A DNA stretch of 32,000 bases from contig JBGQBI010000001.1 in assembly GCA_041494705.1 (NCBI GenBank), positions 461,931 through 493,930 on the forward strand, read 5' to 3'. The position numbers were made by a program, and so were the translations under genes. Origin of the DNA: Candidatus Methanoperedens sp. (GTDB lineage: Archaea > Halobacteriota > Methanosarcinia > Methanosarcinales > Methanoperedenaceae). The notes below the pieces were generated by a model that did not search any database, was not told the origin of the DNA, and was given only the letters and a program-made list of their open reading frames with translations. Of this stretch, positions 1-32,000 are shown one piece after another (position 1 is the stretch's first letter; the number at the start of each line of letters is the position of its first letter).

Positions 1-3000
1 CATACGAGCCGTAATCCGTATCATTATTGGGTATTCTCATCCCTGATATGTTCTCATTCTCATGACATCCTATACATGAAGCGAGATCACTTGTCTTATT
101 ATCCAGCGCCCTGATATTTGTCCCGTTCCTGTAATGATTGGATATAATCGTTGCATTGTATGCTCCTGCATTGCTTCCATTCGCAAGATGGCAGTCCGTG
201 CAGGTGTAGGGCGTGTCTCTCTTATCCGGGTGGGTGTTGTTAGCTACTACGTAGCCGCTTGAGTTGTGACATGCCCAGCAGCTTGCGTTTATGCCATAGC
301 CCGAAGCGTTGTTGCTGTTTATGTTTGCATGCACGGATATGCTGAAATTCGCGCCGTCTATGTAATGCAGGCCGGTGAAGTTCTGGGGATTGGAGTTATT
401 ATGGCAGTCAAGGCAGCCGGGACCGCCGCCGAGTACCACTTCGTTTGAATGGAAATCTACCGGCATGCTCTGGTTTCTGGTATGACAGGTATAGCACGAA
501 TTGTTGCTTATTGCGTATCTGTTCCCGAACATGTTGCTGGCGTTTACCTGCATTGCATTGCCCCATCCATTTCTTATTGTTTCAATGCTCTGGTTGTGGC
601 AGAACAGGCAGTTGGTGGTGTTGGGCATGCGGTCTATGGGGACTGTCCAGTGAGGTGGATCGTACTTGCCAACTGGTACAGAAGCATCGTTATACTGTGC
701 ATAGTAACCTCCGAAATTAGACTTGTTGAAATAGGGGGCTGCGTGACACGTTCCTTCTCCTGTGACTGCGTTGTAACTATAGCAGGTGGTAGAGTATGTT
801 GCAGTGCCGCCCTGCGAGGGTACGCTTACATTAGTGCCCGTTATGTTGGAGTAATTGATATGGGAATAAACATAGGGCAATGTATCATTTATGTCGCTCC
901 TCAATGAATAGAAAGTGGTCCGGTTCGGGCCGGTGAAGAGACTGGTGGTGTTGGGGAGGTGGCAGTTCTCGCACAGTTTGACGCTCTGGAGGTTCGTTGC
1001 GATCGTGCCGGAGTTTGCTGAACCGTGGCAGGCATAGCACGGCTCGGAATCGCTGGGAACTGAGTTTGATTCGTTGAAGTCATCCTGTTCCCAGTCAAAA
1101 CCACGATCGTACGTAAGGGATGGGACGTCAATACCGCCGTGGATTGAATATGAATAGAACCACGGCTGAGAGTGGAATGTGTCGTTTGCGTTCGTGGATT
1201 TATTATGGCAGTTGCCACAGTCCTGGCTTTTTGCGGGATGTCTTGTGAGGTTGGCGTACCATTCCGTTGCATTTGCAGGGGATTTGTGGCACAGCGAGCA
1301 GTTGGTGCTGTTTTTGATAAGGCTGGTGTTGGTGGCGTAGTGGGATATATTGGAATAGATTGCATCTATAGCGTCACCACCACTTATATAAAAACCACTC
1401 GTATTAAAACCGCCCATGCTTTTTATGTGGCAGGCGGCGCAATCTACCGAAGAGTTCAAGTCTGATGTAATTTTGTAACCCAAACCTGCTGTGACTTCAA
1501 TGGTATAATTATACGGTATGTGGTTGTATATTTTCCTCGCACTTAGGTCATTAATCCTGTCTGCATCGGTGTAGGTGAGGTTGTAGGTCGCATTATGGCA
1601 TGCAACGCAGCCGGTTATTATTATTGTTGTGTTAAACTCTGTGCCGTTGGTATGGCATGCCCAGCAGGCTTTGTTCACAGGATCTGATAAAAGATTTGTT
1701 TTGTTTGCAAGATGGTTTAGATTTTGATGAGTTGCATTCGAGGACGAGTTCATTTTAGAAACATCCACTTTAGCTATCGAGTTGTTTGTGGTATTCGACA
1801 CATCATGACATTTAACACAATCAGAAATATCCCCTGTGAGGTGAACTATCCCACTCTTTTTCACAAGCGATTCCTGTCCTGTTATCGCAAAAGGGGACAG
1901 CGAACCTGTGCCGGCGCTTAACGTGCTATTTGTAATGTCCCTGATGGTTTCAAGCATCTCCCATTGTGTAACATTCCAGTGATAGACTACAAGCGTATTT
2001 TCATTTACATTGTTGAGTTCGGCTTTGCTGTAGTGTATAGTTACTTCTGCTGATGAAAATGATATATTCTCCGCGCTAATCTCCACAAATTTTACAACCT
2101 TTCCCGGAACCGGAACTGGCACGGGGTTTTTCTTCCCGAAATCATCAAGAATGACTTTTCCTTTCCCGTGGACTGAAGCATTTTCCAGCTTCAGGGCGGC
2201 ATTTTTTGTGGGGATTGCATCAATTTTAAAGGTTTTTGGATTATCCGGTGCTGCGCTGGCTACGGGTAGAAAAAAATCCAGAATTGAATAAAATATCACT
2301 GCCGGCTCGGTGATAATCGGGAAAGCCAGCCCGATTAGACCTGAGTTGTTTACCTTACGATAAGATTTGACCAGCGAATTGTTTTCAAATATCTCTACAG
2401 TTGAATTGACAAGAGAACCCGATGTATCTATGACATTGATGTCCCACTCCGGAGAAGGAGCCACAATCGCAAAGACTGACAAAGAGTTCACCGTCGTGCC
2501 CAGGATATTATTTACCGCATCGATTTTTGTTGGCAGTTCGTTCCATACCTGCATAGCGCCATCGTACTTGTAAATAGTAAGGTTATTCACATCCAGTCCG
2601 CTCACTTCCGCATCCGTGTATTTTATTGATATATCGGCGTTAGAAAAGGAAACGCCGCTGGAATTGACTTCAACGTACTTTACCGGCGTCCCGGGCGCGG
2701 ATACATTTACGCTCCCGGGCTGGTTGATACCGTAATTTTCCAGTACTACCCTTCCTTTTGGCGAATCACCTGAAATCCGAAGATTGATTGATATGCCCTT
2801 GGTTGCAAAATCATCATAACTGATTATAGTGCCAGGGATTCCGTGCCAGCTTATAAGATTGACATCCGGTTTTGGAGGGCCGCTTGATACCCCATCTCCG
2901 CTTAAAGATATTGCGCCCGTTAACGGATTTCCTGCACTGTCTGTGAATGTTATCTCGCCGCTTGTTTTTTGCGCTTCGGTATGTGTAAGTATTGGAGGAA

Positions 3001-3097
3001 AATACAATAAAGCCGCAGCTATGCCTGATAAAACTACAAACACAAGTATTATGAGCCTGATATTAGAGAGGCCTGCCTTATCTCTTAAAACATCCAT
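1..3097 (-). CDS. Multiheme c-type cytochrome (partial; C-terminus runs off the left window edge), with an N-terminal membrane anchor and two PGF-pre-PGF-like domains
   Basis: Not in the supplied ORF track, apparently because it runs off the edge. My own reverse-strand translation starts at ATG 3097, with an in-frame TAG upstream at 3118-3116. It reads MDVLRDKAGLSNIRLIILVFVVLSGIAAALLYF (TM anchor). Two segments ending ...NSLSVFAIVAPS and ...GSLSPFAITG resemble archaeal pre-PGF domains. There are 14 CxxCH motifs, seen at nucleotide level; frame confirmed for 7 sites (the six listed here plus the CX11CH). Examples: CVKCH 1805-1819, CWACH 1652-1666, CENCH 959-973, CLDCH 401-415, CWACH 266-280, CIGCH 62-76. 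There is also one CX11CH at 743-784. All sites whose frame I checked share the frame of ATG 3097. Confidence 0.85.
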   Translation of the reverse strand, partial: MDVLRDKAGLSNIRLIILVFVVLSGIAAALLYFPPILTHTEAQKTSGEITFTDSAGNPLTGAISLSGDGVSSGPPKPDVNLISWHGIPGTIISYDDFATKGISINLRISGDSPKGRVVLENYGINQPGSVNVSAPGTPVKYVEVNSSGVSFSNADISIKYTDAEVSGLDVNNLTIYKYDGAMQVWNELPTKIDAVNNILGTTVNSLSVFAIVAPSPEWDINVIDTSGSLVNSTVEIFENNSLVKSYRKVNNSGLIGLAFPIITEPAVIFYSILDFFLPVASAAPDNPKTFKIDAIPTKNAALKLENASVHGKGKVILDDFGKKNPVPVPVPGKVVKFVEISAENISFSSAEVTIHYSKAELNNVNENTLVVYHWNVTQWEMLETIRDITNSTLSAGTGSLSPFAITGQESLVKKSGIVHLTGDISDCVKCHDVSNTTNNSIAKVDVSKMNSSSNATHQNLNHLANKTNLLSDPVNKACWACHTNGTEFNTTIIITGCVACHNATYNLTYTDADRINDLSARKIYNHIPYNYTIEVTAGLGYKITSDLNSSVDCAACHIKSMGGFNTSGFYISGGDAIDAIYSNISHYATNTSLIKNSTNCSLCHKSPANATEWYANLTRHPAKSQDCGNCHNKSTNANDTFHSQPWFYSYSIHGGIDVPSLTYDRGFDWEQDDFNESNSVPSDSEPCYACHGSANSGTIATNLQSVKLCENCHLPNTTSLFTGPNRTTFYSLRSDINDTLPYVYSHINYSNITGTNVSVPSQGGTATYSTTCYSYNAVTGEGTCHAAPYFNKSNFGGYYAQYNDASVPVGKYDPPHWTVPIDRMPNTTNCLFCHNQSIETIRNGWGNAMQVNASNMFGNRYAISNNSCYTCHTRNQSMPVDFHSNEVVLGGGPGCLDCHNNSNPQNFTGLHYIDGANFSISVHANINSNNASGYGINASCWACHNSSGYVVANNTHPDKRDTPYTCTDCHLANGSNAGAYNATIISNHYRNGTNIRALDNKTSDLASCIGCHENENISGMRIPNNDTDYGSY

Positions 3098-3261
3098 TTT
3101 TTTGACCCTGGTTTTCTACATTGTTTTCATTCCAATCCTATTTTCCTATCACCTTAATTGTTATTTATGCGCGTTCAAAATAAATAGGTTTACATGATTT
3201 TAATTGAATGAACATAATTATCAATCAGGAACCTGGCTTTTGGTTGTATTGAATGGCATTA

Positions 3262-4098
3262 TCATGACGTTAAATAATCCGTATGACGCCCGCTATATAC
3301 ATACCCGACACCGAATGCGGAAAATGCAAGTATGAAGATGCTGAAAATGATTAGCCATGCAATCCTTTTTCCGGTCCATCCCGCATTCATCCGCAGGTGC
3401 AGGCAAATCCCGTATGTGAACCATGAAATCAAAGACCATGTCTCGATGGGGTCCCAGCCCCAGTACCTCCCCCATGTCTGGTTTGCCCATATAGCGCCTG
3501 CTGCTATCATGATAGTAAGGGCGAAAAATCCCAATGCCACGAAACGATACATAAGATCGTCCATTGTTCGCAAGTCGGGCAGCCTGTCGTAAAATGAATC
3601 CTGGACTCCGGTATTTAAGTGCTTCTCTTTCAATATATAAAGAGCAGCAATGCCTGCCGCTACCATTACTGACCCGAAGCCAAGACTTGCAAAACCCACA
3701 TGGACTATCAGCCAGTAACTCTGGAGAGAAGCCGGTATCATCTGGATATCCCTCGAATAAGTCGAACCTATAGCCATCATCAAAAAGGATGCGGGCAGCA
3801 CTATAAATCCTGCAATCTTTATCTTTTCATATTTTTGCTGCGCGAGCAGGAATATAACTACGGAAAACCATGCATATTTTGATAAAACCTCGTACATACT
3901 GATGTAGGGACCGTGCCCTGTTTCTATCCACCGCAGGGCTATGGAAACGCTGTGGAACAACAAGCCGATTAGGGCGCTGCTGACTGCAAGATTTATTCTT
4001 TCTTCTTTCTTGAAAACAAGGCAGTATAAGTAAACAGCCGAACTGAGCGCATAAAGCATTGCAGCGGCCACGTACATAATCCATTCAGTCTGTCCCAT
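3262..4098 (-). CDS. ccsA: Cytochrome c biogenesis System II heme-handling protein CcsA/ResC
   Basis: 278-aa polytopic membrane protein carrying the Trp-rich WWD-type motif WGRYWGWDPIETWSLISW. It overlaps the stop of the upstream resB-like gene by 14 nt. An alternative start, MYVAAAM, lies at 4077. Confidence 0.9.
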   Translation of the reverse strand: MGQTEWIMYVAAAMLYALSSAVYLYCLVFKKEERINLAVSSALIGLLFHSVSIALRWIETGHGPYISMYEVLSKYAWFSVVIFLLAQQKYEKIKIAGFIVLPASFLMMAIGSTYSRDIQMIPASLQSYWLIVHVGFASLGFGSVMVAAGIAALYILKEKHLNTGVQDSFYDRLPDLRTMDDLMYRFVALGFFALTIMIAAGAIWANQTWGRYWGWDPIETWSLISWFTYGICLHLRMNAGWTGKRIAWLIIFSIFILAFSAFGVGYVYSGRHTDYLTS

Positions 4099-5485
4099 GT
4101 AACCTCTTAATCTTATCTACAATACCTGAATATTCTTCTTCATATAAAGACCTGAACTTATCCGCCCGCCCTCCTATATAAATTTCCACTGCACCGGACT
4201 TTTCATCCCTCTTAACCTCAACCCATACCCTTTTAGGGATTATAAAGAAAGATACCATCAGGCTGAGTATCATCAATCCGGCTCCCGCATACACAAGAGG
4301 CGTTCCGTCGTCCTTCACCACGTAGAAATTACTCCAGTATTTTATATCGTAAAAACCAAGATATTTATCAGATATTTTCACGGTCTCGTTGAGCCGCAAA
4401 GTCCCATCGTAAATCTGCTTTCCCCTGTCAAATACCCTCAAAAACATGATAGGTGTTTTTTCGGCTTCGGATTCCATGAGTTTTCCTGTCAAAGGCGCAG
4501 TCATGTAAACCATCAATCCCCCTTCAAGCCCCGTATTCCCCATTTCAAATGATGCGACATACCTCCCGCTGTTATCGAGGTCTGATGCGGTTATATACGA
4601 GCCGGAATATACCGTCCCGTCAGGATTTTTCAACAACAGCAGCGGCGCAAGACCATAGACGTTTCCAAGAAACGTGTATCCATTATAAGTCATCATGTGA
4701 TTTGAATATACGATATCAGTTTTCACTTTCTGACCATTCTCTATTATGGCAAGCTCACCTGCTGCTCCGCGAGGCGTATGTGTTTCATCCTTATAATCAG
4801 GGAAGAATCTCTCAAGAGATATACCGAATTTCCGATGTTGTTCATAAAAAAAAGGACCTTCATTGATAAACATATAGTTCCCGTGCTCTTCTTCCATGGT
4901 CTGTCCCTCTATTAATCGCATATCCCCTTCCATCCTGCCCGTACTGCCGTAAACCGCAGCTATTATGATGAAAAGTATGCTGATGTGAAATAGCGATGTG
5001 CCCATTATCCCTAGCCTGTTTTTTTCAGCAAGAATGCAATTCTCTTCCTGCCATACCTTATATCCTGCGGACTTAAGTAAAGAACCAGTTTCAGAAATAA
5101 CACTGTTGCTATCTTTTTTTGTTTTAATTACCGAGCTGTTCTCAAGTCCGGTAATGTATGCTTTTTTTTGGAATTGTGGAGCATTGAGCCTTCGAAAAGC
5201 GTTGTTCAACATCGTTCTTGTGCAAAAAAGAGTATTGATGACAAGGAGCGCCGCTATACTTAAAAATATAAATGATGAAAAAAGATGGGTAAAACCGATT
5301 TTCTCAAAGATATCAGCCTGCTCCGGATGGGCAGACTTCCATTTATCATATACATCAGGCTTGAGCTGCGATTGCTGGGGTACATGGGTCCCGATTATCG
5401 AAAATACGATAATAAGAGTAATAAGAACTATCGCAAGTTTTCTGGAGCTAAAAAAAGTAGCGATTTTGCCCATACTAAAATCCAT
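4085..5485 (-). CDS. ccsB: Cytochrome c biogenesis System II protein CcsB/ResB
   Basis: 466 aa. The N-terminus, FFSSRKLAIVLITLIIVFSIIGTHVPQQ...LFSSFIFLSIAALLVINTLFCT, matches the ResB-family N-terminal TM pair. A large soluble loop and a C-terminal TM (LVYAGAGLMILSLMVSFFIIP) follow. It lies directly upstream of, and overlaps, ccsA. Confidence 0.85.
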   Translation of the reverse strand: MDFSMGKIATFFSSRKLAIVLITLIIVFSIIGTHVPQQSQLKPDVYDKWKSAHPEQADIFEKIGFTHLFSSFIFLSIAALLVINTLFCTRTMLNNAFRRLNAPQFQKKAYITGLENSSVIKTKKDSNSVISETGSLLKSAGYKVWQEENCILAEKNRLGIMGTSLFHISILFIIIAAVYGSTGRMEGDMRLIEGQTMEEEHGNYMFINEGPFFYEQHRKFGISLERFFPDYKDETHTPRGAAGELAIIENGQKVKTDIVYSNHMMTYNGYTFLGNVYGLAPLLLLKNPDGTVYSGSYITASDLDNSGRYVASFEMGNTGLEGGLMVYMTAPLTGKLMESEAEKTPIMFLRVFDRGKQIYDGTLRLNETVKISDKYLGFYDIKYWSNFYVVKDDGTPLVYAGAGLMILSLMVSFFIIPKRVWVEVKRDEKSGAVEIYIGGRADKFRSLYEEEYSGIVDKIKRLHGTD

Positions 5486-5612
5486 TATTTTATCTTCCTG
5501 GCTTATTGTTTTTCTAATGTATTACGTTGTTCCATAGAATTGATGCGCATCTCACTATACCCTTGATAAGTAGATATAAATAACTTTGCAGATGATGTAA
5601 ACGTAAACTAAA

Positions 5613-6080
5613 ATGACGCCTCTAAATAAAATAATCGTCCTGATTGCCCTGGGTTCAGTTCTCGTTTTATCGGCTGCCTGGTGGGATTCGCAATCAGGAA
5701 ACAATTCAGCTTTTATCAAACTTGGCGGTGTTTCATTTCATACATCAATAGAACCGGGAATCACAGAGGCAAAGAACTTAAGCAAACCTGTTTTCCTGTA
5801 TTTCAGGTCAGAAACGTGTTACTGGTGCATAAGATTTGAAGATGAAGCCCTGTCTGATAAAAGGGTCATCGATAAACTCAATAAAAATTTTGTTCTTATA
5901 TCGATAGATACATTCAAACAAAAAAATGTTTCTCTCAATCTCAATGTACGAAATACCCCGTACATGATTTTCTTTACAAAAGACGGCGAAGAGATATCAA
6001 GAATCCCGGGCTACCTGCAAACTGACGATTTCCTGGTAAAATTAGATTCCGTATCTGAAAACCTCAACCGGAGCTCTTAG
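5613..6080 (+). CDS. Membrane-anchored thioredoxin-fold protein with a CxxC active site (candidate apocytochrome thiol reductase, ResA/CcsX analogue)
   Basis: 155 aa with an N-terminal signal/anchor (IIVLIALGSVLVLSAAWW). It has a thioredoxin-like core, PVFLYFRSETCYWCIRFEDEAL, with the CYWC motif. It is divergent from ccsB across a 127-bp AT-rich intergenic region that contains 'atataaata'. Confidence 0.65.
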   Translation: MTPLNKIIVLIALGSVLVLSAAWWDSQSGNNSAFIKLGGVSFHTSIEPGITEAKNLSKPVFLYFRSETCYWCIRFEDEALSDKRVIDKLNKNFVLISIDTFKQKNVSLNLNVRNTPYMIFFTKDGEEISRIPGYLQTDDFLVKLDSVSENLNRSS

Positions 6081-7524
6081 TTGCAGTTATATATGTTTCA
6101 ATAAACTTCTTAACCTGAGGTGGCATCTCCCCTTTCATCTGGTTTGAGAGGTAAGAATCGTTGATGAGCAGTCGCGTGACCTCTATCATGTAGTTTTTCT
6201 TAAAATCGCTCATCTCCTCAATCTTTTCAAGCTTTCCCATGTAAAAATCCCGGAACGCCTTTAAAAGATGTTTATTTAGCTCCTCCCGCGTCATGTTGAC
6301 GGGCCTGACTATCGGTTCGATAAGATTGTATTTTGAATAATCAAATTCCTCTATATACGGCGCAAGTTCAGGATAAATATCAGAATAAGGCCATGGGGCA
6401 ATTGCAAGGAAAAACGCAAGGTCAGGATTATAATACTGCGCCAGCTTACATGCCGCCTCTATGGATTCGGGCGTTTCTTCCGGCATCCCAAGGACAAAAG
6501 ATGTCTCCGAAATAATCCCGGTATTGTTTATCAGGTCAATCGCTTCCCTTGACTGCCCTATCCTGATATTTTTCTGATAGCGGTCAAGTGTATCCTGGCT
6601 TGCGGATTCCGCTCCCACGTAGATATGAAGGATTCCCGCCTTTTTGTATTTATCAATTATATCCTTATCACGCAGGATGTCGTCCACCCTTGTTTCCATC
6701 AGGAGTTCAAGGTCAAGTTCTTTCTCGATGAGCAGATCAAGGATTTTCTCCCACCGTTTGCGGTCATACGTGGGGGTTTCATCAGCTATCATGGCAACAT
6801 CCACGCCATATGTGCTGTTTAAGTATTCAAGCTCGGATACGAAGTTTTCAGGGCTTCTCCCTCTCCATTTCTCCCTCCAGAAAAGACGCTGCGAACAGAA
6901 GGTGCATTTCTGGGTGCAGCCCCTTGAAGAACTCACGACTGCAAGTGTGGAATTTTTCTTTGTCTTGAATGTATAATCCTTCCACTCTATAAGGTTCCAT
7001 GCCGCAGGCATTGTGTCCAGATTTGAGATGAGAGGCCGTTCTTTCGTGCAGATGATTTTCCCATCCCGCGCATAAGCAATTCCCGGGGTATCCGGGTTTT
7101 TTTCTGCAAAAACCTGGCTTAAAAGTTCTGATGTAGTGATTTCACCTTCGCCGCGTATGATATAATCTACTATGCTCCTCTCTTTTTGCAGGATTTCCTC
7201 CCAGCAGAAAGTGGGATGGATGCCGCCAAGGAGCGTAATTATCCCCGGATTTACCTCTTTAGCTACCTTGAGAACCGCAATAGCATCGTAAAGGCTTGAT
7301 GTATATGCCGCCGTGCCCACAACATCGGGAGTGATTTCTTTTATGCGCCTTTTGATGTCATCAAAAGTATGGTATTTTGACATCGCATCGTATATGCTGA
7401 CTTCATACCCGGATTTTTGCAGGCTTCCGGCAACATAGACCATGCCAAGTGGCATCCATGTGCCTGCGGATTCGAGTACGCCGCAGTGGTAAGGCGGTGT
7501 TATTAACAGGACTTTTTTAGACAT
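6064..7524 (-). CDS. B12-binding-domain radical SAM protein (class B rSAM)
   Basis: The N-terminal MSKKVLLITPPYHCGV...PLGMVYVAGSLQKSGYEVSIYDA is typical of a cobalamin-binding domain. The radical SAM cluster motif is SSSRGCTQKCTFCSQ (CxxxCxxC). I prefer the ATG at 7524 (MSKKVLL) over the track start at 7587, which would overlap the upstream gene. The 3' end converges with and overlaps the thioredoxin-like gene by 17 nt. Confidence 0.85.
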   Translation of the reverse strand: MSKKVLLITPPYHCGVLESAGTWMPLGMVYVAGSLQKSGYEVSIYDAMSKYHTFDDIKRRIKEITPDVVGTAAYTSSLYDAIAVLKVAKEVNPGIITLLGGIHPTFCWEEILQKERSIVDYIIRGEGEITTSELLSQVFAEKNPDTPGIAYARDGKIICTKERPLISNLDTMPAAWNLIEWKDYTFKTKKNSTLAVVSSSRGCTQKCTFCSQRLFWREKWRGRSPENFVSELEYLNSTYGVDVAMIADETPTYDRKRWEKILDLLIEKELDLELLMETRVDDILRDKDIIDKYKKAGILHIYVGAESASQDTLDRYQKNIRIGQSREAIDLINNTGIISETSFVLGMPEETPESIEAACKLAQYYNPDLAFFLAIAPWPYSDIYPELAPYIEEFDYSKYNLIEPIVRPVNMTREELNKHLLKAFRDFYMGKLEKIEEMSDFKKNYMIEVTRLLINDSYLSNQMKGEMPPQVKKFIETYITATKSSG

Positions 7525-7552
7525 TTGGTTTCTTTGAATACCGGTATGATAA

Positions 7553-10507
7553 TTATATTTTGTGTTTCTTCCAGAACCATAGTGCAACTATTCCTATTAC
7601 CAACGAAAATGCAGCTATGTAGGTTAAATATGGTTTTGTTACTATTTTAACAATCTCTTTGCCATGAAAACTTTTTAATTCTCCTTCAACATGGCATCCC
7701 CAGCAATCCTTATTTCCAATATTACTATGTTGCGAATCCGAAGGCAGGGCTCTGGGATTCCCCCATGCTTTTCTTATAGTTTCATTTTCCTGGATATGGC
7801 AGAAAACGCAATTTTTTGAATCCGGCATGTAATCAACAGGAGAATTCCAGTGGTAAGGGTCGCCCTTGTTAAATAATGTGCCTGTATAATTTGTATTGAA
7901 GGAAAAATAACCGCCTGCTTTTGCTTTATTCCCGAACGTCACGCCATGGCACGAACCCTGGCCGGTTGCTGCATCAAATCCGAAGCAGGAAGACCTTGTA
8001 TTACCTAAAGAAGACTGGTCTGTCACATTGATGGGAGAATTATTGTAATGGGAATATACCACCGGGATATATTTTGTAATATCGGGCCGCACGTTAGCAA
8101 GGGGACTTAGCTCCGGGTTTACTTTTACATGGCAGTCTTCACATACATTCAATTTCGGCGATACATGCTCCGTCATTTTTACGTGGCACACCGGGCAGCT
8201 TTCATTCAGCCTGTCAGCTCCTTTTTCATTGGCATTATCCCCTTCCCAGTCAAAACTATCATGCATGAATCCGGGTGAAAATGGCTTTTCCGGATGTTTA
8301 CCGTTTGAAAAAGTAGTATTGTAATGACAGTTTTCACAATTGTTGCCAGTCGTTCCATGCCTTATTTTATGGCATGAGGTACAATCTTCGGCCGCTGAAT
8401 AAGAAGTAGAATTCACACCTGGCAATTTGTCTGCGGCTGATAGTTTCGGGGTTGTATCGCTATTATTATATTTGCCGCCGGAATTATCCATTGTTGTCGG
8501 GAGAGACATGGTTATCCTGACCACAGCGGTTTTCATTGTTTCTGCGTTACCCGCATTATCCAAACTGAAATATTTAATGGTATGTCCGCCTTCTTCATTA
8601 AAAGTAAGCTGTATATATGGTAAATAAGATACCTGCCCGACTCCATCCACTATGTAGTTTATTGCTTCAACACCTGAGATATTATCAGAAGCTGTAATAT
8701 TGAGAGTTACATTTGCAGTGTGCCACGTACTGTCTGAGTTATCGACCGTCTGTGGAGGGATATTATCAATCCTGATAGTGGCAGTATGAGGTTGTTCAGC
8801 GTTCCCTGCATTATCCACACTATAATACCTGATAGTATGATTGCCTTCCCCGCTTATGGAAACGGTTGTGCCTTTCAGAGAGTATGATGTAGGAATTGGG
8901 CCATCAACGGTGTAATAAGTTTCCATTATACCTGAGCCTGCATCGCTGGCAGTAAGCATGACCGCAACGCTGCTATTATACCATTGACCATCAGCATTGT
9001 CTGACGTAAGAGGTGGGGTTTTGTCGATTTTCACCTGGCTCGGTGCTGTCTTTATCCCTTCGACATTGCCTGCTTTATCCACGCTGAAATATTTGATAGT
9101 ATAAATCCCTTCATTTGAAATACTAAATGTTGTTCCTTCTGTGGAGTTTACTGTTGGTTCTGTTCCATCAATAGTATAGTACGTGGCTGCCACCCCGCTT
9201 TCATTATCTTTCGCTGTCAATGTAACTGTAACGCTGCTATTATGCCATTGCCCGTCCACATCATCCGTGGTTGCGGGAGGTATGGTGTCCGCTGGTTTGT
9301 TATAGTAAGTATAGGCATAGATGTTCCCATTGGAATTCCCCAATATAATCTCCTTGTTGCCGTCCCCTTCCAGGTCCGCTATAGTCGCCGATGTAAACAT
9401 ATCATTAGCGACCCTTGTATTTTCAAGGACATTTCCCTGGTTATCCCATATATACAGGTTCCCGTATGCGTCGCCGGCTGCAATTTCCATCTTCCCGTCG
9501 CCGTTTATGTCTCCAAGCGCGAGATTACTGTCAACCCTTCCGATAGAAGAAAATTCTTTCAGGATGCCATTCCTTATCAGATATATTTTTTTCTCATCAT
9601 TTGAGGCGATTGCCGCACTAATCACGCCTGTGCCGTCTATATCGCCCGTGCCAGGAGATGCTAGGTTACTTTTTATGTTAAATTTATAAAGCTGATTACC
9701 GCTATTATCGAAAATAGATACTCCCGATGACGAAGTCACAATAATTTCATTCCTACCGCTCCCCTCAAAGTCACCGAACCTTGCGCTTCTCGCATCCCCT
9801 CCGAGATCCCTGCTCCAGAGAATTGTTCCCATAATACTATTTACTTTTATTACCCAGATTTTCCCATCTATTGGATTTGCAGAATTGATATCCTGGGTTA
9901 AAATAACAGCCTCATCGATTCCATCCCCGTCGATATCGCCAACCGGGATTGGCGCCCTGTAATTCACAGCCTTTCCAAGCTCAAGATACCAGAGTTTATT
10001 TCCAGAGCTGTCGAATGCATACACACCTGTAGCCTGGGTTATTGATCCCAAAGACGACCCCGGAGCCGCCCCGGTAAGAATTATTCCTTCTTTTGTAATT
10101 GACGGGGAGGAAATAAGCAGATATTTTCCCGGCGTTATATTCGCAATATTATTACCCGCAGTATCCCAGATATAAAAAGTGGCATCCGAGTAACCGGGAT
10201 TACCATAAGAAATTATTTCAAGCCTGCCGCTGATATTGGCTACCAGAGGAGTTCTTGCTTCATCTGCCAGATTTATTCCGCCGGTATTCTCCCAGTCAAG
10301 GACGCCCATATAATTGAACACTTTAATCATCCTGTTATCGGGCGCCGCTATTATCTCAGGTTTCCCGTCTCCGTCTATATCCTGTACAACTAAAAGGGAT
10401 TTAATTGGGCTACCAGTATTGACAGGGAAACCTGCGTGTTGTTCTATCTTGGCAGATACTGTTGTTATCATTAGAAACACTGTTAAAAATAAAACTAGTT
10501 TATTCAT
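7553..10507 (-). CDS. Chimeric surface protein: signal peptide, FG-GAP/VCBS beta-propeller repeats, three Ig-like repeats, a heptaheme c-type cytochrome domain and a C-terminal TM anchor
   Basis: The signal peptide is MNKLVLFLTVFLMITTVSA. Ca-binding-like FG-GAP motifs recur: DIDGDGKPEI, GDIDGDGIDE, GDFEGSGRNE, GDIDGTGV, GDINGDGKMEI, ADLEGDGNKEI. Three ~85-aa repeats have the form DGQWHNSSVTVTLTAKDNESGV..YYTIDG...YFSVDKAGNVE. The heme motifs are CTSCH, CENCH, CPVCH, CEDCH, CX11CH (7946-7987), CVFCH and CWGCH. The C-terminal anchor is IAAFSLVIGIVALWFWKKHKI. I chose the start at 10507: it has a GGAGGGAGGAG SD-like run 11 nt upstream and lies 1 nt after the TAA of the upstream cytochrome gene. 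Confidence 0.85.
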   Translation of the reverse strand: MNKLVLFLTVFLMITTVSAKIEQHAGFPVNTGSPIKSLLVVQDIDGDGKPEIIAAPDNRMIKVFNYMGVLDWENTGGINLADEARTPLVANISGRLEIISYGNPGYSDATFYIWDTAGNNIANITPGKYLLISSPSITKEGIILTGAAPGSSLGSITQATGVYAFDSSGNKLWYLELGKAVNYRAPIPVGDIDGDGIDEAVILTQDINSANPIDGKIWVIKVNSIMGTILWSRDLGGDARSARFGDFEGSGRNEIIVTSSSGVSIFDNSGNQLYKFNIKSNLASPGTGDIDGTGVISAAIASNDEKKIYLIRNGILKEFSSIGRVDSNLALGDINGDGKMEIAAGDAYGNLYIWDNQGNVLENTRVANDMFTSATIADLEGDGNKEIILGNSNGNIYAYTYYNKPADTIPPATTDDVDGQWHNSSVTVTLTAKDNESGVAATYYTIDGTEPTVNSTEGTTFSISNEGIYTIKYFSVDKAGNVEGIKTAPSQVKIDKTPPLTSDNADGQWYNSSVAVMLTASDAGSGIMETYYTVDGPIPTSYSLKGTTVSISGEGNHTIRYYSVDNAGNAEQPHTATIRIDNIPPQTVDNSDSTWHTANVTLNITASDNISGVEAINYIVDGVGQVSYLPYIQLTFNEEGGHTIKYFSLDNAGNAETMKTAVVRITMSLPTTMDNSGGKYNNSDTTPKLSAADKLPGVNSTSYSAAEDCTSCHKIRHGTTGNNCENCHYNTTFSNGKHPEKPFSPGFMHDSFDWEGDNANEKGADRLNESCPVCHVKMTEHVSPKLNVCEDCHVKVNPELSPLANVRPDITKYIPVVYSHYNNSPINVTDQSSLGNTRSSCFGFDAATGQGSCHGVTFGNKAKAGGYFSFNTNYTGTLFNKGDPYHWNSPVDYMPDSKNCVFCHIQENETIRKAWGNPRALPSDSQHSNIGNKDCWGCHVEGELKSFHGKEIVKIVTKPYLTYIAAFSLVIGIVALWFWKKHKI
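8505..9280 (-). repeat. Three tandem ~85-aa Ig-like (bacterial-Ig / OmpL47-like 'AGN-E' type) coding repeats inside the chimeric cytochrome
   Basis: The protein repeats are DGQWHNSSVTVTLTAKDNESGVAATYYTIDG..IYTIKYFSVDKAGNVE, then DGQWYNSSVAVMLTASDAGSGIMETYYTVDG..HTIRYYSVDNAGNAE, then DSTWHTANVTLNITASDNISGVEAINYIVDG..HTIKYFSLDNAGNAE. Boundaries are approximate. Confidence 0.75.
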
Positions 10508-10508
10508 T

Positions 10509-13500
10509 TTACCTGTTTCTCCTCCCTCCAGTGCTTGGTTGAACATGGCAGCCCGTTGAGAAGCATCCGCTACTGCCTACATACATGCCTATATTTTTAT
10601 CATGAAGTGTCATATTAACCTGCGGATTGGAATTATGGCATGAAGACTGGCAGGAAATCCCTGTGCTGCCCATTATATTATGACTAGATGGTAAGATTCT
10701 GGCATTTCCATAATCCTTCCCCACTGCACCTGCGTTATGGCATTTATTGCATCCAAAATTTGTTCCCGTTGTGGCTCTCGTATCGGGCAGTATGCCTGTT
10801 ACTGCTGATGGCATACTTTCACCGAGTGTCCTGCTAACCACGTAATGCGATACCGAGGCGTTCTTTAATTTTTCCGCGGCATAGCCGCCATAATTAATGT
10901 TCTGGTTTGCTACTAAACTATTATTATGACATGAAACGCACGTCCTGTTAGAGTCCACGTTATCGTAAACCACCGTGCCTGAAAATACCGAACCCGGATA
11001 ATGCCGGTACACTAAAGTGGCATTGAAATTATTATTGACATGACAATACTCGCATGGTTTTGGATACTGATAATTAACCGGATGCTTTTCCGGCTGGGTG
11101 CCATTGCCATGACATGCCCAGCAGGCTTTGTTTATCGGGTCCAATACTGAGGTGTTGGTTGCATTACTGTTAAGATTCGCATGCACGCCAAGCTTCATCG
11201 CACTAAAGTTTATCTTCCTGTCGTCCGGCGCCCCGTTTCCTGATACATCGTGACATGAAACACAATCAGGTCCGCTCGCGCTGGGTTTAAGATTGTGGCT
11301 AAAGTCAAGCGAAGTGGCGCCTGTTTTGAGCGCGCTGCCGTGGCAATTTTTACATTTAATATCATCATATCCCGAGGAAAGCGCACCTGAATGGTTGTAG
11401 AAAGCTGTGCCATCCCTGGAAGTAAGCGGGACAAGTCCGCCCATGTTTAACACTTCAGGAGGCACCGGATTGAGAAGGTTCCCCGAGTAATTGGGCGCAT
11501 TCTTGTAATGGCAGTTGGCACACCAGTAACTTCCGTTTAAGCTCTGGTTGTTTGTATTGTTCCCCATGATCTTTGTGATATTGCCCAGAGCTGATGCATT
11601 ATGGAGGGTAATACCATGGCAGTAAACACATGCGCTCTGCGTGTCGCTGTTTGTCCAGTAACCCTGCTGCGTGCCATTCCACAGTGAACCGTTATAAGGA
11701 TCGGCGCTGTGATTCATGGGCGCGGGGATTTTCGGGGCAGTGCTGAAGTTGCCAGGACCGCTCTGGTGGCATGTGGTACAGTTTACTGCATTTGTCCTTG
11801 ATGTGCTGAAGTTGGAGCCGTCCTGCTGGAGGTACCGCACCGGATGGATGCTCCTGCTATCGTTGAGATGGCAGTCTGTACAATTTACGGCATTATTGTG
11901 TGGTTGTTTAAAACCAGTTACTGCTCCTGTATAATTTGTGCCGCCGGTGCCGTTGTTGCCGTGACAGCTCAAGCATAAACGGTTATTATTCACGGGCGAC
12001 GCCGGCTTGTAAAGTGTACTGTTGTGAATTCTGCCAGCCTGGGTTGCATGGCAGTCCGTACAACCCGGATTGGAGGAGGGATAGCCGGATGAGTGGTTTG
12101 CTATCGTCTTGTTTGCATTATCGATGAACGGAAATACTGTTGTCTGGTTGTTGTGGCATTTATTACAGTAATCGTTTGTTCCCTGTGCAGGGTAATCAGT
12201 GCGTTTCTTGCCATAATGACTTGTGCTATTGCTTCCGCCGTTTTCACCGCCGTAAACGCCTGCTGCGCCGTCAGGGTCAGGGTTTGTGCCCAGCATCATC
12301 TCAGTCCTATTATGGCAATCATAGCACGTGGTCACCGCCTCCGTTCTTATACTGGTGCCGTTCCAGTAGTGCTGGGTTACGTATGGTATTATTGCAATAA
12401 GATCTCCATACATATTATGGCATACTGCACAGCTTATACCTATGTGCCTCGTAACATGGCAATCCACACATCTGTAGGGTGTCTTGTAATTGGATGGATG
12501 ACTACTTCCCGGTTCGTTGCCGTTGCCGTGGCATGCCCAGCATTTCTTGTTCTCTGCGGGCAGGGTTGTTGTGGTTCTGCTGTTCAGGTCACTGTGGATG
12601 GCGTTTACATCGTTCATCGCACTGATATTTACAAGTTTTCCTGCACCGGCTGAGCCTCCGATGTTGTGGCAGCCTGTACAGTTGGCTCCTCCTGCCTGTC
12701 CTATACCCACATTATGGCTAAAGTTGAGAGACGTTGCCCCTGCATTGAGGTTATTATCATGGCAGTTCTTGCACGTAGCATCATCATAGCTTGTTGAGAT
12801 TGCACTTGAATGGTTGTAGAATGAAGTTCCATCTTTGGAAATTACAGGGACAAGCCCGCTCTGGTTTAACACCTCAGGCGGCTGCTGAGTTAACAGGTTT
12901 CCTCCATAATCGGGTGCAGTCTTATAATGGCAGTTTGCACACCATCTACTTGTGGTAAGGTCCTGATTTAAACTATTCGTCCCTTTGACGTTGCTTACGC
13001 TACCCAGTGCTGAGATGCTGTGAAGAGTCGATAGACCGTGGCAGTAATAACATGCGCTCTTCTGGCTTGTATTATCCCAGTAAGCGGATTGCAAGCCATT
13101 CCAGAGGACGCCTGCATATGGGTCTGTGCTGTGGTTCAAAGGTACTGGAATCTGTGGCGGGTTCCTGCCTGTGTAGTTGCCTGCCTTGGGCTGCGCTTTC
13201 AGAGCAGCGAAGAACGAAGCGTTCTGGTGGCAATTGGTGCAGTTGCCTCTTGCTGGATTTGGATTATTATGATTCAAATCTACATACGTGGCGTTCTGTG
13301 CAAACACCTGTATGTCATGCACATCGTCGCTGTGGCATAGTGTGCAGTTCACGCCGCCCGATGTGGTGTTGCTTGAGTTGTGCTCGGTATTGCTTGTGTG
13401 GCAGGTTTTACATTGAGAATCTTCTGTATTACTATTCCTTATAAATCTCTGGGTTTCATCAGGTTTAGTGATATTATGCATCGGACCGTGGCAGATGATG

Positions 13501-15602
13501 CAGGGGACTGTTGAGTTGGGTGTATGGAAGGTTCCATTAAAGTCAGTGCCATTGTTTTCAGAATATTCGCTATGTGCAATTGCTTTATTGGAATTATTAA
13601 GAGTGGATTTGCCTGAGATATCCGACCTGTTTGCAGGAGTGTGGCAGACTGTTGTATTGAAACATGAACCTATGACAGCATTTGTACTATGGACTGAACT
13701 GGCTTGATGGCAGTTTGGGTCACTGCAAGTGAGATTTCTGTGAACATCTTTGGTATTAATCCCATGGTTTGCACCACCGGAAGTAAGGGCACCTGGATTG
13801 CCATCAAATGATTGGTGACAGTTTGTACAGTTCAGAGTTGCACTTGTGTGTGTACCAGTTTGAGATATTGTCTCCCTTCCGCCCATATAAGGCGAATTTT
13901 TGGCCATCGTCCCGGCAGGATTCGAACCTGTATGGCCACTGTTACATCCTGACATCCCGCATCCCCACCAGTTGTAGATAAAGCTTGTATTATCGTTAAG
14001 ATTGCCGTTCGACGCTTTGACCGTCCAGTTCCCATAATAGTTCCTTGCATCCATGTCAAAGCTGAAGTTGGCAAGACCATATGCATTGGTTGTAGCATTT
14101 ATTCTTGCCGGAGTATATTCTGTCCCGTTGGGCATGTATAAATTGAATGTTATGACCCTTCCGCTCAAAGGTGAACCTTTATCATCTATGAAAAAGGCTG
14201 TTGCATTGATATTGGTATTTATACCCGTCCAGGAATTAGCGGTGTGAGTTGTTGTCGGTTTAAAAAATCCTGTACCATTTGAACTGGCCGTTGTCCAATC
14301 GTCCAGTATCACATAGCGGTTGGTGGCAACCAGTATTTTCCCCCCAGCCGAAGGCGGCGTGGGCGTAAGCAAGATATTAACATTGCTCATCGCAGCGCCG
14401 CTTACTGTTCCTGTGGTTGAGTTGTCGTTATAACCCGGCTTACTGGCTGTTATGATATAAGTGCCGTTGCCTACCGTAAAATTGTAGTAGCCCGTGCCGT
14501 CCGTACTGGTGGAAAGGCTCGTGTTCGTTGTAACTGCGGCGCCCGTTATCGCCTGTCCGTTTGAGGCATTGGTAACGTAGCCTGATAATTGATAAGTCGG
14601 CACAGGTGTTAGCGAGATGTTTGCAGTGGTATTATGAGCGCCGTTAATTGCTACGTTAATCGAATTTACACCATAACCTGTGAGGCTTGCATTAATAACA
14701 TATGTCCCATTGGATAAGCCCGTGAAATTATAGAAGCCGGTAGCATTTGTTGTCGTGGTCAGGCTTGTGTTTGTCTGAACTGTGGCACCGCTTAGAGGAA
14801 GACCGCTGGATTTGTTGGTAACATAGCCTGAAATATTGTAGAGTGTGGTATCGTTTATAGTGATATTCGATATATAATTATTGAAATACAAACTCACTGT
14901 CCCGGCAGTACCCGTAGTCGTGTTTATTTGAACCATCAGCCTGTGCCCTTTCGGAACAATATATGTAGTATAATTGATTCGAGAGCTGTAGTTTCCCTGG
15001 GTGGTTGCGGTTGGAGTTAGATTTACCTTGTTGCCAATACGGGTTTTTGCGCCGTTTGCAGGATCATATTCGAATAGTGATACGTTTAGCCGGTTATTTG
15101 TAGTACTCGTAGCCTTCCAGCTTATATTAAAAGTGGTATTTCCAGTGATTAAGGTATCATTGGTATAATTAAAAGGGAGATAAAACCTGAAAAGCTCGTA
15201 TTCGGTAGTGGTGGAAGTGGTAGTAAAACTTATATTTGCTACTGTGCCCATGGTTCCGTTTTTCAATAAATTCTTGTAAGGTCTTTGTGCCAGCGGGACT
15301 ATAGTGTTTGTTGCGGAATAATTTGTCATTCCATCCGCCCCCACTGACACATTGCCTGCGGTGTTGTTGTTTTCCAGATAATAAATTTTCACATCCGCCG
15401 CTGCCGGCTGAACCATAGCAAACATAACGCCGGTTATAACTAGAACCAGAATCACAGCTAGTCTTGCCCGTTTTATCCGCTTTTTACAGAAACCTGCATT
15501 CATTTTAGAAGCCATACCACCATTTTCAATAGCAACTGCTATGCCATCAATTCGTTTTCTATTCTGAAGCATCATGAATTGATGTCCTATCCAATTCATC
15601 AA
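10509..15602 (-). CDS. Giant secreted multiheme c-type cytochrome (about 1660-1697 aa; 26 CxxCH plus 4 non-standard CXnCH motifs)
   Basis: A signal-like segment, RARLAVILVLVITGVMFAMVQPAAA, suggests the true start is an internal Met (for example MNAGF at 15503). The N-terminal third is beta-rich and sequon-rich, with two carboxypeptidase-regulatory-like repeats. My manual count of the track translation gives 26 canonical CxxCH motifs. Non-standard motifs are CSDPNCH, CFNTTVCH, CQSSCH and CFSTGCH. There is no C-terminal anchor; the protein ends GCHVQPSTGGRRNR. Confidence 0.9.
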   Translation of the reverse strand: MMNWIGHQFMMLQNRKRIDGIAVAIENGGMASKMNAGFCKKRIKRARLAVILVLVITGVMFAMVQPAAADVKIYYLENNNTAGNVSVGADGMTNYSATNTIVPLAQRPYKNLLKNGTMGTVANISFTTTSTTTEYELFRFYLPFNYTNDTLITGNTTFNISWKATSTTNNRLNVSLFEYDPANGAKTRIGNKVNLTPTATTQGNYSSRINYTTYIVPKGHRLMVQINTTTGTAGTVSLYFNNYISNITINDTTLYNISGYVTNKSSGLPLSGATVQTNTSLTTTTNATGFYNFTGLSNGTYVINASLTGYGVNSINVAINGAHNTTANISLTPVPTYQLSGYVTNASNGQAITGAAVTTNTSLSTSTDGTGYYNFTVGNGTYIITASKPGYNDNSTTGTVSGAAMSNVNILLTPTPPSAGGKILVATNRYVILDDWTTASSNGTGFFKPTTTHTANSWTGINTNINATAFFIDDKGSPLSGRVITFNLYMPNGTEYTPARINATTNAYGLANFSFDMDARNYYGNWTVKASNGNLNDNTSFIYNWWGCGMSGCNSGHTGSNPAGTMAKNSPYMGGRETISQTGTHTSATLNCTNCHQSFDGNPGALTSGGANHGINTKDVHRNLTCSDPNCHQASSVHSTNAVIGSCFNTTVCHTPANRSDISGKSTLNNSNKAIAHSEYSENNGTDFNGTFHTPNSTVPCIICHGPMHNITKPDETQRFIRNSNTEDSQCKTCHTSNTEHNSSNTTSGGVNCTLCHSDDVHDIQVFAQNATYVDLNHNNPNPARGNCTNCHQNASFFAALKAQPKAGNYTGRNPPQIPVPLNHSTDPYAGVLWNGLQSAYWDNTSQKSACYYCHGLSTLHSISALGSVSNVKGTNSLNQDLTTSRWCANCHYKTAPDYGGNLLTQQPPEVLNQSGLVPVISKDGTSFYNHSSAISTSYDDATCKNCHDNNLNAGATSLNFSHNVGIGQAGGANCTGCHNIGGSAGAGKLVNISAMNDVNAIHSDLNSRTTTTLPAENKKCWACHGNGNEPGSSHPSNYKTPYRCVDCHVTRHIGISCAVCHNMYGDLIAIIPYVTQHYWNGTSIRTEAVTTCYDCHNRTEMMLGTNPDPDGAAGVYGGENGGSNSTSHYGKKRTDYPAQGTNDYCNKCHNNQTTVFPFIDNANKTIANHSSGYPSSNPGCTDCHATQAGRIHNSTLYKPASPVNNNRLCLSCHGNNGTGGTNYTGAVTGFKQPHNNAVNCTDCHLNDSRSIHPVRYLQQDGSNFSTSRTNAVNCTTCHQSGPGNFSTAPKIPAPMNHSADPYNGSLWNGTQQGYWTNSDTQSACVYCHGITLHNASALGNITKIMGNNTNNQSLNGSYWCANCHYKNAPNYSGNLLNPVPPEVLNMGGLVPLTSRDGTAFYNHSGALSSGYDDIKCKNCHGSALKTGATSLDFSHNLKPSASGPDCVSCHDVSGNGAPDDRKINFSAMKLGVHANLNSNATNTSVLDPINKACWACHGNGTQPEKHPVNYQYPKPCEYCHVNNNFNATLVYRHYPGSVFSGTVVYDNVDSNRTCVSCHNNSLVANQNINYGGYAAEKLKNASVSHYVVSRTLGESMPSAVTGILPDTRATTGTNFGCNKCHNAGAVGKDYGNARILPSSHNIMGSTGISCQSSCHNSNPQVNMTLHDKNIGMYVGSSGCFSTGCHVQPSTGGRRNR
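11040..11720 (-). repeat. Copy 2 of an internally duplicated ~230-aa six-heme module of the giant cytochrome
   Basis: NHSADPYNGSLWNG..CVYCH..YWCANCHYKNAPNYSGNLLNPVPPEVLN..CKNCH..CVSCH..CWACHGNG..CEYCHV aligns collinearly with copy 1. Boundaries are approximate. Confidence 0.8.
12450..13145 (-). repeat. Copy 1 of an internally duplicated ~230-aa six-heme module of the giant cytochrome
   Basis: NHSTDPYAGVLWNG..CYYCH..RWCANCHYKTAPDYGGNLLTQQPPEVLN..CKNCH..CTGCH..CWACHGNG..CVDCHV. The order and spacing of the six CxxCH motifs match copy 2. Confidence 0.8.
14355..14848 (-). repeat. Two tandem carboxypeptidase-regulatory-like (CarboxypepD_reg/PEGA-like) beta-sandwich coding repeats
   Basis: The first repeat is ISGYVTNKSSGLPLSGATVQTNTSLTTTTNATGFYNFTGLSNGTYVINASLTGYGVNSINV...SLTPVP. 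The second is LSGYVTNASNGQAITGAAVTTNTSLSTSTDGTGYYNFTVGNGTYIITASKPGYNDNS...LLTPTP. Confidence 0.75.
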
Positions 15603-15715
15603 TTCGTTTTATAAACCTTAGTTAGTAACCCTTAATATAGTTTTGGTATAATTTAGGTATATTTATCCAGATAAATCATTATAATTGTGAGTGAAATAAC
15701 CAGGAAAGAATACAT

Positions 15716-16021
15716 TTAATTATTGAGATACTTCTCTATCCTGTCAAGACCTTCTCTGATATTTTCAAGGCTGAACTTCTGGTTGTAATATTGCGCCACT
15801 GCTTCCCGGAGTTCCGGCAGACCCAAACTGTGGGTGTATTTTGTCTCACCTGCTTTCAGGGCATTGAACGCTGCCTCGCAGATGTGCGGCGCTGTGGGGA
15901 AATCGGGCTCGCCGATCTCAAGATGGATTATGCTTTTGCCTGCGCGCTCAAGTTCCTTCGCCCGCTCAAGGACTTCCATTACATAAAAAGGAGGGATTTT
16001 TTCTGATTTCCGGGAGAACAT
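15716..16021 (-). pseudogene. Remnant of a class I/II PLP-dependent aminotransferase with a large in-frame internal deletion
   Basis: The 101-aa ORF starts like an AspAT-family enzyme: IPPFYVMEVLERAKELERAGKSIIHLEIGEPDFPTAPHICEAAFNALKAGETKYTHSLGLPELREAVAQYYNQKF. It then jumps to a typical C-terminal tail, ENIREGLDRIEKYLNN. The roughly 270-290 aa central part, including the PLP-lysine region, is missing. The junction is near 15775. Confidence 0.6.
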
Positions 16022-16023
16022 TA

Positions 16024-17127
16024 CTAATACCGCTCCAGGATATTATACAGCGTATCCCGTTTCGCAACTGGGCGCCCCATTTTTTTCGCAATGTGCACAA
16101 ACTCATCTATGCTCTTGCTGTGGAAAGGCACGCCTGCCGCCCTGACAACGTTCTCTTCTATCATCGTCCCGCCAAGGTCGTTTGCCCCGTAATTCAACGC
16201 AACCTGGGCTACGGAAAGACCCTGCGTAACCCAGGATGCCTGTATGTTTTTAATATAGCCATTAAGAAGAATGCGAGATACTGCGACCATTTTCAGGTAA
16301 TCAACTCCTGTTGAAGTCCCGCTCAATTGCGTATTTTCCGGTTGAAAACTCCATGGTATGAAAGCTGTGAACCCGTTATATTTTTCCTGCATGTCGCGCA
16401 CGCGAAGGATGTGTTTCACCCTCTCCTCAAGCGTCTCGGCATGTCCGAATACCATGGTCGCTGTGGTCGGGATACCCAGCGAATGGGCAGCCAGCATGAC
16501 CTCCTCCCATTGCTTCCAGCCGATTTTATTGGGTGAGATGCTCTTTCGAACGCGGTCATCAAGGATTTCAGCCCCGCCGCCCGGTATGGAATCAAGCCCT
16601 GCGTCATGCAGGCGTGAAATCGTTTCCCTGATACTTGCCCCATATAACTTTGAGATATGCACGATTTCAGGCGGCGAGAAAGCATGCATCTGGACGTTAA
16701 ATCTTTTTTTAACCTGACGCAGCATCTCTTCGTAATAATCGATAGGTATATCGGGATTCAGCCCCCCTTGCAGGAGAATCTGTGTCGCTCCGAGCCTGAC
16801 CGCCTCATCGATTTTTGCCAGGATATCATCGATTGTCAGCACGTATGCATCCTTTGCATCACGTTCCCTGTAGAATGCACAGAACTTGCATTTTGAAGAG
16901 CATATATTGGTATAATTTATATTCCGGTCAACGACGAAAGTGACAAGCTCTCCTGCGCTTTGTTTTCTTAACTCGTCCGCTGCTGCGCCCAGAAGGTTAA
17001 GGTTGTTGCATTCAAGAAGCGAAACGCCTTCTTGCAGTCCAATTGGTTCATTATCAAGGGCACGCCTCAGGATTTCAGAAATGGCATCGTTATCCGAAAA
17101 TTTTTTTATTATTTCAAAATTTGTCAT
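16024..17127 (-). CDS. Radical SAM enzyme of the CofH/MqnC/MqnE family (best guess: cyclic dehypoxanthinyl futalosine synthase MqnC-like; an F420 FO-synthase CofH-like role is not excluded)
   Basis: 367 aa. Family hallmarks are VVDRNINYTNICSSKCKFCAFYR (CxxxCxxC), GATQILLQGGLNPDIPIDYY and the C-terminal YGANDLGGTMIEENVVRAAG. The start overlaps the upstream DHPS-like gene by 14 nt. Confidence 0.75.
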   Translation of the reverse strand: MTNFEIIKKFSDNDAISEILRRALDNEPIGLQEGVSLLECNNLNLLGAAADELRKQSAGELVTFVVDRNINYTNICSSKCKFCAFYRERDAKDAYVLTIDDILAKIDEAVRLGATQILLQGGLNPDIPIDYYEEMLRQVKKRFNVQMHAFSPPEIVHISKLYGASIRETISRLHDAGLDSIPGGGAEILDDRVRKSISPNKIGWKQWEEVMLAAHSLGIPTTATMVFGHAETLEERVKHILRVRDMQEKYNGFTAFIPWSFQPENTQLSGTSTGVDYLKMVAVSRILLNGYIKNIQASWVTQGLSVAQVALNYGANDLGGTMIEENVVRAAGVPFHSKSIDEFVHIAKKMGRPVAKRDTLYNILERY

Positions 17128-18595
17128 CCTGTGAATAGCTCCTCTTGAATTTCAGGGCAAGTTCGGCTTTCATTAGTTCTCTTCCGAGATAACCTGCATG
17201 GTCAAGGCGTGAAACAAGCCCAAGCCTTATGATTGTTTCAAGAACATCCTTTGCTGTTGTTCCTGCGATTGAATTATCATTATGCTTTACCACTATTTTT
17301 CCCGGAAGGATTTTTCCATTACGGTATTCCTCATCTGTAATCTCGATTTTAAAACAGCCTGCCGGGTCAAGATGCCATTTTCCGTTTCCTTTTGCTTCTG
17401 TTGCATTTTCAGGAAGCAAACCGAACTCCCGCCTTCTTTTCTCTTTTATCGAAAGCATATCAATCCCCAGGTCTTTCGGGGCGCTTCCCCGTTCTCTTGC
17501 AAGCATCATCATCATAGAGGCGGTTTTTAACTCTGATACGCTGTCATGGGCTTTTGAGCTGAATTCGGGTGTGAACAGGATGCTTGCGCCAAGCTCCATG
17601 GCAACACCCGATAGCATGGCATTCACCCCTATCGAATCCGCATCTATGAGTTCTGTCACATTGCCGATGCCAAAGAAAAGCGGCGTTTCCCGGTCGCGTT
17701 TCCTGAACTCGTAATACCTGTTAATGGATTCCACAAGACCGTGCCCCGCAGGTTCAAGCACAGGGTCGGCGATGATATTCTTGATGCCTGAATTTTGGGC
17801 ATATTCGATATTTTTAAATAAACTCTCCAGGTCCTCAACACAATCAGGAATTATTACAGCGGCGGCGGAATTTTGGACGATGTTATCTTTTACTTCATTG
17901 ATGTTTTCAGAGTTCAGGCTGAGCACGATATCTATCCCGGAGTCAAGAGCCGTATTGATTAGCACAGGGTCAAGAGTATCGATGCTCAAAGGGGCATCAG
18001 TCGCTGATTTTGCAGTTTCCACTGCTGCTCTCACTTTGTCAGGCTTTGTGTCAAGTGAAATCCCAAGGTCGATGATATCGGCTCCCCGTTTTACAAAATA
18101 GGAGATTTTTTTGGCAAGCTCGCTCCTGGTCAAATGCCCAGCATCCACTATCTCGGCCATCACCTTCATGCGGGAATTCCCGCCAAGTTTTACTCCTTTT
18201 AACGTTAAAGACGAAATTGACCTTTCTTCAATTTCGATTGTCTTTTCAAATGCGCTGCTTCGCCTGTTTTCCAACAACAGCTCACATGCAGGGATTTTTC
18301 TGGAAAAAGCGATTGCGTCTCCAAAGGAAAGAACAAAATCAAGATCAACCGCATGTTTCGGCCCGAGCCTTATTTGCGTGTTGAGTTCTTTTTCAAGTCC
18401 TGAAAAATCACCTGAGGCAAGGCCGGGAATGAGAACAAGGTCATATTTTTTGGCTGGCATTGAAAGGCGAAGAAGCGCGGGAGTAACAAAAGCCGCAACC
18501 TCTATATCCAGTACGAGAACATCGGCTTCATCCTGTACTGACTTTTTAACGGTATTCCCTGCCAGTTTCCCTGTTACTACGAGGATGTTTTTCAT
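17114..18595 (-). CDS. Dihydropteroate synthase-like (pterin-binding) protein, archaeal three-domain type with a DUF4346-like C-terminus
   Basis: 493 aa. The central TIM-barrel pterin-binding signature is VKRGADIIDLGISLD...PLSIDTLDP...IVLSLNSEN...ADPVLEP. The C-terminal GKWHLDPAGCFKIEI...GYLGRELMKAELAL resembles the DUF4346 domain fused to DHPS-like proteins in methanogens. I recognised the family from memory and have not searched. Confidence 0.65.
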   Translation of the reverse strand: MKNILVVTGKLAGNTVKKSVQDEADVLVLDIEVAAFVTPALLRLSMPAKKYDLVLIPGLASGDFSGLEKELNTQIRLGPKHAVDLDFVLSFGDAIAFSRKIPACELLLENRRSSAFEKTIEIEERSISSLTLKGVKLGGNSRMKVMAEIVDAGHLTRSELAKKISYFVKRGADIIDLGISLDTKPDKVRAAVETAKSATDAPLSIDTLDPVLINTALDSGIDIVLSLNSENINEVKDNIVQNSAAAVIIPDCVEDLESLFKNIEYAQNSGIKNIIADPVLEPAGHGLVESINRYYEFRKRDRETPLFFGIGNVTELIDADSIGVNAMLSGVAMELGASILFTPEFSSKAHDSVSELKTASMMMMLARERGSAPKDLGIDMLSIKEKRRREFGLLPENATEAKGNGKWHLDPAGCFKIEITDEEYRNGKILPGKIVVKHNDNSIAGTTAKDVLETIIRLGLVSRLDHAGYLGRELMKAELALKFKRSYSQDDKF

Positions 18596-19224
18596 GCCAG
18601 ATTGAATATTCCTTTAATTCCGGTAGAGATAAAATCAACCGCTATAGCCGCCAGGAAAAGACCCATCAATCGTGTCATTACAAGCATGCCTGTCATCCCG
18701 ACCACCCTGTTAAAGTAATCTGAAAACCTGAAGATTAAAAATGTAAAAATAAAAGTGAGCAGTATTGCGCCTATGACCACCAGTTTTAAGTCGAGGCTGT
18801 CTGCAGTCTTTATCAATACTATTATTGTCGTAATCGCTCCCGGTCCTGTCAGGAGGGGCATTGCTATCGGGAATATCGATATGTTTTCTCTTTGCGCCGC
18901 ATCTTTTAATTCCTCGGATGTAATGCTTTCACGCGTGGTTCTTGCAAACAGCATGTCTATCGCTACAAGGAAAAGTAAGACGCCGCCCGCCACTCTTAAG
19001 GAATGGACTGTTATATTAAAAAGGTTTAAAATAATGTCTCCTAATACGGAAAAGATAATAGCAATAATGCAGGCGACCAGTACCGACCGCTTTGCCACAT
19101 AGATTTTGTCAGCCTTGGTCATGTGTGTGGTCATTGAAATAAAAGCCATCACACCGCTGACCGGATTGACGATTGCAAAGATGGATGTAAAGGCATAAAT
19201 GAAGAAGGTAAGCTCCGGTGTCAT
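18592..19224 (-). CDS. marC: MarC family (UPF0056) integral membrane protein
   Basis: 210 aa with about 6 TM segments. The N-terminal FAIVNPVSGVMAFISMT motif is typical of the MarC/UPF0056 family. Its stop overlaps the start of the DHPS-like gene in an ATGA at 18592-18595. Confidence 0.75.
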   Translation of the reverse strand: MTPELTFFIYAFTSIFAIVNPVSGVMAFISMTTHMTKADKIYVAKRSVLVACIIAIIFSVLGDIILNLFNITVHSLRVAGGVLLFLVAIDMLFARTTRESITSEELKDAAQRENISIFPIAMPLLTGPGAITTIIVLIKTADSLDLKLVVIGAILLTFIFTFLIFRFSDYFNRVVGMTGMLVMTRLMGLFLAAIAVDFISTGIKGIFNLA

Positions 19225-19350
19225 TACTAATACTATTCTTTAAATGCTATTGAAGGTTTTGGATAGACGGGTTATTTCCGGAAGTCCCTGGAAAATGAAA
19301 AGAAACGGTCTCTGAATTTAGAAAAGGATAAGTGGAAGGAGCGAGCATAT

Positions 19351-20022
19351 TTGTTTATTATGCACACCACCGAGGTTCCTATTGGATATGACGTTCTGGA
19401 AGTGAACTCAGAACTTGCACGGCGCAACCGTGATGCCCTGGAAAAACATGGTATTACGGCTTTTAACATAATGGGCGCCATTGGCTCAGGCAAGACGTTG
19501 TTGATTGAAAAAACAATCGAGCGGCTTGGAAAAAGCCAGAGGATTGGCGCCATTGCCGGGGATGTGATAGCGCGGATAGATGCCGCGCGATTTGAAAAGT
19601 ATGGAATCCCGACCATAGGGTTAAACACAGGGAAAGAGTGCCATCTTGACGCGCATCTTGTCGAGCATGGGCTTCTGGAACTCCCGCTTGATTCCCTTGA
19701 TATCCTTTTTATTGAAAACGTGGGGAATCTTATATGCCCTGCCGACTTTGAACTTGGTGAACATAAAAAGGTCGTGATTGTAAGCGTCAGCGAGGGCGAT
19801 GATATTGTGGAAAAGCATCCATTGATTTTCAGCACGGCTGACCTTATTATTGTGAATAAGATAGATATCGCGGAAGCTGTGAATGCGGATGCCGATAAAA
19901 TGGTTAGTGATGCCAGGCTCATCAATCCGCGCATTGATGTTTTGAAGATGAGCCTTAAGACTGGCGAGGGTTTTGGCGAGTGGGTGGATTTTGTGAAGAG
20001 GTCTCACGAGCGCAGGGGTTAG
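19351..20022 (+). CDS. hypB: Hydrogenase/urease-type nickel-insertion GTPase HypB
   Basis: It has the P-loop GAIGSGKT, the ENVGNLICPADFELGE motif and the NKID guanine-specificity motif (IIVNKIDIAEAV). Its length of about 220 aa is typical of archaeal HypB, which lacks a His-rich N-terminus. Confidence 0.9.
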   Translation: MFIMHTTEVPIGYDVLEVNSELARRNRDALEKHGITAFNIMGAIGSGKTLLIEKTIERLGKSQRIGAIAGDVIARIDAARFEKYGIPTIGLNTGKECHLDAHLVEHGLLELPLDSLDILFIENVGNLICPADFELGEHKKVVIVSVSEGDDIVEKHPLIFSTADLIIVNKIDIAEAVNADADKMVSDARLINPRIDVLKMSLKTGEGFGEWVDFVKRSHERRG

Positions 20023-20218
20023 GCACTGGTGATGAGGTGGGGTTGGAGAGAAGTATTTTTCAGACATCGTATTGTAAGAAAAAATAGGAATAGTCCCGCA
20101 TATTCCTAAAAATGCTATACAGGCCTCGTACATCGTACGGGGTTTGTGACTCCCTCCAAAATCCAACAGGAAAATATATCAGGCATAGCAGGAAACTATT
20201 GAACACGGAGTAATCAAT

Positions 20219-20713
20219 ATGACAACACAGGACAACTTAAAAGAAGCCTTCGCAGGAGAATCGCAGGCGAACAGGAAATATCTTGCTTTTGCAGAAAAGG
20301 CGGACCAGGAGGGTTACAAACAGGTGGCAAAGCTGTTTCGGGCAGCCGCCGCAGCCGAGACAGTCCATGCGCTTAACCACCTCCATGTGATGGGAGGAGT
20401 AGAGAAAACTTCCGATAACCTGAAAAGCGCTATTGATGGGGAAACCACGGAATTCAGGGAGATGTACCCGAATTTCATAGAACAGGCAAAAAAAGAGAAA
20501 GCCCAAGATGCCGCAATTCTCAGTTTCGACGTGGCAAACAAAGTCGAGAAAATCCACGCAGGTCTTTACAAACAGGCTCTTGACAACCTCGGCAAGAACA
20601 AGGTAGTCGATTATTATGTCTGCTCAATATGCGGAAATACGGTGGAAGGAAGCGCGCCCGAGCGGTGTCCCATCTGCAATGCCCCGAAAGAGATGTTCAG
20701 GAAGGTTGACTGA
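20219..20713 (+). CDS. rbr: Rubrerythrin
   Basis: The N-terminal ferritin-like diiron domain reads NLKEAFAGESQANRKYLAFA...ETVHA...GETTEF...EKIHA. The C-terminal rubredoxin-like domain reads CSICGN...CPICNAP. A GGAG sequence lies 8 nt upstream of the ATG. Confidence 0.92.
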   Translation: MTTQDNLKEAFAGESQANRKYLAFAEKADQEGYKQVAKLFRAAAAAETVHALNHLHVMGGVEKTSDNLKSAIDGETTEFREMYPNFIEQAKKEKAQDAAILSFDVANKVEKIHAGLYKQALDNLGKNKVVDYYVCSICGNTVEGSAPERCPICNAPKEMFRKVD

Positions 20714-20725
20714 AAAGGCGATACA

Positions 20726-21166
20726 ATGGCAAAGAAACTTGCGGTAATATACGGCACCGGGTTTGGCAACACCGGCATCATGGCAAAAGCCATAGAGGAA
20801 GGAGCAAGAGGCGCAGGCATTGAGGTTATTATTAAGAAAGTGGAGGAGGCTTCACCGGCTGATGTGGAAAAAGCGGATGCCATCGCCATAGGTTCCCCCA
20901 CATACAAAGGCGCGGGTATGCCCACCGTGATCAGATTCGTGGAAAGTCTGTCAAAAATCCCGCTCAAAGGCAAGGTAGGAGCGGCTTTTGGTTCATACGG
21001 TTGGAGCGGGGAGGCGGCTGGCGTGATAAGCAAGATGCTGAAAAGCTATGGCATGGATGTCATAGAGCCTGACCTTCGGATAAAACGCATACCTGAGGCA
21101 GAGGGCATAGAAACCTGTAGGGAACTGGGTAAAGTAATTGCCAAAAGATTAAGAAATGTGGCGTAA
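20726..21166 (+). CDS. Flavodoxin-like FMN-binding protein
   Basis: 146 aa. MAKKLAVIYGTGFGNTGIMAKAIEEG is a flavodoxin phosphate-binding loop, and GSPTYKGAGMP and GSYGWSGEA motifs follow. It starts 12 nt downstream of rubrerythrin. Confidence 0.8.
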   Translation: MAKKLAVIYGTGFGNTGIMAKAIEEGARGAGIEVIIKKVEEASPADVEKADAIAIGSPTYKGAGMPTVIRFVESLSKIPLKGKVGAAFGSYGWSGEAAGVISKMLKSYGMDVIEPDLRIKRIPEAEGIETCRELGKVIAKRLRNVA

Positions 21167-21196
21167 ATTTTTGGTTCCCAATCCAGTTAAAAAAAG

Positions 21197-22021
21197 ATGA
21201 AACACGAAAGCCTCAAAAAAGAGATTTTAAGATTATGCAGGAGTCTTGGGATTCCCATGGCAGGTTTTGCTCCTGTCGGGAGATGGGAGCATCCGCCAAA
21301 AGAACTGCCAAATTCTCTTTCGCCCTGGATTCCAGAGGAATTCTGGCCGCATTCCATATATCCCGAAGCAAAAACGGTGATTGTGATAGGTCTTCCTGTA
21401 TCCCTGCCCATTGTGGAAACAGCGCCCTCAATATATTACCATGAACTTTATAAAACCGTGAATTCGATGCTGGACTCAAAAGCATATGAAATTTCAAATT
21501 ACCTCAATGAAAAAGGCTTTGGCGCTATTTATCTGCCGCGGGATGCTTATGGCGATATAAAAATCCTGATTGACAAACCATTTGCTTTTTTTTCACACAA
21601 GCATGCAGCATATCTTGCGGGGTTGGGCTCTTTCGGGCATAACAATGTTCTCCTGACCCCCGAATATGGGCCGAGGGTCAGGTTTACTTCCATATTCACG
21701 ACCGCCAAAATTAAGGGAGACCGGATTAAAACAAAAGACCTGTGCATACATTGCCTTCTCTGTGTGAAGAACTGTCCTGTAGGCGCGATACCAAAAAATG
21801 GGGATTTCCCGCCGCCTGTGGATAAGAAGCTCTGTGCGATAAGGAGCGCGGAACTTCGGGATGAATATAAGTCACCATGCGGCATCTGCATCAAGGTCTG
21901 CCCTGTGGGGCGGGACAGGGAATTGTTCGGCCGGAAGAATATGGCGATATATTCAAACAGTAAAAAGTTTGAGAAATATCACGATGCCTGGGAGCATGTG
22001 AGAAAATACGGAAGTAAATAA
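21197..22021 (+). CDS. QueG-like (COG1600, epoxyqueuosine-reductase family) 2x[4Fe-4S] protein
   Basis: SHKHAAYLAGLGSFGHNNVLLTPEYGPRVRF is characteristic of the QueG/RdhA-like fold. Two ferredoxin-type motifs follow: CIHCLLCVKNCP and CGICIKVCP. Confidence 0.65.
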   Translation: MKHESLKKEILRLCRSLGIPMAGFAPVGRWEHPPKELPNSLSPWIPEEFWPHSIYPEAKTVIVIGLPVSLPIVETAPSIYYHELYKTVNSMLDSKAYEISNYLNEKGFGAIYLPRDAYGDIKILIDKPFAFFSHKHAAYLAGLGSFGHNNVLLTPEYGPRVRFTSIFTTAKIKGDRIKTKDLCIHCLLCVKNCPVGAIPKNGDFPPPVDKKLCAIRSAELRDEYKSPCGICIKVCPVGRDRELFGRKNMAIYSNSKKFEKYHDAWEHVRKYGSK

Positions 22022-22126
22022 ATGATGCGCGACGGGATGATTGCAAGCGATACCAAAGTGATTGAGAAGCAAAAAGATACCCAAACCGAGAAAGTATAAT
22101 AATCTAAAACATGTATTAAGCAGCAC

Positions 22127-23881
22127 ATGGCTGACAAATACGAACAGGTGCTTGAACTTGCAAAGCGCCGGGGATTTATCTGGAATTCATTTGAGTTATA
22201 CGGCGGTACAGCGGGTTTTTATGATTACGGGCCGCTTGGCGCCATGCTAAAACGGCGCGTTGAGAATATCTGGCGGGACATATTCGTGATAAACGAAGGA
22301 TATTACGAGATAGAGGCGCCCACTATCGGAATAGAAGATGTTTTCATAGCCTCCGGGCATGTGGGCGGATTCTCTGACCCGCTTACCGAATGCCAGAAAT
22401 GCAAAGAAGCCTTCAGGGCTGACCATCTTGTCCAGGATGTTGTGGAAAACCCGGATACATTAAGCGCTGACGACCTGTCAGTGGTTATAGGTGAAAACAA
22501 TATCAAATGCCCGGAATGCGGCGGGCAGCTCGGCAAAGTCTATGAGTTCAATTTGATGTTCAAAACCTCAATCGGCCCGGGCGGGAAGCGTGCCGGCTAT
22601 CTCAGACCTGAAACGGCGCAGGGGATGTTCGTGGATTTCCCGCGCCTCCTCAAATTCTACCGTGACCACCTGCCTTTCGGCGCCACGCAAATAGGAAAAG
22701 CATACCGTAATGAAATCTCCCCGCGACAGGGTGTTATCCGCCTCCGGGAATTCACGCAGGCAGAGGCTGAAATATTCATTGACCCGAGGGACAAGACCCA
22801 CCCGAAATTCAAGGAAATTGAAAATATCGAATTAAATCTTTATACACGGGAGGATCAGGTAGCTGGTGCAGTGTCTCACACAATGTCACTTGGTGATGCT
22901 GTTAAGTTTGGTTGGATTGCACATGAATTCTTGGCATATTGTCTTGCCATGACATACCGGTTCCTTATCCGGGTCGGTGTATTGCCGGATAAACTGCGCT
23001 TCAGGCAGCACATGAAGGATGAAATGGCTCATTATGCAGCTGATTGCTGGGATGCGGAGATATCGAGCGACAGGTTTGGATGGGTAGAAGTTGTGGGCAT
23101 TGCTGACAGGACTGATTATGACCTGAAAGCCCATGCAAAGCAGAGCGAGAAGGAATTATCGGTGTATGTCTCCTACGATGTCCCTAAAAAAATCGAGCGT
23201 TTCGTTGTCAAACCAGATATGGGGATTCTCGGCCCGAAGTTCAAAGGAAAAGCAGGGAAAATCGCAAATGCATTAAAGGCATTAAAAGCCGGAGAGCTTT
23301 CAGGCGACGTGATTGAATTAACAATCGATGGCGAGCAGATTAAAATTGAGAAGGACGCGGTAAAATTTGAAAGCATAACCGAGGAAGTGCATGGTGAAAA
23401 TATCATACCGCATGTGATTGAACCTTCATTCGGGATTGACAGGATAATGTATTCTGTTCTTGAACATTCATATTTTGAAGAAGAGGCAGGAAAAGAAGAA
23501 GGAATAGAGGAGGAAGAGAAGAGAATAGTGCTTCGCCTGCCGCCTGAGGTTGCGCCGGTGCAGGCTGCGGTGCTGCCGCTTCTTTCGCGTGAAGAATTGA
23601 TTAAGCCGGGAAATGAGATTGTCGCAGCGCTTCGGAAAGCCGGGATTCTTGTGGCTTTTGACGATTCGGGAACCATCGGCAGGCGCTACCGGAGAAACGA
23701 TGAAATCGGCACGCCGTTTTCGATAACTGTGGATTACCAGACACTTGATGATGGCACGGTTACAATCAGGGACAGGGATTCGATGAAGCAGGTGCGTGCA
23801 GGCATGAGTGAAATTGCGGACAATATATATGACCTGATTTATGGTGGAAAATCCTTTGAGGATGCAGGTAAAAGGATTTAA
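22127..23881 (+). CDS. glyS: Glycine--tRNA ligase, archaeal/eukaryotic alpha2 type
   Basis: 584 aa. Family-typical segments are RRGFIWNSFELYGGTAGFYDYGPLG, YLRPETAQGMF, REFTQAEAEIF, PHVIEPSFGIDR and the anticodon-binding C-terminus IGRRYRRNDEIGTPF. Confidence 0.95.
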   Translation: MADKYEQVLELAKRRGFIWNSFELYGGTAGFYDYGPLGAMLKRRVENIWRDIFVINEGYYEIEAPTIGIEDVFIASGHVGGFSDPLTECQKCKEAFRADHLVQDVVENPDTLSADDLSVVIGENNIKCPECGGQLGKVYEFNLMFKTSIGPGGKRAGYLRPETAQGMFVDFPRLLKFYRDHLPFGATQIGKAYRNEISPRQGVIRLREFTQAEAEIFIDPRDKTHPKFKEIENIELNLYTREDQVAGAVSHTMSLGDAVKFGWIAHEFLAYCLAMTYRFLIRVGVLPDKLRFRQHMKDEMAHYAADCWDAEISSDRFGWVEVVGIADRTDYDLKAHAKQSEKELSVYVSYDVPKKIERFVVKPDMGILGPKFKGKAGKIANALKALKAGELSGDVIELTIDGEQIKIEKDAVKFESITEEVHGENIIPHVIEPSFGIDRIMYSVLEHSYFEEEAGKEEGIEEEEKRIVLRLPPEVAPVQAAVLPLLSREELIKPGNEIVAALRKAGILVAFDDSGTIGRRYRRNDEIGTPFSITVDYQTLDDGTVTIRDRDSMKQVRAGMSEIADNIYDLIYGGKSFEDAGKRI

Positions 23882-23978
23882 TTGCGTTCTATGGTCGTCT
23901 TTCATGCATCCATAATTATGCTGAATTCGGGCACGGAAAAGTGAATCGGAAAACATAAATATCATTTGTCCTTAGTAT

Positions 23979-24431
23979 ATGAAGGCGGTAAGAATGATGG
24001 ATATAAGAAAAAAAATATGGGGCGGAAACATAACACCGGCAACCAGAGATTACCTAATAGGCTTCGGTTGGATTTTTTCTGTCATCTATGCCATGTATTA
24101 TTACACACGGACAGATACGCCAATGACGCCTACACCAGTAGCTTTATTAGTTATCATTTTTATCCCATTGCTCATTTTCATCGCACGAAGTAGCCGCGAA
24201 GATAGACGTGCCCTATTTGTCTTCTTCCTATTGTTTCTTGCTATCCTTAGCATGACATATGTCGTGCGATATATAAATAACTCCCAACTATGGAGGTATG
24301 AAGACCTGACTTGGCTCTTTCTTTTCCTGCTCCTCTATAGCGCGCGAAGTATTAGATTCACTATCTCAGAAATAATATCTCACGCACGGAGACTTGCACT
24401 TGTTGTCATGCGTTTCAATCGGAAAGCATAA
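23979..24431 (+). CDS. Hypothetical small membrane protein (about 4 TM)
   Basis: 150-aa ORF with hydrophobic segments (LIGFGWIFSVIYAMYYY, ALLVIIFIPLLIFIA, LFVFFLLFLAILSMTYVV, LTWLFLFLLLY). I recognised no family. It lies in an AT-rich stretch. Confidence 0.45.
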   Translation: MKAVRMMDIRKKIWGGNITPATRDYLIGFGWIFSVIYAMYYYTRTDTPMTPTPVALLVIIFIPLLIFIARSSREDRRALFVFFLLFLAILSMTYVVRYINNSQLWRYEDLTWLFLFLLLYSARSIRFTISEIISHARRLALVVMRFNRKA

Positions 24432-24618
24432 CTAACTTTTGTTCTTGTTAGCTTTGTCCGATAAGTAGCTTCTATCCGAAAAGTGGTTTTGAGGTTCTGT
24501 TAAGTCTGTGAGTGGTCAGAATCGCTGTTAAGCATCGAGAGGTAAACCATAAATATCATCATGTTCTTTTAAATGACGGTGGTATAAATGCTGCCTTCTT
24601 CAGTACTTAGAGGTTGTA

Positions 24619-25245
24619 ATGAACAATCAAGATAAATGGGAGATGTTTGTACATGCAGTAATCACCGTAATCGGGATAATAATAGTTGCAGGTTTGGTAT
24701 TTAAGCCAGACAACTCCTCAGACGTACGACATGTTACATACCTGTCTTTTGCTGTTGTTGTTATAATAGTTACTATCGTCTCAGATTTTGAATACAAGAA
24801 GGTGTGGACTTGGGAAAACCGGATGGAAAATGCTGGGGTTGGTATTTTCATATCATTTTTTTTGGATGGACTTATGAATAGCTACTCAGTACCTGGTGGG
24901 TATACGTATATGGAGGATTATCAACAGCAGGCGTATGGATATGTGGATGAGGCAGGACTACAGTCTATTTTCTATATTATAATATTACTTATGGTGGTTT
25001 ATTTTTATTTAAACTATTCAATATTCTGGGAACATAAAGGATATGGAAGTGAGAACATGCAAGAACGTGTGGATATGCAAAAATATAGAGATTTAGCCCG
25101 CCAGAATTTGCCACGTCCGAACCCCTCTACGATTTATTATGTCAAAGAGATACCAGTTCGAAGTATTGATAGCTTTGCTATACAAATTTATGGAAAGCCA
25201 TTTGACCAACTAACCAGCGACCAGAAGGAAAAACTAAAGAAATAA
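24619..25245 (+). CDS. Hypothetical membrane protein with a charged C-terminal tail
   Basis: 208-aa ORF with about 4 TM segments followed by a soluble Lys/Gln-rich tail (RVDMQKYRDLARQN...LTSDQKEKLKK). I recognised no family. Confidence 0.5.
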   Translation: MNNQDKWEMFVHAVITVIGIIIVAGLVFKPDNSSDVRHVTYLSFAVVVIIVTIVSDFEYKKVWTWENRMENAGVGIFISFFLDGLMNSYSVPGGYTYMEDYQQQAYGYVDEAGLQSIFYIIILLMVVYFYLNYSIFWEHKGYGSENMQERVDMQKYRDLARQNLPRPNPSTIYYVKEIPVRSIDSFAIQIYGKPFDQLTSDQKEKLKK

Positions 25246-25392
25246 GTGTATGGAAAAATATTATATAGAAGTGTAACTATATTATTTTTAATGATTCCTT
25301 TATTTAAAAATAAAGGATGATGGAAATCTACGAAAATATAAACAAACATCATTCAAATAAAATATAAAACGAATGACTAAAAGAGAGATAAT

Positions 25393-25674
25393 ATGGAACA
25401 TACAGAATATTTAAGATTAATACCCATAGAAGGTAAAATAGAAATAGCGTGCCCAGCATACAAACATGAATTTAAGGTATCGGTTGAATCAATCAAACGT
25501 GGCGAGATGCACACCTGCCCTATATGCAAAAACCGTTTTCAGTTTACATATACAAGAGAATGTCTGTCTCGACTAGATTTAGCCCAAGCTGAAAGGATAA
25601 TATCTAATTGGCGAACAAAGCAAACTCTAACAGGGGCGAGCAATATCAACATGATTTTGAAGATTGATGTGTAG
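25393..25674 (+). CDS. Hypothetical small protein with a possible zinc-ribbon-like C..H / CxxC pair
   Basis: 93-aa ORF containing IACPAYKHEF and HTCPICKNRF, which could form a metal-binding knuckle pair. It is AT-rich and I recognised no family. Confidence 0.4.
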   Translation: MEHTEYLRLIPIEGKIEIACPAYKHEFKVSVESIKRGEMHTCPICKNRFQFTYTRECLSRLDLAQAERIISNWRTKQTLTGASNINMILKIDV

Positions 25675-25873
25675 AAATGTCTACATCCATTTTTTTTCGG
25701 ATGAGCTTGGTGAATCTAGGAATATAAAATGTCAAACTTTGAGAGATAAAATCATGAACGAATCAAATATTAATAAACAACAAGAAGATGCTCCGAAAAT
25801 CATACACAAACGAGGCTATCTTAAAGTAGGAGACGAGGTTTTTATAGCCAAAAAAATGACTTATGCCGCAGAA

Positions 25874-26365
25874 TTAGAACAATGTGTTGATAAAAAATAA
25901 AAGATGTCCTGCAAAAAATAACCCATATATCAAAGCAATTAAAAATAATATCATACTAATTTTCAGACATAAACTTTTATTTTTTGATATTCTTTTCCCA
26001 TCTTCTTGCCAATCTTCCATAAACATTGCAAAATTTCCTTTTGTTTTATTTATATCCGTGAAATTAATATTATCAATAACCTTATATATATCCAACAATT
26101 CTTGTTTTTGTATCCAAACAGTTCTTAATGCAAATCCTATACATGAAATCAAAATTAACGATTCATACATTAGAAACATAGATATGTTTTTTGGAAGGTT
26201 ATTAACTCCAACAAAAACGGCAACTGTTGCAGCAATAAAAATCCCTGATAAAGATATCATGTTATATGCTTTATTTTCTAAAATGAGTATAGAATTGTGT
26301 GTGCCTTCTACTCCTTTCCAAGCAACTTCTACCATAAAATCAAGAACTTTTTCGTCTATAGCCAT
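25874..26365 (-). CDS. Hypothetical small 3-TM protein with an effector-like topology
   Basis: 163 aa. An N-terminal helix ends in ILENKAYNMISLSGIFIAATVAVFV. A TM hairpin, a ~55-aa soluble segment and a C-terminal TM (ISMILFLIALIYGLFFAGHLLF) follow. Its 3' end converges with and overlaps a weak + strand ORF (25664-25900). Confidence 0.5.
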   Translation of the reverse strand: MAIDEKVLDFMVEVAWKGVEGTHNSILILENKAYNMISLSGIFIAATVAVFVGVNNLPKNISMFLMYESLILISCIGFALRTVWIQKQELLDIYKVIDNINFTDINKTKGNFAMFMEDWQEDGKRISKNKSLCLKISMILFLIALIYGLFFAGHLLFFINTLF

Positions 26366-26628
26366 AATTATTTCACCTTCGTATATGTCATAAATAACCT
26401 CATAACCATTATATTATTGTTTTTCGTGCCCACATCTTACCCTCAACCTCATGCATCGGCGCCGGGATGCCTCGTTTTTCAAAGCGGAGTATCGAGGTCA
26501 CATTTAGAGAAATTTGAAACAAAGGAAAATCTCTAAGATATTAAATTAAAAATTTATGCTTTATAATATTCTTAAAAAAAACAAATCAATTTTACTTGAT
26601 TTAAAATCAATTTTTCTGATTGAACATA

Positions 26629-26638
26629 TTTAAATATA
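26629..26638 (+). promoter_or_regulatory. TATA-box-like element upstream of thiC
   Basis: 'tttaaatata' lies 32-41 nt upstream of the thiC ATG at 26670. This fits an archaeal promoter with a very short leader. Confidence 0.4.
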
Positions 26639-26669
26639 AGCGCCACATTTCGAAAGACCGGTAATTCTT

Positions 26670-27950
26670 ATGAGTCTAATCACTGAAGCAAAAAAAGGCA
26701 GCATTACAAAAGAGATGAAACAGGTAGCGAAAGAAGAGGGCGTTGAACCCGAATTCGTGCGGCGCGGGATAGCAAATGGAAGAATAGTCATCCCGGTGAG
26801 CCCGTATCGCTCCCCAAAACCCTGCGGCATCGGAAAAGGGCTTCGGACTAAAGTGAACGCCTCTATCGGTACATCCTCGGATATAGTGGATATCGAAATG
26901 GAAATCGAGAAAGCAAAGGTTGCGGAAGCCACAGGCGCAGACACGCTCATGGAACTTTCAACAGGCGGGGATTTTTATGAAATCAGGAGAAAAGTCATTG
27001 AAGCGACAACACTTTCAGTGGGAAGCGTGCCTCTATACCAGGCTTTTATTGAGGCTATCAGGAAATACGGAAGCACAGTGGACATGAAAGAGGACGAACT
27101 TTTCAAGATAACAGCGGAGCAGGCAAAGCTTGGCACAAATTTCATGGCTATCCATACCGGAATAAATCTCTTTACGGTTGAGAGGCTAAAAAGACAGGGG
27201 CGCTTTGGCGGGCTTTGCTCGCGCGGCGGTGCGTTCATGACGGCGTGGATGCTGCATAATGAGAAAGAGAACCCGCTGTACAGCGAATTCGATTACCTGC
27301 TTGAGATAATGAATGAACATGAGGTGACTCTCAGCATGGGCAACGGGATGCGCGCCGGCGCCATACACGACTCCACAGACAGGGCTCAGATACAGGAACT
27401 CATAATGAACTCGGAGCTATCAGATAGGGCGCACGAAGCAGGCGTGCAGACAATCGTTGAAGGTCCGGGTCACATCCCGATAGACGAAATAGATGCAAAC
27501 GTAAAACTCATGAAGCGCTTAAGTGGTGAGAAGCCGTTCTATATGCTCGGGCCGCTTGTCACCGATATCGCACCCGGTTACGACCACATAGTAGCGGCAA
27601 TCGGCGCATCCCTTTCAAGCGCAGCCGGCGCCGATTTCATCTGCTATGTAACTCCAGCGGAACATCTTGCGCTTCCTAACATCGATGACGTGAAGCAGGG
27701 TGTGATAACCGCGAGGATTGCTGCGCATATCGGTGATATGGTGAAGAACAATGACCGTCAGCAAGACCTTGACATGGGGCGGGCGAGGCGCGATTTGCAG
27801 TGGGACAGGATGTATGAGCTGGCGATTGACCCCAAACATGCAAAATCAGTAAGGGACAGCCGTTCGCCTGATGATAAGGAAGCATGTACAATGTGCGGGA
27901 ATTACTGCGCCCTGAAGATTGTGAAGCAGAATTTTAATTTTGAGAAGTGA
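26670..27950 (+). CDS. thiC: Phosphomethylpyrimidine synthase ThiC
   Basis: 426 aa. ThiC-typical blocks are [31 protein letters not shown]-like CSRGGAF, EGPGHIP and [15 protein letters not shown]. There is a C-terminal Cys cluster, CTMCGNYC. Confidence 0.95.
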
Positions 27951-27976
27951 TGAATAGATAAAAACTAAGTCAATGA

Positions 27977-27997
27977 CCCCGTTTTCGAAAAACGGGG
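27977..27997 (+). terminator. GC-clamped hairpin downstream of thiC
   Basis: In 'ccccgtttt cga aaaacgggg' the arm ccccgtttt pairs perfectly with aaaacgggg over 9 bp. It lies 27 nt after the thiC stop and contains a T4 run. Confidence 0.4.
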
Positions 27998-28089
27998 CAT
28001 TCCGGTGTGGGTGCATGTGGCTTTTATCGATTATTCGTTGCTTTGGCCTTTTGGGTGGGGGGCACAGAATAAGTCTTCATGTAAAATGA

Positions 28090-28374
28090 TTACAATTCAA
28101 ACTCTTCAATAAAACCCAAAATTAATTTGTATTTTTCGAGATATTTGAATCCTTTATCAGTCAATGTAAGGAACTTCCTTCCATTTTCGTCAGTAATCTC
28201 TTTGATAAAACCCTTTTCCAGTAATTCATTAAAGTATTCTGAAAAACTTTGTGATGATAGATTTGAATGTCTCAGCAAAGGTGTAGGTTTCACGGAATTA
28301 TGATGATTTCTGATAATATTCAAAATATCAAATATCATCTCCAGGCGATCTCTTTTGCGCTTTATGTTGTCCAT
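28090..28374 (-). CDS. Winged-helix DNA-binding protein (archaeal HTH_45-like)
   Basis: 94 aa. RDRLEMIFDILNII...LLRHSNLSSQSFSEYFNELLEKGFIKEITDENGRKFLTLTDKGFKYLEKY matches the small archaeal wHTH family layout. Confidence 0.75.
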   Translation of the reverse strand: MDNIKRKRDRLEMIFDILNIIRNHHNSVKPTPLLRHSNLSSQSFSEYFNELLEKGFIKEITDENGRKFLTLTDKGFKYLEKYKLILGFIEEFEL

Positions 28375-29090
28375 TTGGCCACCTTATAATAGATTATTCC
28401 AATCACTGCAATCGATATGATCTGGAATGCAGTTTGTATTTCAAAAGGAAGAAATCTTTGTGGACCTAATGGTAACAGATTGATTATCCAGAACAAGAGA
28501 AACAAAACATATAAAATAAAAAGCTGAGAGAGTTCTCTTGATTGTATATAGAAATAGCAAGCCATTATTATTGTAAAAATGAGTAATGCTGCCTGTGCTA
28601 ATATCAGAAGAAATGGTGACCTTGAAATAAATGCAATGCCGGATATTAGAACGGCAATTGCATTAAATAACAATAATATGTGTTTGATATGTAGTTTCTT
28701 CCAAACTATGCTATACGTCAATGAAAGAATAGCTAATGTGCTAAAGTATCCATTAATAACCAGAGGAAAAGGGAAAATTCTGAAAATGTCCATAAATAAA
28801 TGAGTATCAAATGTTAGTGACACCAACATGGATAAAAAGTCCAGAAATCTAAAAATATATGCTAATCCGAAAAATAAAAAAGTTATCCTAAAATAATTTA
28901 TTCCTTCATGCTTGGTTAGATCATATATCTCTCTTGTTTTAAAATATATCATAAAGCAGAGAAATACAATTATTAGCGTGTAGCCAAGTTCCACAGCCAG
29001 TCCTGTAGGGTCGATTAGATGAAGTGGAGGTGGCATATGTACTATGTCTTCTCTAAACATTAATAAAATAAGTGGACTTGAAATGCACAT
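28362..29090 (-). CDS. Hypothetical polytopic membrane protein (about 7 TM), co-transcribed with the wHTH gene
   Basis: 242-aa ORF that is hydrophobic throughout. Its 3' end overlaps the wHTH start by 13 nt. The likely start is the internal MPPPLHL at 29036. I recognised no family. Confidence 0.55.
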   Translation of the reverse strand: MCISSPLILLMFREDIVHMPPPLHLIDPTGLAVELGYTLIIVFLCFMIYFKTREIYDLTKHEGINYFRITFLFFGLAYIFRFLDFLSMLVSLTFDTHLFMDIFRIFPFPLVINGYFSTLAILSLTYSIVWKKLHIKHILLLFNAIAVLISGIAFISRSPFLLILAQAALLIFTIIMACYFYIQSRELSQLFILYVLFLLFWIINLLPLGPQRFLPFEIQTAFQIISIAVIGIIYYKVAKWTT

Positions 29091-29164
29091 TTGAAATGTA
29101 CATTTTGCCTTCTTTTTTCTTATAAATGGGTTCTGATAATATAGTGTTTTGAGGTGAACTAAAA

Positions 29165-29773
29165 ATGAGACTAACTACGAAAACAGCAATACTGTTTGCT
29201 GCTATTATGCTGGTTTCAGCAGTAACAGCAATAACCGTGTTTGCCCAGCCCTCATCTCCGGGCCATAGTAAAGGACCTTTAAGACCGTTTTTTGATAATA
29301 TGTCCAAATCGACTGAAGGTCGAAATGAAAGTGGAGAAGTAGTACAAGTAAGACCGTTTGTTGAGCCTATACTCAATGGACAAGGGTATGCACTGCAGGG
29401 AAATCAGTATCACATCCTGGACGTGAATGCTATAAAGGCGAGCGACGATGCGCAAATGGCAACCAGGACCGTGGGGCATCTCAGATTTGCAGGTCAGGCA
29501 TATGCCCTCAATGTAACTGGCTATGATAACCAATCTCTTACCGGAGATGTACTGACGCTGCCTCCGCTTGGGACGAATCAGACCGACTTCACTCCGGCTG
29601 CAATAGGACACATCTCGCTTTCAATATCAAAATATGAAGGCGAAGTGCTCTCGACAGGTACTCTAACCATGAACGGTGTGGATTACAAAGTGCTTCTGAC
29701 GTCTCCTGCTATAGCTTCAGGTGGCGAACAGCACAACTTCAATGGAACGTTCGGACCAAACAACCATCAATGA
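29165..29773 (+). CDS. Hypothetical secreted protein
   Basis: 202 aa with a clear signal peptide (TAILFAAIMLVSAVTAITVFAQP). The mature part is beta-rich with NxS/T sequons. I recognised no family. Confidence 0.55.
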   Translation: MRLTTKTAILFAAIMLVSAVTAITVFAQPSSPGHSKGPLRPFFDNMSKSTEGRNESGEVVQVRPFVEPILNGQGYALQGNQYHILDVNAIKASDDAQMATRTVGHLRFAGQAYALNVTGYDNQSLTGDVLTLPPLGTNQTDFTPAAIGHISLSISKYEGEVLSTGTLTMNGVDYKVLLTSPAIASGGEQHNFNGTFGPNNHQ

Positions 29774-29866
29774 AACACAGAAAATGTGAGAAAAGATATA
29801 TTGGATCCCCAGCAGGGGATTCATTTTATTTATTCCCCTTGGCACGAAATGATAACGGGTGTGTAT

Positions 29867-30107
29867 AAAAATGAAATAATAAACGTAATAAAAGATTACA
29901 TAAAGAGGAAGTCCAGTGTTTAATTAAAGCGTACGTATCCTTTAAAACCATCGCTTCCCTGGACTTCCATTACTTCTAATAAATGAAATAATAAACGTAA
30001 TAAAAAATTAAAAGATTACATAAAGAGGAAGTCCAGTGTTTAATTAAAGAATTTTTGTACCCATCCAAACCACCTAAAACCTCTCTGGACTTCCATTACT
30101 TCTAATA
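29867..30107. repeat. Tandem duplicated AT-rich element (units of about 112 and 125 bp). Each unit has a 10-bp inverted repeat (ggaagtccag / ctggacttcc) around a variable core
   Basis: The conserved left part is aatgaaataataaacgtaataaaa..gattacataaagaggaagtccagtgtttaattaaag, at 29870-29929 and 29982-30049. Copy 2 carries an 8-bp insertion, 'aattaaaa'. The variable cores are 29 bp and 35 bp. The conserved right part, ctggacttccattacttctaata, is at 29959-29981 and 30085-30107. Confidence 0.8.
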
Positions 30108-30195
30108 TACGGCAATAGAACGGATTGGAGAGAATGATAATAGGAATTTCGACACGAATTATAACGATGCGAAAAAGAGAACAAGGAGAAACAAA

Positions 30196-30714
30196 ATGAA
30201 CAGGAAAACGATAGTTGTATTACTTTTGTTAACATTAGTAATTCTTGTAGGGACACCGGAGTCTTTTGCACAGCCCCAATATCTTACAAATCTCACCGCA
30301 GTTTATGGCGGCGGTACATGCGGCACCTGCCATGTCATATCTTCGAGCGGTGAACCGCGCGACTTTAATCGAACATTCGGACAGCACGATTCTAATGGAA
30401 CTTATGTACCACGCAACAACAGCACACCCGGGCAACGCTCTAACGGAATGTTCGGAATGCGTAACTCAAACAGAACGTTACCGCTCAACTCGTACGGAAC
30501 GTTATTTGAGAACCAGCCTGACCACGCTACCGATCCCGGTGCAGCCCTGATAACAATAGGACAGCCGCCCACAGAAACTCCAGCCGAAAAAGCAACCCCG
30601 GCAGAGACAACTGCGCCGGACACAGGGGCTCAAGCAGCTCCTGGGTTCGGATTTGCTGTCGCATTAGTCGGATTAGTTGCTTGCGTTCTTCTGGCAAGGC
30701 GGCATAACAAATGA
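30196..30714 (+). CDS. Small monoheme c-type cytochrome with a PGF-CTERM archaeosortase sorting signal
   Basis: The signal peptide is IVVLLLLTLVILVGTPESFAQP. There is a single CGTCH at 30319-30333. A Thr/Pro/Ala-rich linker (PPTETPAEKATPAETTAPDTG) precedes the C-terminal PGFGFAVALVGLVACVLLARRHNK, which has the PGF motif, a TM segment and a basic tail. A GGAG sequence lies 8 nt upstream of the ATG. Confidence 0.85.
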   Translation: MNRKTIVVLLLLTLVILVGTPESFAQPQYLTNLTAVYGGGTCGTCHVISSSGEPRDFNRTFGQHDSNGTYVPRNNSTPGQRSNGMFGMRNSNRTLPLNSYGTLFENQPDHATDPGAALITIGQPPTETPAEKATPAETTAPDTGAQAAPGFGFAVALVGLVACVLLARRHNK

Positions 30715-31391
30715 TGGAAACTATAATGGAAATGCAGAATGTCTGGAAAATTTACAGGATGGGTGAGTTGGAAGTTCAGGCACTTCAGGGAGTAGATCTA
30801 AAAATTGGAACAGGTGAGTTCGTTGCTATTACAGGACCCAGTGGGTGCGGCAAGTCAACGATGTTAAATATGATAGGCTGTCTGGACTTGCCAACGCGCG
30901 GAAAAGTTTTGCTTGAAGGCAGGGACATATCAGAATTTAAAAGTGATGAACTGGCCCGTATACGGGGTAAAAAGATCGGATTCATATTCCAGACATTTAA
31001 CCTGTATCCTACCCTGACCGCTCTTGAGAATATCCGGCTGCCCATGAGGATTCACGAAATCCCGGAAAAAGAGATAGAAGATTCCTCAAAAAAACTTCTT
31101 GAAATGGTTGGTTTATCTGAACGTGGGAGCCATTTTCCGGCGCAGTTGTCAGGCGGACAGCAGCAGAGGGTGGCGGTAGCAAGGGCACTTTCGACCGCTC
31201 CTTCTATTCTCATGGCAGATGAGCCTACAGGAAATCTTGATACAAAAGCAGGAGGCGAAGTAATGGATGTTTTTAAACGATTGAACAATGAGGGTTTGAC
31301 TATTGCAATGATAACGCATGACATGAAAATTGCAGGTTCAGCAGGAAGAGTTGTGAAAATGCTTGATGGAAAATTAACAGGTGAAACATGA
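30711..31391 (+). CDS. ABC transporter ATP-binding protein, MacB/LolD (COG1136) type
   Basis: It has Walker A GPSGCGKST, the signature LSGGQQQRVAVARAL and Walker B ILMADEPTGNLD. Its start overlaps the cytochrome stop in an ATGA at 30711-30714. Confidence 0.92.
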   Translation: MMETIMEMQNVWKIYRMGELEVQALQGVDLKIGTGEFVAITGPSGCGKSTMLNMIGCLDLPTRGKVLLEGRDISEFKSDELARIRGKKIGFIFQTFNLYPTLTALENIRLPMRIHEIPEKEIEDSSKKLLEMVGLSERGSHFPAQLSGGQQQRVAVARALSTAPSILMADEPTGNLDTKAGGEVMDVFKRLNNEGLTIAMITHDMKIAGSAGRVVKMLDGKLTGET

Positions 31392-32000
31392 ATAAATTCA
31401 ATTTAATTTTGATAATCGTATCTGCGGTGTTATATACACAGGTTGCTTCCGCACAATCGTATCTCGTGACAGAAAGCGTGCCGATTTATCCCGGAGATAC
31501 GACTTATGTCTATGTACCGATACAGAATACTGCATTTCCTAATGGATATCTGAATGACGTATCAGTCAGACTTCTGCCCAAAGACAATGCCTCGGCTAAT
31601 GCAGTGACTATACTTGATGATGTATATTCGCTGGGAACTATAGAGAATTGGGGCGATCAGAGAACCGCAAAATTCAAAATCCATATAAATCCCGATGCAG
31701 CAGAAGGTGATTATTATTTCAATGTATTTATTGACTACAGGGGGCAGCAGATAAGCAGCAATACTCCAGCGCCTATAGTGACAACCGAGCTCAAGGATCA
31801 GATATTAACCATTAAAGGCAAGCCTGTGATAGTGCTGCTCAATTCAACACTTGGCATCATAGAGCCGATGAGTGTTAATAAGGAAACGCTAAAGTTTAAA
31901 AATACAGGCACAGGCACAGTACAGAACGCCGTAGCTGAAATAGACCTTACCGGCACCGGGGGAAGCAGCAAATCATCCTTTTCAATTCTTGGCGCAGGAA
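31388..32000 (+). CDS. Secreted CARDB/COG1361-like beta-sandwich repeat protein (partial; runs off the right window edge)
   Basis: Not in the ORF track because it is edge-truncated. My translation reads MNKFNLILIIVSAVLYTQVASAQSYLVTESVPIYPGDTTYVYVPIQNTAF...AAEGDYYFNVFIDYRGQ...KFKNTGTGTVQNAVAEIDL, which is typical of CARDB/DUF11-like domains. Its ATG overlaps the ABC ATPase stop in an ATGA at 31388-31391. Confidence 0.7.
   Translation, partial: MNKFNLILIIVSAVLYTQVASAQSYLVTESVPIYPGDTTYVYVPIQNTAFPNGYLNDVSVRLLPKDNASANAVTILDDVYSLGTIENWGDQRTAKFKIHINPDAAEGDYYFNVFIDYRGQQISSNTPAPIVTTELKDQILTIKGKPVIVLLNSTLGIIEPMSVNKETLKFKNTGTGTVQNAVAEIDLTGTGGSSKSSFSILGAG

Follow-up and report, generated by a model that had tools for sequence, protein, structure and literature searches.

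Cytochromes and gene order in the window

The window (the whole 32,000-nt stretch of DNA analyzed) comes from the chromosome of a Candidatus Methanoperedens (ANME-2d) archaeon. Homologues of its genes are nearly all from Methanoperedens, which bears out the ANME-2d link proposed in an earlier, sequence-only reading of this DNA. Three cytochrome genes on the minus strand carry 14, 6 and 26 CxxCH motifs (46 in total), and our recount reproduced these earlier figures as well as the non-canonical sites. The latter comprise one CX3CH, two CX4CH, one CX5CH and two CX11CH motifs; these six sites are kept in orthologues of all three cytochromes and give ∼52 heme sites over the three genes. Pfam matches to cytochrome c7, cytochrome c3 and MtrC/MtrF domain II/IV families were obtained for all three proteins (E = 1e-4 to 1e-28), and the CxxCH motifs are therefore not due to chance.

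At the left end of the window lies a partial giant multi-heme cytochrome (MHC) gene, designated MHC_A (positions 2–3097, minus strand), which starts with the ATG at 3097 and is open at the window edge, leaving 1032 aa visible. Next come ccsA (resC), encoding the heme-handling/synthase subunit of System II (3262–4098, minus strand), and ccsB (resB; 4085–5485, minus strand), which overlap by 14 nt. An AT-rich divergent intergenic region of 127 bp (5486–5612) separates ccsB from a gene for a membrane-anchored, thioredoxin-like protein with a CYWC active site (5613–6080, plus strand), and presumably carries both promoters. The 3′ end of the thioredoxin-like gene overlaps by 17 nt with that of a convergent gene for a 486-aa, BchE-like cobalamin-dependent (class B) radical-SAM enzyme (6064–7524, minus strand). 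These intervening genes lie where the earlier reading placed them. Beyond them are a fusion protein gene (7553–10507/10546, minus strand) and the gene for a secreted giant multi-heme cytochrome (10509–15602, minus strand), whose ORF is 1697 aa long (gene callers use 1687). The stop codon of the latter is found 1 nt before ATG 10507 (TAA-a-ATG), with a GGAGG-rich stretch just upstream. The 1-nt spacing reported for the two largest genes holds if the fusion protein starts at this ATG, which is its second Met and gives a 984-aa protein.

The visible part of MHC_A, corresponding to the 5′ two-thirds of the gene, begins with an N-terminal hydrophobic segment (anchor or signal) followed by two non-heme surface domains, one of the PGF-pre-PGF type, and a heme region with 14 CxxCH motifs and one CX11CH motif. 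In close relatives the protein extends ∼450 residues past the window edge; full-length orthologues (1481–1487 aa) have 26 CxxCH, a CX11CH and a CX4CH motif, and no C-terminal helix. The 1697-aa protein has an N-terminal signal (an h-region, then AAA/DV), ∼520 aa of beta-sandwich domains (two CarboxypepD_reg and one MG2-like), and a heme region with 26 CxxCH, one CX3CH, two CX4CH and one CX5CH motif, in which residues 787–1151 and 1274–1623 form an internal duplication (43% identical). No C-terminal TM segment was found, and its earlier description as an unanchored protein with surface-type beta-sandwich domains was correct. Both giant cytochromes have N-terminal beta-sandwich surface domains and ∼28–30 heme sites each (∼1 heme per 37 aa), and both are matched repeatedly by the Pfam MtrC/MtrF pentaheme domain II/IV family PF22113 (E = 1e-20 to 1e-28). 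N-glycosylation sequons number 56 in MHC_A, where 19.7 ± 3.8 are expected, and 93 in the 1697-aa protein, where 41 ± 5 are expected (∼2.3- to 2.8-fold enrichment, z ∼9.5). This enrichment, together with signal peptides and domains of the PGF-pre-PGF, CarboxypepD_reg and OmpL47 types, fits an extracellular location.

At its N-terminus the fusion protein carries a signal peptide, and at its C-terminus a TM helix (residues 961–979 in the 984-aa numbering); N-terminal segments are present in all three cytochromes, and each thus has the signal or anchor sequence attributed to it. Its C-terminal portion (7553–8407, minus strand) is a heptaheme module with six CxxCH motifs, an invariant CX11CH motif and the TM anchor. 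The N-terminal part (8399–10507, minus strand) carries the signal peptide and, from Pfam and NCBIfam matches, an ∼8-bladed FG-GAP beta-propeller and three Ig-like domains of the OmpL47/CHB_HEX_C type. Judged by the gene layout of related loci, the protein is a lineage-specific fusion, its two parts being encoded by individual genes in other Methanoperedens: the heptaheme cytochrome is encoded by a stand-alone gene of ∼300 aa with its own signal peptide in L004–L008, L010 and L020 (our locus labels), and the propeller/Ig part by a separate, heme-free gene in L004–L006. What had been called a chimera is a single gene with six CxxCH motifs here, and that description does not extend to the other lineages.

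Only 37 members of the heptaheme family were found among 5.8 billion database proteins. Cys141, Cys153 and His154, which form the CX11CH motif, are invariant in 35 sequences of the family, and eight further conserved His residues are usable as distal ligands. Because the CX11CH motif is invariant beside six CxxCH motifs, the ∼300-aa cytochrome probably binds seven hemes. An AlphaFold2 model of the heptaheme module built from the 35-sequence alignment had a pLDDT of 47 and was discarded. The model of the propeller/Ig part (pLDDT 90.7) was matched by Foldseek to generic 8-bladed propellers, integrin alpha and the archaeal S-layer propeller+PKD protein 1L0Q, similarities of shape only that indicate no function. 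PDB sequence searches using the heptaheme profile, the 1697-aa protein, CcsB and a 434-aa cytochrome of L011 returned nothing usable, and no solved relative of the heme domains can be recognized by sequence.

Heme-attachment genes and the radical-SAM enzyme

CcsA matches Pfam family Cytochrom_C_asm (PF01578, E = 1e-40, 140 bits) and NCBIfam TIGR03144 (200.6 bits, above the cut-off of 187.6), and can be aligned with CcsBA as solved in 7S9Y and 25VK. Its WWD motif, WGRYWGWDPIETW, starts at residue 209, and His133, His234 and His272 line up with their counterparts in both structures; the motif and all three His are invariant in nine archaeal copies. CcsB matches ResB (PF05140, 188 bits); four TM segments are predicted for it, as well as a large loop. 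No sequence match was found to the CcsB part of the solved structures. His167, which lies within a TM segment and is invariant in all homologues compared, including one bacterial ResB-like protein, is a residue that we infer to be equivalent to TM-His1. The thioredoxin-like protein matches Thioredoxin_2, Thioredoxin_7 and DUF255 in Pfam and the C-terminal domain of DsbD in NCBIfam; it has an N-terminal TM segment and a CYWC motif that is invariant in six other loci, and would be a CcsX/ResA-type reductant of apocytochrome cysteines. With an intact WWD motif, conserved His residues and a CcsA score above the NCBIfam cut-off, the System II synthase looks complete. The earlier statement that no component has a biochemically defined role was wrong for CcsA, CcsB and the thioredoxin-like protein.

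For bacterial System II, structures of the fused CcsBA are available from Helicobacter hepaticus (7S9Y) and Bacteroides thetaiotaomicron. The window genes resemble bacterial System II in having CcsB and CcsA as a split pair whose genes overlap, the identical WWD core (WGRYWGWD..ETW), three CcsA His, a TM His in CcsB and a membrane-anchored thioredoxin-fold partner. They differ in their archaeal host, in the lack of a CcdA gene in the cluster, in their constant BchE-like radical-SAM neighbor and in their setting between 26- to 30-heme cytochromes. Pfam searches revealed no CcdA/DsbD_TM gene within the window; only in L055 does one lie near trx-ccsB-ccsA, at a distance of ∼1 kb. An ORF at 19272–19934 was considered as CcdA and rejected, being of low complexity and antisense to a CobW-family gene.

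Outside the family, the nearest named System II relatives are bacterial (Ca. Frackibacter and Thermoleophilia, at most 45% identity), and it forms part of our main explanation that the System II genes are bacterial-type and would have been acquired laterally. In one Methanoperedens locus (L056) the System I genes for CcmE, CcmF and CcmH directly adjoin trx-resB-ccsA, and Ccm has been reported for ANME-2d (PMC9012536); the juxtaposition in L056 indicates that Systems I and II coexist. A 2015 survey of archaeal cytochromes lists System I only. We found no paper in the open-access literature that discusses CcsA or ResB in Methanoperedens or ANME, and the pairing of giant cytochromes with bacterial-type heme-attachment genes and a B12 radical enzyme in an archaeon is absent from published archaeal cytochrome surveys.

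The radical-SAM protein contains a B12-binding domain (PF02310, 95.8 bits), a Radical_SAM domain (PF04055, 88.6 bits) and a CTQKCTFC cluster motif (CxxxCxxC), and these features place it in class B. Its best NCBIfam match is BchE (TIGR02026), at 401.5 bits and below the cut-off of 481.35; the next family scores 138 bits. The protein is like BchE, the Mg-protoporphyrin IX monomethyl ester cyclase, in its full-length match to the model (query residues 5–451 to profile positions 2–453 of 497) and in its B12-binding domain and CxxxCxxC cluster. It was not taken to be BchE itself, given the score below the equivalog cut-off, the non-phototrophic, methanotrophic host and the heme-attachment context. 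Because the neighbors are heme-attachment genes, its substrate cannot be a chlorophyll intermediate.

As judged from gene neighborhoods, heme or the apocytochrome is the most likely target of the enzyme, which would work together with the System II genes. It is the best-conserved gene of the cluster (80–93% identical in all Methanoperedens loci) and lies at most 5 kb from ccsBA in all but two loci; a unit of heptaheme, radical-SAM and giant MHC genes is also found without ccsBA. Relatives with 47–50% identity in bacterial-type contigs adjoin genes for CcsA, ResB-like (CcsBA-like), redoxin/thioredoxin-fold and beta-propeller proteins; L041, L044 and L048, which are low-quality, frameshifted metagenome sequences, were left out of these divergent relatives. 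The bacterial-type neighborhoods contain zero CxxCH proteins, and the role of the enzyme may therefore not be cytochrome-specific. A serious competing view, though one we rate below even chances, is that the enzyme has nothing to do with cytochromes, modifies something else, such as a lipid, cofactor or other protein, and is carried along by gene order. It would be a cytoplasmic protein with no evident substrate, its score is below the BchE cut-off, its bacterial relatives have no CxxCH protein nearby, and a role in tetraether lipid cyclisation has also been proposed for archaeal cobalamin radical-SAM enzymes (bioRxiv 10.64898/2026.04.29.721654). Against it count linkage that persists over ∼20 loci in several arrangements, at 47–93% identity and in both archaeal and bacterial-type contexts, the conservation of the gene noted above, and the fact that the closest characterized family works on a metalloporphyrin. 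A more far-reaching proposal, which we hold only tentatively and consider rather doubtful, is that the enzyme is an unrecognized partner of a System II-type heme export/attachment machine, modifying heme or apocytochrome, and that the whole set was laterally acquired as a second, specialized route in a System I archaeon, building extracellular 25- to 60-heme wires with CX11CH-type sites.

Synteny and the range of the System II synthase

Gene order is conserved over many Methanoperedens assemblies. The order MHC, propeller, heptaheme, radical-SAM, thioredoxin, ccsB, ccsA, MHC recurs in L003–L009 and L017–L018, and variants of it occur in L011 (Ca. M. ferrireducens according to the assembly table of PMC7327174), L015, L024, L045, L054 and L057. 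Interpretation of the cluster as a mobile genomic island found no support, given uniform GC content and flanking cofH, pterin and MarC genes that are syntenic in L003 and L006. Scanning IMG/VR for ccsA or the radical-SAM gene yielded nothing relevant, and this collection gives no sign that viruses or Borgs carry a copy. The cluster is not the self-contained module that the sequence-only reading took it to be: it continues past the window edge, where close relatives have two small N-terminally anchored cytochromes, and it contains neither a CcdA gene nor a quinol-oxidizing subunit.

Large MHCs flank ccsBA in 15 of the 18 informative loci, an outcome that agrees with the synteny expected from the earlier reading. 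In the other three (L013, L055 and L056), trx-ccsB-ccsA is found without an adjacent MHC, and the claim that the cytochromes have maturation genes of their own is accordingly valid for most loci and fails for these three. The three exceptions suggest that the synthase may act for all of the cell's cytochromes. In its strongest form, this would make trx-ccsB-ccsA, with or without the radical-SAM gene, a general-purpose synthase and one of several, its adjacency to MHCs reflecting co-regulation or shared history. We regard this as somewhat unlikely. It accords with the isolated modules (beside a ribosomal operon in L013, among housekeeping genes with a DsbD_TM gene nearby in L055, and beside CcmE/F/H in L056) and with the variation between genomes in the MHCs that flank ccsBA; it does not account for the frequency with which MHCs flank ccsBA, and GCA_040961635.1, a bin that may be mixed, has ccsBA in two or more loci with MHCs next to each, a finding that suggests specialized paralogues. 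Precedents also speak against it. Wolinella succinogenes has dedicated lyases for unusual motifs, the CcsBA isoenzymes CcsA1 (for the CX15CH of MccA) and NrfI (for CxxCK) (PMC10663686), and in ANME a dedicated CcmF paralogue, CcmF2, adjoins ANME MHC-B (PMC9012536). The window is comparable to these in that a synthase gene lies beside cytochromes with long-spacer motifs (here CX11CH and CX3–5CH) and in that the same lineage has a second maturation system. Unlike the dedicated lyases, the Methanoperedens module also occurs without neighboring cytochromes, and the ANME precedent is a System I component whereas the window encodes System II.

Dedication of CcsBA to the CX11CH site was rejected as a firm claim, since CX11CH proteins occur with the radical-SAM gene and without adjacent ccsBA in L010 and L020/L021, and since a 1137-aa MHC beside ccsBA in L011 has no non-canonical motif at all.

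A putative extracellular heme conduit

The explanation that we favor, with reasonable confidence, is that this conserved Methanoperedens chromosomal cluster encodes parts of an extracellular heme conduit together with a System II synthase of bacterial type, acquired laterally, for heme attachment. Methanoperedens performs extracellular electron transfer, with induction of MHC clusters on metal oxides and electrodes (PMC10874420, PMC7327174); from the proteins encoded here, we infer that the cluster takes part in this process. Apocytochromes would exit the cell unfolded via Sec, the thioredoxin-like protein would hold CxxCH cysteines reduced, and the System II synthase (CcsB plus CcsA) would attach hemes. 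The heptaheme anchor and the two small anchored cytochromes outside the window would receive electrons from a separately encoded menaquinol:cytochrome c oxidoreductase. From the heptaheme anchor, electrons would pass to the giant bis-His heme chains, through and beyond the S-layer, and on to partner cells, minerals or electrodes. The propeller/Ig module probably serves either to place the anchor at the cell surface or to attach to a surface or substrate.

The giants share with Shewanella MtrC, OmcA and MtrF the repeated PF22113 pentaheme matches, and surface exposure and bis-His electron transfer are predicted for the window proteins. They differ in having 28–30 hemes rather than 10, in the absence of a porin partner, in an archaeal N-glycosylated envelope, in N-terminal CarboxypepD_reg, MG2 and PGF-pre-PGF domains, and in the lack of a PDB sequence match. 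Only the PF22113 module is common to both, and the ten-heme architecture of four domains, in which pentaheme domains II/IV alternate with beta-barrel domains I/III, is not found; the giants were not assigned to the MtrC/OmcA-type decahemes. Large ANME cytochromes (PMC9012536) and the OmcZ/OzpA-like clusters of Methanoperedens and Borgs (PMC10874420, PMC11208441) are similar in organism group, non-canonical CXnCH motifs and proposed role (S-layer crossing and long-range transfer). ANME MHC types are defined by an S-layer domain combined with a TM helix at the C-terminus (A and B), an N-terminus resembling peptidase M6 (B) or one of the pectin-lyase type (C) (PMC9012536). The giants have no S-layer, peptidase-M6 or pectin-lyase domain at E ≤ 0.01 (Pfam/NCBIfam) and no C-terminal helix, and were not placed in any of these types. 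OmcZ/OzpA clusters pair an octaheme OmcZ-like protein, whose C-terminal domain is cleavable, with neighboring genes for a subtilisin (S8) protease and a prolyl isomerase (PPIase). Nor does the window qualify as such a cluster, as it contains no S8 peptidase or PPIase. Note that an S8 peptidase gene lies beside the MHCs next to ccsA in L011, L015 and L057, and that the 434-aa cytochrome of L011 has no sequence match to solved OmcZ.

The hemes could instead form a redox sheath, capacitor or cell-cell contact matrix, used for storage, interspecies transfer or adhesion, rather than a directed wire. We consider this unlikely as a distinct explanation. The adhesion-type domains (FG-GAP propeller, Ig-like, PGF-pre-PGF and CarboxypepD_reg) and the lack of a C-terminal anchor in either giant are compatible with it, and direct interspecies transfer versus mineral reduction has been left open for Methanoperedens MHC clusters (PMC10874420); nothing here distinguishes it from a wire, and it is better treated as a variant of the conduit reading. 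In the cytochromes of the cluster, almost all Cys lie inside heme motifs and spare His are sufficient for bis-His ligation; these features, the MtrC/MtrF matches and the absence of CxxCK from the window cytochromes suggest that the hemes serve electron transfer and not catalysis. It is highly improbable that the giants belong among the catalytic reductases of periplasmic type (nitrite, hydroxylamine, sulfite or tetrathionate families): against sub-threshold matches to NrfH (27.7 bits, cut-off 134) and cytochrome c554 (E = 1e-3) stand the lack of CxxCK and of any Nrf, HAO or Otr family signature in Pfam/NCBIfam, the heme count and density, the spare His, and surface domains and sequon enrichment that fit extracellular conduits.

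Methane release from wetlands and sediments is governed by how anaerobic methane oxidizers get rid of their electrons, for which giant cytochromes are presumed to be the wires. The standard account has System I only in archaea; here, an apparently intact and widespread System II is found in Methanoperedens beside giant cytochromes, accompanied by a highly conserved B12 radical-SAM partner that is linked to CcsBA-type genes in bacteria too. The cluster offers concrete candidates, open to testing, for making archaeal multi-heme wires in other hosts, a step that at present limits both bioelectronics and the biochemistry of ANME, and the heptaheme anchor with its CX11CH site and small family is a tractable entry point for biochemistry. 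The cluster may also hint at a hitherto unrecognized step in the biogenesis of c-type cytochromes.

Gene content and heme motifs of the cluster

All gene positions given by the sequence-only reading were matched by an ORF listing and direct translation. The minus strand carries the partial giant multi-heme cytochrome (MHC) at the left edge, "MHC_A" (2-3097; 1032 aa visible, 14 CxxCH), ccsA (3262-4098), ccsB/resB (4085-5485), a B12 radical-SAM gene (6064-7524), the "chimera" (7553-10507; 984 aa, 6 CxxCH) and the largest cytochrome (10509-15602; 1697-aa ORF, 26 CxxCH). The chimera is a fusion of a propeller/Ig surface protein with a small heptaheme membrane-anchored cytochrome. A thioredoxin-like gene (trx) with a CYWC active site lies on the plus strand (5613-6080). 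The earlier count of 46 canonical motifs (14 + 6 + 26) agreed exactly with ours, and the TAA-a-ATG junction is real, provided that translation of the chimera begins at the second methionine. Pfam assigned all three cytochromes to the cytochrome c7, c3 and MtrC/MtrF domain II/IV families, and heme motifs account for nearly every cysteine in them. Additional sites kept in orthologues are one CX3CH, two CX4CH and one CX5CH in the 1697-aa protein, and one CX11CH each in the chimera and the partial gene. With these six the window encodes ∼52 heme-binding sites.

Both giant cytochromes begin with a non-heme beta-sandwich region (two CarboxypepD_reg and an MG2-like domain in one, PGF-pre-PGF in the other), and their dense heme regions give repeated matches to MtrC/MtrF pentaheme domains. 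Within the 1697-aa protein, a stretch of ∼365 aa is duplicated at 43% identity. N-glycosylation sequons are strongly enriched in the giants (93 versus 41±5 expected, and 56 versus 20±4 expected), as would be expected of heavily glycosylated archaeal surface proteins. Sequence searches found no solved relatives of the giants. Unlike ANME MHC types A-C (PMC9012536), they lack the defining S-layer, peptidase-M6 and pectin-lyase domains. Note that a large S8 (subtilisin) peptidase follows the cytochromes downstream of ccsA in three compared loci (L011, Ca. M. ferrireducens, 10973-18740; L015, 10975-20852; L057, 9237-12038), which recalls the Methanoperedens OmcZ/OzpA nanowire clusters (PMC10874420, PMC11208441); the window contains no S8 peptidase of this kind.

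A small protein at 30196-30714 (plus strand) bears a PGF-CTERM archaeosortase sorting signal, which shows that this way of anchoring surface proteins is in use in the organism. The partial cytochrome, with its PGF-pre-PGF domain, hints at this pathway as well; orthologues of that cytochrome end without PGF-CTERM.

Conserved gene order, the fusion protein and the flanks

Loci from seven other Methanoperedens assemblies have a matching gene order: giant cytochrome, propeller/Ig protein, small cytochrome, radical-SAM, thioredoxin (opposite strand), ccsB, ccsA, giant cytochrome. The counterpart of the partial gene in close relatives is full-length (1481-1487 aa; 26 CxxCH plus CX11CH and CX4CH) and lacks a C-terminal helix. 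After it come two small cytochromes, one of 145 aa and one of 263 aa, and then housekeeping genes. From this longer giant cytochrome and the two small ones, ∼2.6 kb of the cluster is estimated to be missing from the window. Each small cytochrome, as encoded in a related locus (L017, 15451-16684), has an N-terminal TM helix; one of them contains a CICH (CXCH) sequence, and its N-terminus matches NapC/NirT weakly (E = 0.008, below cut-off). Both are candidates for the site of electron entry at the membrane.

Loci L004-L006 encode the propeller/Ig protein and the small cytochrome separately, the latter with a signal peptide of its own; in the window lineage, as in L003 and L017, the two are fused, with a linker in place of that peptide. 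Assembly error is ruled out as the source of the fusion by its presence in four independent assemblies. A database of 5.8 billion proteins contains only 37 members of the small cytochrome family, almost all of them stand-alone and ∼300 aa long. In this family CX11CH varies no more than the canonical motifs do, and eight other conserved histidines could serve the seven hemes as distal ligands. In a Methanosarcinaceae MAG, a relative of the small cytochrome adjoins a beta-propeller protein and a cytochrome with 38 hemes; the grouping of a small anchor with a propeller and a giant cytochrome therefore predates the fusion. The propeller/Ig part was modeled with high confidence (pLDDT 90.7) and is similar in fold to generic 8-bladed propellers, to integrin alpha and to an archaeal S-layer propeller+PKD protein, which fits a putative surface-positioning or binding module. 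The heme module gave no usable structure model (pLDDT 47).

Homologues of the chimera, CcsA and the small cytochrome module occur almost exclusively in Candidatus Methanoperedens/Methanoperedenaceae. The right flank encodes CofH, a pterin-binding protein, MarC, rubrerythrin, a class II aminoacyl-tRNA synthetase (tRNA-synt_2b core plus HGTP anticodon-binding domain) and ThiC, and is syntenic in two other assemblies. GC content is even over the region. The locus is chromosomal, with no obvious mobile island.

Several features were observed alongside. The class I/II aminotransferase gene adjoining the cytochrome cluster (15716-16021, minus strand) is a 101-aa remnant of a protein of 387 aa in L003 and L006; ∼826 bp were lost by an in-frame internal deletion joining "...KFSLE" to "NI.EGLDRIEKYL", where the aligned segments on either side share 11 nt. 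A Ser/Arg-rich, low-complexity 220-aa ORF (19272-19934, minus strand) has no family match; the overlapping plus-strand ORF (19351-20022), a CobW/HypB/UreG-family GTPase, is likely the real gene. Positions 24000-29800 have low GC (0.31-0.41), broken by thiC at 26670-27950 (0.50), and ORFs there lack Pfam matches except for a winged-helix regulator, with a weak HNH-endonuclease-like PHROG match at 25393-25674. This segment may be variable or foreign.

System II maturation genes and the radical-SAM enzyme

The ccsB/resB, ccsA and trx genes form a System II cytochrome c maturation set. CcsA scores above its NCBIfam equivalog cut-off, and alignment to solved CcsBA shows an identical WWD core with all three histidines kept. 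The WWD motif and histidines of CcsA, the TM histidine of CcsB and the thioredoxin CYWC are invariant among the archaeal copies compared. At 65-94% identity there are more than 120 protein clusters, essentially all from Methanoperedenaceae; beyond that family, the closest named relatives come from bacteria and reach ≤45% identity. A large comparative study of ANME limits its discussion to Ccm and CcmF paralogues (PMC9012536), and no discussion of CcsA or ResB in Methanoperedens/ANME was found in the open-access literature. Systems I and II coexist, since in one Methanoperedens locus (L056, 6093-14398; GCA_040960975.1) trx, resB and ccsA lie directly upstream of ccmE, ccmF and two ccmH. That locus also has a cytochrome b/DOMON pair and a cupredoxin close by, and no radical-SAM gene.

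That the cytochromes have "their own" maturation genes, as had been proposed, is plausible, not proven: of 18 informative loci, 15 have large cytochromes next to ccsBA, and in three the module stands alone. A metagenome contig (L027, Ga0172368_10007813, 1-11047) encodes ParA, an HTH protein, a PMT_2 glycosyltransferase, a 779-aa cytochrome, the radical-SAM gene and ccsA, with a HEPN/nucleotidyltransferase pair at the usual place of trx and ccsB. Its GC content of 34%, far under the 40-45% listed for Methanoperedenaceae genomes (PMC7327174), suggests an extrachromosomal-element copy. In L057, toxin-antitoxin pairs are inserted inside the module.

The radical-SAM protein is the most conserved product of the cluster (80-93% identity over all Methanoperedens loci). 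BchE is the family that it matches best (401 bits, under the 481 cut-off), and the runner-up scores 138 bits. Three arrangements were found: downstream of the heptaheme gene or of a different MHC, ccsBA lying farther along; in a heptaheme/radical-SAM/≥56-heme cytochrome unit without ccsBA; and with trx-ccsBA but without any MHC. A metagenome scan returned a second tier of relatives (47-50% identity) on contigs with bacterial-type neighbors (sigma-54 activator, LysR, VanY). These relatives lie beside a true CcsA (L030, 1-2720), ResB-like and CcsA-like genes and an NHL propeller (L035, 8001-16862), CcsA-like, ResB-like and AhpC-like genes (L043, 5362-12167), or a redoxin and an NHL propeller (L032/L033; L033, 6653-8663). 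Some of the CcsA/ResB-like genes have degenerate WWD motifs, and an FtrD-like membrane Fe-S protein also occurs in these neighborhoods. Near the bacterial-type relatives there were no CxxCH proteins or cytochrome genes. The bacterial-type neighborhood may be an undescribed conserved system. The recurrence of radical-SAM, thioredoxin fold, CcsBA(-like) proteins and propeller, mirroring the window, argues from gene context that the enzyme would work with heme-handling proteins.

Proposed electron path and significance

The proposed model builds on directly observed gene content, catalytic residues, topology signals and synteny. Apocytochromes would be exported via Sec, their cysteines would be reduced by the CYWC protein, and CcsBA would export heme and form the thioethers. 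A separately encoded menaquinol:cytochrome c oxidoreductase, of a kind described for Methanoperedenaceae (PMC7327174), would feed electrons into the membrane-anchored small cytochromes, and secreted, glycosylated bis-His heme chains would pass them on to external acceptors. Methanoperedens performs extracellular electron transfer (EET), and its MHC clusters are induced on electrodes and metal oxides (PMC10874420, PMC7327174).

The cytochrome island described in the sequence-only reading is confirmed as an observation, and its interpretation as an EET machine finds partial support. That ANME-2d has giant cytochrome clusters for EET is already well known. What is new is an archaeal System II synthase linked to such clusters; a conserved cobalamin radical-SAM partner of that synthase; a CX11CH heptaheme anchor family; and the lineage-specific fusion of a propeller/Ig protein with a small cytochrome.

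What the first reader, a model, noticed from the sequence alone, without database searches (positions are those of the whole stretch)
7553..10507. Unusual fusion: integrin-like FG-GAP beta-propeller, Ig repeats and a heptaheme domain on one C-terminally anchored protein
Seen directly: six DxDGDG-type FG-GAP/VCBS motifs, enough for a roughly 7-bladed propeller, are followed by three Ig-like repeats. Then come six CxxCH plus one CX11CH and a single C-terminal TM helix with a KKHKI tail. Established knowledge: FG-GAP propellers are ligand or adhesion modules, and MHC domains carry electrons. Inference: the membrane-proximal hemes could hand electrons to partners. The distal propeller could dock a mineral surface, a partner cell, the S-layer or the 1697-aa cytochrome encoded immediately upstream. 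I am not aware of a characterised protein with this architecture.
Basis: partly seen in the sequence, partly recalled or inferred. Interest (0 to 1): 0.7.

Follow-up and report, generated by a model that had tools for sequence, protein, structure and literature searches.

The report
Propeller–cytochrome gene fusion in Methanoperedens
In one lineage of the methane-oxidising archaeon Methanoperedens, a deletion has welded two neighbouring genes (a calcium-loop propeller protein that always follows giant cytochrome genes, and a membrane-anchored seven-heme cytochrome) into one protein, which suggests that these parts of the cell's external electron wiring work together physically.

Summary
Window 7553..10507 (-) encodes a 984-aa protein with these parts:
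- a signal peptide;
- an FG-GAP propeller with six Ca-loop motifs (the model shows 8 blades, not 7);
- three OmpL47-type Ig-like repeats and a 35-aa stump of a fourth;
- six CxxCH plus one CX11CH;
- a C-terminal TM helix with a KKHKI tail.

The organism is Ca. Methanoperedens. The gene is an in-frame deletion fusion of two adjacent genes. In related genomes the order is giant multiheme cytochrome (MHC), separate propeller/Ig protein, separate ~305-aa heptaheme with its own signal peptide, BchE-like B12 radical SAM, thioredoxin, ResB, CcsA. Every comparison breaks at window position 8399.

The fusion is not an artefact. The exact product is on 6 contigs, one over 1 Mb. Two alleles diverged by 9-15% share the junction. 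dN/dS is about 0.24 across all modules.

The propeller/Ig gene directly followed a giant MHC gene in all 11 contexts examined. My reading (inferred) is that the membrane-anchored heptaheme is an electron relay and the propeller/Ig arm holds the giant secreted cytochrome. The fusion makes a non-covalent link covalent.

It is a new variant of a known kind: ANME MHCs fused to non-heme domains. No publication describing it was found.

The parts
10442..10507 (-). Start codon and N-terminal signal peptide (aa 1-22, MNKLVLFLTVFLMITTVSAKIE). One nucleotide separates this ATG from the stop codon of the upstream giant MHC gene (TAA-A-ATG).
   Evidence: Hydropathy. The N-termini of homologues align from residue 1. 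Spacer sequence.
9293..10441 (-). FG-GAP/VCBS-type beta-propeller (aa 23-405). Six blades carry Ca-loop motifs and two are degenerate. The model shows 8 blades.
   Evidence: Pfam FG-GAP_3, FG-GAP and Beta-prop_CGLA. AlphaFold pLDDT above 90. Foldseek best match to 8-bladed propellers. Blade lay-out.
8504..9292 (-). Linker (aa 406-409) and three OmpL47-type / CHB_HEX_C_1 Ig-like beta-sandwich repeats (aa 410-668), forming a stalk.
   Evidence: NCBIfam NF047446, 173 bits in 3 stretches. Pfam. Repeat alignment. Model.
8399..8503 (-). Stump of a fourth Ig-like repeat (aa 669-703), ending at the fusion junction ...STSY|SAAEDC. Position 8399 is the breakpoint.
   Evidence: Repeat alignment. DNA alignments to L005, L006, L007 and L001 all break at 8399.
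7643..8398 (-). Heptaheme cytochrome c domain (aa 704-955) with 6 CxxCH and a conserved CX11CH. It is homologous to a stand-alone ~305-aa Methanoperedens cytochrome, starting after that protein's signal peptide.
7553..7642 (-). Juxtamembrane segment, C-terminal TM helix (about aa 958-980), basic cytoplasmic tail KKHKI and stop codon.
   Evidence: Hydropathy. This is the only confident part of the heme-domain model (helix, pLDDT 84-90). Conserved in all stand-alone homologues.
10509..15602 (-). Upstream giant multiheme cytochrome (up to 1697 aa): 26 CxxCH plus 4 CX3-5CH, 93 N-glycosylation sequons, a signal peptide and no C-terminal TM. It is the likely partner of the propeller/Ig arm.
   Evidence: Gene pair found in all 11 contexts examined.
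6064..7524 (-). BchE-like B12-binding radical SAM protein (486 aa from the conserved start). It always lies directly downstream of the heptaheme gene.
   Evidence: Pfam. NCBIfam TIGR02026, 401 bits, below the cut-off of 481. Synteny.
5613..6080 (+). Thioredoxin-like protein (a ResA/CcsX-type candidate), on the opposite strand.
   Evidence: Pfam Thioredoxin_2. Conserved position.
4085..5485 (-). ResB (CcsB-type), a System II cytochrome c biogenesis protein.
   Evidence: Pfam ResB, E 3.7e-55.
3262..4098 (-). CcsA/ResC-type System II heme lyase subunit.
   Evidence: Pfam Cytochrom_C_asm. NCBIfam TIGR03144, 200.6 bits, above the cut-off of 187.6.
1..3115 (-). N-terminal 1038 aa of a further giant multiheme cytochrome that runs off the start of the window.
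   Evidence: Orthologous MHC downstream of CcsA in L001, L005, L006 and L007.

Best explanation
What it is (shown). This is a genuine, selected in-frame deletion fusion in one Ca. Methanoperedens lineage. The ancestral locus read: giant secreted MHC, propeller/Ig 'partner' protein, ~305-aa C-terminally anchored heptaheme cytochrome, BchE-like radical SAM, thioredoxin, ResB, CcsA, another giant MHC. A deletion of about 1.1 kb removed four things: the distal Ig repeats, the 'type A' C-terminal domain of the partner protein, the spacer, and the signal peptide of the heptaheme. The cut partner protein was joined six residues before the first heme motif.

How it most likely works (inferred). After Sec export the protein sits in the cytoplasmic membrane by its C-terminal helix. 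The seven conserved hemes, probably bis-His, lie next to the membrane and act as an electron relay. The three Ig-like domains form a stalk. The distal Ca-loop propeller holds the giant, unanchored, heavily glycosylatable MHC encoded one nucleotide upstream. In unfused relatives the same three proteins would assemble non-covalently, perhaps through the lost type A domain. The fusion hard-wires the tether. In this reading it is a 'Rosetta stone' for a chain from membrane cytochrome to adaptor to giant extracellular cytochrome, used for extracellular electron transfer.
For: Single breakpoint:
- Propeller/Ig homologues align to aa 1-703 only. Heptaheme homologues align from their residue ~26, just after the signal peptide, to aa 704.
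- DNA alignments to four unfused loci all break at window position 8399.

Unfused synteny: seen in L005, L006, L007 and L024.

Reality of the fusion:
- The identical 997-aa product is on 6 contigs, one over 1 Mb, and in two separate sequencing runs.
- Alleles L004 (91% aa identity) and L013 (88-94%) keep the same junction.
- dN/dS is 0.21 (propeller), 0.28 (Ig) and 0.21 (heme) at dS 0.18.

Electron-relay role:
- All heme-motif residues, 8 further His and the TM helix with its basic tail are conserved across the 25 homologues.
- A System II maturation set lies adjacent.

Partner role of the propeller:
- Its gene followed a giant MHC gene in all 11 contexts examined, with a spacer of 0-40 nt or an overlap.
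- Those MHCs share a C-terminal module and have no TM anchor.
- Type A partners sit directly upstream of the heptaheme in 4 of 5 contexts.
Against: - No direct evidence of binding between the propeller and the giant MHC. Gene adjacency may reflect co-export, folding or glycan handling instead.
- The propeller sits at the end of three Ig domains, roughly 10 nm if extended (my estimate), so it is a tether rather than an electron-transfer interface.
- The heme domain could not be modelled (pLDDT 38.7). It has no relative of known structure. The heme order and the exit site are therefore unknown.
- Some genomes keep the heptaheme cluster with no adjacent propeller gene (L001/L010, L014, L015). The coupling is therefore not obligatory.
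- The two halves have different nearest relatives: the heme half is 96% identical to unfused L007, the propeller half only 71%. This points to recombination and complicates a simple single-origin story.
Confidence: 0.6

Rival explanations
1. Surface adhesin or lectin. The propeller/Ig arm binds something other than the giant MHC, such as S-layer glycans, exopolymer, mineral surfaces or partner cells. The heptaheme is simply presented at, or anchored near, that contact.
For: FG-GAP/VCBS propellers and OmpL47 or chitobiase-C-type Ig domains are typical of adhesins and carbohydrate-binding proteins (family names). Structural neighbours include integrin alpha headpieces and an archaeal S-layer YVTN+PKD protein, 1l0q. 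Some family members end in dockerin modules.
Against: This does not explain why the gene followed a giant MHC gene in all 11 contexts examined, with tight spacing. The hemes lie next to the membrane, far from the distal propeller, so the protein could not itself wire a distant surface.
Confidence: 0.2
2. Tolerated accident. The deletion merely swapped the heptaheme's signal peptide for a long secreted N-terminal extension. Both halves keep their separate jobs, and the covalent link has no functional meaning.
For: The heptaheme works as a stand-alone protein in most genomes. The fusion is confined to one sublineage, with 3 alleles known. The junction lies inside a broken Ig repeat that probably acts only as a linker.
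Against: All modules stay under purifying selection after a divergence of dS 0.18. The fusion deleted the partner protein's own C-terminal domain, so the partner now depends on the heptaheme for its anchorage.
Confidence: 0.14
3. Propeller enzyme wired by hemes. The propeller would be a catalytic or cofactor-binding domain, as in cytochrome cd1 nitrite reductase, quinohemoprotein alcohol dehydrogenases or hydrazine synthase alpha. The heptaheme would carry electrons to or from it.
For: Eight-bladed propellers joined to c-type heme domains are an established enzyme design (my own knowledge). Structural hits include the PQQ-like 8-bladed YxaL. Some family members have weak PQQ_2 hits (PF13360).
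Against: The window protein has no Pfam hit to PQQ or cytochrome d1 families at E<=0.01. The conserved residues are Ca-loop and structural Gly, Asp and Pro. Three Ig domains separate the propeller from the hemes. In most genomes the propeller protein has no hemes at all.
Confidence: 0.04
4. Artefact or dying gene: a chimeric assembly, or a pseudogene-like remnant.
For: The junction lies within a repeat region (Ig repeats), where short-read assemblies can collapse.
Against: The identical product is on 6 contigs, including ones over 0.2 Mb and over 1 Mb, and in two independent runs. Two diverged alleles from other assemblies share the junction. The frame is intact and dN/dS is 0.24. The deleted segment includes the unique spacer and the signal peptide, not just repeat units.
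Confidence: 0.02

Closest known systems
ANME large multiheme cytochromes MHC-B and MHC-C (Chadwick et al. 2022, PMC9012536)
   Same: These are archaeal methanotroph c-type cytochromes that carry a heme-free N-terminal domain (peptidase M6-like, or pectin-lyase fold proposed to recognise a partner surface). MHC-A and MHC-B also have a C-terminal TM helix. MHC-B has a dedicated maturation gene (CcmF2) next door.
   Different: This protein has only 7 hemes, against 20-80. No S-layer domain was found. The non-heme part is an FG-GAP propeller plus OmpL47 Ig repeats. The adjacent maturation genes are System II (ResB/CcsA), not CcmF. It arose by a recent fusion of two genes that are separate in most relatives.
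Stand-alone ~305-aa Methanoperedens heptaheme cytochrome (unnamed; P0121-P0145)
   Same: Identity is 52-85% over aa 704-984. The six CxxCH, the CX11CH loop (CFG[FY][DN]xx[ST]GEG[ST]CH), the TM helix and the basic tail are the same. The downstream radical SAM, thioredoxin, ResB and CcsA genes are the same.
   Different: The stand-alone proteins have their own signal peptide and no propeller/Ig extension.
Methanoperedens giant-MHC-associated propeller/Ig proteins (unnamed; P0002-P0049, annotated 'FG-GAP-like repeat-containing' or 'chitobiase/beta-hexosaminidase C-terminal domain-containing')
   Same: Identity is 40-81% over aa 1-703. The position directly after a giant MHC gene is the same.
   Different: They have more Ig repeats and end in a type A, FIMAH-like, CarboxypepD_reg or dockerin module. 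They have no hemes and no TM anchor.
Integrin alpha / bacterial FG-GAP (VCBS superfamily) propellers
   Same: They share the FG-GAP blade signature with DxDxDG Ca loops, and they are extracellular binding modules (PMC8023676 listed).
   Different: Integrin alpha is 7-bladed with thigh and calf domains and a beta subunit. The model here has 8 blades followed by OmpL47-type repeats.
MccA/SirA-type cytochromes with CX15CH and a dedicated heme lyase (own knowledge; CX11CH and CX15CH are listed as rare heme motifs in PMC11492766)
   Same: There is one long-spacer heme-binding motif among normal CxxCH motifs, and a lyase gene set is encoded alongside.
   Different: There is no sequence relationship. 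Here the system is archaeal, has 7 hemes and includes a BchE-like radical SAM. Lyase specificity is untested.
Propeller-plus-heme-c enzymes (cytochrome cd1 NirS, quinohemoprotein ADH, hydrazine synthase alpha)
   Same: A beta-propeller and c-type heme lie on one polypeptide.
   Different: In those enzymes the propeller holds a catalytic cofactor and packs against the heme domain. Here there is no cofactor-family signature, and three Ig domains separate the two parts.

Membership tests
FG-GAP / VCBS beta-propeller superfamily | Repeated blades matching the FG-GAP profiles above the curated threshold | tested here: met
   PF13517 scores 60.4 bits (cut-off 26.9). PF01839 scores 38.2 bits (cut-off 22.1).
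FG-GAP / VCBS beta-propeller superfamily | DxDxDG-type Ca-binding loops in the blades, and a closed propeller fold | tested here: met
   Six loops. The AlphaFold model has pLDDT 90.3 and all top Foldseek hits are propellers. Calcium binding itself was not tested.
Integrin alpha-type propeller | Seven blades, followed by thigh and calf domains | tested here: not met
   Eight blade units and about 32 strands. The best TM score (0.84) is to 8-bladed 6tjg. OmpL47-type repeats follow the propeller.
Multiheme cytochrome c | Several CxxCH motifs in an exported protein, with distal ligands available | tested here: met
   Six CxxCH and one CX11CH. All 14 Cys lie in motifs. Eight extra conserved His. 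Signal peptide present.
Multiheme cytochrome c | Covalent heme actually attached | not testable with these tools
   Needs heme staining or mass spectrometry. A System II maturation set is adjacent.
Methanoperedens ~305-aa anchored heptaheme family | Six CxxCH, the CFGxxxxxGEGxCH loop, a C-terminal TM helix and a basic tail, upstream of radical SAM, thioredoxin, ResB and CcsA | tested here: met
   The family's own signal peptide is replaced by the propeller/Ig module.
MtrC/MtrF domain II/IV (PF22113) and cytochrome c7 (PF14522) | Score above Pfam's gathering threshold | tested here: not met
   PF14522 scores 21.3 bits (cut-off 24.8) in the window protein. PF22113 scores 26 bits (cut-off 30) in P0121. 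No PDB relative by sequence or profile.
OmpL47-type beta-barrel (Ig-like) repeat | Match to NF047446 above the cut-off | tested here: met
   173.2 bits (cut-off 40) in 3 stretches.
ANME MHC-A/B/C (Chadwick 2022) | 20-80 hemes, with an S-layer domain (A, B), a peptidase M6-like N-terminus (B) or a pectin-lyase N-terminus (C) | tested here: not met
   Seven hemes. None of these domains appears in the Pfam or NCBIfam scans.
PGF-CTERM / archaeosortase-processed surface protein | PGF motif before the C-terminal helix | tested here: not met
   The C-terminus is KPYLTYIAAFSLVIGIVALWFWKKHKI, with no PGF motif. No NCBIfam PGF-CTERM hit.
Propeller-heme enzymes (cd1 NirS, PQQ quinohemoproteins) | Propeller matching the cytochrome d1 or PQQ families | tested here: not met
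   No such family at E<=0.01 in the window protein.

The most novel reading that the evidence does not exclude
Methanoperedens would have an undescribed three-tier electron-export module.
- Tier 1: a membrane-anchored CX11CH heptaheme, matured by a private System II lyase and a BchE-like radical SAM. The radical SAM may modify the heme.
- Tier 2: an 8-bladed Ca-propeller/Ig 'holder' protein.
- Tier 3: a cognate giant secreted MHC, with one holder per giant cytochrome.

The fused gene in this window would be the natural Rosetta stone showing that tiers 1 and 2 are in physical contact. That would give the first concrete model of how unanchored giant archaeal cytochromes are retained and fed with electrons.
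Probability: 0.3. Interest if true: 0.75.

Novelty: new variant of a known kind. Interest (0 to 1): 0.55.

Why it matters
How anaerobic methanotrophic archaea move electrons from the membrane to giant extracellular cytochromes is unresolved. So is how those cytochromes stay attached to a cell that has no outer membrane.

This locus adds three testable pieces:
- A propeller/Ig gene directly followed a giant MHC gene in all 11 contexts examined, and I found no description of this pairing.
- A conserved membrane-anchored heptaheme carries a rare CX11CH motif and has its own System II and BchE-like maturation genes.
- A natural fusion joins the first two.

Gene fusions of neighbours are classic predictors of physical interaction. 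The fusion therefore nominates specific partners for pull-downs, cross-linking and structure prediction in Methanoperedens enrichments.

Tried and rejected
- AlphaFold on the heme domain with 26 sequences failed (pLDDT 38.7). No fold search was run on that model.
- Sequence and profile searches of the PDB found nothing meaningful for the whole protein. The best hits were weak propeller matches at E about 0.07. They found nothing at all for the heme domain.
- A first combined alignment (A1) forced the non-homologous C-termini of unfused partners onto the heme domain. I discarded it and used per-domain alignments.
- The whole-library phmmer search was swamped by giant Ig-repeat proteins. Its top 150 held no other protein combining FG-GAP with hemes. 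Three giants (P0195, P0198, P0216) combine Ig repeats with 13-21 CxxCH. This is not an exhaustive architecture search.
- A search with a query spanning the junction returned only stand-alone heptahemes, with at most 42% coverage. It also missed the known fused P0001, so it says nothing about how common the fusion is. The heme-domain search missed P0001 as well.
- The exact-sequence look-up of the 984-aa form found nothing, because gene callers used the ATG at 10546. The 997-aa form was found.
- Literature searches for FG-GAP, propeller or VCBS with Methanoperedens, for ResB or CcsA with Methanoperedens, and for CX11CH found no description of this protein or cluster.
- PGF-CTERM, S-layer, PQQ and cytochrome d1 assignments were considered and rejected for lack of hits.


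Full report
**The observation**

Window 7553..10507 on the minus strand is an intact ORF of 984 aa. A longer reading from the ATG at 10546 gives 997 aa.

A motif and hydropathy script found the following:
- a hydrophobic N-terminus (aa 1-22);
- four strict D-x-[DN]-G-[DT]-G loops (aa 43, 191, 289, 333); two relaxed loops, at about aa 245 and 378, were read from the translation and the blade lay-out;
- six CxxCH (aa 709, 724, 771, 789, 900, 935) and one CX11CH (aa 841-854), which together use all 14 cysteines of the protein;
- a C-terminal hydrophobic helix (about aa 958-980) followed by KKHKI.

Pfam places FG-GAP_3 and FG-GAP above their curated thresholds. NCBIfam identifies the three Ig-like repeats as OmpL47-type beta-barrel domains (173 bits against a cut-off of 40).

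First, the N-terminal model (AlphaFold, 43-sequence alignment, mean pLDDT 90.3) has about 32 strands between residues 21 and 401. The sequence lays out as eight blade units, two of them with degenerate loops. The best structural superposition is on an 8-bladed designed propeller (6tjg, TM 0.84, rmsd 3.8 Å). The 9- and 10-bladed designs from the same series match less well, at TM 0.68. Eight blades are therefore more likely than seven.

Second, residues 669-703 are the first 35 residues of a fourth Ig-like repeat that stops abruptly.

**What it is**

Homology searches place the locus in Candidatus Methanoperedens. About 35 Methanoperedens proteins match the query, but only over its first ~70%. 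They have no CxxCH motif and have other C-termini. Only P0001 (91% identity, 983 aa) covers the full length and carries the hemes.

The C-terminal 280 residues match a family of stand-alone ~305-aa proteins (52-85% identity). The 25 members aligned all keep the six CxxCH, the loop CFG[FY][DN]xx[ST]GEG[ST]CH, the C-terminal TM helix and the basic tail.

Pairwise alignments show a single seam. Propeller/Ig homologues stop at query residue 703. Heptaheme homologues start at residue 704, from their own residue ~26, which is just after their signal-peptide cleavage site (...SAA|EDC).

In four related assemblies the two genes are separate and adjacent. The order is giant MHC, propeller/Ig protein (856-1103 aa), heptaheme (303-306 aa), B12 radical SAM, thioredoxin (opposite strand), ResB, CcsA, and then another giant MHC where the contig continues (L005, L006, L007, L024).

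At the DNA level, the window aligns to each unfused locus in two blocks that both end at window position 8399. Relative to L005, 1097 nt are missing. The missing stretch holds the last ~319 codons of the partner gene, the 63-nt spacer and the 25 signal-peptide codons. The junction reads ...TCT ACT TCT TAT | TCA GCG GCC GAA GAT TGT (STSY|SAAEDC).

**Is the fusion real?**

Three lines of evidence say it is:
- The exact 997-aa product is recorded on six contigs. Two are 0.2-1 Mb, one is over 1 Mb, and Logan assemblies of two different runs are among them.
- Two further alleles come from other assemblies: L004 (GCA_041643025.1) and L013 (isolate OBJ1_062018_110_35). They differ from the window by 9-15% at the nucleotide level and have the same junction and an open frame.
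- Between the window and L004, dS is 0.18. dN/dS is 0.21 for the propeller, 0.28 for the Ig region and 0.21 for the heme domain.

An assembly chimera or a decaying gene is therefore very unlikely. Among the loci recovered from species-representative genomes, one (L013) is fused, eight have a separate heptaheme gene, and two are uninformative. The fusion is thus a minority, lineage-restricted state.

**Context that bears on function**

I examined 11 gene contexts for the propeller/Ig family: the window, L004, L013, both pairs in L005, L006, L018, L019, L020, L024 and L025. In every one, the gene lies directly downstream of a giant multiheme cytochrome gene. The two genes overlap or are separated by up to 40 nt; in the window the spacing is TAA-A-ATG.

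Those cytochromes carry 21 to 58 or more CxxCH in the visible part and 55-160 N-glycosylation sequons. They have no C-terminal TM helix. They share a C-terminal module ending ...GC[FY]SxGCHxQPSTG followed by a basic tail. The window's upstream cytochrome (up to 1697 aa) has 26 CxxCH plus four CX3-5CH.

The partner proteins fall into C-terminal types. Type A comprises P0002-5, P0012 and P0016. In 4 of 5 known contexts it sits directly upstream of the heptaheme gene. The window's N-terminal half is closest to this type. Type B is FIMAH-like and was never next to the heptaheme in the contexts I saw. Some other members end in dockerin. The fusion deleted exactly the type A domain.

The heptaheme gene is followed by a BchE-like B12 radical SAM gene in every locus whose contig extends that far. 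The thioredoxin, ResB and CcsA genes follow it in most of these loci.

**Most likely mechanism**

Shown: the protein has an export signal, a conserved heme-binding domain next to a C-terminal anchor whose basic tail would stay cytoplasmic, and a long heme-free extracellular arm.

Inferred: the heptaheme is a membrane-proximal electron relay. The eight extra conserved histidines fit seven bis-His hemes and leave no obvious open catalytic site. The arm is an adaptor that holds the giant secreted cytochrome encoded upstream. In most relatives the adaptor and the relay are separate proteins that presumably associate, perhaps through the type A domain. In this lineage the contact has been made covalent.

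Caveats:
- No binding has been demonstrated.
- The propeller is separated from the hemes by three Ig domains and a broken-repeat linker, so it tethers rather than forming the electron-transfer interface.
- The heme-domain structure could not be predicted.
- Some genomes keep the heptaheme cluster with no adjacent partner gene.

Rivals, in order of credibility:
- an adhesin or lectin arm that binds the S-layer, glycans, minerals or partner cells;
- a tolerated accident with no functional coupling;
- a cofactor-bearing propeller enzyme wired by hemes, for which no cofactor-family signature was found;
- an artefact, which is largely refuted.

**Comparison with what is known**

Chadwick et al. 2022 describe ANME MHC types A, B and C. 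These carry S-layer, peptidase M6-like or pectin-lyase domains. Types A and B also have C-terminal TM helices, and MHC-B has a dedicated CcmF2 gene next to it. The present protein follows the same design principle but fails every defining feature of those classes: it has 7 hemes, different domains, and System II rather than Ccm neighbours.

It belongs to the FG-GAP/VCBS propeller superfamily, to the OmpL47-repeat family and to the unnamed Methanoperedens heptaheme family. It is not an integrin-type 7-bladed propeller, and it does not reach the Pfam thresholds for the MtrC/MtrF or c7 families.

CX11CH is a recognised rare heme-binding motif. From my own knowledge, related long-spacer motifs in MccA/SirA need dedicated lyases. 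That makes the adjacent ResB/CcsA set a candidate private lyase.

Full-text searches found no paper connecting Methanoperedens with FG-GAP, VCBS or propeller proteins, or with ResB or CcsA.

**Unexplained**

The two halves have discordant nearest relatives. The heme half and the downstream genes are 94-96% identical to unfused L007, whose partner protein is only 71% identical. The propeller half is closest to the fused alleles (88-91%) and to unfused P0002 (81%). Recombination among Methanoperedens populations is the simplest reading, but I did not test it.

The MAG that holds L013 also has a second contig (L012). It starts inside a heptaheme gene and is 94% identical over the 934-nt overlap. 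This could be a second strain or a second copy.

**Verdict**

- Novelty: a new variant of a known kind.
- Interest is moderate to high for researchers in extracellular electron transfer. The value lies less in the odd architecture itself than in the interaction it predicts and the conserved, undescribed gene module it exposes.

Noticed in passing
window 3262..7524 (both strands); also L001, L005-L012, L023, L024: A conserved set of genes lies directly downstream of the CX11CH heptaheme gene: a BchE-like B12 radical SAM (TIGR02026, 401 bits, below the cut-off of 481), a thioredoxin-like protein, ResB and CcsA (System II). It is a candidate private maturation pathway, either a dedicated lyase or a tetrapyrrole modification. 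ANME archaea are described as using the Ccm system (Chadwick et al. 2022), and I found no paper linking Methanoperedens with ResB or CcsA.
   Followed up: partly
window 10509..15602 with 7553..10507; L005, L006, L018, L019, L020, L024, L025: In all 11 contexts examined, a giant multiheme cytochrome gene is directly followed by a propeller/OmpL47-Ig partner gene, with a short spacer (at most 40 nt) or an overlap. L005 has two such pairs in tandem. The giant cytochromes share a C-terminal module ending ...GCFSxGCHxQPSTG plus a basic tail, and they have no TM anchor.
   Followed up: partly
P0002-P0049 (homologues of window aa 1-703): The partner family has interchangeable C-terminal modules. Type A (about 120 aa, ending ...E[IL]LT[ND]R[GD]GLK) lies mostly next to the heptaheme gene. 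Type B is FIMAH-like. Others end in CarboxypepD_reg or in dockerin (P0027, P0033, P0034). This looks like a docking code.
   Followed up: partly
window 1..3115 (-): The first 1038 aa of a third large multiheme cytochrome (14 CxxCH so far, MtrC/MtrF-like domains) run off the start of the window. Its orthologues follow CcsA in L001, L005, L006 and L007.
   Followed up: partly
window 3001..11716 compared with L007, L004 and L013: Mosaic relatedness. Downstream of position 8399 the window is closest to the unfused locus L007 (heme domain 96% aa identity). Upstream of it the window is closest to the fused alleles (88-91%) and only 71% identical to L007. This suggests recombination at or near the junction.
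   Followed up: no
L012 and L013 (same MAG, isolate OBJ1_062018_110_35): Two contigs of one MAG overlap over 934 nt of the heptaheme and radical SAM genes at only 94.4% identity. One carries the fused gene. The other starts inside the heme domain. This could be a strain mixture or two paralogous loci.
   Followed up: no
P0195, P0198, P0216: These are very large proteins (3266-4199 aa) from the whole-library search. They combine OmpL47/Big_13-type Ig repeats with 13-21 CxxCH motifs. So Ig-repeat-plus-multiheme giants exist outside this family.
   Followed up: no
window 16024..18595 (-): Upstream of the cytochrome cluster lie a CofH/MqnC-like radical SAM gene and a gene encoding pterin-binding, CdhD-like, DUF4346 and DUF6513 domains. 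Their relation to the cluster is unknown.
   Followed up: no
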